A stretch of DNA of 34,309 nt from Clostridiales bacterium (GTDB lineage Bacteria; Bacillota; Sulfobacillia; UBA995). The notes below the pieces were generated by a model. That model saw nothing but the letters and a program-made list of their open reading frames with translations. It was not told the origin of the DNA and searched no databases. Both the position numbers and the translations under genes were made by a program. Positions 1 to 34,309 of the stretch are shown here, piece after piece (position 1 is the first letter of the stretch; the number at the start of each line of letters is the position of its first letter). The stretch spans positions 1-34,309 of the forward strand of contig DOZU01000206.1 in assembly GCA_003517845.1 (NCBI GenBank), in the 5' to 3' direction.

Positions 1-285
1 CAAGTTGCCGATGATCTTGGGCCGAGCTACGAACGTACCCTTGCCCTTGTGCCGGACCAGCAGACCCTCATTGACCAGCTCGTTCAGCGCCTGACGCACC
101 ACGGTCCGGCTGACGCCGAACTCCTGACACAGGTCTTGTTCCGACGGTATCTGATCGCCCTCAAGCAACGTCCCCTCATCAACGAGCGACTTGAGACTCT
201 CCTTGAGCTGATAATAATAGGGGATAGCCGTGCCCTTGTTTATCCGCGCGTTAGCCAGCTTGGACACCGGCGATCTTCCGGCCAT
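1..285 (-). CDS. GntR-family transcriptional regulator, N-terminal winged-HTH part (3' end outside window)
   Basis: Reverse translation from the ATG at 285 reads MAGRSPVSKLANARINKGTAIPYYYQLKESLKSLVDEGTLLEGDQIPSEQDLCQEFGVSRTVVRQALNELVNEGLLVRHKGKGTFVARPKIIGNL. This carries the classic GntR wHTH pattern (SE..L...GVSR.TVR.AL..L..EG.....G.G.FV). The frame stays open to base 1, so it is absent from the ORF track. Confidence 0.85.
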   Translation of the reverse strand, partial: MAGRSPVSKLANARINKGTAIPYYYQLKESLKSLVDEGTLLEGDQIPSEQDLCQEFGVSRTVVRQALNELVNEGLLVRHKGKGTFVARPKIIGNL

Positions 286-302
286 GCATGTCATCCCTTA
301 CG

Positions 303-313
303 CCTGTAATGAT
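303..313. promoter_or_regulatory. candidate operator motif CCTGTAATGAT, copy 1 (next to GntR start)
   Basis: An exact 11-mer that recurs at 685-695. It sits in the only AT-rich patch (about 296-345) of the divergent intergenic region. Confidence 0.3.
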
Positions 314-477
314 GTAAGTACTGCTTGTATCTGAATTTTAGACCAGGGCTGGCACGGTGTCAATAGCCGGGTAACTGCGGTGTTGGGTAGGAGGTGGGTG
401 AATGGGTGGGGGTGTGTCTTGCTCACGGAGGCGGGAGAACTCACTTTCGTGGTGGGACAGGCCGCGGTCCATTTAGT

Positions 478-508
478 GGTAGGGGCGGGTTTGGAACCCG
501 CCCCTACC
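478..508. repeat. REP-like GC-rich hairpin (GGTAGGGGCGGGT-TTGGA-ACCCGCCCCTACC)
   Basis: Perfect 13-bp stem with a 5-nt loop. The core GGGCGGGTTyGGAACCCGCCCCTAC recurs at 11115-11139. Confidence 0.7.
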
Positions 509-652
509 GGGGCCGGGGACCGTGAACGCGAGGACGAACATCATCGCGGCCGAGACCACGACCCGATCGCCTGATCGGGAGTCCGTTTGCGTGGCAATAG
601 GCTGACTTGGCACCGGGCTTGCGTGGCGTCGCTTGGCGGCCCGTGCCAAGCA

Positions 653-681
653 TTGACAAGCATAGCCCGGTGCCCTAAACT
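653..681 (+). promoter_or_regulatory. sigma-A-like promoter, TTGACA (653-658) - 17 nt - TAAACT (676-681)
   Basis: Consensus -35 hexamer with a 17-nt spacer and a 4/6 match at -10. It lies about 60 nt upstream of the RBS-supported GTG start at 739. Confidence 0.45.
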
Positions 682-684
682 GAA

Positions 685-695
685 CCTGTAATGAT
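685..695. promoter_or_regulatory. candidate operator motif CCTGTAATGAT, copy 2 (just downstream of the -10)
   Basis: Exact repeat of 303-313. It is positioned at the predicted transcription start of the sugar operon. Confidence 0.3.
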
Positions 696-738
696 AGGAT
701 CACAACACTTGAGACGGCCAGCGGCGGAGGTGACGGTG

Positions 739-1632
739 GTGGCGAAGTTCAAGTATGCGGTGAGCAACTGGATCTACGGCGGCGAGGATCTGGAACTAAC
801 TTACCGGCGGTTGCATCGCGCCGGATTCGACGGAGTGGAACTCGTGGGCGAGCCGGACCGCCATGACCCGGAAAGGGTGCTCGCCCTGAACCGCCAGTAT
901 GGGCTGAAGGTGACATCGGTGCTCAGTTGGTGTCTATGGCCCATCGCCTCGCGCGACCTCGCTCACCCCGACCGGGAAATGCGGCGACAAGCGGTCGAAT
1001 ACATCGCCCGCAATGTCGATCTGGCGGTGGCGGTGGGGGCGCCTATCGTGGTGGTCATACCCGGCCCCGCCGGCCGGCCGGCACCCCACGGTGCCGGCGA
1101 GGACGCGCCGGCCTGGCAACGGCTTGCTCATGAAGAGTGGCAACTAGCGGTAGACTCGGTACGGACTGCCGCGGATTACGCTCGGGAACGCGGCGTGCTG
1201 CTTGCCGTCGAGCCGATCAACCGCTTCGAGTCTTACCTGGTGAACAGCGCTGTCCACGGGGTGGCTTTCATCAACGCGGTCGGCCAGGACAATGTCAAGC
1301 TGCACCTCGACACGTTTCACATGCACATTGAGGACCCCGATATCGGGGAAGCGATCCGCCTCGCCGGGCCCTTGCTGGTGAACATGCACCTCTCCGACAG
1401 CAACCGGCAGGCGATCGGCCGCGGCCACTTCGACTTCCGGGGCCTGTTGCGGGCCCTCCGCACCATCGACTACTCCGGGTATCTGGTGCTGGAGCCCCTG
1501 CCGGCCCATCCCAACCCCTTCGTCGGCAACCGGCTGGAGGAACACCGTGCCCGATGGGATGATGACGCCGCGGACAGCATCGCCTGCTTGCGCGGCTTGG
1601 AGCGAGGTCTGGGCTGGAGGCCCTCCGGTTGA
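739..1632 (+). CDS. sugar phosphate isomerase/epimerase (xylose-isomerase-like TIM barrel)
   Basis: ORF 691-1632 reads KFKYAVSNWIYG...GFDGVEL...LLAVEPINRFE...KLHLDTFHMHIED...GHFDF, typical of the AP-endonuclease-2/xylose isomerase-like family. GGAGGTGA at 726-733 favours the GTG at 739 over the ATG at 691, which lies inside the promoter/operator. Confidence 0.8.
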   Translation: MAKFKYAVSNWIYGGEDLELTYRRLHRAGFDGVELVGEPDRHDPERVLALNRQYGLKVTSVLSWCLWPIASRDLAHPDREMRRQAVEYIARNVDLAVAVGAPIVVVIPGPAGRPAPHGAGEDAPAWQRLAHEEWQLAVDSVRTAADYARERGVLLAVEPINRFESYLVNSAVHGVAFINAVGQDNVKLHLDTFHMHIEDPDIGEAIRLAGPLLVNMHLSDSNRQAIGRGHFDFRGLLRALRTIDYSGYLVLEPLPAHPNPFVGNRLEEHRARWDDDAADSIACLRGLERGLGWRPSG

Positions 1633-1674
1633 GCTGTGAGCCACGCCATTGATCATTCTCGGGGAGGTTTGGGC

Positions 1675-3495
1675 ATGTTCACCGGTGGGTACCTGGGCAA
1701 ACTGCTCCGAGTCGATCTGGCTCGGGAGCATCACGCAATCGAACCCGTGCCGGAAGCCATCTTCGAGCAGTACCTGGGCGGCCGCGGGGTGGCCGCCCAT
1801 TACTACCGCGAGGAACTGGGGCCGGCCGTGGACCCGCTTTCTCCCGCCAACAAGCTGATCTTCTTCACCGGCCCGCTCACCGGGCTGCCGCTGCCCGCCA
1901 CCACCAAGTTCCAGTGCGCCACCCGCTCGCCCGAGACCGGCATTTACCTGTGCACCAACTCCAGCGGCGAACTCGGGCCGTACCTGAAACGGCAGGGATA
2001 TGACGGTCTGATCATCGAAGGGCAGGCCAGGCGGCCTCTGTACCTCGCCATAGCCGGCGGCGGGGTCGAGTTCCGCGACGCATCCGACCTGGTGATGCTC
2101 GACACGCCGGCCGCCATCGAGGCGGTGCGAGCGGACGGGCCCGGGGCGGACGCGGCGGTCATGGCGATCGGACCGGCCGCATACAGCGGCGTGCGTTACG
2201 CCTGCATCATGGTAGGCGATCGCAGCTTCGGGAGGGGCGGAGCCGGCCGGGTCATGGCCGCCAAGGGACTCAAGGCGGTGGCCGTCGACCGCCGGGGCGA
2301 GATCCCGGTGGCGGACCGGGCTCGCCTGAAAGCGATCCTCCCCGTAGCCGCCAAGAATGCCCGCGAAACCAAGCGCACGCACAACCTGTTCGGGACTAAC
2401 CAGTACACCGAGGTCATGAACGAACTCGGGTGTTATTCGGTGCGGAATTTCACCACCGGCGTATTCGAAGGGGCGGCCACCCTCAGCAAGGACTACGTGA
2501 CCCGCCACTACAAGGACCGGAGCGCGGCGTGTTTCCGGTGTCCCGTGGCTTGCGCCCAGGTCTGCTCGGTGCGCGACGGCCCGCTGGCCGGGGCGGTCAG
2601 CGATCCCGAGTACGAAACGGTGGGGACGCTGGGCGGGGTGTGCGGCGTATCCGATTTCGCCGCCATCATCGCCGGCAATCAACTGTGCGACGAGTACGGC
2701 ATCGACACCATGACCGTTGGCTGTGTCATCGGCTATGCCATGGAGTGCTACGAACGGGGGCTCTTCACCCGGGAGGACACCGGGGGGCTGGAAGTCCGGT
2801 TCGGCGATGCCGCCGTCATGCTCGAACTGATCCGCCGGATCGGCCGGGGCGAGGGTTTCGGGAAGGTCCTGGGGAAGGGCTTTCGCGAGTTGGCACGTGC
2901 CTACCCGGCTACCGCGCCTTACATGATGCATGTCAAGGGCATGGCCTTCGCCGCCTACGAACCGCGGGGATTCTACGGCATGGCTCTGGCTTATGGGACC
3001 TCGAGCCGTGGGGCCTGCCACAATGTTGGCGGCTGGACCATTCGTGACGAGTTGCTCACCGGCGACTACGACCGCTTCGCCCTCGAGGGCAAGGGGGAAC
3101 TGGTGAAGCGGCTTCAGGATACCCGGGCCTACATCGACAGCCTGGGCATCTGCACCGTCGTCCGCAGTTCCATGGGGTTCACCGACTCGCCCACGGGGGA
3201 TGTGTTGCTGGCGGCTACCGGGGTGGACTTCACCCCGCGCCTGATGGCCATAGGACAGGACATCATCGATCTCGAACGGATGATCCTGGTCCGCGAGGGG
3301 ATCACCCGCGAGGACGATTACCTGCCCAATCGGATCTACACCGAGCCGCTGCCGGAAGGGCCGGCGCGGGGCAGGATTCTCACCCGCGAGATGTACGATG
3401 TCATGCTGGATGAGTACTATCGCCTGCGGAAGTGGGACCGGCAGGGTGTTCCGTCCGGTCGCGCTCAAGAAGGCGCGAGGGAGGCGGCCGGTTGA
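1675..3495 (+). CDS. aor: aldehyde:ferredoxin oxidoreductase family (tungstopterin enzyme)
   Basis: N-terminus MFTGGYLGKLLRVDL...EQYLGGRGVAAHYY. Cluster cysteines are CFRCPVAC plus DSLGIC. GGGGAGG lies 7 nt before the ATG at 1675. That start gives 606 aa, which fits the length I recall for this family. Confidence 0.9.
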   Translation: MFTGGYLGKLLRVDLAREHHAIEPVPEAIFEQYLGGRGVAAHYYREELGPAVDPLSPANKLIFFTGPLTGLPLPATTKFQCATRSPETGIYLCTNSSGELGPYLKRQGYDGLIIEGQARRPLYLAIAGGGVEFRDASDLVMLDTPAAIEAVRADGPGADAAVMAIGPAAYSGVRYACIMVGDRSFGRGGAGRVMAAKGLKAVAVDRRGEIPVADRARLKAILPVAAKNARETKRTHNLFGTNQYTEVMNELGCYSVRNFTTGVFEGAATLSKDYVTRHYKDRSAACFRCPVACAQVCSVRDGPLAGAVSDPEYETVGTLGGVCGVSDFAAIIAGNQLCDEYGIDTMTVGCVIGYAMECYERGLFTREDTGGLEVRFGDAAVMLELIRRIGRGEGFGKVLGKGFRELARAYPATAPYMMHVKGMAFAAYEPRGFYGMALAYGTSSRGACHNVGGWTIRDELLTGDYDRFALEGKGELVKRLQDTRAYIDSLGICTVVRSSMGFTDSPTGDVLLAATGVDFTPRLMAIGQDIIDLERMILVREGITREDDYLPNRIYTEPLPEGPARGRILTREMYDVMLDEYYRLRKWDRQGVPSGRAQEGAREAAG

Positions 3496-3752
3496 TCCGG
3501 GTGGAGGTCCGGTTTGCGGGGTTGCCCCGTACCGAGACCGGGGTGAAGGCCGAGACGCTCGAGCTGGAACCCGACATCACCCTGGGGACGCTGGTCGAAC
3601 GGTTGAACCAGCGCTACTCCTGGGAAATCGGGCGGGGCGAGTCTCAGTTCATCCTCCTCAACCAGCGCGGTCTCCGCCGGGAGCGCTGGGCCCATACGCG
3701 GCTCGAGGACGGAGACAGCGTGCTGGTTATATCCGCCATTGCGGGAGGCTGA
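3492..3752 (+). CDS. MoaD/ThiS-like beta-grasp protein ending in Gly-Gly
   Basis: The TTG at 3492 overlaps the AOR stop. The translation is LIRVEVRFAGL...ETLELEPDITLGTLVERL...LEDGDSVLVISAIAGG*. The diglycine comes immediately before the stop. The ORF-track start at 3432 adds an Arg-rich tail that overlaps AOR. Confidence 0.7.
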   Translation: MIRVEVRFAGLPRTETGVKAETLELEPDITLGTLVERLNQRYSWEIGRGESQFILLNQRGLRRERWAHTRLEDGDSVLVISAIAGG

Positions 3753-3755
3753 TCC

Positions 3756-4757
3756 ATGGGCTACCGGGTGCTCGTGACGCCCCGTTCTTTCGCGCAACTC
3801 GACCGCGAACCGTTGACGCGGCTTGAGGAAAGCGGCTGCGAGGTGAGGCGGAATCCCGGGGAGCGGCCGCTGACCGAGGCGGAGATGGCCGATGCGATAG
3901 CAGGTGCGGACGGGTTAATCGTGGGCATCGACCCGGTCACCGAGCGGGTACTCGCCGCGGCTCCCGGCTTGCGGGTCATCTCGAAGTACGGCGCGGGGGT
4001 GGACAACATCGACCTGCCGGCGGCCAGTAACCGGCGGATAGTGGTGACCGCCACTCCCGACGCCAACACGGAAGCGGTGGCCGACTTGACCCTGGGCCTC
4101 ATGCTGGCCGCCGCGCGGGGCATCGCCCACGCCCACACGGCCCTCCGGGAAGGTAGCTGGCAGCGCCACCTGGGCAGGGACCTCTGGGGGCGCTCGCTGG
4201 GTCTGGTGGGCACCGGGCGCATCGGGCGGGCGGTAGCCAGACGAGCCCGCGGCTTCGACATGTCGATCCTGGCCTATGACCTTCAACCCGACCCGACCTG
4301 GGCGGCCGGAGTTGGGGCCGCGTACGTCCCGCTCGAGGAGCTGTTCGCGGGCAGCGACTTCGTGTCCCTGCATATCCCGGTAACGCCTTCGACGCACCAG
4401 CTCGTCGGACACCGCCTGCTGGGACTCATGCGGCCGTCGGCCGTACTGGTGAACACGGCTCGCGGCGGGCTGATCGACGAAACCGCCCTGGTGGAGGTGT
4501 TGACCGCCGGCGGGATATTCGCGGCGGCGCTGGACGTATTCGCGAGCGAACCGCTTCAGGACGAACGGCTCCGGTCGGCGCCTCGGGTGGTGTTGACCCC
4601 GCACATCGGTGCTTCGAGCCGGGGCGCTCTCTTGCGGATGGGTCAGGAGGCGGTAGATAACCTGCTGGCGGTGCTGGCAGGGGGCCATCCCGCCCAGGTG
4701 GTGAACCCGGAAGTGTATCCGTGCGCGTCGGGAAAGGGACGGATGAGTCGATGCTGA
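3756..4757 (+). CDS. D-isomer-specific 2-hydroxyacid dehydrogenase (PGDH/GyaR-like)
   Basis: GLVGTGRIGRAVARRA Rossmann motif, then VNTARGGLIDE and TPHIGASS. GGGAGG RBS upstream. Confidence 0.85.
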   Translation: MGYRVLVTPRSFAQLDREPLTRLEESGCEVRRNPGERPLTEAEMADAIAGADGLIVGIDPVTERVLAAAPGLRVISKYGAGVDNIDLPAASNRRIVVTATPDANTEAVADLTLGLMLAAARGIAHAHTALREGSWQRHLGRDLWGRSLGLVGTGRIGRAVARRARGFDMSILAYDLQPDPTWAAGVGAAYVPLEELFAGSDFVSLHIPVTPSTHQLVGHRLLGLMRPSAVLVNTARGGLIDETALVEVLTAGGIFAAALDVFASEPLQDERLRSAPRVVLTPHIGASSRGALLRMGQEAVDNLLAVLAGGHPAQVVNPEVYPCASGKGRMSRC

Positions 4758-5770
4758 AAGCGGATCTGGTCGGCGTGGGCGTGATCGGAACCGGTCGGGC
4801 CGGGAGGGTCCATGCGCAGAACTTTGCCCGCCATGTGCCGGAAGCGCGACTGGTGGCGGTGTACGACCCCGATCCGGTGAGTGCCGGGGAAGTGGCCCAG
4901 CAGCTCGGGGCCCGCTTCTGCCCGAGCCTCGAGCAGTTGCTCGCTGAACCCAGCCTGGATGCGGTGGTGATCGCGGCGCCGACCCCCTTCCATGCGGACC
5001 TGGTCACGGCGGCCGCCGAGGCCGGCAAAGCCATTTTGTGTGAGAAGCCGCTGGCCCTGACCGTCGAGGAAGCGCAGCGGATGGCGGCGGTGGTGGCCGA
5101 CCGGGGCGTGGTCTTCGTGATGGCGTTCATGCGTCGGTTCGACCAGGGTTTTCTGAGGGGCCGTCAACTCATCGAAGAGGGTGCCATCGGCGTGCCCTTG
5201 ATGGTCAAGTCCACGGGAAAGGGGCCGGGCCTGCCGCCCCGGTGGGCGTGGGACGTGGCCCGGAGCAACGGCATGCTGGGGGAGGTCAACAGCCATGACT
5301 TCGACTGCCTCCGCTTCCTGACCGGCCGGGAGTTCGAATGGGTATTCGCCGTCGCCCACAACAACAAGTGTCCGGAACTAGCGAGGGAGTTCCCCGATTT
5401 CTATGACACGGCGGCGGTGACGGTTGCGATGTCGGGGAACCTGATCGGCGCCATCGACGGCGCCTGCCCGGCGGACTATGGATATGACGCGCGGGTCGAG
5501 GTGCAGGGCAGTGAGGGAGTACTCTTCTTGGGCAGCCTTTCGCGGCCGGGGACGGTGGTCGGCACCCGGCACCGCGGGGTGACCATGGACATCGTTGACA
5601 GCTGGCGTTCGCTGTTTCGCGAGGCCTACCTGGCCGAGGACCGCCACCTGATCGAATGCCTGCTCACCGGGGCTGAGCCCCGTTCGACCCTGGAGGATGG
5701 ATACCAGGCCCTCCGGGCGGTGGTGGCCGCCAACCGCTCGGTACGCCGCCGGCAGGTGGAGGAGGTCTGA
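4751..5770 (+). CDS. Gfo/Idh/MocA-family NAD(P) oxidoreductase
   Basis: MLKADLVGVGVIGTGRAGRVHAQNF...ILCEKPLALTVEEA. The ATG at 4751 overlaps the upstream stop by 7 nt. Confidence 0.85.
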   Translation: MLKADLVGVGVIGTGRAGRVHAQNFARHVPEARLVAVYDPDPVSAGEVAQQLGARFCPSLEQLLAEPSLDAVVIAAPTPFHADLVTAAAEAGKAILCEKPLALTVEEAQRMAAVVADRGVVFVMAFMRRFDQGFLRGRQLIEEGAIGVPLMVKSTGKGPGLPPRWAWDVARSNGMLGEVNSHDFDCLRFLTGREFEWVFAVAHNNKCPELAREFPDFYDTAAVTVAMSGNLIGAIDGACPADYGYDARVEVQGSEGVLFLGSLSRPGTVVGTRHRGVTMDIVDSWRSLFREAYLAEDRHLIECLLTGAEPRSTLEDGYQALRAVVAANRSVRRRQVEEV

Positions 5771-6822
5771 TGGCGACCATGCTGGCTGCCGAGTACCGCG
5801 ACGGCCGCATCGAGGCGCGGCAGTTGCCCCGGCCCCGCCCGGGCGCGGGCGAGGTCCTGTTGCAAGTGGAGGCGGCCGCGCTGTGCGCGACCGACCTGAA
5901 GATCTGGCAGCGCGGGCACCGGAACATCCCCCCGGATGCCGGGGCGATCCTGGGCCATGAAGTCGTGGGTTCGGTGGTCGAGGCGGGAGAGGGGATCGGT
6001 CAGGGCTGGCTGGGGAAGCGGGTCGTGGTCGCCCCCAACATCGGTTGCGGTCTTTGTCCCGCTTGCCAGGTCGGCCGCGACAGTTACTGCCCCGACTACC
6101 GCGCTTTCGGGGTGGGGCTCGCGGGTGGTCTGGCCGAGTTCATGCTGGTCACGGCTCCGGCAGTGGTCAGGGGCAACCTGGTGGAGGTACCCCGGGAACT
6201 GCCGGCGGACCTGGCCGTGCTGGCCGAGGCGGCCGGCTGCTGCTACCGGGGGTTGCAGGCCTGTTCGCTCCGTCCGGGAGAAGCGTGCCTGGTACTTGGC
6301 GTCGGCCCCATGGGCATACTGTCGGTCGTGCTGGCCCGGGCCATGGGGGCGGCGCCCGTATTGGCCGCCGACCCGCTGGCCGACCGGCGAAGCCGGGCCC
6401 GGGAATTCGGTGCCGACCAGGCGATCGACCCTGCGGCGGAGGACTTCCCTGAGCGAGTGCGCGCGCTGACCGGCGGGCAGGGCGCCGACGTGGCCATAGT
6501 CACCGCCCCGGTGGCGGACGCTCAGCGCCAGGCGATCCTCGCCGCGGCCGTGGGCGGCCGGGTCAACCTGTTCGCGGGTCTGTCGGGTCCCGGGGAACTC
6601 AACCATTTCCCGAGCAATCTCGTTCATTACCGCGGCCTACAGGTCCTCGGCACCACCGGGGCCGGCGCCGCCGAACTGCGCGCGGTGGTGTCCATGATGG
6701 CTGCCGGGCGCCTCGAGCCGTTGCGGCGGGTGGCCACCGCCTCTTATCCCTTGTCGCGGGCGGCGGACGCCCTGGAGGAAGCCCGGCAGGGGAAGGGAAT
6801 CAAGACACTGGTCATCCCGTAG
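5770..6822 (+). CDS. zinc-type (MDR) alcohol/polyol dehydrogenase
   Basis: LCATDLKIW...GHEVVGSVVEAG...CGLCPACQVGRDSYC...VLGVGPMG. The ATG overlaps the upstream TGA (TGATG). Confidence 0.85.
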   Translation: MATMLAAEYRDGRIEARQLPRPRPGAGEVLLQVEAAALCATDLKIWQRGHRNIPPDAGAILGHEVVGSVVEAGEGIGQGWLGKRVVVAPNIGCGLCPACQVGRDSYCPDYRAFGVGLAGGLAEFMLVTAPAVVRGNLVEVPRELPADLAVLAEAAGCCYRGLQACSLRPGEACLVLGVGPMGILSVVLARAMGAAPVLAADPLADRRSRAREFGADQAIDPAAEDFPERVRALTGGQGADVAIVTAPVADAQRQAILAAAVGGRVNLFAGLSGPGELNHFPSNLVHYRGLQVLGTTGAGAAELRAVVSMMAAGRLEPLRRVATASYPLSRAADALEEARQGKGIKTLVIP

Positions 6823-6859
6823 GCGACCGGACGCCCGGTGACCGTGGAGGCGAGCGAGT

Positions 6860-8416
6860 ATGGCTGAGCCTTGTCTGCTGGGAGTCGACCTGGGCACGAT
6901 GGGGACCAAGGCGGCCCTTTACGACCTCGAGGGGAAGCTGCTGGGGGACGCTTACGAGGAATCGATCCTCCGCTATCCTCGAGTCGGCTGGGTGGAACAG
7001 GATCTCGAGGAGATCTACGCGTCGGCCGTCAACTGCATTGGGTTGGCCCGGGAGCGAGCCGGCGTGGACGCCGGGTCCATAGCCGCCCTGGCCTTCTCCA
7101 GCCAGATGTCGGGGATCGGCATGATCGACCGCGACTGGCGGCCCGTGGCCCACTACGATAGCTGGTTGGATACCCGCTGTGCCGCATGTCTACCCCTGCT
7201 TCAGCCCGAGGCCGAGACGATGACCGCCCTCAGCGGCTGCCCGCCTACTTATGCCCATGCCGCCAAAGTGGTATGGTGGCAACGCAACCAGCCCGAAGCT
7301 TTCGCCCGCACGGCGAAATTCATCGTGCCCCTCGCCTACGTGGCCGGCAAGCTGGCCGGCCTGAAGGCCGAGGACGCATACATCGACTTGACCTGCTTGC
7401 ACTTCTCCGGTCTCAGCGACACCCTCCGGGGGTGCTGGTCAGCCGAGTTACTCGACCGATTCGCCATCCCCTCGGCCAAGCTGCCCCAAATCGTCAGTTC
7501 CACCCGGGTGATCGGTGAGGTCACCCCCGAGGCGGCCCGGATCACCGGCTTGAGGGCGGGAACCCCCATCGCCGCGGGAGCGGGCGACCAGGCCGCCGCC
7601 TCCCTGGGCGCGGGGGCCGTCAGCCCGGCGGACGTGTTCGACAGCGCCGGCACGGCATCAGTGTTCTCGATCTGCGTCGACCAATTCCGTCCCGACTTGC
7701 GGAATCAGGTGGTGCTCGCCTCCCATGGGGTCATCCCCGGCACCTTCTATGCACTGTCCTTTATCAACGGCGGGGGGCTCAACCTGCGCTGGTTCCGCGA
7801 GCAGTTCGGCCAGGCCGACCTGGCGTCGGTGCCTGTGGCCGACGCCTACCGGGCGCTGGATCGGCTGGCGGCGGCGGTGCCTCCAGGGTCAGGAGGGACG
7901 CTGTTCATCCCTCACCTCCAGGGCCGAGTATTGCCCCCGGATGCCAAGCTACGCGGACTGTGGACGGGGTTCACCTGGGCCCACTCCCGCGCCCACCTGT
8001 ATCGGGCGATGCTCGAGGCGGTGGCCTACGAGTATGCTTACTACCTGAACATCGAACAGGAACTTCACCCCGAACTCCGCTGCCGCGAGGTGCGGGCGAT
8101 CGGCGGCGGTGCGGCGAGCGCTCTGTGGAATCAAATCAAGAGCGATGTGCTCGATATCCCCTACGCGCGGGTCAGCCGGGCGGAAGTGGGCACCTGGGGT
8201 TCGGCCATGATCGCCGGCGCGGCCGTGGGCATTTTCGGCGACCTCGGTGCTACCGCCCGGGCGCATGCGGGACTCAGCGGCCGGGTCGAGCCCAGACCCG
8301 ACCAGCACCGGCTCTACCGTCCCTATGTGGAGCTATATCGCAAGATCCTCGAGGGCTACTCCGCGCACTTCGGCGCATTGACCGACTTGGCGGATCAGGC
8401 GGACGGTCCCGGTTGA
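6860..8416 (+). CDS. FGGY-family carbohydrate kinase (xylulokinase/gluconokinase-like)
   Basis: LLGVDLGTMGTKAALYD...GAGDQAAASLGAG...IGGGAASALWNQIKSDV. Confidence 0.85.
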   Translation: MAEPCLLGVDLGTMGTKAALYDLEGKLLGDAYEESILRYPRVGWVEQDLEEIYASAVNCIGLARERAGVDAGSIAALAFSSQMSGIGMIDRDWRPVAHYDSWLDTRCAACLPLLQPEAETMTALSGCPPTYAHAAKVVWWQRNQPEAFARTAKFIVPLAYVAGKLAGLKAEDAYIDLTCLHFSGLSDTLRGCWSAELLDRFAIPSAKLPQIVSSTRVIGEVTPEAARITGLRAGTPIAAGAGDQAAASLGAGAVSPADVFDSAGTASVFSICVDQFRPDLRNQVVLASHGVIPGTFYALSFINGGGLNLRWFREQFGQADLASVPVADAYRALDRLAAAVPPGSGGTLFIPHLQGRVLPPDAKLRGLWTGFTWAHSRAHLYRAMLEAVAYEYAYYLNIEQELHPELRCREVRAIGGGAASALWNQIKSDVLDIPYARVSRAEVGTWGSAMIAGAAVGIFGDLGATARAHAGLSGRVEPRPDQHRLYRPYVELYRKILEGYSAHFGALTDLADQADGPG

Positions 8417-8461
8417 GGCGAGAGGACAGGGAGGCGGCAAGCTTTGTCCAGCAGGAACCAC

Positions 8462-9025
8462 ATGGCTCCGTTCGCGGTCAATATTGACTTGAATACGGGC
8501 CACATTGGGCCGCCCGCCCGGGCGCTCACCCGCCGCCTCAGCGATCTGCGGGGGCTCTTCTGCGATGAGGCAGCCTACAGTGCGCTGACGGCGGCGGGGG
8601 ATCCGGTGGTCTATGAAGTGTACGAAGTCCGGGTGCCCGAGGAAGACGGCCATCTCCTGTCCTGCACCACCATAATCCACCCTGGCCAGGTGGGCCGGGA
8701 ATACTTCTTCACCAAGGGCCATTATCACCTCAGCGAACCCCGGGCGGAGATCTACACCTGCCTGCGGGGTGAAGGCTACCTGCTGCTCGGGAACCGTGAG
8801 GGTGAAAGCCGGAGCATCGTCATGATCCCGGGGGTATCGGCCTACATACCGCCTTACTGGGCGCACCGCACCCTGAACACGGGGAGCCATCCCTTCATCT
8901 TCCACGGGGTGTGGCCGGGCGACTCCGGGCACGACTACGGCAGCATTGAGCAGGCAGGGTTCCCCTTGCGGGTTTTTGAAGAGCGGGGCCGACCGGCAGT
9001 AAAGGCTTCGGCGGGCCCTTGCTGA
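8462..9025 (+). CDS. pgiA: cupin-type glucose-6-phosphate isomerase (archaeal-type cPGI family)
   Basis: MAPFAVNIDLNTG...RRLSDL...DPVVYEVYEV...FFTKGHYH...AEIYTCLRGEG...YIPPYWAHRTLNTG...PGDSGHDYGSIEQAGF. This aligns by eye along the full length of Pyrococcus-type cupin PGI as I recall it. That alignment favours the ATG at 8462 over the TTG at 8444. Confidence 0.8.
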   Translation: MAPFAVNIDLNTGHIGPPARALTRRLSDLRGLFCDEAAYSALTAAGDPVVYEVYEVRVPEEDGHLLSCTTIIHPGQVGREYFFTKGHYHLSEPRAEIYTCLRGEGYLLLGNREGESRSIVMIPGVSAYIPPYWAHRTLNTGSHPFIFHGVWPGDSGHDYGSIEQAGFPLRVFEERGRPAVKASAGPC

Positions 9026-9047
9026 AGGAGAGGAGAAGAGGATCGGC

Positions 9048-9698
9048 ATGCAAGAGCAACTGCTGCGGGCGATCGGGGAGTGCGGGGCGGTCGCGATCAT
9101 CCGCCGGGTGCCCCCGCCGGCCGCGGAGCGTATCGCCGCCGCCTTGAGGGCCGGGGGCTTGCCTCTGGTAGAGATAACCATGGACAGCGAGGATGCCCCC
9201 GGGGTCATCGCACGACTGATCCGGGACTCGGAGTCGGGGAGCTTCATCGGCGCGGGCACGGTGCTGGATGCAGCCGCGGCCCGGGAGGCCATCGCCGCCG
9301 GCGCCCACTTCCTGGTGGCGCCTAACCTGGACCATGGGGTGATCGAGACCGGCCTGCGCTACGGCAGGGTGGTCATACCGGGAGTGCTGACGCCGACGGA
9401 GATCGTGACGGCCCTGCAGGCCGGGGCGCAGATCGTGAAGGTGTTTCCGGCGGGCAGCCTGGGACCCGAATACATCCGGCAGGTAAGGGCACCGCTCCCT
9501 CAGGCCAAGATCATGGCGACGGGAGGGGTGAGCGCCGACAACGCCGGCGACTTCATCCGCGCCGGGGCTTTCGCGGTGGGGCTGGGCGGCAAGCTGGTCG
9601 ACGCCCGGGCGGCAGCCGAGGGCAGATACGAGGCGATTACGGCCGCCGCAGCGGCGGTGCTGGCCGCGGTGCGTTCGGCCCGTCCCGCCTCCGGCTAG
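9048..9698 (+). CDS. eda: 2-dehydro-3-deoxy-phosphogluconate (KDPG)/KHG-type aldolase
   Basis: AVAIIR...GGLPLVEITMDS...GAGTVLD...GAHFLVAPNLD...PGVLTPTEI...IVKVFPA. This is the Eda/DgoA class I aldolase pattern. Confidence 0.8.
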   Translation: MQEQLLRAIGECGAVAIIRRVPPPAAERIAAALRAGGLPLVEITMDSEDAPGVIARLIRDSESGSFIGAGTVLDAAAAREAIAAGAHFLVAPNLDHGVIETGLRYGRVVIPGVLTPTEIVTALQAGAQIVKVFPAGSLGPEYIRQVRAPLPQAKIMATGGVSADNAGDFIRAGAFAVGLGGKLVDARAAAEGRYEAITAAAAAVLAAVRSARPASG

Positions 9699-9741
9699 CT
9701 GAGCCGGAGCAGATCCGCCTGCCCCGCGGGGCGCCGCGAGC

Positions 9742-10989
9742 ATGAAGATTTTCGCAGCAGCAGGAGTTGTTGCTTCCAGGACGAAGTCGCTGCCCATGGC
9801 TCGTAAGCCCTGGTGGGGACGAATTGGTGTCTTCCGATTGCCCCGCGGCATCCTGTTACTCGGCCTGGTGAGCTTCCTGACCGACCTGTCCAGCGAGACG
9901 ATCCTGCCCCTGCTCCCGCTGCATCTGGCGGCGCTGGGAGCCACCGGCGTAGCCGTCGGCCTGGTGAGCGGATTGGGCGATGCCGCGGCAGACCTGCTGA
10001 AAGTCTTCGCCGGGTACGCCGGCGATCGAACCGGCCGCAAGCGACCGCTCGTCCTGGCCGGTTATGCTCTGTCGGCCCTGGGCAAGTTCCTGTTTCCGCT
10101 GGCGGCGACCTGGCAGCAGTTCCTGGTGTTCCGCCCCCTCGAACGCCTGGGCAAAGGCCTCCGTTCGGCGCCGCGAGACGCCATCATCACCGACCTGGCG
10201 GACCCGCAGGCACTGGGCTTGGCCTTCGGCTTCCACCGCGCCGCCGACACCGCCGGCGCCATCGCCGGCACGGTCCTGGGGATCGCGCTGATCGGGTGGA
10301 TGCAACTGGAAATCCGCACCGTCCTGTTCATCGGCGCGGCGTTAGCCCTGGCGGCGGTGCCCTGGTTGTTCCTGCTGCGAGAGCAGGTCCGGCCGCCCGT
10401 CAACCGCTCGCTCGCCCTGCACATCTCCTCGCTGCCGCGACCTGCCCGCCGCTTGCTGGCTGTGGGCGCCGTGTTCGGCCTCGGCAAGGTCGGGTACATG
10501 TTCTACCTCCTCAAGGTCTCCGGGCACTTCGCGGGACCGATGGCCACCTTGGCCCCCCTCCTCCTCTACCTCTGGTTCAACCTGATCTATACCGTAGCCG
10601 CCGTCCCGGCGGGCCGGTGGTCGGATCGGTCGGGGCGCCGCCCGGTGCTGTCGGCCGGCCTGGTCCTGCTCGCTTTGGCCAGCCTGGGGGTCGGGTATTC
10701 GACGGCGGTCCTCCCGCTGGTCGCGGCCTTCGGCATGTACGGTGTGGCGAACGGTCTGCTCGAAGGCAACTTCCGCGCTTACCTGGGGGATCTCAGTCCC
10801 GACGCCAGCCGGGGAACGGCTATGGGGCTATTCCACACCGTGTCCGGGTTGGCTGCCTTGGCCGGAGGGCTGGTGGCGGGGCTCCTGTGGGACCGTCTGG
10901 GGGGCCCGGCGCCCTTCGTCTGGGGTGCCGTCCTGTGCCTGGCTGCCGCCTGCATGTTGACCAGGGTCACTCCGGTCGCCCGGCAGTGA
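9742..10989 (+). CDS. MFS transporter
   Basis: About 12 hydrophobic segments, with DRTGRKRPL and DRSGRRPVL loop motifs (MFS signature between TM2/3 and TM8/9). The start is uncertain (ATG 9742 or 9796). Confidence 0.8.
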   Translation: MKIFAAAGVVASRTKSLPMARKPWWGRIGVFRLPRGILLLGLVSFLTDLSSETILPLLPLHLAALGATGVAVGLVSGLGDAAADLLKVFAGYAGDRTGRKRPLVLAGYALSALGKFLFPLAATWQQFLVFRPLERLGKGLRSAPRDAIITDLADPQALGLAFGFHRAADTAGAIAGTVLGIALIGWMQLEIRTVLFIGAALALAAVPWLFLLREQVRPPVNRSLALHISSLPRPARRLLAVGAVFGLGKVGYMFYLLKVSGHFAGPMATLAPLLLYLWFNLIYTVAAVPAGRWSDRSGRRPVLSAGLVLLALASLGVGYSTAVLPLVAAFGMYGVANGLLEGNFRAYLGDLSPDASRGTAMGLFHTVSGLAALAGGLVAGLLWDRLGGPAPFVWGAVLCLAAACMLTRVTPVARQ

Positions 10990-11090
10990 GGCAAGACCTT
11001 CATGCTCATCGGGGTACCCCGGGGCAGGAAAGCCACGGGTCGGCGGTAGCCCTCATTGTCGCGGCAGGGCAGGTCGCGTCCATATTGGCG

Positions 11091-11139
11091 GTAGGGGCCC
11101 CGGTCATACCCATCGGGCGGGTTCGGAACCCGCCCCTAC
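11091..11139. repeat. REP-like hairpin, second copy, 5' arm apparently split
   Basis: Core GGGCGGGTTCGGAACCCGCCCCTAC spans 11115-11139 and differs from 482-506 only in the loop. GTAGGGG at 11091-11097 looks like the displaced outer 5' arm, separated by about 17 nt. The element lies between convergent genes and contains the DinB stop codon. Confidence 0.6.
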
Positions 11140-11609
11140 AGTGGAGGCCAGGCTCCGGCCAGGCGCAGTAGCGCGACCAGTTGGCCCAGGTGATAGGCGT
11201 TGTGGATGATCAGCGCCTGGTAGGTCCAACCCAGCGTGTCCTTGGGCCAACTCGGCACCGGATCGGCCGGTTCCAGCCGTTCGAGTAGCGCCGAGGCTCG
11301 CTCCACGGCATCGAGCAGGCGCTCGGCCATGGCCTTCCATCCCGACGGCCCCTGGAACTCCGCGGGTACTTGCCAGGTAGAGGCAAGATCCTGCGGCCAC
11401 TCCTTCGGCTCGTTCGCCAGGCAGGCGGTGAGCACCTCCGCCCAGACGAGGATGTGGTAAAGGCATTCCCGGGCAGTGTTGGGCATCCCCGGCCAGCGGC
11501 GGTCGGCGCTCTCGCCGGGGTCCGCGCCGAGGATGCGGGGCAGCGGCAAATGGCCCTCCGCACCCTGGAGACCCTTCCGGATGGATTCCTTCCAGGCGTC
11601 GCTATTCAT
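11136..11609 (-). CDS. DinB-family (four-helix-bundle metal-binding) protein
   Basis: ECLYHILVWAEV...TYQALIIHNAYHLGQLVALLR. The His-containing helices are typical of the DinB/YfiT-like family. Confidence 0.7.
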   Translation of the reverse strand: MNSDAWKESIRKGLQGAEGHLPLPRILGADPGESADRRWPGMPNTARECLYHILVWAEVLTACLANEPKEWPQDLASTWQVPAEFQGPSGWKAMAERLLDAVERASALLERLEPADPVPSWPKDTLGWTYQALIIHNAYHLGQLVALLRLAGAWPPL

Positions 11610-11951
11610 GGCTGAAGTATATCACCAGATCCGCCCCTTGCGGCAGCACTCCGTCAAGGATTACCGGCGGCGCGCGTTTCCCTCGAGCAGGGCTGACACG
11701 GCGATGTCCTCGCCTACATCTTGAGTTGCTCTCATTCCTGAAGTTTCCTGGAGGATCCCTTTTTCTGCAAGGGTACTGCCTCCCGCGTGACGATGTCAAC
11801 GAGTCCGGCGCAGCCCCTTTCGGACGGGGTTGCTCGTTGCGGCTTCCAGGGAGATTGGTGGGTGAGGGCGAATGTCCCAGGGGCAGTCCAGCCCGCTTTG
11901 GCGCGCGCAGCCGGCAGGCAGGCAATCGGCAGGATGGGGAGGAGTTGGGAC

Positions 11952-14759
11952 ATGGTTGACCGCACCCGGCGGGAAGCGGATGGTCCGGCGTGGCATTGCC
12001 TTGATGCCGAGGAGACCCTTACCCGCCTGGATACGGGTCCGGGCGGACTTGGCGCCGGTGAGGCGGCGCGTCGCCTGGCCCAGCACGGTCCCAATGAGTT
12101 GGCCGACCGCGGAGCCCGGCACCCGGCACGGCTGTTTCTCGAGCAGTTCACCTCATTGATGGTGGTCATATTGCTGGGGGCGGCGGGCCTGTCGGTCGCC
12201 CTCGGCAAGCTGCTTGAGGCCGGGGCCATCCTGGCCATCGTTTTCCTGTTCGCCGTGCTGGGCTTCGTGCAGGAGTACCGGGCGGAGCGGGCCATCGCTG
12301 CCCTCAAGCGGCTGGCGGTCCCCTGGGTGCGCGTCACCCGGGACGGGCGCCAGCAAGCGATCTCGGCGGCGGCGCTGGTGCCCGGCGACCTGGTTTCGCT
12401 TGAGACCGGCAACTTCGTGCCGGCCGACCTGCGCCTGCGCGAGACGGTCAATCTCAGGGTTCAAGAAGCGGCGCTCACCGGCGAATCGGAGCCGGTGGAG
12501 AAAGACGCGGTCAGCCTGACCGATCCCGCTCTCCCCCTCGGCGACCGCAGGAACCTCGCCTACCGGGGCACAGTGGTGAGTTACGGGCGGGGCGAGGGGG
12601 TGGTGGTAGCCACCGGCATGGACACCGAACTCGGCCGCATCGCCGGCCTGCTCCAGGAAGTACGGGACGAGGCCACTCCCCTGCAGCGGCGGATTGAGCG
12701 TGTCGGTAAGCTGCTGGCGGCGGGAGGCACGGTGGTGGCCGTGCTGGTCATGGCGGCCGGTTTGCTGGCGGGAGAGCCCTGGGAGGTGATGGTCCTCGCC
12801 GCCATCAGCGTGGCGGTGGCCGTCGTCCCCGAGGGCTTGCCGGCGGTGCTCACTTTCACCCTGGCCCTGGCCACCCAGCGCATGCTCCGCCGCAACGCCC
12901 TCATCCGGCGGCTGCCGGCCGTGGAGACCCTGGGGTCGGTGACGACCATCTGCTCGGACAAGACGGGTACGCTCACCGAGAACCGCATGACGGTAACCAT
13001 ATTGGACGTGGCCGGCCACCGCCTGGATCTCGTCGAGACCATGCGCCGGCGCATGCCGGCGGTGGAGCCGGGCAGGTCCGAAGCTGGCGGCTTCTCCGCG
13101 ATCGGCCTGGTCCTGGCCGGCGGCGCCCTGTGCAACGACGCGGTGCTGCAAGCTGAAGCCCGACCCGGGCACTTCCACGCTCTGGGCGATCCCACCGAGG
13201 GGGCGTTGCTGGTCGCGGCCGTTCATGGCGGGATGAGCAAGGCGGACCTCGAGCGGGTCATGCCCCGGGTGGGGGAGTTGCCTTTTGACTCCGACCGCAA
13301 GCGGATGACCACCGTTCACCGTCGCCCCGGTGCCGGCGCCGAGGTGCCATCCCCGGTGCTGGCGGCGTGGGGGGAGGGCGGTCTCGCGCCGGATTGCCCG
13401 CATATAGTCGTCACCAAGGGGGCGGTTGACCGGATCCTCGAGGTCACGGAACGGGTATGGGATGGCGATGGTCCGGTATCCCTCGACGCCGACTTCCGGA
13501 GACGGATCCAGGCTGCCCATGAGGACCTGGCCGACGACGGCATGCGGGTGCTGGGAGTGGCCTTTCGGCCGGCAGCGCGGGATGTCCCGGCCCACGAACT
13601 CGAGCGGGGCCTCATCTTCCTGGGAATGGTGGGGATGATCGATCCGCCGCGGCCAGAAGTTCGCGCCGCTATCGCCACCTGCAAGGCTGCCGGCATCCGT
13701 CCGGTGATGATCACCGGCGACCATCCCCTGACCGCAGCGACCATCGCCCGCGACCTGGGGATCGGGAGCGACGGCAGTCCGCTTACCGGAGCCATCCTCG
13801 ACGGGATGGGGGATGAAGAGCTGGAGCGCATCGCCGAGCAGACGGCGGTGTACGCCCGCGTGAGCCCCGAGCACAAGCTGCGAATCGTCCGGGCCCTCCG
13901 CCGCCGGGGCCACGTGGTCGCCATGACCGGGGATGGGGTGAACGACGCGCCGGCCTTGCGGCTGGCCGACATCGGGGTGGCCATGGGGGTGACGGGGACG
14001 GACGTCACCCGGGAGGCGGCCGACATCGTGCTGCGCGATGACAACTTCGCGACCATCGTCGCCGCCGTTGAGGAAGGTCGAACGGTATACGACAATATCC
14101 GGCGCTTCGTGAAGTTCGCAGTAGCCGGCAACATCGGCAAGGTTGGGGCCATGCTGCTGTGGCCGATGTTGTCCGCCGCCGCGGGCGCACCGCCCGGGTC
14201 CGCCGTCGCCCTGCTGCCCCTGCAACTCCTCTGGCTGAACCTCATGACCGATGGGCTGCTGGGCATGTCCATGGGCCGGGAACCGGCGGAGGAGAACGTG
14301 ATGGCCCGGCCGCCCAACCCACCGCGAGCCGGACTCTTCACCGGCACCGGCTGGCATGTCCTGTGGGTCGGCGGCTTCATCGGCGCCACCTCCTTGGCCG
14401 TCGGCGCGTGGTACTACGGGCGGGGGCTCGAGCAGTGGCAGACCATGATCTTCACCACTATGGGCTTGACTCAGGTATTCCATGCCCTCGTGACCCGTTC
14501 CGCGTACCGGTCCATCTTTCGGATGAGTCCCGTGAGTAATCCGCTGCTACTGCTCATCGTCCCCCTGGTAGTCGCCATGCAGTTGGCTGCAGTCTACCTC
14601 CCCTTCCTGCGGGAGGTGCTGCTGCAACTGGTGCCGCTTTCCGGGCCTGACCTGGCGGTGAGCGCGGCCGTCAGTGCCTCTTTACTGGCAGCGGTGGAGT
14701 TCGAGAAGCTGTTCATCCGCCGGAGGCGGCAGGGCGAGGCGGGTGTCCCGGGATGTTGA
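11952..14759 (+). CDS. P-type cation-transporting ATPase, P2A (Ca2+-ATPase-like)
   Basis: CSDKTGTLTENRM phosphorylation motif, PEGLPAVLT (M4), MITGDHPLTA, MTGDGVNDAPAL and NLMTDGLLG (M6). GGGGAGGAG lies 7 nt before the ATG at 11952, whereas the ORF-track start at 11787 adds 55 non-conserved residues. Confidence 0.9.
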   Translation: MVDRTRREADGPAWHCLDAEETLTRLDTGPGGLGAGEAARRLAQHGPNELADRGARHPARLFLEQFTSLMVVILLGAAGLSVALGKLLEAGAILAIVFLFAVLGFVQEYRAERAIAALKRLAVPWVRVTRDGRQQAISAAALVPGDLVSLETGNFVPADLRLRETVNLRVQEAALTGESEPVEKDAVSLTDPALPLGDRRNLAYRGTVVSYGRGEGVVVATGMDTELGRIAGLLQEVRDEATPLQRRIERVGKLLAAGGTVVAVLVMAAGLLAGEPWEVMVLAAISVAVAVVPEGLPAVLTFTLALATQRMLRRNALIRRLPAVETLGSVTTICSDKTGTLTENRMTVTILDVAGHRLDLVETMRRRMPAVEPGRSEAGGFSAIGLVLAGGALCNDAVLQAEARPGHFHALGDPTEGALLVAAVHGGMSKADLERVMPRVGELPFDSDRKRMTTVHRRPGAGAEVPSPVLAAWGEGGLAPDCPHIVVTKGAVDRILEVTERVWDGDGPVSLDADFRRRIQAAHEDLADDGMRVLGVAFRPAARDVPAHELERGLIFLGMVGMIDPPRPEVRAAIATCKAAGIRPVMITGDHPLTAATIARDLGIGSDGSPLTGAILDGMGDEELERIAEQTAVYARVSPEHKLRIVRALRRRGHVVAMTGDGVNDAPALRLADIGVAMGVTGTDVTREAADIVLRDDNFATIVAAVEEGRTVYDNIRRFVKFAVAGNIGKVGAMLLWPMLSAAAGAPPGSAVALLPLQLLWLNLMTDGLLGMSMGREPAEENVMARPPNPPRAGLFTGTGWHVLWVGGFIGATSLAVGAWYYGRGLEQWQTMIFTTMGLTQVFHALVTRSAYRSIFRMSPVSNPLLLLIVPLVVAMQLAAVYLPFLREVLLQLVPLSGPDLAVSAAVSASLLAAVEFEKLFIRRRRQGEAGVPGC

Positions 14760-16375
14760 CCATGCGAGAGGCTCTGAACATAGGAGCGCTGAACCGCGCG
14801 CGTCTCGTCGCGGGGGCCGCCGGCCTGGACCGGGAAGTGGGCTATGTGGATGTGCTCGAGGTGCCGGACGCCGAGGGCTGGTTCCGGCCGCATCTCCTGG
14901 TGCTGACTACCGCTTACGCGGTGCGCGACGATGCCGGAGCCCAGCTCCGGCTGGTAGAGGGGTTGGGGAGGGCGGGGGCCGCCGGCCTGGCGGTCAAGGT
15001 CGGGCGTTTTCTCACCGTCGTCCCTCAGGAGATGTGTGAGGCCGCGGACAGCGCGGGACTGCCCCTCCTGGAGATTCCGGCTGATATAGCCTATGTGGAC
15101 ATAACCCATCCTTTGCTGGGGGCGATCATCAGCCGACAGACCCTGCAGCTCCAGTATTCCGCCAGCGTCCGCGGCCAGTTCACCCGTATGGTACTGGAGG
15201 GCCACGGGCTTGAGGCGGTCGCGGCCGAACTGGCCCGGCTGGTTAACGGCCTGGTGGTGATAGTGGGTGAGGAGGATCGGCTGTTAGCTTCGGCTTCAGC
15301 CTTGCCGGGCGACCCGGGTACTCCGGCGCAACCGGGCGCGGCCGGGGAGCGGGAGACGGCGGGCGAGATGGCAGGGCTACAGGTAACCACGGTACCGGTT
15401 TCGGTGAAAGGCATCCGCTATGGTCAGTTGCGGACCTGTACGCGGCAGGCACTCAGTGAACTGGAACGTATGGCGGTGGACCATGCCGTGACGGTGACCG
15501 CCATCGAACTGATCAAGGGAAGGGCGGTACAGGAAGCGGAACGGCGGCTGGCCCAGGATTTCGTGGAGGACCTGATCGCGGGGAACCTACTTGAGCGCGA
15601 CCTGGTCCATAGCCGGGCGGCGGCGATGGGCATCAATACCGGCAAGCGCTTGGCGGTAATGATCGCCGACATCGATGCCTTCGCCGATTTCATTCGCCGA
15701 CACGGTTTGAGCGAGGTCGATGCCCAGGAAACGAAGGGTCAGTTGTTCGCCGCCGCTCGCCGCGCGATTGCCCGCCTTGGCAAGCGGGCGGTCGTCGTGA
15801 GCCGCAGCGACAGCGTCCTTTGCTTCGTCACGCCCGATGCTCAGGGGGATGAAGCGGGGGGTCGCGCCGAGATCACGGCAATCGCCCGCGAGATCCAACG
15901 GCAACTGGAGCGAAGTGCCGAAGGGGTGACCGTGTCCATCGGGCTGAGCACGCTTTGCACCGACCTCCTTGAGCTGGGTGACAAGTGCCGTGAGGCCCGC
16001 AAGGCGCTAGAGATTGGACGGTTGGCGGGTGGCAGGGGTGGAATCCACCACTATCAGGGTTTGGCCCTGCAACGGTTCCTGCACGATATGGGCGCGTCGG
16101 CTGAAGCCAAGGCCTTCTGCCGCCGGGTGCTGGGCGGAGTGCTCGACTACGACGAGGCCCACGGCACGTCCCTGCTGAGGACCCTGCAGGTCTTCCTCGA
16201 GGAAAAAGGCGTGGTAACCGCCACGGCGGACCGGCTGTTCGTCCATCGTAACACGCTCAGCTATCGTCTACAGCGGGCAAGCGCTTTGTCAGGCAGGGAT
16301 CTCGCCGACGGGGATGCCCGCTTTGAACTGCTACTGGCGATGAAGCTGCTGCCCTTCGTCCAGGCGGTCATTTAG
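14753..16375 (+). CDS. PucR-family transcriptional regulator
   Basis: N-terminal PucR-like domain (REALNIGALNRARLVAGAAGLDREV..VDVLEVPD) and C-terminal HTH (TATADRLFVHRNTLSYRLQRA). The start overlaps the ATPase stop. Confidence 0.85.
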   Translation: MLTMREALNIGALNRARLVAGAAGLDREVGYVDVLEVPDAEGWFRPHLLVLTTAYAVRDDAGAQLRLVEGLGRAGAAGLAVKVGRFLTVVPQEMCEAADSAGLPLLEIPADIAYVDITHPLLGAIISRQTLQLQYSASVRGQFTRMVLEGHGLEAVAAELARLVNGLVVIVGEEDRLLASASALPGDPGTPAQPGAAGERETAGEMAGLQVTTVPVSVKGIRYGQLRTCTRQALSELERMAVDHAVTVTAIELIKGRAVQEAERRLAQDFVEDLIAGNLLERDLVHSRAAAMGINTGKRLAVMIADIDAFADFIRRHGLSEVDAQETKGQLFAAARRAIARLGKRAVVVSRSDSVLCFVTPDAQGDEAGGRAEITAIAREIQRQLERSAEGVTVSIGLSTLCTDLLELGDKCREARKALEIGRLAGGRGGIHHYQGLALQRFLHDMGASAEAKAFCRRVLGGVLDYDEAHGTSLLRTLQVFLEEKGVVTATADRLFVHRNTLSYRLQRASALSGRDLADGDARFELLLAMKLLPFVQAVI

Positions 16376-17319
16376 GCCGGCGACGCATCCCTGCCGGGTG
16401 AGTTCAGGTGAGACATACTGCCGTAGATGGCCTGCAGCCGGTCGAACTCGCCGGCGTCATGGAAGCGGCAACGACCGGCGGTGAAGGCCTTGGCAACTTC
16501 CAGACAGAACCTCACCGCGGCCTCGATGTCCACAACTTGGCTGGCGCCGGTGGCCGGGCCGGGGACGGCCGCCTCCGCGGTGAGGGCTACCCCGACCACC
16601 GGAACGTTGCAGGCAGTGGCAGGCTGTAGGATGCTGTTAATGTGCCGGAGGCCGTTGGCGTAAGGGGTGATATCCTGAGTTGCCAGGGGGCAAACCGCGG
16701 GCAACTGTCCGGTAACCTGCTGCATGATATCCAGGAGGTCGTCGGCCGGCGGCAGGATGAAACCTTCTCTCACCGTGGGGGTGATGGCGAATCCCCTCCG
16801 GTTGATGATCCGGTTGCCGCGGGTAGTATCGACGGACAGGATGGCATCCATGGCCGGATCCACTTCGTGCCGCACCAGGGTAGCTGTGTCCACCGGCGAT
16901 CCCATGAACGGCACCGGGTGCCGCGGCAGGGTCGGGGCACTGGGACAGATATGCGTGGTGATGATCACGTCCCCGGCGAGCGCATCGCCTTCAGCAGCCA
17001 TATCCGCGAGTTTCAGGGCCGACGCCAGTGCGACCACCGCGCCATCGGCATCGGACACCAGGCCGATCAAGGCGGGGCGTGCGCCCACGCCGCCCAAGCG
17101 GCCGATTATCCCGAGCGTTGGGGCAGTTCCGCCCCGCTGCCGGCCATCGCTGCCCGGCACGACGACCTTGAGGAAGTCGGTGCCGGATCCTTCGCCCCCC
17201 AGGCGCAGGGTGGTGATATCCTTGAGACCGCGGGCACTCAGCCGGGACGCGACCAACTTACCCCCAGCCCGGGGCGTATCCAGCATATCCCAGGCATCCA
17301 GGACCTGCCGCATTGCCAC
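16372..17319 (-). CDS. DUF1177-family protein
   Basis: GSGTDFLKVVVPG...APTLGIIGRLGGVGARPALIGLVSDADGAVVALA...DVIITTHICPSAPT...PVPFMGSPV matches my memory of DUF1177 proteins. AGGGAGGGA lies 6 nt before the GTG at 17319. Confidence 0.65.
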   Translation of the reverse strand: MAMRQVLDAWDMLDTPRAGGKLVASRLSARGLKDITTLRLGGEGSGTDFLKVVVPGSDGRQRGGTAPTLGIIGRLGGVGARPALIGLVSDADGAVVALASALKLADMAAEGDALAGDVIITTHICPSAPTLPRHPVPFMGSPVDTATLVRHEVDPAMDAILSVDTTRGNRIINRRGFAITPTVREGFILPPADDLLDIMQQVTGQLPAVCPLATQDITPYANGLRHINSILQPATACNVPVVGVALTAEAAVPGPATGASQVVDIEAAVRFCLEVAKAFTAGRCRFHDAGEFDRLQAIYGSMSHLNSPGRDASPA

Positions 17320-17496
17320 ACGGCTTCCCTCCCTGAATCGGTCAGACTGCAAGTCCATTGTAACCCCGGTCGAGGGTAGCCGGTACGGGCAGCGAATCTA
17401 AACCGGGCCGCCGATCCCTGTGCAGCCTGCCCGAGTCACCGGATTGCTTGGGCAGCCGGCACACGTCTGGGCGACAACTTTCGTGCGCCCCGGCCA

Positions 17497-17525
17497 TTGC
17501 CAAGCCCGACAATATGTCGCAAAAT
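17497..17525 (+). promoter_or_regulatory. possible promoter TTGCCA - 17 nt - CAAAAT for the OPT operon
   Basis: Hexamers with 17-nt spacing, about 55 nt upstream of the OPT start. Both are weak matches. Confidence 0.25.
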
Positions 17526-17581
17526 TCGTGGTGGACCAATGATGATGAGGATGAAGCGATGACGGAGAGGGGGCATGCAGT

Positions 17582-19210
17582 TTGGAGATCGAGCAGGTTC
17601 GAGCAGGGGAACGACTGCCCGACTATGTGCCGGAGATCCCCGATCGGCACCCGTCGCTATTCGAGACTTTCCCGTTCCTCCTGAACGCGGCGCTTGCCGC
17701 GGTGGGCGCCATCGTCGGCATGCACCTCATCACCACCCTTGGCATTTCCACCAACACGTCGATCCTCGGCGCGCTGGTGGCCATCGCCATAGCCCGCGTG
17801 CCGCTGGCCGCAATCTTGCCGTTCAAGTCGGTGCAACAGCAGAATCTGATCCAGAGCACCATATCTTCAGCCACCTTCGGGGCCGCCAACTGCCTGCTGA
17901 TCCCCATCGGCATACCCTTCGTCATGGGGAGGCCCGAACTGGTAACGCCGATGCTGATCGGGGCAGCCATCGGCATGTTCTTCGGTACTACCATGCTATA
18001 CCTGCAGTTCGATTCTCGGACCTTCCCGGCCAAGGGCATCTGGCCGCCGGGAGTCGCCACCGCCGAGGCGATCATCGCCGGGGACCGCGGCGGTCGCCGC
18101 GCACTCGTACTCCTGGGCGGGACGGTCCTCGGCGCTCTGGGCGCCTACTTGCGGATACCCATGTCCGCCTTCGGCGTCGGCTTCATCGGTAACATCTGGG
18201 CGTTGAGCATGTTCGGCATCGGCCTGCTCATCCGGGGCTACAGCGTGCCCGTGGCGGGCATCAATGTGATGGCGCACTACTTGCCGCACGGCATGATGGT
18301 GGGAGCCGGCCTCATCGCCCTGGTACAGGTCGTGATGATCCTGGTTCAGGGCAAGCGGAGCCTGGCCGGTCAGACCGATGAAGAGCACACGGTGAGCGAC
18401 CGGCAGCTCGGGCGCTCCTTCGGGTACGGCTACGGGGTATTCGTGGTCGGGGCGATCGTCATGGCCATCCTGGCCGGGCTGGTGGCCGAGATGCCGGCGG
18501 CACAGTTCATTGGCTGGGTGATCTTCGCCGGGGCGGCCGCCGTAATCGGCCAGCAACTCGTCGGCCTGGCGGCCATGCACTCCGGCTGGTTCCCCGCCTT
18601 CGCCGTGGCCCTCATCTTCCTGGTCCTGAGCATCCTCATGGGGTTCCCGCCCCTGGCCAGCGCCTTCCTCGTGGGTTACGTCGCCTCGGTGAGTCCGGCT
18701 TTCGCCGACACCGGCTACGACTTCAAGGCCGGCTGGATCCTGCGGGGACAGGGTAAGAACCGGAAGTTCGAACTGGAAGGCCGCAGGGAGCAGTTCCGGG
18801 CGGAGATGCTGGGACTGGTGGTCGCCCTGGTGATGGTCATCCTGTTCTGGCGCGGCTATTTCGAGCGAGACCTGCTGCCGCCCGTGGTCCGGGTATATGC
18901 GGCGACCATCGCCGCCGGGATCGATCCGGGCGTGCTCCGCAACATAATGCTGTGGGCCATCCCCGGTGCGGTCCTGCAGGCCGTCGGCGGTCCGGCCCGA
19001 CAAATGGGGATCTTGCTGGCGACCGGCCTCTTGATCCCGAGCCCCCTGGGCGGCTGGGCGGTGCTTGCAGCCATCGCCATCCGACTCATCGCCACCAGGC
19101 TATATGGGGCTGCCGCCCAATCCTACCTCAACATCTTCGGCGCCGGGACGATCGCCGGCGACGCGCTGTTCGGGTTCTTCAACGCCATCGTCCGCATCCG
19201 GTTGCGCTGA
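17582..19210 (+). CDS. OPT-superfamily (oligopeptide-transporter-like) membrane protein
   Basis: A polytopic protein. NLIQSTISSATFGAANCLLIPIG...WPPGVATAEAI...GMMVGAG is the pattern of bacterial OPT-family transporters. Confidence 0.7.
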   Translation: MEIEQVRAGERLPDYVPEIPDRHPSLFETFPFLLNAALAAVGAIVGMHLITTLGISTNTSILGALVAIAIARVPLAAILPFKSVQQQNLIQSTISSATFGAANCLLIPIGIPFVMGRPELVTPMLIGAAIGMFFGTTMLYLQFDSRTFPAKGIWPPGVATAEAIIAGDRGGRRALVLLGGTVLGALGAYLRIPMSAFGVGFIGNIWALSMFGIGLLIRGYSVPVAGINVMAHYLPHGMMVGAGLIALVQVVMILVQGKRSLAGQTDEEHTVSDRQLGRSFGYGYGVFVVGAIVMAILAGLVAEMPAAQFIGWVIFAGAAAVIGQQLVGLAAMHSGWFPAFAVALIFLVLSILMGFPPLASAFLVGYVASVSPAFADTGYDFKAGWILRGQGKNRKFELEGRREQFRAEMLGLVVALVMVILFWRGYFERDLLPPVVRVYAATIAAGIDPGVLRNIMLWAIPGAVLQAVGGPARQMGILLATGLLIPSPLGGWAVLAAIAIRLIATRLYGAAAQSYLNIFGAGTIAGDALFGFFNAIVRIRLR

Positions 19211-19301
19211 GCAAGGGGGGCCGGGAGGGGGTTCTGTCCTGAACACGCCTGTGGCTAGTTCAGGGCGGGCCCCCTCCCTGGCGTTTGAGGAGGGGGCCGC
19301 A

Positions 19302-19985
19302 ATGACCGTGTCCCGCCCGTGGATCGGGCTGATTCGGGTGTTGACCACCGATGACCCCGGCGTGTTGGGCGCGCATGAGCGCCTGCTCCGTTTGGCCTAC
19401 CCGGGGCTTGCGGTGAGGACGGCCTGCATTCCCGATCAGCCGCGCGGGGTTCATGACGAGGTCTCGCTGGCGGCGGCTGCGCCGAAAGTAGCCCGACTGG
19501 CCGGGGAGTTGGCCGAGGGCGGAGCGGCCGCCGTGATCATCAGTTGCTGCGCCGATCCCGGTCTGGAGTTGTGCCGGGCTGCGGTCAGCGTGCCGGTCAT
19601 CGGTGCCGGCAGGGCGGCGGCCGCGATGGCGCTGCTCCCGGGAGGGCCGGTGGGTGTGCTCGGTCTCACGACCGAGGTCCCGCTGCCGGTTGTCCAGGTG
19701 CTGGGTCGGGCGCTGCACCGGTCGGCCGCGCCTCACGGCGTGCGGACCACCTTGGACCTCATGAAGGCGGACGCCATGGACGCCTGCATCAAGGCTGCCC
19801 GCGAGTTGAGGGCCGCGGGAGCAAGGGTGATCCTGGTGGCATGTACGGGGATGTCCACCGCCGGCGTGACCGCTCGTTTGCGCCAGGAGCTGTCGCTGCC
19901 GGTGATCGACCCGGTCCTGGCTGCCGGCGGGGCCGCCATCACGATGCTGGCTCACGAGGGGGTGATCGCCGGTTGCGCGAGTTGA
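19302..19985 (+). CDS. Asp/Glu/hydantoin-racemase-superfamily protein 1
   Basis: IGLIRVLTTDD...AAVIISCCADPGL...VIGAG...VILVACTGMS...LPVIDPV. Both Cys motifs are present. GAGGAGGGGG lies 5 nt before the ATG at 19302, and the ORF-track start at 19065 overlaps the OPT gene. Confidence 0.75.
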   Translation: MTVSRPWIGLIRVLTTDDPGVLGAHERLLRLAYPGLAVRTACIPDQPRGVHDEVSLAAAAPKVARLAGELAEGGAAAVIISCCADPGLELCRAAVSVPVIGAGRAAAAMALLPGGPVGVLGLTTEVPLPVVQVLGRALHRSAAPHGVRTTLDLMKADAMDACIKAARELRAAGARVILVACTGMSTAGVTARLRQELSLPVIDPVLAAGGAAITMLAHEGVIAGCAS

Positions 19986-21058
19986 CCCGGGCGGATGTGG
20001 AAGCGGCCGTGGTCGGCGGGGCCCTGCTGGGCGGTGGAGGCGGCGGTTGGCCGGCCGATGGGCGCCGGCTGGGAGCGCTCGCCGTCAGCATGGGTCGGCC
20101 CACGCTCGCCTCGATCGAGGAGTTGCCGGCCGATGCCCTGGTCTTCACCGTGTCCCTGGTGGGCGCGCCGGCCGCAACCGAGCGCTATCTCGAACCGATC
20201 GATCATCTGCGGGCGGTGGAACTGGCGATCGATGCCGCCGGCTGCCGGCCGGCCGCCTTCATCGCCAATGAAAACGGGGCGACGGCCACCGTAAACGGCT
20301 GGTTGCAGTCGGCCTGTCTGGGTTTGCCCGTCCTGGATGCTCCCTGTAATGGCCGGGCGCACCCGACGGGGACGATGGGGGCGATGGGTCTGCACCGGCG
20401 GGCGGGATACGTGTCGATCCAGGCCGCGGTCGGCGGCGACCACCGCCGGGACCGACACGTGGAACTGGCGGTGCGAGGTCCCTTACCCCTGGCCGATGCC
20501 CTGGTCAGGCAGGCGGCGGTGCACGCCGGCGGGCTGGTCGCGGTGGCCCGGAACCCGGTGGAGGTGGGCTACCTCAAGGAGCACGCCGCGCCCGGGGGGA
20601 TAAGCCAGGCCATCGCCGTCGGCAAGCTGCTAATCGAATCGCCTCCGGGCGAGCGGGCGGAGGCGGTGGCCAGCCGGCTCGGAGGCACGGTCGTCGCCCG
20701 GGGACGGGTGGGGTCGTACCGGCTGGAAACCCGGGGAGGATTTGACGTCGGCCGGATGGAAGTCGCATCGGACCAAGGCACTTTCCGACTGACCATATGG
20801 AACGAGTACATGACCATGGACGGACCGGGAGGACGCCTGGCGACTTTCCCCGACCTGATCGCCACGCTGGACCGCGAGGGCTGGCCGCTGATCAGCGCCG
20901 CGATCGAGGAGGGGACGGACCTCGACTTGCTGATCGCGCCGGCCGGGCGGCTGGTGCTGGGAGCGGGCATGCGCGACCCGGAACTATTTCGGCTGGTGGA
21001 GGAGGCGGTGGGCGAGCCAATGCTCGCCCATGCCTTTCCCGGATTCGGAGGTGGATGA
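19973..21058 (+). CDS. DUF917-family protein
   Basis: LTRADVEAAVVGGALLGGGGGG...FIANENGATATVNGW...PVLDAPCNGRAHP...TIWNEYM. The poly-Gly and ENGG-like motifs are typical of DUF917. The start is uncertain (TTG 19973 or 19982, or GTG 19997). The ORF-track start at 19544 runs in another frame through the racemase gene. Confidence 0.65.
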   Translation: MRELTRADVEAAVVGGALLGGGGGGWPADGRRLGALAVSMGRPTLASIEELPADALVFTVSLVGAPAATERYLEPIDHLRAVELAIDAAGCRPAAFIANENGATATVNGWLQSACLGLPVLDAPCNGRAHPTGTMGAMGLHRRAGYVSIQAAVGGDHRRDRHVELAVRGPLPLADALVRQAAVHAGGLVAVARNPVEVGYLKEHAAPGGISQAIAVGKLLIESPPGERAEAVASRLGGTVVARGRVGSYRLETRGGFDVGRMEVASDQGTFRLTIWNEYMTMDGPGGRLATFPDLIATLDREGWPLISAAIEEGTDLDLLIAPAGRLVLGAGMRDPELFRLVEEAVGEPMLAHAFPGFGGG

Positions 21059-21062
21059 AGCC

Positions 21063-21824
21063 ATGGGTCTTCGGGTGATGCCGGCGCGAGAATTCGCCCC
21101 GGCATCCGCTGTCAAGCCCCTTCCCGGGCTGGCGGACCAGCCCCGGCGCATTGGCGCCATCACCATCGGCCAGTCGCCACGCGCCGACGTGATCCCCGAG
21201 ATGACGCCGTTCTTTGGCCAGGACGTCGACATCGTGGAGCGCGGACTGCTGGATGGGAGGAGTGCGCCCGAGATTCAAGCCATGAAGCCGCCGCCGGGCG
21301 AGGCGGTCCTCGTCAGCCGATTGCGGGACGGGACGGAGGTGTCCATCTCCGCCGGATGGGCCAGAGAGGCGCTGCCCGCCGCCATCGCGGAACTAGAGGA
21401 GCTGGGCTGTTACTTGATCGTGCTCCTGTGCACCGGCGAGTTTCCCGGGTTGTCTTCCCGAATACCGCTGGTCTTGCCGCAGCGGCTCCTGTTCCATACC
21501 GTCAGCGCCCTGGCGCGCGAACTGCACCTGGGCGTGATCGTGCCCTCACCCCTTCAGATATCCGGTGCCACCGCGCGGTGGCGGCCGGCGGCGGCAAGGG
21601 TCACGGCGGTCTCGGGCTCGCCTTACGGCGAAGGACGAGAGCTGGATGCCGCCGCCCGGAGGCTGGCGGTGGAGGGGGTGGACATCGTGGTCCTCGACTG
21701 CATGGGGCACGCTATGCGGCACCGGGCACTGGTCCAAGGAGTGGTCGGCCGGCCCGTGATATTGGCCCGGACGCTGGTAGCGCGGGTTCTGGGCGAACTC
21801 CTGGGAGCCGCTCCCACCCCATGA
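21063..21824 (+). CDS. AroM-family protein
   Basis: IGAITIGQSPRADVIPEM...VLLCTGEF...GVIVPSPLQ...VDIVVLDCMGHAMRHRALV...PVILARTLVARVLGELL. This aligns by eye with E. coli AroM (ILTIGVVP...IMLDCLGFHQRHRDLL...VLLSNVLIARLAAELL). GGAGGTGGA lies 7 nt before the ATG. Confidence 0.7.
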   Translation: MGLRVMPAREFAPASAVKPLPGLADQPRRIGAITIGQSPRADVIPEMTPFFGQDVDIVERGLLDGRSAPEIQAMKPPPGEAVLVSRLRDGTEVSISAGWAREALPAAIAELEELGCYLIVLLCTGEFPGLSSRIPLVLPQRLLFHTVSALARELHLGVIVPSPLQISGATARWRPAAARVTAVSGSPYGEGRELDAAARRLAVEGVDIVVLDCMGHAMRHRALVQGVVGRPVILARTLVARVLGELLGAAPTP

Positions 21825-22549
21825 CCGCTTCGATCCGGCTCAAGGTCATCGTCCCCGTCACCTTCCCGGGCTGGGACGCCGATGTGGCAGCGATCTGCCG
21901 CTCGGCGGCCGACACTGCCACGCGGATCGAAGTGGTACACCTTGCCCGGGGGCCGGCGTCGATAGAATCGATGTTCGATGAAGAGTGGGCTGCTCTCCCC
22001 ATCCTGGAAGCCGTCGCTGCGGCGGCCCGGGACTGCGACGCGGTCGTCATCTACTGCTTCGGCAATCCTGCCCTGGAGGCCGCCAAGGAGGCGGTCACCA
22101 TCCCCGTGGTCGGGCTGGGGGAGGCGGCTCAGGTGGCGGCAATGCCGCTAGGGGAGCGACTGGGCATCCTGGCTACCCTGTCCGGCACGGTCGGCCGTCA
22201 CTGGCGCAAGGCTCGAGCCTCGGGCACGGCGTCCAAGCTGGTGTCGATCCGCGCCCTGGACATCCCCGTGCTCGACCTGGGCGATTTCAGCCGGGTGCGG
22301 GAGCGGGCGCTCAGCGTGGTCGAGCGGATGGTGACGGAAGATGGCATCGACGTACTCATCCTCGGCTGCGGGTCGATGGTGAACCTGGCCCCGGCGCTGG
22401 AGCCGGCGTTCGGCTTGCCGGTGGTGGTGCCGGGACTTGCCGCCGTGAAGCTGGCGGAACTATATGCACGGGCGGGCCTTGCGCAAAGCAGGCGCGCCTA
22501 TCCCCTCCCCCGCGAGAAGGAAAGGACGGACATGCATGGACTGGATTGA
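21821..22549 (+). CDS. Asp/Glu/hydantoin-racemase-superfamily protein 2 (HyuE-like)
   Basis: IRLKVIVPV...AVVIYCFGNPALEAAKE...PVVGLGEAA...VLILGCGSM...LPVVVPGLAAVK. The ATG at 21821 overlaps the AroM stop (ATGA). Confidence 0.75.
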   Translation: MTASIRLKVIVPVTFPGWDADVAAICRSAADTATRIEVVHLARGPASIESMFDEEWAALPILEAVAAAARDCDAVVIYCFGNPALEAAKEAVTIPVVGLGEAAQVAAMPLGERLGILATLSGTVGRHWRKARASGTASKLVSIRALDIPVLDLGDFSRVRERALSVVERMVTEDGIDVLILGCGSMVNLAPALEPAFGLPVVVPGLAAVKLAELYARAGLAQSRRAYPLPREKERTDMHGLD

Positions 22550-23579
22550 ACGCGACCGCATCGTCCCCGGGGTGGAGAACATGCTGCGCGCGAACCTCGG
22601 GCTGCGGCCCGGTGAGCGGGTGCTCGTGGTCACCGACGTGTTATCCCCGGACCGTTGGCGCGAGTATGCGAGCGGTGACCTGGAAGGGATGCTCCGCCGC
22701 TCTTATCTGGCCCGCCTGGTAACAGAGGTCGCCGCAGCATCGTTCCCCGAGAGTCGAGTAGATTTCTACGCCTTCGAAGCCACGTGCCAGTCGGGCAAGG
22801 AACCGCCCCCGCCGGCCGCCGCCAGATTCAAGGAGACGGACGTCCTGGTGGCCATCGTCTCTTTCTCCTTGAGCCACACCGCCGCCCGGGAGGAGGCATG
22901 CCGGGCAGGGGTGCGAGTTGCCAGCATGCCGCGGTTCATCCCCGAGATGTTCTACCCGGGCGGGCCGATGGCGGTGGACTACACGGCCATCGCTGCGGAG
23001 ACGGGGATGATCGCCGCGTGGCTGACCGCCGCCGACAGCGCCGCCGTACGTTCGCCGGACGGGACCGACCTTCGCTTCAGCCTGCGGGAGCGGCAAGGGT
23101 TGAACGACAACGGACTGTACACTGCCGCCGGTTCCTGGGGCAATCTGCCGGCCGGGGAAGCCTACGTTGCTCCCGTCGAAGGGTCCGCGGAGGGCCGCAT
23201 CGTGGTCCGCCGCCGGTGGTTCCCCGGGCTGGAGGAGGAGGACCTCGTCCTGTCCTTCGAGCGGGGGGAAGTGGTCAAGGTGACGGGTGGCGGTGATGTG
23301 GGCCGCAAGCTCGGTGTCTTTCTTGGTCTGGGGGGTACGGGAGGGCGCGCCCGCCGGCAGCTCGCCGAACTCGGGGTCGGCACCAACCCCAACGCCCGGC
23401 GGACGGACATCGTGCTCGAGGCGGAGAAGATCCGCGGCACGGTACACCTGGCCATCGGCGATAACAGCCACATGGGCGGACGCAACGCGGCGGACTTCCA
23501 CCAGGACTACGTCATCCCCGAGGCGGAACTCATCCTGGATGGGGTGACGCGGATGAAAGGCGGCAGGCTATTGCCGTAG
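22536..23579 (+). CDS. M29-family (aminopeptidase T/S-like, COG2309-type) protein 1
   Basis: LGLRPGERVLVVTD...GTDLRFSL...NLPAGEAYVAPVEGSAEGRIVV...GTVHLAIGDN. Confidence 0.65.
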   Translation: MDWIERDRIVPGVENMLRANLGLRPGERVLVVTDVLSPDRWREYASGDLEGMLRRSYLARLVTEVAAASFPESRVDFYAFEATCQSGKEPPPPAAARFKETDVLVAIVSFSLSHTAAREEACRAGVRVASMPRFIPEMFYPGGPMAVDYTAIAAETGMIAAWLTAADSAAVRSPDGTDLRFSLRERQGLNDNGLYTAAGSWGNLPAGEAYVAPVEGSAEGRIVVRRRWFPGLEEEDLVLSFERGEVVKVTGGGDVGRKLGVFLGLGGTGGRARRQLAELGVGTNPNARRTDIVLEAEKIRGTVHLAIGDNSHMGGRNAADFHQDYVIPEAELILDGVTRMKGGRLLP

Positions 23580-23623
23580 GGGCCCTGGTTGACGCGAGAT
23601 TTCTCAGGAGGGATCGGCAAGCC

Positions 23624-24688
23624 ATGGAACTGGCAACGGGGACCGAACCGCGCCCCGAGTACCTCGCATTCGAGTTGGCCGGGGCCGCTCGTAAACTGGT
23701 CGAAGGCGTCATGCTCGTCCGTCCCGGGGAGAATGTGGTCATCACCGCCGATACCGCAGCCGATTGGCGGGTGGTGGAGGCGACGGCGCAAGCCGCCCAT
23801 GCCGCCGGCGCCATCGCCACCGTCCTCCTCTATGAGACCCGGCCCACCGCGGTGGTCGAGCCACCGGCCCCGGTGGCGGCGGCGGTCGCGCGGTCCAATG
23901 TATGGATCGAGTTCGCTTACGCCTATGTGCTGCACACTCCCGCTTTCCGCGCCGCCATGACTGCCGGGTCAAGGTACATCTGCCTGACGGGCATGGACGT
24001 TCCGATGATGGTGAATACGATCGGCAGGGTGGACTACCCCCGGCTGATCGCGCTGGGCGAGACGCTCCGCGGGTTGGTGGAAGCGGCCGACGAGGTGCGA
24101 GTATCCAGCCCTGGCGGGACCGACCTGTTAGCCTACAACCGCGGCCGGAAGGTCCGGCAATCCGGCAAGTTGGCCGATACCCGCGGCGAACCGATCATGC
24201 TGGGCGGCCAGGTATCCTGGTGCCCCATGGAAGAGACCATCCAGGGACGGCTGGTGTTTGACGGCGCCCTGTGGCCTCCGATGGAACTCGGGCTGCTCCG
24301 GGAGCCGGTGACCCTGACCCTGGAGAAGGGCGCGATCGTCGCCATCGACGGCGGTAGCGAGGCGCGGACCTTCGAACGTTGGCTCCGAAGCTTCCGCGAC
24401 GAGAAGATGCTCTGGCTCGCCCACTACTCGCTCGGCTTCAATCCCGGGGTGACCCGGCCGACCGGGCGGATCGTGGAGGACGAGCGGGTGTTCGGCTGCA
24501 TCGAGTTCGGGTTCGGCAGCCAGGGAGCGCAGATCCGGGGCAAGACCTGGTCCGCCGCTTCGCACACCGACGGCGTGGTGCTCGCCCCGTCCATCTATCT
24601 CGACGGCGTTCCCTTGGAAGTGGAAGGCGCCTATGTACACCCGCAGGTCGTCGCCGCCTGCCGGGCACTGGCGCTCCCCGGATACTGA
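23624..24688 (+). CDS. M29-fold protein 2, NicX (2,5-dihydroxypyridine dioxygenase)-like branch
   Basis: VRPGENVVITADT...GGTDLLAYN...GRLVFDGAL...LAHYSLGFNPG...ASHTDGVVLAPSIYLDG. The C-terminal His motifs resemble NicX as I recall it (HIGWGL..., HLDIPLRNCDIYLDD). AGGAGGGA RBS upstream. Confidence 0.55.
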   Translation: MELATGTEPRPEYLAFELAGAARKLVEGVMLVRPGENVVITADTAADWRVVEATAQAAHAAGAIATVLLYETRPTAVVEPPAPVAAAVARSNVWIEFAYAYVLHTPAFRAAMTAGSRYICLTGMDVPMMVNTIGRVDYPRLIALGETLRGLVEAADEVRVSSPGGTDLLAYNRGRKVRQSGKLADTRGEPIMLGGQVSWCPMEETIQGRLVFDGALWPPMELGLLREPVTLTLEKGAIVAIDGGSEARTFERWLRSFRDEKMLWLAHYSLGFNPGVTRPTGRIVEDERVFGCIEFGFGSQGAQIRGKTWSAASHTDGVVLAPSIYLDGVPLEVEGAYVHPQVVAACRALALPGY

Positions 24689-24752
24689 CAGGAGGACGAA
24701 TGCGGCGCGCGTCGAAGGACCCGAGCGGGCCGAACCAGGGGAGGTAGGATAC

Positions 24753-25061
24753 ATGCCGGCGCAGAAGGGTTTCTTCGCCTCGTTGTTCGACGTCGAGTTC
24801 TCCGAGCTGATCACCCCGCGCATCATCAGGGTCGTCTTCATGATCGGGCTTGCGTTCACCGGCCTCGCCTCGCTGATGTGGACCTTGACCATGCCGCCCC
24901 TGGCGGGTGGTGCGATCCTGCTGGGCCTCATCTTCTCCGCCCTCTTGTTCCTCGCAGGGGCGATCTGCCTTCGGATCTGGCTCGAGGTCATCATGGTCGT
25001 GTTCCGCATTGCCGACGACCTGCGGGCGGTCCGAGCCTCCGGTCAAGCGCCTCGGGAATAG
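24753..25061 (+). CDS. DUF4282-like small membrane protein
   Basis: GFFASLFDVEFSELITPRIIRVVFMIGL followed by two TM helices and RIWLEVIMVVFRIADDL. GGGGAGGTAGG lies before the ATG at 24753. Confidence 0.6.
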   Translation: MPAQKGFFASLFDVEFSELITPRIIRVVFMIGLAFTGLASLMWTLTMPPLAGGAILLGLIFSALLFLAGAICLRIWLEVIMVVFRIADDLRAVRASGQAPRE

Positions 25062-25240
25062 TCGAGGACTGCGCAGTAGACCGCCAGGGCCCGCGGGGCA
25101 CCCCGGGGCATGAAAGCGATGGGGCGCCGGGAGACCTCCTTTTCGTGGTAGGGGTGGCTCGCGATCCATTCGGAGGCAGGGACGGTTGCCACGACCGTGA
25201 TTGCCGCCGCGAGCGGGACCGTGAACAGACTTCGCGGCAA

Positions 25241-26002
25241 TCAGGTCGCAGGTCCCGCACCGAAGTCCCGCAGCCGCACCGGGAGGTAGCGCGGGCCCCA
25301 GTCGCCCGGGCCGGCCTCGAAGACGCCGGCACAGGGGGCGCCGCAGTTACGGCAGCCCCCCTCCGGAGTCAGGTTCCATGCGGTGATCGCGTACGACCGG
25401 CGGCCGATGAGGATGGTGCCACACTCGGGGCAGCAGGTGTTTTCGCCGGCGAAATCGCGGATGTTGCCGGTATACGCGTAGCGGGCGCCGTTCGCCTGTG
25501 CGATGTCCCGTGCCCGGTGGAGGGCGGCGGGGGGCGTGGGTGGATGGTCCCGCAGCCTCCAATCCGGGTGAAAGGCCGTGAAATGAATCGGCACCTCCGG
25601 GCCAAGTTCGTCGACTATCCACCGGGTCATGGCGTCGACCTCCGCCGGCGAGCCGTTTTCGCCGGGTATGATCAGGTGGGTGATCTCGAGCCAGACGCTC
25701 GTGTCCCGCTTGAGGTAGAAGCAGGCCAAGTTGCAGCCGGCGGTGCCGAAGGATAGCACGGGTGTCCCGGGCAAGAAGTGATAGAGCGGTTTCTTCTCAA
25801 CCGGGTCCACGCAGAAGCCGCTGGACCGGCCGTAAGCCGTCAGTACGATCCGGCCCTGCCGGCAGGCTCGGATGAAGCAAGGCCCCCGCTGCCCCTCGCG
25901 TAGCCGGCAGTGGCGGGGGCAGAGATCGCACTGGATGCGGCCGTCAGGCCTGCCGTGCCAGTACTTGGAGGGCACTACGGGACCGGTTCTCGCTGCATCC
26001 AA
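25241..26002 (-). pseudogene. amrS: AmmeMemoRadiSam-system radical SAM enzyme with in-frame internal deletion of the catalytic core
   Basis: The N-terminal part (WHGRPDGRIQCDLCPRHCRLREGQRGPCF...DPVEKKPLYHFLPGT..LSFGTAGCNLAC) and the C-terminal part (VWLEITHLIIPGENGSPAEV...IHFTAFHPDWRL...PPTP...YAYTGNI...CCPECG...CRNCG) are both canonical. They are joined at CNLACFY|LKRDTS (about 25715-25720). The third Cys of CX3CX2C and the segment I would expect between the two parts are missing. Confidence 0.7.
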
Positions 26003-26058
26003 CGCGCTGCCCTCCTCGGCCGGCGCCGGTGGCCTGGCGGGCGAAAGGCGGAGATGCC

Positions 26059-26958
26059 ATGCTTCAGGTACGGCCTCCCGCCGTGGCGGGCACCTTCTAT
26101 CCCGCCGAACCGGAGGAGTTGCGGGCCATGGTCCGGGAGTACCTGGCCGCCGCCGGGTCCCCCGGGCCGGTTCCGATCGCCCTCATCGTCCCCCACGCCG
26201 GGTACCCCTACTCCGCTGCCGTGGCCGCAGCCGCCTACGGTCGGCTGGCCGCATGCGGTGCCGCCTTCCGGCGGGCGGTGCTGGTCGGCCCGGCCCACCG
26301 CGCCCCCGTGCGGGGTGTGGCGACCAGCAGCGCCCAGGCCTTCGCGACGCCGCTGGGCACCGTAACCGTCGATCGCTCCGCCATCACCTCGATTCTAACG
26401 CTTTCGCGGGTCGCCGTCGACGACGCCGCGCATGCTTCCGAGCACAGCCTGGAGGTCCAGCTCCCGTTCCTTCAGACCGCCCTCCCCGACTTCAGCCTGG
26501 TGCCGCTGCTGGTGGGCGACGCCACTCCCCGGGAGGTCCTCGAGGTGCTGGAGGTCTTGCGGGACGGACCGGAGACGCTCGTCGTCAGCACCGACCTCAG
26601 CCACTACCTGGACTATGGGGCGGCCAGGCGACTTGACCTCGCCACTTCTCGAGCCATCGAGGCGTTGCAGTCCGAGGACATCAGACCACATCAGGCCTGT
26701 GGCTGGACGGGCCTGGTCGCCATCCTCGACCTGGCCCGCCGGCACGGACTGCGGGCCGAGACGCTCGACGTGAGGAACTCCGGCGACACGGGCGGGCCCC
26801 GGCACAAGGTCGTCGGCTACGGGGCCTACGCGGTGGTATCGCGTCATGGTCCACCGGGCCGCAGATCCCAGGCGGTTGGCCACCCGCTGCCTGGCGGCAC
26901 TATAGGCTGCCAGGGCGGCGGCCTGAGCCTCCCAGAGGCCGTCAGCGGTAGTCCATGA
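26059..26958 (+). CDS. amrB: Memo-family protein (AmmeMemoRadiSam system protein B)
   Basis: VAGTFYP...IVPHAGYPYSAAVAA...EHSLEVQLPFLQ...STDLSHY...ACGW...NSGDT...VVGYGAYAV. The conserved part ends near 26836. The last 40 or so codons run antisense across the decayed repeat at 26866-27116 and look non-native. Confidence 0.8.
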   Translation: MLQVRPPAVAGTFYPAEPEELRAMVREYLAAAGSPGPVPIALIVPHAGYPYSAAVAAAAYGRLAACGAAFRRAVLVGPAHRAPVRGVATSSAQAFATPLGTVTVDRSAITSILTLSRVAVDDAAHASEHSLEVQLPFLQTALPDFSLVPLLVGDATPREVLEVLEVLRDGPETLVVSTDLSHYLDYGAARRLDLATSRAIEALQSEDIRPHQACGWTGLVAILDLARRHGLRAETLDVRNSGDTGGPRHKVVGYGAYAVVSRHGPPGRRSQAVGHPLPGGTIGCQGGGLSLPEAVSGSP

Positions 26959-27116
26959 CCAGGCGAGGGGATCCAGGGATGTAGTGAGGAGGTAGGTCGC
27001 GTAGGCGGAGGTTGCCTGGAGACTCCGAGCATACAGAGCTGCGCCAGTTCCTGGATGTCCGGGTAGCGGGCATAATGCAGGGGCCACGCCGCCCCGCAGC
27101 CTGGGCCATCCCCGGG
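26866..27116 (-). pseudogene. frameshifted tandem copy of the C-terminal module of the 27117-29069 gene
   Basis: Directly after the TGA at 27117-27119 and in the same frame: ...AAWPLHYARYPDIQELAQL. After a 1-nt insertion (CTCTGTATG versus CT-GTATG) it continues YARSLQATSAYATYLLTTSLDPLAWSWTTADGLWEAQAAALAAYSAARQRVANRLG. This parallels SYHPRYPEIQELARLYVRKLEANMAYNTFILTVALDPPTWSQTIADNLWATHIAARDSYYAARRRIADALD*. Confidence 0.7.
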
Positions 27117-29069
27117 TCAGTCCAGGGCGTCTGCGATGCGACGTCTTGCCGCGTAGTAGGAGTCCCGCGCAGCAATGTGGGTCGCCCACAGGTTGTCGGC
27201 GATCGTCTGCGACCAGGTGGGGGGATCCAGCGCCACGGTGAGGATGAAAGTGTTGTAAGCCATGTTTGCCTCCAACTTGCGTACATACAGCCGCGCCAGT
27301 TCCTGGATCTCGGGGTACCGGGGGTGATAGGAGGCCGTATCGTCCCGCAACCAGCTTAGTGCGGCAAGCGCTTCCCGCAGCAGGCTGACCTTGGCTGGCC
27401 CCCACGGCGCCCGCATCGCCTGGCTCAGGATGGGCACTATCGTCTGCCACCGGTCCACCCACTCATACTCCTCGGTGTAGTAACTGAACCAGTCATCCTG
27501 GAGGTCGTAGTTGCCTTCTTGGTTCAGCCAGTAGTAGTGATCGGCCGGCATGGCGAAGGCGAACTCCTCTCCCGGCACACCAAGCGTGTTCACCCCGATC
27601 CACTCGCCGTAGAGATTGACGACGGGCCCTCCGCTGCTCCCGGGGGCAATCGCGGCATCGTGCTGTATGCTGACCAAGTCGGGAATCCAGGCGCCAAGCG
27701 ATGGTGATACCTCCCGCATCGCGCCTACCATGCCCCGGGTTACCGTACGATCGAGACCCAGCGGGTCGCCGAAAGCGAGCACGTCGTCGCCGACCCGGAC
27801 GTCCTGCAAGTACCGGAGGTGGCTGATGATGGGGAAACGAAGGTGGGCAGGCGCATTCAGGGCGAGAATCGCCAAGTCCGTATGGTTATCGATCTTGAGG
27901 ATGGATGCGGGGAAGGACGTGCCGTCAAAGGTGATGACCGAGATGTAGCGTCCGCCCCTCACGACGTGGGCGTTCGTGAGTACTCGGCCGTCCGAAGCTA
28001 CGAAGAATCCGCTACCCCGGGTCCGATTGGTCCTCACCGACACCATGGCCGGCTGGACGAGCGCGATGACCTCCGGGACGGACAGGGGAACGGGTGGACC
28101 GATGTTGGTTGAGGTAGTCACGACCGGGGTGACGGCGGCGGACTGCCATACACCCCTTGCCGCCGCCCGCGCTTCGCGTTCAAGGGATGCGAGGACCGGG
28201 GCATAGGGGACGTCGCCCCCGACGGCGAGCCATGCATGCCCGTCCCTCAACAGGAGCGCATTCAGCATCTGCCCGCGCACTTCCGGCTCGCCGCCGTCGA
28301 AGGGCCGGCCAAGCCACACATAGGCAGGCAGGTGCCCCACTCCGTCTCGGCCTCCCCAGCCGAATTCGACGTACACGACCGCGCCGATGGGCAGGAGGTC
28401 CTTGACGTAGGCCACAGCCTCGGCGGCGAAAGGCTCGGGGTGAGGCGACAATCGCGGGGCGGTCGCCCCGATCAAGCGGAGGGTCTCAACGAAACCACCC
28501 ACTAGAGCGACCCGGATGGTATCGGCGGCGACGACCTCGACCACGGTCGCTACGGTTACCGCGAGCATGGGCGGTACTCCCGGCAACCGGCCCGGCGGTC
28601 CGATCAGCACGGCGCGATGGGACGGATCCCAGCCGACCTCGAAACCGAAAGCCTCGGCCACGAAGCGTGCCGGCAGGACTACACGTCCGGGCGGGACGAT
28701 CAGCGGGGTCACGTCCATCTCCCGCGGGACGTCACTGACGACGATGAACGGAGAGCCGGTTCGCAGTCTCACCGACACCGCACCCATCGTCAGCGTTACG
28801 GTCTGGGTGGCGGCATCCCATATGATGCCTTCCTCGGATACCCCCAACGCATAGGCCAGGAAGCGGACGGGGACGAAAGTCCGACCGTCGCGGATGAAGG
28901 GAGCGGCGTCCGCCCGCGCGGGAGCGCCGTCGACCACGTACGTGAGGCAATCTACCACGAAGACGACTTGGCGCTGGGCAGCTGGGGCGCTCAGGGCTAC
29001 TACATCCGTGGATATCAGCAAGATCGCCATCACTAACGCCATCAGCACCGTCCGGCGTACCCGCAGCAT
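27117..29069 (-). CDS. secreted multidomain protein: signal peptide, Cu-amine-oxidase-N-like domain, SNase-like (apparently degenerate) domain, trypsin-like Ser protease, helical C-terminal module
   Basis: MLRVRRTVLMALVMAILLISTDVVALSAPAAQ forms the signal peptide, with GAGGAGGGA before the ATG at 29069. DGRTFVPVRFLAYALG...GRVVLPARFVAEAFGFEVGWD marks the Cu_amine_oxidN1-like domain. VAADTIRV...LRLIGATAPR...LNALLLRDGHAW...EREARAAARGVW marks the SNase fold. LTNAHVV, TDLAILAL and APGSSGGPVVN form the His/Asp/Ser triad. Confidence 0.75.
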   Translation of the reverse strand: MLRVRRTVLMALVMAILLISTDVVALSAPAAQRQVVFVVDCLTYVVDGAPARADAAPFIRDGRTFVPVRFLAYALGVSEEGIIWDAATQTVTLTMGAVSVRLRTGSPFIVVSDVPREMDVTPLIVPPGRVVLPARFVAEAFGFEVGWDPSHRAVLIGPPGRLPGVPPMLAVTVATVVEVVAADTIRVALVGGFVETLRLIGATAPRLSPHPEPFAAEAVAYVKDLLPIGAVVYVEFGWGGRDGVGHLPAYVWLGRPFDGGEPEVRGQMLNALLLRDGHAWLAVGGDVPYAPVLASLEREARAAARGVWQSAAVTPVVTTSTNIGPPVPLSVPEVIALVQPAMVSVRTNRTRGSGFFVASDGRVLTNAHVVRGGRYISVITFDGTSFPASILKIDNHTDLAILALNAPAHLRFPIISHLRYLQDVRVGDDVLAFGDPLGLDRTVTRGMVGAMREVSPSLGAWIPDLVSIQHDAAIAPGSSGGPVVNLYGEWIGVNTLGVPGEEFAFAMPADHYYWLNQEGNYDLQDDWFSYYTEEYEWVDRWQTIVPILSQAMRAPWGPAKVSLLREALAALSWLRDDTASYHPRYPEIQELARLYVRKLEANMAYNTFILTVALDPPTWSQTIADNLWATHIAARDSYYAARRRIADALD

Positions 29070-29234
29070 GGGGATCCCTCCTCGCGGCGGTCTTGATTGA
29101 GCGCCGCCGACCGCCCTCACCGCTCCGGTATAAAGGCAATTGTATGATATCATCATAATCCGACATATGCTGTCGGTCCGATTGGGGAGGAGGGACATTC
29201 GAGATCGAGGCGATTCTTCGGGTTCATGGGACTG

Positions 29235-29427
29235 TTAGCTGCCCCGGCATACTTCATCCCTGTTACCGACTTCCACCACTACGACAACCAGTTTGTCATT
29301 CCCTATTTCATAGCGGATCATCTGACAAGGCCTCGATGCGCTCGAGAATGCGCCAGAGATCCATCTTCGGAGTGGCGCGAAGATCCTTGGTCACGGATTA
29401 CCTGAAAACCAGCCCATATTTTCCCAT
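29235..29427 (-). pseudogene. RelE/ParE-family toxin remnant (in-frame TAA, internal deletion/frameshift)
   Basis: From the ATG at 29427: MGKYGLVFR-TAA(29400-29398)-SVTKDLRATPKMDLWRILERIEALSDDPL*. After a +1 shift it continues RYEIGNDKLVVVVVEVGNRDEVCRGS*. These are the N- and C-terminal signatures of RelE/ParE toxins, and the central strands are missing. Confidence 0.6.
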
Positions 29428-29647
29428 GGGCCTTCAGGTCCTGGAGCAGTTGTTCGTAAGTCAGCGTAGGCTCCTTCGCGCGTTCCTCAAAGGCGCAAAG
29501 ATCCTCAGCGTCCTCACGAAGGACCATCTGGACCGCCTCATTCACAATATCAGACCCGCTTCGCTGTGTCTCCGCAGCCTTGATCCGAAGCGCCCGATGA
29601 AGCCCGGATTTCAAGTAGATGGTTGACCGCCTCGTAGTCTCGCTCAT
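29318..29647 (-). CDS. ribbon-helix-helix (CopG-like) antitoxin, with read-through tail into the dead toxin
   Basis: MSETTRRSTIYLKSGLHRALRIKAAETQRSGSDIVNEAVQMVLREDAEDLCAFEERAKEPTLTYEQLLQDLKAHGKI. GGAGGTGG lies 6 nt before the ATG at 29647. Residues after KAHGKI are translated out of frame across the toxin remnant. Confidence 0.65.
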   Translation of the reverse strand: MSETTRRSTIYLKSGLHRALRIKAAETQRSGSDIVNEAVQMVLREDAEDLCAFEERAKEPTLTYEQLLQDLKAHGKIWAGFQVIRDQGSSRHSEDGSLAHSRAHRGLVR

Positions 29648-29689
29648 GGAAGCCACCTCCGCAGGCATTACAGCATCACGATGTCAAAG

Positions 29690-29699
29690 CGTCATGACG
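29690..29699. promoter_or_regulatory. perfect 10-bp palindrome CGTCATGACG upstream of the antitoxin (candidate RHH operator)
   Basis: Self-complementary decamer about 43 nt upstream of the antitoxin start, next to a TTGACA hexamer on the minus strand. Confidence 0.3.
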
Positions 29700-29958
29700 T
29701 CCAGCTGGAGCAGCTAACGATCCGGTTCAGCGCCGGCGGTTAGCCATCGGTTGCAGTGCCTCGGGTGACATACGACTAACTCGTTTACCTGCGACTGCGG
29801 GGCGAGCGATGGCCCAGTCTTTTACGGGCGGTCCGCAATTCTGTATTCCCTGGCATCATGTCGGGCAGACTTCCGGCCTTATTGTTCAGTTCGAAAGGTT
29901 CTACCCCTCCGGCAAACGAAATGTTCATACGAGCCGACGTCACGGGAGGGAGATGCCC

Positions 29959-31074
29959 ATGCGCATTGCCGTGCTCGGGGGGGCCGGCGACATTGGCCGT
30001 ACCGCCGTCCGGTTCATGCTGGCGATGCCCGGCGTACATCGGGTGACGGTGGCGGACATCCGGGTCGACAAGGCGGCCGAGGTCGCCCGCGATCAGGGGG
30101 GCGGCCGAGCGGTGGCCGCCCGCGTCGACGTCGCCGACCGCCGGCAACTGATCGAACTGATGCGGGAGCACGACGTCACTCTGGGTGCAGCCGGGCCTTT
30201 CTACCGTTTTGAGGAGGGGGTAGTCCGTGCGGCGGTGGAAGCGCGGGCGGCGTACGTCAGCGTGTGCGACGACCACGACGCGACCGAGACGGTGCTGGCG
30301 CTTGACGGGGCGGCCCGGGAGCGTGCGGCCCGGATCCTGGTGGGGGCCGGGTGGACGCCCGGCCTATCCAACTTACTCGCCAAGCGAGCTGCGGAAGGCA
30401 TGGATCGGGTCGACGCCATCCGGATTGCCTGGGCCGGAGCGTCGGCCGATGCGCCCGGCCACGCGGTGTTGTTGCACACGTTGCACATCTTCGCCGGCAC
30501 CGTCCCATCTTTCCGGGAGGGGCGCCTGGTCAGGGTTGCGGCCGGCGGCGAGCCGGAGTTGGTGCGCTTCCCTCCGCCGGTGGGACCGGTCCGCGTCTTC
30601 ACCGTAGGCCATCCCGAACCGATTACCGTGCCGGTCCATATCGGGAAGGGCATCCAGGAGTGTCACGTGAAAGGCGGTCTCAAGGAACCGCTGCTGACAA
30701 CGTTGGCCGTGGCGATATCGCGGCTGGGCCTGATCGCCACCCCGGGGCGACAGCGCGGAGTGGCCGCCCTGATCAAGCCGGCCCTGCCTTGGCTCGAGCG
30801 ACTCGGCCCCCGGGCAATCCCCTGCTCGGCCATAAGGGTGGACGTGACCGGGACCCGGGGAGGGATCCCCGCCCGCGCGTCCTGGGGTGCCGCCGATCGG
30901 ATGGCCATCCTGACCGCCTTGCCGGCCGCCCTCATCACCCACCGCCTCGGACAGGGCCTCATCACCCGGCTCGGGGTGTATCCGCCCGAGGCCGACGGGG
31001 CGGTCGATCCCCGCTGGCTATGCCAGGCGGCCTCCGAACGCGGCCTGGCCATCGTCAACCTGGCCGGAGCATAA
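29959..31074 (+). CDS. saccharopine-dehydrogenase-like NAD(P)-binding protein
   Basis: MRIAVLGGAGDIGRTAVRFM...VTVADI...GAGWTPGLSNLLA. GGGAGGGA lies 8 nt before the ATG at 29959. The ORF-track start at 29809 adds a non-conserved leader. Confidence 0.7.
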   Translation: MRIAVLGGAGDIGRTAVRFMLAMPGVHRVTVADIRVDKAAEVARDQGGGRAVAARVDVADRRQLIELMREHDVTLGAAGPFYRFEEGVVRAAVEARAAYVSVCDDHDATETVLALDGAARERAARILVGAGWTPGLSNLLAKRAAEGMDRVDAIRIAWAGASADAPGHAVLLHTLHIFAGTVPSFREGRLVRVAAGGEPELVRFPPPVGPVRVFTVGHPEPITVPVHIGKGIQECHVKGGLKEPLLTTLAVAISRLGLIATPGRQRGVAALIKPALPWLERLGPRAIPCSAIRVDVTGTRGGIPARASWGAADRMAILTALPAALITHRLGQGLITRLGVYPPEADGAVDPRWLCQAASERGLAIVNLAGA

Positions 31075-31078
31075 GCGC

Positions 31079-31324
31079 ATGGAGAGCATCACCGTTGAGC
31101 TGAGCTACGCAGGCTACATCGCCCGGCTGGCGGGCAGGGCCACCGAACGGATCGAACTCCCCGGCGGATCGACCCTGCAGGCCGTGCTCGAGCATGTAAC
31201 CGCCCGGTGCGGACTGACCCCGACCCAGGCCCGCCAGGTGTACCTGCGCGTGGAGGGCGGGATGGGGACAACCCTGGTCGATGGCGACCGGGTGCTGGTG
31301 GGCGTGCTGATCGGAGGGGGATGA
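31079..31324 (+). CDS. MoaD/ThiS-like beta-grasp protein ending in Gly-Gly-Gly
   Basis: MESITVELSYAGYIARLAGRATERIELPGGSTLQAVLEHV...LVDGDRVLVGVLIGGG*. The stop overlaps the next gene's ATG (ATGA). Confidence 0.65.
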   Translation: MESITVELSYAGYIARLAGRATERIELPGGSTLQAVLEHVTARCGLTPTQARQVYLRVEGGMGTTLVDGDRVLVGVLIGGG

Positions 31325-32427
31325 TCGTGGAATTCACCGAGTTCCGCGTGACCACGCGCGTGGTAGCCGGCTGGGACTTGGCCGCCAGCCTTGACGTCGA
31401 GTTGAGCCAAGCCGGTCTTGAGCGGGGGCTGGTCGTCACCGATCCCGGCGTGCGTCCCCTGGCCGAACGGCTGCTGTCCGCCTCGCACCGGCTGATCGGC
31501 CTGCATGATGCCATCACGCCCAACTCCGAGGTGGGGCAGGTCGAGCGGCTGGCCGAGCGCGCGCGGGACGCAGGTGCCGGATTCCTGCTGGCGGTGGGAG
31601 GGGGCAGCGTCATCGACACCGCCAAGGCGGCGGCCATCGTGCTCACCGAGGGCGGCCGCCTCCTCGATCACCAGGGAGTCAACGTATTGGCCCGCCCCTT
31701 GTTTCCGGTGGCCGCCGTGCCCACGACCGCGGGGACGGGCAGCGAGGTCACCTGCTACGCGGTGATCAGGGATGGGGATGCCGCTGCCAAGGTCATCTTC
31801 ACCAGCGAGTGGCTGCCGCCGGTGCTCGCGATCCTCGACCCCGCGTTGACCCTCGGTCTGCCTCCGGCCCTGACGGCGTCCACGGGGATGGATGCCCTCA
31901 CCCACGCCGTGGAGGCATACCTTTCCAACCGGGCCGGCCCGTTCAGCGATGCGCTGGCGCTGGCCGCCCTGGAGACGATCTATCGGCATCTGCCCCCGGC
32001 CGTGCGCGACGGCAGCGACCGGGAGGCGCGCTGGCACTTGCTCATATCCAGTTGTCAGGCCGGGATGGCCATTTCCTGGGCCATGCTGGGTTGCGCCCAT
32101 GCCCTGGCACATGCCTGCGGCGGGCTCCGCCAGGTGCCGCACGGCGTGGCCAACGCCATCTTGCTGCCCCATTGCCTGGCGTACAACCGGCCCGCCGTGG
32201 AGGCGCGCTGGTGGACGCTGGCGGACGTGATGGGGGCCGACCCGGTCAAGGGGGTGGCGGCCCTGGCCCGGCGGATCGGCCTGCCGGAGCGGCTGCGCGA
32301 GGTGGGGGTGGCCGAGTCGGACCTCGGGCCGCTGGCCGAAGCGGCTATCCTGGACGGGAGCATCTTCACCAATCCCCGGGAAGCGACGGTCGAGGAGCTT
32401 GCCCAGATCCTGCGTGCCGCGTACTGA
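31321..32427 (+). CDS. iron-containing (group III) alcohol dehydrogenase
   Basis: LLAVGGGSVIDTAKAAA...VPTTAGTGSEVT...GMDALTHAVEAY...CAHALAHACGG...HGVANAILLPH. Confidence 0.85.
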   Translation: MIVEFTEFRVTTRVVAGWDLAASLDVELSQAGLERGLVVTDPGVRPLAERLLSASHRLIGLHDAITPNSEVGQVERLAERARDAGAGFLLAVGGGSVIDTAKAAAIVLTEGGRLLDHQGVNVLARPLFPVAAVPTTAGTGSEVTCYAVIRDGDAAAKVIFTSEWLPPVLAILDPALTLGLPPALTASTGMDALTHAVEAYLSNRAGPFSDALALAALETIYRHLPPAVRDGSDREARWHLLISSCQAGMAISWAMLGCAHALAHACGGLRQVPHGVANAILLPHCLAYNRPAVEARWWTLADVMGADPVKGVAALARRIGLPERLREVGVAESDLGPLAEAAILDGSIFTNPREATVEELAQILRAAY

Positions 32428-32454
32428 CCGCTGACATGAGGGAGGCTGGATCGC

Positions 32455-32880
32455 ATGGCCATATTCGCCCGAGCCGAGGACGTGTATGCCGCCATTGGGG
32501 CGCTGTTCGAGTGGGGGAGCCAGGACGGGGAACTTGGACCCAAGATCGGCGAGTCGGGCTTGACCATCCGCTTCGTCTATCACCGGCCTGATGCGGAGAT
32601 CACGGTCGACGCCAAGGCGGTGCCGCCCGAAGGACGCCACTTCACGGTGCACTGCGGCCCGTCGGACCTCAAGGCCGACGTGACCATGGAGATGGACTCC
32701 GACATCGCTCACACTTTCTGGTTCGGCAAGATGAATCTCATGACCGCGCTTGCCCGGGGGCAGATGAAGGCGGTAGGCCCCATCCAGAGCATCCTGAAGC
32801 TCCTGCCCGCCATCAAACCTGCTTACCGGAAGTATCCCGAGATCGCCCGCTCCCTGGGCCTGCCCGGGGGCGAGGCATGA
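32455..32880 (+). CDS. SCP2 (sterol-carrier-protein-2-like) domain protein
   Basis: ADVTMEMDSDIAHTFWFGKMNLMTALARGQMKAVGPIQSILKLLPAIKP is the typical SCP2 C-terminal pattern. GGGAGG RBS upstream. Confidence 0.7.
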   Translation: MAIFARAEDVYAAIGALFEWGSQDGELGPKIGESGLTIRFVYHRPDAEITVDAKAVPPEGRHFTVHCGPSDLKADVTMEMDSDIAHTFWFGKMNLMTALARGQMKAVGPIQSILKLLPAIKPAYRKYPEIARSLGLPGGEA

Positions 32881-34309
32881 CCAGGCACATCCTGACCGTT
32901 GACCTGGAGCGAGGCACCTGTTCCTCGCGCGACCTCCCCGCCGAGGCCGGGCGGGAGTTCCTCGGTGGCGGCGGGCTGGCCGCCTGGCTCTATTGGCAGG
33001 AGCTGTCCGCCGGGCGTTCGCCGGATGATCCACTGTACATCATGACCGGTCCTCTCACCGGCACGCCCATCCCTTTCTGCCCCAGGGCCGTGGTCGCCGG
33101 CCGTTCGCCGCTGACCCGCCGCTGGGGAGAAGCCAACTTCGGCGGATGGTTCGGCCCGGAACTCCGCCGCGCGGGATTCGACGGGATCGAGCTCCGGGGC
33201 GCGGCGGCCACCCCTAGCTACCTGCGGGTCAGGGAGGGCGAGGCGGAACTGGTCGATGCTCGCCACCTGTGGGGCCGGGACACCTATGAGGTGACGGACG
33301 CGCTCGGCGGACAGGGTCGCGTGTTGGCCATCGGCCCGGCCGGAGAGAGCCAGGTGCCCTATGCCGCCGTGGTGACGGACAAGGGCCACATAGCCGGGCG
33401 GACCGGCATGGGCGCGGTGATGGGAGCCAAGCGGCTGAAAGCCGTGGTGGTTAAGGGATCGCGCCGGCCGCCGGTGGCCGATTCCCGGGCGGTCACCGCC
33501 CTGCGCCGCCGGCTCACCGACGCCGCACGCGAGAATCTCCTGGCGCAGGCATTGAGCGTCTTCGGGACGCTGGCCTCGCTGGACTCGGGGTGCCTGATCG
33601 GCGATATTCCCCTCCGCAACTGGTCTCAGGGTAGCTGGGACGCGGGATTCGAGAAGCTCACCGCCGCAGGCTACCAGGAGGTGCTGGGGGATGGCCGGGG
33701 CACCTGTTACGGTTGCCCGATCGGCTGCAAACGCCGGATCACGCTGGACGGGATCGCGGCACCCGGCCCGGAATACGAGACGGTGGCCGCTTTCGGCTCC
33801 CTGCTGCTGGTAGACGATCTCGCCGCCATCGCCCGGATCAACGACCGGTGTAACCGCCTGGGGATGGATACGATAAGCTGCGGCTGCACCCTGGCCTTCG
33901 CCACCGAGTGCCAGGAGGCCGGCCTGCTCACCCCGGAGCAAGTCGGGGGCGTTCACTTGCGCTGGGGAGACCCCGGTCCCTTGCTCGAGGTGCTGCCTTT
34001 GATCGCCCGCCGGGAGGGCCTCGGGGCCCTGCTTGCCCTGGGTTCGGCGTCCATGGCCGATGCGCTCGGCGAAGCCTCCCGGGCCTTCCTCACCACCGTG
34101 CGGCGGCTGGAGGCGCCGATGCACGACCCGCGCGCCCTGCATGGCCTGGGGCTGGCTTATGCGACCTCGACCAGGGGCGCGTGCCATGTCGAGAGCGGGA
34201 CCCTGTGGCTCGAACAAAGCGCATCGTCTCTGCCCGAGTTCGGGTTGGAGGGGCCGTTCGCGATGGGTACGGCCGACGGCAAGGCTAGAATGGTCATGTT
34301 CGCCCAGGA
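32877..34309 (+). CDS. aor: aldehyde:ferredoxin oxidoreductase family, second paralog (3' end outside window)
   Basis: The ATG at 32877 overlaps the SCP2 stop (ATGA). My translation reads MTRHILTVDLERGTCSSRDLPAEAGREFLGGGGLAAWLYW...IMTGPLTGTPIPF...GRTGMGAVMGAKRLKAVVVKG...CYGCPIGC...PEYETVAAFG...GACH. The frame stays open to the window end, so it is not in the ORF track. Confidence 0.85.
   Translation, partial: MTRHILTVDLERGTCSSRDLPAEAGREFLGGGGLAAWLYWQELSAGRSPDDPLYIMTGPLTGTPIPFCPRAVVAGRSPLTRRWGEANFGGWFGPELRRAGFDGIELRGAAATPSYLRVREGEAELVDARHLWGRDTYEVTDALGGQGRVLAIGPAGESQVPYAAVVTDKGHIAGRTGMGAVMGAKRLKAVVVKGSRRPPVADSRAVTALRRRLTDAARENLLAQALSVFGTLASLDSGCLIGDIPLRNWSQGSWDAGFEKLTAAGYQEVLGDGRGTCYGCPIGCKRRITLDGIAAPGPEYETVAAFGSLLLVDDLAAIARINDRCNRLGMDTISCGCTLAFATECQEAGLLTPEQVGGVHLRWGDPGPLLEVLPLIARREGLGALLALGSASMADALGEASRAFLTTVRRLEAPMHDPRALHGLGLAYATSTRGACHVESGTLWLEQSASSLPEFGLEGPFAMGTADGKARMVMFAQ

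Follow-up and report, generated by a model that had tools for sequence, protein, structure and literature searches.

The aldehyde:ferredoxin oxidoreductases (AORs) of P. furiosus (PfAOR) and Aromatoleum prefer small free aldehydes. Among sugar-catabolic systems, a myo-inositol pathway with IolG, IolM, IolN and IolO was reportedly described in Thermotoga maritima by Rodionova et al. in 2013, and bacterial cupin PGIs (cPGIs), the Salmonella and Ensifer enzymes, are said to have been the subject of work by Hansen et al. in 2005. Class I tungsten oxidoreductases, consisting of WorL with or without WorX, are defined in the classification of PMC13328260, from which we took both the WorX concept and the list of pterin and catalytic residues (Thr243, Glu313, Tyr427 and His448 of PfAOR); the words 'sugar' and 'carbohydrate' are both absent from that paper.

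In the window (the whole stretch of 34 309 nucleotides that was analysed), ten co-oriented, tightly packed genes lie on the forward strand in the region 739-10989, behind a consensus-like promoter and a divergent GntR gene, just as the original prediction had it; Pfam and NCBIfam agree with the families that it named. In order along the sequence, the features are:

1-294, minus strand: GntR/HutC-type regulator by homology, N-terminal 98 residues (winged HTH), cut by the contig end and divergent from the operon
303-313, plus strand: first copy of the 11-mer CCTGTAATGAT, repeated exactly in the window, a probable operator half for the GntR regulator
653-681, plus strand: putative sigma-70-like promoter, TTGACA-17-TAAACT, matching the consensus at 10 of 12 positions
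685-695, plus strand: second, exact copy of CCTGTAATGAT, 3 nt past the −10 hexamer of the putative promoter
736/739-1632, plus strand: TIM barrel, xylose-isomerase-like (epimerase, isomerase or dehydratase type; PF01261, 156 bits)
1636-3495, plus strand: AOR, Class I tungsten-type aldehyde:ferredoxin oxidoreductase (WorL; PF02730 and PF01314)
3492-3752, plus strand: ThiS/MoaD-like beta-grasp protein of the WorX type (PF02597; C-terminal GG)
3756-4757, plus strand: D-2-hydroxyacid dehydrogenase (2HADH), PGDH/glyoxylate-reductase-like (PF02826 and PF00389)
4721/4751-5770, plus strand: Gfo/Idh/MocA dehydrogenase, IolG-like (TIGR04380, 273 bits)
5770-6822, plus strand: Zn-dependent medium-chain dehydrogenase (Zn-ADH), IolM/threonine-DH-like (profile and structure-sequence matches)
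6860-8416, plus strand: FGGY sugar kinase, xylulokinase/gluconokinase-like (TIGR01312, 252 bits)
8444-9025, plus strand: cupin-type phosphosugar isomerase of the cPGI family (PF06560, 107 bits)
9048-9698, plus strand: Eda, KDPG/KHG-type class I aldolase (PF01081, 121 bits)
9742-10989, plus strand: MFS transporter, final gene of the operon (PF07690)

The open reading frames were called mechanically, and all of the data are genomic, mostly from MAGs. The intergenic gaps, in gene order, are 3, −4, 3, −37 (or with a later start), −1, 37, 27, 22 and 43 nt, and a GGAGG-like RBS lies upstream of eight of the nine internal starts, none being visible before the MFS start. ATG 691 is also open for the TIM barrel gene, GTG 736/739 being favoured by its RBS; the AOR has 619 residues if it begins at GTG 1636 and about 606 with a later start; and the WorX-like ORF starts with TTG and shares 4 nt with the end of the AOR gene. 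The gene order is identical at two further loci, L001 and L002 (AOR identity 94% and 89%, respectively), and, because the order recurs in relatives and the core recurs across phyla, the ten-gene set is far beyond chance. Both copies of the 11-mer are retained in L001 and L002, at a spacing that varies (382 nt in the window, 193 nt in L001 and 273 nt in L002). The regulator fragment shares 99% identity with the full-length GntR+UTRA regulator of locus L034 and 38-58% with GntR/UTRA regulators linked to the module in other phyla, and the representative of its family matches the Pfam models UTRA and GntR.

The AOR is spanned over its full length by AFOR_N (PF02730, 216 bits) and AFOR_C (PF01314, 394 bits), and scored 373 bits against 1aor, compared with 271 for FOR, 226 for WOR5 and 118 for BamB among PDB sequences. 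In the phmmer alignment to 1aor, the four PfAOR residues named above are all kept, as are Cys288/291/295/494 (PfAOR numbering), which we take, from the PfAOR structure, to be the [4Fe-4S] ligands. The neighbours of the AOR gene are the TIM barrel gene and the WorX-like ORF, and no gene for a WorS small FeS, polyferredoxin or flavoprotein subunit was found beside it. With all catalytic and cluster residues present, the enzyme is, as judged from its sequence, a Class I oxidoreductase (WorL). A homologous GG-ended ORF lies downstream of 17 of the 25 AORs found in the module described below. The same genome encodes, on contig C119, a TupA-like tungstate-binding protein with an ATTTS motif, which we presume to be meaningful in such proteins; it may be counted as supporting evidence that the cofactor metal is tungsten, not molybdenum.

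The subfamily of the AOR, for which the original prediction had looked to a phylogeny against AOR, FOR, GAPOR, WOR and BamB enzymes, could be resolved. In an ML tree, the 25 module AORs and one from a contig without context form a single clade of their own (support 100/100), sister (95/83) to PfAOR and the Aromatoleum AOR. Identity as GAPOR was rejected, the model NF040818 (GAPOR_Arch) scoring 26 bits where 1300 are required and covering residues 64-145 only; FOR and WOR5 were rejected on the scores given above, and FOR groups in the tree with a paralog from the same genome (contig C17). That genome encodes at least six AOR paralogs, and the five others, like FOR, fall outside the module clade. 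All clade members with readable context lie within the same sugar module, in five or more phyla. Every AOR-seeded locus with an identity of at least 45% and enough contig carries module genes, while those at 36% or less carry none except one distant Zn-ADH-like match; in the reverse direction, ten AORs beside cPGI in cPGI-seeded loci, on contigs that the AOR search had not matched, all (10/10) fall in the module clade. The AOR is an integral, co-conserved component of the operon rather than a detoxifying bystander, so that the association with sugar genes supposed in the original prediction is borne out and the refuting outcome named there did not arise. Among 30 taxonomic relatives examined, the AOR ortholog was confined to the same genus, which suggests horizontal acquisition.

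The module itself, for which we found no paper in the literature that describes it, is anchored by cPGI and comprises FGGY, Gfo, Zn-ADH, cPGI, 2HADH and Eda. Other, mostly non-anaerobic, lineages carry it with an ALDH or a shikimate-DH-like (SDH-like) enzyme replacing the AOR: module loci with AOR number 25, those with ALDH nine and those with the SDH-like enzyme 30, and AOR occurs with either of the others in none. The 51 loci with 2HADH include 18 with AOR only, 24 with SDH-like only and none with both (p = 1.7e-7, a value that treats related loci as independent, which they are not), and this exclusivity could in part be a lineage effect, of aerobe against anaerobe. The ALDH and SDH-like genes lie 22-35 nt from the cPGI gene, whereas the AOR instead adjoins 2HADH, its tightest partner (median gap 200 nt in module loci). 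MBL or PTE hydrolases were found in 17 of the 30 SDH-like loci and in none of the 33 AOR/ALDH loci (p = 1.2e-7), and the fact that a hydrolase accompanies the SDH-like gene, and neither AOR nor ALDH, points to a cyclic hemiacetal sugar as substrate. Taken with the exclusivity, this favours a cyclizable aldose or aldose phosphate, made by the isomerase, over the aldolase product as the substrate of the AOR. The SDH-like protein also resembles 5-ketofructose reductase and may thus be a ketoreductase, so it is not necessarily the functional equivalent of the AOR. A dedicated AOR lineage in a slot otherwise held by ALDH or by dehydrogenase plus lactonase implies a probable fixed role for the AOR in metabolism, within a widespread pathway that we could match to none described.

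The cPGI matched that of T. litoralis (1j3p) at 2e-60. Its metal ligands His93, His95, Glu102 and His141 (His88, His90, Glu97 and His136 of PfPGI) and its GH-Y motif are invariant across nine module homologues, module variants included. Tyr52, Thr85, Tyr99, His158 and Tyr160, which we take to be substrate or phosphate contacts, are also conserved, and would argue for a ligand resembling a hexose 6-phosphate. Homologues occur in at least 585 bacterial loci from many phyla, and the cupin PGI can no longer pass for the archaeal hallmark it was held to be. The TIM barrel, present in part of the module loci and absent from many, is matched best in NCBIfam by IolO at 146 bits and by psicose 3-epimerase at 144 bits, and neither score comes near its cut-off; 2HADH scores below cut-off with PGDH (277 bits) and GyaR (244 bits), the Gfo protein reaches 273 bits against 355 for TIGR04380, and the FGGY kinase 252 bits against 380 for TIGR01312, with 193 bits for GntK. 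Eda matches PF01081 over its full length and falls marginally short of TIGR01182 (154.7 bits; cut-off 156.05). In the transporter slot, most other sampled loci with a transporter in range have CUT2-type ABC genes.

Our preferred reading, to which we tentatively give a probability of about 45%, is that the operon is an anaerobe's version of this widespread, uncharacterized sugar-catabolic module, in which the AOR oxidizes an aldose or aldose phosphate to the aldonate. Under a module-specific GntR/HutC repressor, an imported polyol, cyclitol or sugar would be oxidized or rearranged by the IolG-like Gfo protein and Zn-ADH, here with the TIM-barrel enzyme, and phosphorylated by the FGGY kinase, and the cupin isomerase would turn the resulting ketose phosphate into an aldose phosphate. 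The AOR, matured with the ThiS-like WorX, would then oxidize the sugar (phosphate) at its C1 aldehyde, yielding the aldonate and reducing ferredoxin; 2HADH would oxidize C2 of this product, and cleavage of the 2-keto acid by the Eda-type aldolase would release pyruvate together with a triose (phosphate). The genes of the module, their conservation, the AOR clade and the mutual exclusion are observed, whereas the order of the steps, the acceptor and the substrate class are inferred. Several points count against this route. AOR- and ALDH-type enzymes need a free aldehyde, of which hexose 6-phosphates offer mere traces. Eda is absent within 10 kb from several apparently complete clusters (L014, L072, L073, L085, L086 and L101) that have cPGI, 2HADH and either AOR or SDH-like. 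No IlvD/Edd dehydratase gene that could furnish Eda with a 2-keto-3-deoxy acid occurs in any of 89 clustered loci, so the sequence from aldonate through 2-keto acid to Eda would require either a 3-deoxy sugar or chemistry of an unknown kind. The one IlvD/Edd-family gene in the genome (535 residues, contig C56; genome 77% complete) is unlinked to the operon.

The original prediction, that the AOR oxidizes what Eda releases (glyceraldehyde or GAP), here widened to include lactaldehyde and a 2HADH that then acts on glycerate, 3-phosphoglycerate or lactate, appears unlikely to us, even though the close AOR-2HADH pairing suits it, AOR adjoins Eda in Spirochaetota and Thermodesulfobacteriota loci, and replacement by ALDH would fit any aldehyde. 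The route from lactaldehyde through lactate to pyruvate is chemically neat, and the substrate preference of the nearest characterized relatives also speaks for it. An SDH-like enzyme with an MBL/PTE hydrolase would, however, be senseless for aldehydes unable to form lactones; the ALDH and SDH-like genes adjoin cPGI, not Eda; the clusters listed above have AOR or SDH-like but no Eda within 10 kb; and the GAPOR model scores only 26 bits. What survives is ferredoxin-linked oxidation, which would be natural for a single-subunit Class I enzyme, while glyceraldehyde or GAP as substrate is disfavoured by the exclusivity and hydrolase patterns. A variant of the Thermotoga myo-inositol pathway, in which ring opening would yield an aldehyde, for example a uronate, for the AOR to oxidize and the cupin would serve as a uronate-type isomerase, is less probable still. 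IolG, IolM (180 bits) and IolO are the top NCBIfam matches of three proteins, in the PDB the Gfo protein matches 3ezy ('Dehydrogenase') best, ahead of annotated inositol dehydrogenases, and the CUT2-type transporters of sister loci suit cyclitols; yet the scores are far below curated cut-offs (355, 450 and 300, respectively), the operon lacks a ring-cleaving hydrolase and any UxaA/UxaB or KdgK equivalent, many loci do without the TIM barrel, rhizobia substitute SDR and GldA enzymes for the upper module with the lower module unchanged, and cPGI retains the residues presumed to bind phosphate.

Reversal of the AOR, from sugar acid to aldose with reduced ferredoxin, so that the kinase and isomerase could feed the aldose into glycolysis, seems to us very improbable: AOR-family enzymes are reversible and among the carriers are acetogen-like and syntrophic lineages, in which reduced ferredoxin is plentiful, but the same slot is held by ALDH, which in practice runs only towards the acid, and by dehydrogenase plus lactonase, and 2HADH and Eda would be left without a role. 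Strongly disfavoured, and hardly credible, is a broad-specificity detoxifying AOR merely riding in the operon. The abundance of AOR paralogs in the genome would allow it, and Class I enzymes are viewed chiefly as detoxifiers in PMC13328260; against this stand a dedicated clade linked to the module across phyla, from which the other paralogs of the genome are excluded, and the presence of ALDH in the AOR's place in sister clusters.

The operon differs from each of the systems it resembles. Its AOR shares with Class I WorL of the P. furiosus AOR clade the single large subunit, the AFOR_N and AFOR_C domains, the conserved residues, the downstream WorX and a sister position in the tree; characterized Class I enzymes other than GAPOR, however, are broad-range aldehyde oxidizers without pathway context, whereas the module AORs are embedded in one sugar-catabolic module. 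GAPOR, in the modified Embden-Meyerhof pathway of Thermococcales, is likewise an AOR-family enzyme with a fixed sugar-catabolic role, oxidizing a phosphorylated aldehyde with ferredoxin, but it belongs to another clade with another partner set, and the module AOR probably does not use GAP. The archaeal-style ED/EM hybrid of the original prediction finds no support, given a bacterially widespread cPGI, an AOR that is not GAPOR and a module found with ALDH or SDH-like enzymes in mostly non-anaerobic lineages. The Entner-Doudoroff upper pathway (Pgi, Zwf, Pgl, Edd and Eda) is partly similar in its isomerase, C1 oxidation (with lactonase in the aerobic variant) and Eda-type cleavage. The module, in contrast, has neither Zwf nor Edd, places 2HADH where the dehydratase would be, oxidizes C1 by AOR, ALDH or SDH-like and adds Gfo, Zn-ADH and FGGY upstream; we rejected the operon as an Entner-Doudoroff pathway because the 89 loci hold no Edd to work with Eda. 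With the T. maritima myo-inositol pathway it has in common an IolG-like Gfo protein, an IolM-like Zn-ADH, an IolO-like TIM barrel and a terminal Eda-type aldolase, and it differs in lacking the IolN-type hydrolase and in its additional AOR, cPGI, 2HADH and FGGY. Finally, the cupin PGIs of Salmonella and Ensifer belong to the same family and have the same metal site, but they are stand-alone glycolytic isomerases, whereas the gene described here anchors a conserved catabolic module.

The operon comprises ten genes on the plus strand, from about 736 to 10989 of the window, and the family proposed for each in the original prediction was borne out by both Pfam and NCBIfam.

Genes of the operon, in order (all on the plus strand)
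Gene 1: xylose-isomerase-like TIM barrel
Gene 2: AOR, with AFOR_N and AFOR_C domains
Gene 3: ThiS/MoaD-like protein (WorX)
Gene 4: D-2-hydroxyacid dehydrogenase (2HADH)
Gene 5: Gfo/Idh/MocA dehydrogenase (Gfo)
Gene 6: Zn-dependent dehydrogenase (Zn-ADH)
Gene 7: FGGY kinase
Gene 8: cupin PGI (cPGI), PF06560
Gene 9: Eda-type aldolase (Eda)
Gene 10: MFS transporter

Successive junctions measure 3, −4, 3, −37 (or a later start), −1, 37, 27, 22 and 43 nt, and a GGAGG-like ribosome-binding site precedes eight of the nine internal starts inspected, none being visible ahead of the MFS start. The TTG start of the ThiS/MoaD-like gene, at 3492, overlaps the AOR stop codon; the protein it encodes ends in Gly-Gly. 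Upstream of the operon lie a promoter-like site, TTGACA-17-TAAACT, and a divergent GntR/HutC regulator, of which only the N-terminus is present, the contig end cutting the gene. One copy of the 11-mer CCTGTAATGAT lies ahead of the regulator gene and a second one 3 nt past the −10 hexamer; because two relatives keep both copies while the length of the spacer between them varies, they fit the description of a candidate operator pair. Two sites, 478-508 in the GntR/operon intergenic region and 11115-11139 past the MFS gene, hold a GC-rich palindrome, GGGGCGGGTTTGGAACCCGCCCC, or a near copy of it. The palindrome looks like a REP-like insertion, because the inspected stretch of the intergenic region lacks it in L001, a close relative with 193 nt between the two 11-mers where the window has 382.

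The link between the AOR and the sugar genes is robust. An AOR-seeded search returned 33 loci, in which homologues of the operon genes were sought within 10 kb. Loci at 45-94% AOR identity carried such homologues, the only exception being a 3-kb contig without context, and those at 30-36% identity had none within that distance, save one distant Zn-ADH-like match. The 45-94% carriers include Bacillota (Syntrophomonadaceae, Neomoorella and Christensenellales among them), a Limnocylindrales MAG, Thermodesulfobacteriota/'Deltaproteobacteria' and Spirochaetota. The reverse search, seeded with a cupin PGI alignment, gave at least 585 bacterial loci; an AOR lay nearby in 16 of the best 80, which were examined for one, and 10 of these 16 were on contigs new to the AOR-seeded search. 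In a maximum-likelihood tree of 42 AOR-family sequences, the 25 AORs linked to the module (the recurring set of FGGY, Gfo, Zn-ADH, cPGI, 2HADH and Eda genes) and the context-less one formed a single clade with support of 100/100, leaving outside it FOR, the AORs of low identity and every one of the five further AOR paralogs that the own genome (assembly GCA_003517845.1) encodes. The sister of the clade is formed by the P. furiosus and Aromatoleum AORs (support 95/83), in a tree in which three PDB sequences were represented by transcribed aligned regions only and GAPOR, WOR4, GOR and XOR were left out. A GG-ended ThiS-like ORF lies downstream of 17 of the 25 module AORs. The core of the original prediction, a catabolic role for the AOR within the operon, is retained, given the co-occurrence with operon genes and the separate clade.

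An orthologous AOR was found in two of 30 taxonomic relatives, both of the same genus (95% and 89% identity). Because the other 28, which share the family, order or class, have nothing closer than AOR paralogs at ≤ 43% identity, while orthologs at 58-74% identity occur in other orders and phyla, the operon looks horizontally acquired. Two Deltaproteobacteria MAG loci (L009 and L013, around 4800-13600) hold a clade AOR, a 2HADH and, at 24-32% identity, distant homologues of FGGY and Zn-ADH, with neither cPGI nor Eda within 10 kb; because the AOR and 2HADH are kept together there, this pair is the most persistent unit. On the Neomoorella carbonis chromosome (L014, 5843-14164), a reduced module of AOR, WorX, 2HADH, cPGI and a 90-aa FGGY fragment follows immediately on a dehydratase-group glycyl-radical enzyme and its activase; it is either in decay or reflects recruitment of the AOR to oxidise the aldehyde from the radical dehydratase.

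Structure matches to the operon AOR scored 373 bits for P. furiosus AOR (1aor), 360 and 355 bits for two further AORs (9g7j and 9mqx), 343 bits for Aromatoleum AOR, 271 bits for FOR, 236 bits for Haloferax WOR83, 226 bits for WOR5 and 118 bits for BamB; the GAPOR equivalog model gave 26 bits, against a cut-off of 1300. Alignment to 1aor showed that the four cluster cysteines are kept, as are Thr243, Glu313, Tyr427 and His448, the conserved pterin/catalytic set of the 2026 WOR classification (PMC13328260). Because no gene for an FeS or flavoprotein subunit lies beside the AOR and a ThiS-like gene lies downstream, the enzyme is a Class I WOR with WorX in the terms of that classification. A TupA-like binding protein encoded in the own genome lends weak support to tungsten use; a model search of this genome gave no match to WtpA. 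The TupA-like protein is a periplasmic binding protein encoded at 5758-6756 on the reverse strand of own-genome contig C119, and it carries the motif LATTTSTADSGLL of TupA-type tungstate binders. AOR paralogs number at least six in this genome. A second AOR-family gene, at 32877-34309 of the window, is the window's part of a 721-aa open frame that extends to 35042 of contig C100; in the tree it groups with the paralog on contig C97, far from the module clade.

The module itself is widespread. When mechanically called ORFs from 89 loci were clustered, the genes near cPGI were FGGY kinase (57 loci), 2HADH (51), Zn-ADH (48), Gfo (45) and Eda (41). The module is found in Planctomycetota, Verrucomicrobiota, Actinomycetota, Chloroflexota, Pseudomonadota (plasmids of Rhizobium, Shinella and Sinorhizobium), Bacillota and others. 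These counts establish the cupin PGI as the anchor of a bacterial module and no archaeal intrusion; with that, the number of bacterial cPGI loci and the GAPOR score, the 'archaeal-style hybrid' of the original prediction is not supported. A full-text literature search found no described pathway or cluster matching the module. Because the rhizobial loci have different dehydrogenases in the upstream half and leave the half with cPGI, Eda, 2HADH and partners unchanged, the lower pathway seems to stay constant and to receive its input from differing upper ones. In Planctomycetota and Verrucomicrobiota versions, a family of about 444 aa with no Pfam match (L093:5466-6800, L015:6516-7841 and nine further loci) adjoins a second Gfo gene and a TIM-barrel gene.

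Three genes appear as alternatives in the module: AOR (25 loci), ALDH (PF00171; nine loci), whose best matches are SSADH/GabD-like but below cut-off and so uninformative as to subtype, and a gene for a shikimate-dehydrogenase-like (SDH-like) protein (30 loci). The last, of 318 aa and labelled 'shikimate dehydrogenase' in RefSeq, has no Pfam match at 1e-6, belongs to the shikimate dehydrogenase superfamily by profile search (1nvt at 2.6e-10) and is also similar to 5-ketofructose reductase; it could be a ketoreductase. Its many invariant residues include THKID, GAGGS and NATGxGKD (L097:9013-9969 and 29 further loci). AOR co-occurred with neither ALDH nor the SDH-like gene in the 89 clustered loci, and among the 51 with 2HADH, 18 had only AOR, 24 only the SDH-like gene and none both (Fisher p = 1.7e-7, overstated because kinship is ignored). 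A hydrolase of the MBL fold or the PTE family is present in 17 of the 30 SDH-like loci, compared with none of the 33 AOR/ALDH loci (p = 1.2e-7, overstated for the same reason). The median distance to cPGI is 22 nt for ALDH and 35 nt for the SDH-like gene; the AOR adjoins 2HADH, with WorX in between.

DeoC-type genes in the metagenomic sample occur with AOR or ALDH versions or neither, never with SDH-like ones; a DeoC gene does stand together with an SDH-like gene in S. meliloti Ak57 (L115). This locus is on record CP090106.1, which is labelled 'pSymB' yet, being 3.7 Mb long, is presumably the chromosome; no other plasmid record holds a near-identical copy of its cPGI locus. Three Spirochaetota loci (L012, L016 and L091, about 1500-5500) carry a second FGGY kinase and a DeoC/LacD-family aldolase, divergent from the module, as is its GntR regulator alongside them.

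AOR and ALDH both convert an aldehyde into an acid, and a dehydrogenase with a lactonase-type hydrolase does so when the aldehyde is hidden in a cyclic hemiacetal. Because all three give an acid from an aldehyde, the AOR would oxidise C1 of the isomerase product: the cupin isomerase would deliver an aldose (phosphate), the AOR would carry out its anaerobic, ferredoxin-linked oxidation, and the resulting 2-hydroxy acid would pass to 2HADH and then to the aldolase. Judged from gene content, the isomerase product is a likelier substrate than the aldolase product. The original prediction, in which the AOR acts on an aldehyde such as glyceraldehyde or GAP released by Eda, is disfavoured and ranks second, because such small aldehydes cannot form lactones and the lactonase-bearing alternative would be unfit for them.

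Some features do not fit oxidation of the isomerase product. AOR and ALDH need a free aldehyde, of which hexose 6-phosphates supply barely any. Moreover, an Eda-type aldolase requires a 2-keto-3-deoxy acid and no module version contains a dehydratase, so one of three things must hold: a 3-deoxy natural sugar, an upstream TIM-barrel enzyme that forms the deoxy group, or unusual aldolase or 2HADH chemistry. The TIM-barrel gene is not universal among module loci, which counts against the second. In the own genome (77% complete), the only IlvD/Edd-family gene is unlinked, and there is no classical PGI. It is conceivable, if rather unlikely, that the lower module (cPGI; AOR, ALDH or SDH-like protein with lactonase; 2HADH; Eda-like aldolase) is a dehydratase-free alternative to the Entner-Doudoroff pathway, converting a sugar phosphate via a phospho-aldonate into a 2-keto acid that is split directly, through either a 3-deoxy natural substrate or an Eda lineage releasing hydroxypyruvate rather than pyruvate, with the tungsten-type enzyme oxidising a sugar phosphate larger than GAP in anaerobes; such a substrate would be a first for the AOR family.

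Known routes fared less well. Three operon proteins have the Thermotoga inositol enzymes IolG, IolM and IolO as best family matches, all far below cut-off, and an inositol-type substrate is possible; the Thermotoga route itself was rejected, the similarity being sub-threshold only and steps absent. The pectin/alginate 4-deoxy-uronate route (KduI/KduD/KdgK/KdgA analogues) is attractive because it requires no dehydratase, and is a remote idea: the annotated gene families include no lyase, GH88/105 or KdgF neighbours, and the transporters are of the monosaccharide type CUT2 or MFS. Classical Entner-Doudoroff was discarded, neither Edd nor Zwf being in any cluster, and so were the sulfoquinovose, 6-deoxyhexose, tetritol, apiose, levoglucosan and L-glucose pathways, in each of which a required enzyme is absent or core enzymes stay idle.

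The module occurs in hundreds of bacterial loci, including those of cultivable rhizobia and bacilli, and solving it in an aerobic carrier would name the AOR substrate and possibly a new sugar route; it would also put right the habitual reading of cupin PGI as an archaeal marker. Among 92 WOR clades, just five have a member whose physiological role is defined, and single-subunit WORs apart from GAPOR are generally seen as enzymes of aldehyde detoxification (PMC13328260). Here, a whole bacterial clade of tungsten-type enzymes is bound to one catabolic module, interchangeable with ALDH; because it has this fixed place in an orphan sugar module, enzyme role and pathway are directly testable, giving a tungsten-type enzyme a concrete candidate role in the metabolism of bacteria of several phyla.

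Follow-up and report, generated by a model that had tools for sequence, protein, structure and literature searches.

Classical hyu operons encode a permease, a hydantoin racemase, a hydantoinase and an N-carbamoyl-amino-acid amidohydrolase. The bacterial ergothioneine catabolic cluster contains a thiohydantoin desulfurase of the DUF917 family as well as the carbamoylase ErtE (NCBIfam NF058529 and NF058540); to our knowledge, DUF1177, AroM and NicX-like proteins are not part of this pathway. The dpp/ykf genes of Bacillus subtilis encode a peptide ABC importer, a D-aminopeptidase, an L-Ala-D/L-Glu epimerase and a gamma-D-Glu-diamino-acid peptidase, for the recycling of peptidoglycan peptides.

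Non-CDPS cyclodipeptide-oxidase (CDO) clusters have been described bioinformatically (Andreas & Giessen, Nat Commun 2024; PMC11055893). That paper reports an enrichment of PF01177, DUF917, AroM, OPT/ABC peptide transporters and peptidases near these oxidases; it assigns no function, and diketopiperazines are the only known CDO substrates. Diketopiperazines resist ordinary peptidases; strains that degrade them are known, but the genes are not named in the paper that describes them (PMC3852281).

We have analyzed a related gene set on a 34,309-nt contig (DOZU01000206.1) of a Clostridiales bacterium, the whole of which will be referred to as the window. The system comprises a peptide importer together with three racemase-like and four hydrolase-like enzymes, and probably serves the breakdown of small compounds derived from peptides, either cyclic or with D-residues, by a route as yet uncharacterized.

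Organization of the locus

The genes are a real operon. An earlier reading of this DNA from the sequence alone had proposed a single operon, flanked by a regulator gene and with one gene divergent from it, which is borne out by the ORF and junction coordinates (Table 1), and the boundaries, overlaps and junctions that it gave all hold on re-check. Neighboring genes of the operon overlap by 13, 4 and 14 nt or are separated by 4, 44 and 64 nt, with one spacer of 91 nt. The stop codons of the convergent PucR and DUF1177 genes overlap at 16372-16375. The family names were confirmed with Pfam and NCBIfam profile searches, NicXb alone having no match in the local Pfam copy.

Table 1. Features of the locus, in window coordinates.
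Feature	Position	Strand	Description
PucR	14753-16375	+	PucR N-domain, GGDEF-like domain and C-terminal HTH_30
DUF1177	16372-17319	-	Divergent from the operon here; start GTG 17319 or ATG 17313
Control region DUF1177/OPT	17320-17581	.	Divergent intergenic region
OPT	17582-19210	+	Oligopeptide transporter, membrane importer, 542 aa; TTG start
Structured spacer OPT/Rac1	19211-19301	+	GC-rich hairpin, then Rac1 ribosome-binding site
Rac1	19302-19985	+	Two-cysteine Asp/Glu/hydantoin-racemase fold
DUF917	19973-21058	+	S-Me-THD-like; TTG start
AroM	21063-21824	+	Putative racemase-superfamily member, two invariant cysteines
Rac2	21821-22549	+	Second two-cysteine racemase-fold enzyme; first gene of module B
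NicXa	22536-23579	+	M29/NicX fold
NicXb	23624-24688	+	NicX fold, paralog of NicXa
DUF4282	24753-25061	+	Small membrane protein, PF14110; last operon gene

The start codon of the OPT gene is ATG at the same position in a locus with 87% identity (L001). For DUF917, a 100%-identical protein of 361 aa is on record (P0241), and the NCBIfam model aligns from position 1. The in-frame ATG at 21030 for AroM has no ribosome-binding site. The two starts given for DUF1177 are preferred because they lie behind a ribosome-binding site (AGGGAGGGAAG) and match the N-termini of homologs; a start at the ATG at 17358 would be possible too. The DUF4282 protein (60.4 bits in Pfam) is a lineage-specific accessory, found among related loci only in the syntenic L001.

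Conservation of the gene set

Partners within 7 kb of DUF1177 were counted in 48 species-level genomes with enough flanking sequence. AroM is the commonest partner (29/48 loci), followed by NicX-like proteins (19/48), DUF917 (18/48), PF01177 racemases (15/48), OPT (14/48) and PucR (10/48). In 12/48 loci no partner family is found within this distance at the thresholds used, and DUF1177 can therefore work in other contexts.

The full set is found again in seven or more phyla, drawn from both domains. The cluster is present in Thermococci, Halobacteria, Thermoplasmata, Bacillota, Chloroflexota, Synergistota, Spirochaetota, Desulfobacterota, Actinomycetota and Enterobacterales, and also on a plasmid island flanked by IS elements. 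Peptide-fermenting anaerobes and hyperthermophiles are rich in the system. The sequence-only reading had considered a chance juxtaposition in this one genome. The recurrence across phyla speaks otherwise, and the co-localization is far beyond chance.

In the operon of the window, two modules that are conserved independently of each other are fused, Rac1-OPT-DUF917-DUF1177-AroM (module A) and Rac2-NicXa-NicXb (module B). The order of module B recurs in L037 and L089, and L088 and L089 have NicXb together with Rac2 and Opp ABC genes but lack DUF1177.

Accessory genes in related loci encode the dipeptidase PepE, a PepD-like dipeptidase, ArgE/DapE deacylases and one amidase of the hydantoinase/carbamoylase family. 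The latter is the last gene of the L090 operon, and scores 468 bits with the model for ErtE (N-carbamyl-L-glutamate amidohydrolase; cut-off 520). The Enterobacterales version has the order OPT-DUF1177-AroM-PepE-racemase, and that of Salinigranum has an additional deacylase of the AstE/AspA family.

In L087, L090, L009 and L055, the operon itself contains a CDO pair (PF00881 and PF19585). Such pairs occur in a few percent of related loci, and the CDO is a rare accessory rather than a core component of the DUF1177-centered cluster. The window has none. This absence, together with the rarity in related loci, counts against diketopiperazines as substrates.

Importer and racemase-fold enzymes

The OPT protein matches PF03169 with 77.3 bits, and orthologs with 43-56% identity are located in the same cluster in 14 of the 48 loci. 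Loci without OPT have in its slot an ABC system of the Opp/Dpp type, which has an SBP_bac_5 binding protein together with oligo_HPY ATPases. The recurrent importers (OPT or Opp/Dpp ABC) are of the peptide type; transporters of the SBP_bac_5 and OPT families carry non-peptide solutes as well. An NCS1 permease (in Pfam, cytosine/purine, uracil, thiamine and allantoin permeases) neighbors the set in 6 loci.

Rac1 matches PF01177 (85 bits) and PDB entry 2EQ5 (E = 6.5e-53), and by sequence comparison it is the ortholog of the uncharacterized P. horikoshii protein solved in that entry. Rac2 has a stronger match to PF01177 (142.9 bits). With PDB matches to 3qvj (E = 2.4e-28) and to the allantoin racemase 5lfd (E = 3e-23), it is nearest to the allantoin/hydantoin racemases. 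The two-cysteine motifs reported earlier for both proteins are present, and they are conserved in relatives, with Cys82 of Rac1 kept in 23/24 sequences and Cys181 in 24/24.

AroM matches PF07302 (242.6 bits) and the NCBIfam model PRK10481 (208.8 bits, above the cut-off of 198). Its two cysteines are kept in 47/48 and 46/48 sequences. An hhalign comparison with the Rac profiles gives a probability of 96% (E = 2e-9), and both cysteine columns align with the catalytic cysteines of the racemases. This points to AroM as a member of the racemase superfamily, an assignment that is new.

Rac2 also matches OpaE (PDB 9qbx, E = 7e-9), an epimerase from the family of Asp/Glu racemases, which acts on a cyclized peptide (PMC12661438). 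Epimerases such as OpaE and CDOs are typical tailoring enzymes, and the tie to them would fit a cluster that tailors a peptide-derived secondary metabolite, a biosynthetic reading raised as one possibility in the 2024 paper (PMC11055893). We consider it very unlikely, as no CDPS, NRPS or ATP-grasp ligase is found among the annotated genes of the window or the recurrent neighbor families of related loci, and the clusters hold importers, hydrolases and catabolic-type regulators and occur commonly in hyperthermophilic archaea and in anaerobes that ferment peptides.

DUF917 and the peptidase-fold enzymes

The DUF917 protein matches both domains of the family now named S-Me-THD_N/C in Pfam (PF06032, 65 bits; PF20906, 75 bits). 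Its AlphaFold2 model has a pLDDT of 93, and the sole PDB match is the uncharacterized 2O3I. It aligns over the full length with two NCBIfam models, scoring 305.7 bits with that for thiohydantoin desulfurase (cut-off 440) and 286.1 bits with that for S-methyl thiohydantoin desulfurase (cut-off 450). The tie of the family to thiohydantoin desulfurase noted earlier is seen in these alignments, but the scores are below both equivalog cut-offs, and on this comparison the protein is a paralog and not an equivalog. It is a candidate ring-acting hydrolase. The only characterized relatives of DUF917 act on thiohydantoins, which counts against diketopiperazines.

In 27 of the 28 loci that have both genes, DUF917 immediately precedes DUF1177 in the same orientation. 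The order DUF917 > DUF1177 > AroM does not vary, and the genes overlap or are separated by tiny gaps. The divergent DUF1177 gene described in the sequence-only reading is correct for the window but not typical, the usual place of this gene being inside the operon between DUF917 and AroM.

DUF1177 matches PF06675 with 414 bits and has more than 7,400 homologs. The window protein shares 62-68% identity with those of Pyrococcus/Thermococcus, and mean column identity in the family alignment (A1) is 73%. The top Foldseek matches of its AlphaFold2 model (pLDDT 81, pTM 0.86) are M17 and M28 aminopeptidases (E ~1e-8, TM 0.45-0.55). There is no sequence match in the PDB, and profile comparison shows no relation to M20. 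The model suggests a hydrolase candidate with a zinc-exopeptidase-like fold, the likeness to peptidases being at the fold level only.

NicXa and NicXb share fold and family with NicX (PDB 7CN3) and the M29 enzymes PepS, AmpT and AmpS, and at ~350 aa they are shorter than the M29 aminopeptidases (~410 aa). Their family profile matches NicX (7cn3) at 6e-28, PepS at 2e-10 and AmpT at 4e-5. NicXa itself is just above the cut-off for PF02073 (M29; 28.6 bits, cut-off 27), and matches 7cn3 with E = 6.5e-7. Its motifs GEAY, AELG, LEAEK, VHLA and HxD, in columns kept across the NicXa group, resemble the Glu/Glu/His/His/Asp motifs of M29 enzymes. NicXa keeps an M29-type dinuclear metal-ligand set and is a putative aminopeptidase or dipeptidase.

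NicXb matches 7cn3 with E = 1.7e-9, and a 92%-identical homolog carries PF26233 (NicX). It has 1,220 homologs; among the 120 listed, the length is fixed at 354 aa and the identity is 62-92%. The M29 Glu/Glu/His positions are Gln/His/Glu in NicXb, and a NicX-like His and HxD set remains, at positions that we take to be the iron ligands of NicX. With this NicX-type His/His/Asp set, NicXb is a putative mononuclear metallohydrolase.

NicX is a 2,5-dihydroxypyridine dioxygenase. A dioxygenase role is implausible for NicXa and NicXb because close orthologs are found in the strict anaerobes Pyrococcus, Thermococcus and Moorella. No nicotinate-pathway genes are found in the window.

With so many exopeptidase-like genes, the operon could catabolize linear small peptides with D- or isomerized residues, such as stem-peptide fragments of peptidoglycan or, from aged proteins, peptides with D-Asp/isoAsp. 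Epimerization of a terminal residue in the peptide, or of freed D-Asp/D-Glu, would fall to the racemase-fold enzymes, the three peptidase-fold enzymes would then hydrolyze the peptide, and DUF917 would be accessory. The peptide-type importers, the Asp-X dipeptidase PepE in Enterobacterales, the Salinigranum deacylase and the abundance in peptide-fermenting anaerobes and hyperthermophiles, where racemization is fast, are consistent with this, and Asp/Glu racemases are the best-known members of the PF01177 superfamily. We nevertheless hold it to be unlikely. The tight coupling of DUF917, whose family chemistry is on a cyclic thioureide, to DUF1177 is left unexplained, as is the CDO pair in some operons, and Rac1 and Rac2 are nearer to hydantoin/allantoin racemases than to Asp/Glu racemases.

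Regulator and non-coding elements

The PucR protein matches PF07905 (112.7 bits), PF17853 (GGDEF_2, 59 bits) and PF13556 (HTH_30, 76.7 bits), and reaches no NCBIfam equivalog. Its gene adjoins the same gene set in Moorella (L003) and in L014, L025, L063, L083 and L090. From adjacency, PucR is likely a dedicated regulator of the operon.

In B. subtilis, purine catabolism is controlled by PucR, and the sequence-only reading had drawn a purine/ureide link from this family. The link is weak, since PucR accompanies the DUF1177 set in only 10/48 loci, mostly of Bacillota, and IclR, AsnC/Lrp or GntR regulators are found in its place in other lineages. An already characterized pathway, either ergothioneine catabolism or purine/allantoin catabolism under PucR, could be read from the regulator, the resemblance of Rac2 to allantoin racemase and the DUF917 family of the ergothioneine desulfurases. 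It is hardly credible given the sub-cut-off DUF917 scores, the change of regulator with lineage, the absence of an equivalog match for PucR, and a window without ergothionase, thiourocanate hydratase, allantoinase, allantoicase, uricase or xanthine dehydrogenase.

The DUF1177/OPT intergenic region is 83% identical to its equivalent in L001. An imperfect inverted repeat of 27 nt (17409-17473) and, on the + strand, a -35/-10-like pair (17497-17525) are located within it, and the region may serve as operator or promoter. The OPT/Rac1 spacer has a long GC hairpin at ~19217-19285 (dG -56.8 kcal/mol, z = -2.9 relative to shuffles), with no Rfam family match and without the T-run typical of a terminator. 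The hairpin may be a processing, stabilizing or attenuating element.

Proposed function of the operon

Our preferred reading, held tentatively, is a substrate-inducible catabolic route that imports small peptide-derived compounds, likely cyclic dipeptides (2,5-diketopiperazines) or hydantoin-like amides, and is probably controlled by the adjacent PucR-type activator. Stereochemically heterogeneous compounds would be converted to free amino acids; the candidates are 2,5-diketopiperazines or related five- or six-membered cyclic amides, for example 5-substituted hydantoins. After uptake by the OPT permease, the C-alpha centers beside the ring or peptide carbonyls would be epimerized by the cofactor-independent two-cysteine enzymes Rac1, Rac2 and AroM, so that all stereoisomers funnel into one hydrolyzable form. 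The ring would then be opened or activated by DUF917, whose paralogs attack the 2-thiohydantoin ring by hydrolysis, maybe jointly with DUF1177 (the two genes are normally coupled in translation). The linear product would be cleaved by the exopeptidase-fold metalloenzymes DUF1177 (M17/M28-like), NicXa and NicXb. The kinship of Rac2 with OpaE and the diketopiperazine substrates of CDOs, whose genes are found in some of the operons, are in line with this reading.

The general logic of uptake, racemization and ring-opening/hydrolysis was already that of the sequence-only reading; its hydantoin route is a narrower version. A route for 5-substituted hydantoins or thiohydantoins would proceed by C5 racemization, DUF917-type ring attack, a peptidase-fold protein as a new type of hydantoinase, and decarbamoylation. 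It draws on the full-length DUF917 alignments, the best PDB matches of Rac2 (hydantoin/allantoin racemases), the NCS1 permease in 6 loci and the ErtE-like amidase of L090. We find this narrower version rather improbable: apart from L090, no carbamoylase was identified in the window or the related loci examined, the dominant importers are peptide-type and not NCS1, three peptidase-fold enzymes exceed the needs of such a route, and few natural 5-substituted hydantoins are known to us. The peptide-type importers, the dipeptidases and deacylases, and the CDO pair make cyclic dipeptides or peptides at least as likely as hydantoins.

Comparison with known systems

The pathway had been proposed as undescribed. 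No characterized pathway that maps onto the gene set, and no functional study of it, was found in the literature, but its families had been noticed in 2024, the same ones being enriched in the CDO clusters (PMC11055893). That survey was seeded on the CDO, and in the portions used here it does not mention DUF1177 or NicX-like proteins (PMC11055893). The CDOA/CDOB pair is inside otherwise identical operons in the four loci named above, and is missing from the window.

The logic of hyu operons is alike, with an importer, a two-cysteine racemase and hydrolases that convert a racemic cyclic amide to an L-amino acid, and the distance of Rac2 from allantoin/hydantoin racemases is about that among characterized family members. 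On the other hand, the annotated genes of the window include no dihydropyrimidinase-type hydantoinase and no carbamoylase, as claimed earlier, and no HyuA/HyuB hydantoinase. The importer is peptide-type rather than NCS1, and besides DUF917 the set has three proteins with a racemase fold and three with a peptidase fold.

Similarity to the ergothioneine cluster is found in the full-length alignment of DUF917 with the desulfurase model (306 bits, cut-off 440) and in the ErtE-like amidase of one related operon (L090), while ergothionase and thiourocanate hydratase are absent here. The B. subtilis dpp/ykf system likewise combines a peptide importer, an epimerase and peptidases for D-residue peptides, but its enzymes are entirely different, and its families (enolase-superfamily epimerase, DppA and NlpC/P60 peptidases) have no member in the window operon.

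Organization of the operon

The operon region contains exactly the genes listed in the sequence-only reading, as judged from the open reading frames (ORFs), codon-position GC content and the start sites, and ribosome-binding sites back the gene starts. The DUF917 gene call is matched by a database protein of 361 residues with 100% identity. The OPT transporter gene starts with TTG in the window and with ATG in a relative of 87% identity. For DUF1177, GTG 17319 and ATG 17313 are each located behind a strong ribosome-binding site, and an alternative start, ATG 17358, is also open. The genes of the operon overlap by 13, 4 and 14 nt at three junctions and are separated by gaps of 4, 44 and 64 nt at others. 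PucR and DUF1177 are convergent, and their stop codons overlap. In the closest relative, the metagenomic contig L001, these two genes are separated by an inserted nucleotidyltransferase/HepT toxin-antitoxin pair, at the site of the overlapping stop codons in the window.

Positions of the features in the window and in related loci. Window genes were assigned by listing the ORFs and examining their codon-position GC and start sites.
Locus	Feature	Position	Strand
Window	Upstream block	691-10989	
Window	PucR	14753-16375	+
Window	DUF1177	16372-17319	-
Window	Inverted repeat (candidate operator)	17409-17473	
Window	-35/-10-like pair	17497-17525	
Window	OPT	17582-19210	+
Window	Spacer hairpin	19211-19301	
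Window	Rac1	19302-19985	+
Window	DUF917	19973-21058	+
Window	AroM	21063-21824	+
Window	Rac2	21821-22549	+
Window	NicXa	22536-23579	+
Window	NicXb	23624-24688	+
Window	DUF4282	24753-25061	+
Window	253-aa ORF	25241-26002	-
Window	Large multidomain ORF	27117-29198	-
L001	Toxin-antitoxin insertion	11043-11892	
L085	Compact plasmid cluster	6577-11984	
L090	Neighbors of the operon	201-6958	
L090	Carbamoylase-family amidase	15996-17234	
L010	~283-aa family	2146-2997	
L014	~283-aa family	12570-13421	
L024	~283-aa family	4621-5463	-
L025	~283-aa family	10691-11614	
L058	~283-aa family	10855-11811	
L069	~283-aa family	2147-2986	
L074	~283-aa family	10954-11802	
L083	~283-aa family	7785-8681	
L084	~283-aa family	10952-11803	

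The 91-nt spacer between the transporter and the enzyme genes forms a GC-rich hairpin that is long and stable (dG -56.8 kcal/mol, z = -2.9) and lacks a T-run. A riboswitch or other known RNA in this spacer or in the leader is rejected, as an Rfam search of both found nothing above noise and the fold in the spacer is simply a GC hairpin. The hairpin might set the ratio of transporter to enzyme expression, or it might stabilize the mRNA. The divergent control region between DUF1177 and OPT has 83% identity as a whole to its counterpart in L001. Within it, an imperfect inverted repeat (27 nt, 74% complementary) is located just upstream of a -35/-10-like pair and is, from its sequence, a candidate operator.

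Pfam and NCBIfam confirm the assignments of PucR, DUF1177, OPT, DUF917, AroM and DUF4282. The transporter belongs to the OPT family (PF03169, 77.3 bits, cut-off 25.8), and DUF4282 is a lineage-specific tail gene. The regulator has both the N-domain (112.7 bits) and the HTH_30 domain (76.7 bits) of the PucR family. It reaches none of the NCBIfam equivalogs compared (PmfR, AdeR, CdaR and Rv1453; the top score is 96.5 bits on PmfR, versus 800), a set in which the purine regulator PucR of B. subtilis has no model under its name. The regulator of the cluster differs by lineage, being PucR, IclR, AsnC/Lrp or GntR, so its type here says nothing specific about purines. Purine-catabolic genes are also absent from the window, and the link to purine or ureide catabolism drawn from PucR in the sequence-only reading is weak.

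The window also has an unrelated upstream block, with a xylose-isomerase-like TIM barrel, a tungsten-type aldehyde:ferredoxin oxidoreductase accompanied by a ThiS-like gene, several dehydrogenases, an FGGY kinase, a cupin-type glucose-6-phosphate isomerase, a KDPG aldolase and an MFS transporter. The operon is followed closely, on the other strand, by a 253-aa ORF with coding-like codon bias (GC3 0.83), which has no Pfam match and is not conserved in L001. Further downstream, a large ORF of unusual architecture combines copper-amine-oxidase N-terminal-like, staphylococcal-nuclease and trypsin-like protease domains.

Conservation of the gene cluster

DUF1177 has more than 7,400 homologs at 90% clustering, found across both prokaryotic domains and also on mobile elements. 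With each species represented by a single genome, a scan yielded 558 DUF1177 loci, and 80 of them were kept. The bacterial loci are from Bacillota, Chloroflexota, Synergistota, Spirochaetota, Desulfobacterota, Beta- and Gammaproteobacteria, Actinomycetota, Verrucomicrobiota and Bipolaricaulota, and the archaeal loci are from Thermococci, Thermoplasmata and Bathyarchaeia. Neighboring families within 7 kb of DUF1177 were counted in the 48 loci flanked on each side by 6 kb or more. AroM is present in 29 of these, NicX-like proteins in 19, DUF917 in 18, a PF01177 racemase in 15, OPT in 14 and PucR in 10, and the full set of five or six families is found in 9 loci. By simple inference, the chance expectation for a single-copy gene in such a span is well under 1% of genomes.

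The order of the genes is conserved as well. Of the 28 loci having both DUF917 and DUF1177, 27 have DUF917 directly upstream. AroM follows DUF1177 downstream in 42 of 49 loci, on the same strand and in most cases no more than 150 nt away. The arrangement is racemase-DUF917-DUF1177-AroM-NicX-OPT-NicX in Pyrococcus horikoshii and PucR-racemase-OPT-DUF917-DUF1177-AroM-NicX in Moorella thermoacetica, and in L001 the synteny with the window extends from a P-type ATPase through DUF4282. As the set recurs across many phyla in fixed order, chance juxtaposition is rejected; the co-localization seen in the sequence-only reading extends to both domains and is not unique to the window genome. The divergent orientation of DUF1177 in the window is a derived rearrangement, because the gene order elsewhere is fixed.

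The operon is a fusion of two modules, Rac1-OPT-DUF917-DUF1177-AroM (module A) and Rac2-NicXa-NicXb (module B), since the latter block also occurs without DUF1177, DUF917 and AroM. This is the case in two loci (L088 and L089), where the block is found with an Opp-type ABC importer. NicXa and NicXb of the window have 61% and 70% identity, respectively, to those in the Rac2-NicXa-NicXb block of a Bipolaricaulota genome.

The Klebsiella pneumoniae plasmid pRHB26-C08_2 (L085) carries the system in a compact form, IclR-OPT-DUF1177-AroM-PepE-racemase. The module is mobile, as this copy is flanked by IS66, IS110 and IS5 on a conjugative plasmid. A haloarchaeal plasmid carries the order ABC importer-DUF917-DUF1177-AroM-aminopeptidase-racemase-AstE/AspA. 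A megablast search of 5,426 complete E. coli genomes found no copy of the enterobacterial island at that sensitivity.

Nine genomes have a further family of about 283 residues within the cluster, in most of them between DUF1177 and AroM; it is absent from the window. It has a cysteine-rich motif at the C-terminus and remains without a Pfam match at a threshold as loose as E = 0.1.

The racemase-fold enzymes

Rac1 (85.4 bits) and Rac2 (142.9 bits) both belong to PF01177 (cut-off 31), and neither reaches an equivalog among the NCBIfam models. Their cysteine motifs, SCCADPG and ACTGMS in Rac1 and YCFGNPA and LGCGSM in Rac2, place one Cys in each pseudo-symmetric half. The cysteine columns are kept in 23/24 and 24/24 relatives, in agreement with the family and two-cysteine pattern proposed from sequence alone. 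Rac1 matches the uncharacterized structure 2eq5 with E = 6.5e-53, and it is the ortholog of this structural-genomics protein. Rac2 matches PDB entries 3qvj (E = 2.4e-28) and 5lfd (E = 3e-23). It is nearest to the hydantoin and allantoin racemases, and by this similarity it may racemize 5-substituted hydantoins or allantoin. [quoted passage not shown]

AroM belongs to its named family by both PF07302 (242.6 bits, cut-off 23.8) and NCBIfam PRK10481 (208.8 bits, cut-off 198). Comparison with racemase profiles by hhalign places it in the same superfamily as Rac1 and Rac2 (probability 96.2%, E = 2.2e-9). In this alignment its LLCTGEFP segment lies against racemase IsC..DP and its VLDCMG segment against L.CTG, and the two cysteines are nearly invariant (47/48 and 46/48 sequences). 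As the cysteine pair of AroM falls on the catalytic pair of the racemases, the operon has three two-cysteine enzymes of the epimerase type.

DUF1177 and DUF917

DUF1177 scores 414.4 bits on PF06675 (cut-off 25). For a protein without an assigned function it is extremely well conserved, with a mean column identity of 73% across bacteria and archaea, and the window protein has 62-68% identity to those of Pyrococcus or Thermococcus. The invariant motifs are VSD(A/G)DGA, THICP, DTT(K/R)GN, TQDITPY and H-NS--QP, and the invariant residues are D103, D105, H136, C138, E165, D177, D229, H239 and E287. The SDADG motif may be akin to the M17 aminopeptidase signature, NTDAEGR. The structure model of DUF1177 (pLDDT 81, pTM 0.86) is matched in Foldseek by M17 (4x2t) and M28 (1qq9 and 1amp) enzymes, with E of about 1e-8, probability 1.0 and TM of 0.44-0.56. 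The model thus suggests that DUF1177 shares the fold of the zinc-dependent exopeptidases (M17/M28/M20). No relationship to M20 or M28 is detected in sequence, as phmmer finds no match in the PDB and hhalign against the M20 profile gives a probability of 0.8%; the similarity seen is in the fold alone.

The DUF917 protein has both domains of its family (PF06032, 65.4 bits; PF20906, 74.9 bits; cut-off 27), now named S-Me-THD in Pfam. The thiohydantoin desulfurase mentioned in the sequence-only reading is indeed a member, as confirmed by full-length alignments to NCBIfam models. The window protein scores 305.7 bits on the thiohydantoin desulfurase (NF058529, cut-off 440) and 286.1 bits on the S-methyl thiohydantoin desulfurase (NF058532, cut-off 450). 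With scores well below both cut-offs, it is a paralog and not an equivalog of these enzymes. Each of the best 120 homologs listed is either unnamed or named no more precisely than 'DUF917 family protein'. A hydantoinase-like fold, suggested for DUF917 in PMC11055893, is rejected, as the AlphaFold2 model (pLDDT 93) matches only the uncharacterized DUF917 structure 2O3I (TM 0.70) and has no structural match among amidohydrolases or HyuA-type proteins.

The NicX-like proteins

Both NicXa and NicXb match the crystal structure of NicX (7cn3; 1.7e-9 for NicXb), and PF26233 ("NicX") is precomputed on homologs with 84% and 92% identity to them, respectively. The NicX-like proteins divide cleanly into a NicXa group and a NicXb group. 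The two genes had been read as M29/NicX-like. The M29 part of this holds for NicXa, with a marginal PF02073 score (28.6 bits, cut-off 27) and a family profile that matches PepS (2e-10) and AmpT (4e-5). The NicXa group keeps the motifs GEAY, AE(L/F)G, GTxHxAxG and HxD, and therefore the Glu/Glu/His/His/Asp set of the M29 aminopeptidases, at the five metal-ligand positions. NicXb is NicX-like and not M29, with no match to this or any other family in the Pfam copy searched. Three of its M29 ligand positions are changed (Glu to Gln, Glu to His and His to Glu), which leaves the His and HxD arrangement of NicX; the His aligns with the histidine of NicX 'SHIGWG', at the iron site, and is accompanied by HTD.

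Function as a NicX-type dioxygenase is implausible, because orthologs in the same cluster occur in the strict anaerobes P. horikoshii and M. thermoacetica. The window has no nicotinate-degradation (nic) genes.

Possible substrate and catabolic route

The mechanism with the best support, by analogy and from sequence, is a catabolic route of four stages. The substrate would be imported, epimerized at the Cα atom by Rac1, Rac2 and AroM, hydrolyzed at the ring by DUF917, possibly with DUF1177, and then cleaved in the manner of an exopeptidase by DUF1177, NicXa and NicXb.

Cyclic dipeptides are the favored substrate, as the importers are of peptide type, the accessory enzymes are dipeptidases, and there is a linkage to cyclodipeptide oxidase (CDO). 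In loci without OPT the transporter slot is usually taken by an Opp/Dpp-type ABC system (about 21-31 loci), and an NCS1 permease is found in six loci. ArgE/DapE-type M20 deacylases directly adjoin DUF1177 in Bacillales, and the Asp-X dipeptidase PepE and a PepD-like dipeptidase are also recurrent. The M24 gene of the Bathyarchaeia loci is not counted as evidence, because it proved to be a housekeeping methionyl aminopeptidase. The CDO A/B pair is located in four related operons (L009, L055, L087 and L090), which links this set of genes with the "non-CDPS CDO clusters"; tblastn of two such pairs gave no match in the window better than E = 0.5. Racemases, DUF917, AroM, OPT/ABC transporters and peptidases were reported to be enriched in those clusters, with no function assigned (Andreas & Giessen 2024, PMC11055893).

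Linear peptides with a D-residue are a serious rival for a system with peptide-type importers and dipeptidases. Cyclic dipeptides are also favored because there is a precedent for an epimerase acting on cyclic peptides, and because diketopiperazines resist ordinary peptidases and genes for their degradation were not found in the literature. Strains that degrade diketopiperazines have been described, and these rings are not opened by ordinary peptidases (PMC3852281). In the literature searched, no diketopiperazine hydrolase or degradation gene is reported, and there is no study of the function of DUF1177, AroM or DUF917 within such a gene context.

Hydantoin-like rings are the other serious rival, and a single locus, L090 (Thermoanaerobacteraceae), argues for a hydantoin or ureide substrate. 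The last gene of its operon is a carbamoylase-family amidase that comes close to being an ErtE equivalog (468 bits versus a cut-off of 520), found only there among the loci examined; this same locus has the CDO pair. Neighbors of the L090 operon resemble dihydropyrimidinase, M20, OTCase and dihydropyrimidine dehydrogenase.

With cyclic dipeptides as the favored substrate, a far-reaching proposal would be that microbes owe diketopiperazine catabolism, for which the genes have been missing, to the DUF917-DUF1177-AroM core together with the accessory racemases and the enzymes of M29/NicX type. It would comprise a new class of cyclic-dipeptide amidohydrolases and cofactor-independent diketopiperazine epimerases, conserved from hyperthermophilic archaea to enterobacterial plasmids. 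We consider this proposal rather unlikely.

The gene set is among the more widely distributed uncharacterized catabolic sets, and five of its families (DUF1177, AroM, this DUF917 subfamily and the two NicX-like subfamilies) have no member with an experimental test in such a setting. Once the substrate is identified, thousands of genes could be annotated together and AroM would gain a function, some 40 years after it was first sequenced. That sequence was obtained next to aroL in E. coli (reference 57 of PMC11055893). If the substrate is a cyclic dipeptide, the enzymes behind diketopiperazine degradation would be identified, with uses in removing diketopiperazines from food and drugs and in producing enantiopure dipeptides. 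The system would also explain the presence of CDO homologs in anaerobes without a cyclodipeptide synthase. Tractable hosts include M. thermoacetica, Paenibacillus macerans, Serratia marcescens, the Klebsiella plasmid and Thermococcus litoralis, and a crystal structure is already in hand for one component (2EQ5).

Comparison with known systems

The hyu hydantoin-utilization operons have a similar logic, with importer, racemase and hydrolase. However, neither a hydantoinase (amidohydrolase or HyuA/B) nor an N-carbamoylase is found in the window, as the sequence-only reading had noted for the dihydropyrimidinase type, and the operon is not of the hyu kind. The ergothioneine pathway has DUF917 in common with the window, but identity with it is rejected on the equivalog scores and the missing partner genes. 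No lyase or urocanase-type family, as expected for ergothionase and thiourocanate hydratase, is matched by Pfam among the scanned ORFs of the 34-kb window. The window operon is a DUF1177-centered version of the gene set found around orphan CDOs. The non-CDPS CDO cluster is defined by CDOA (PF00881) and CDOB (PF19585) (PMC11055893), a pair that the window lacks. The operon is of the importer-racemase-hydrolase catabolic kind, and what is new is that it is built from families of untested function and that its distribution is unusually wide.
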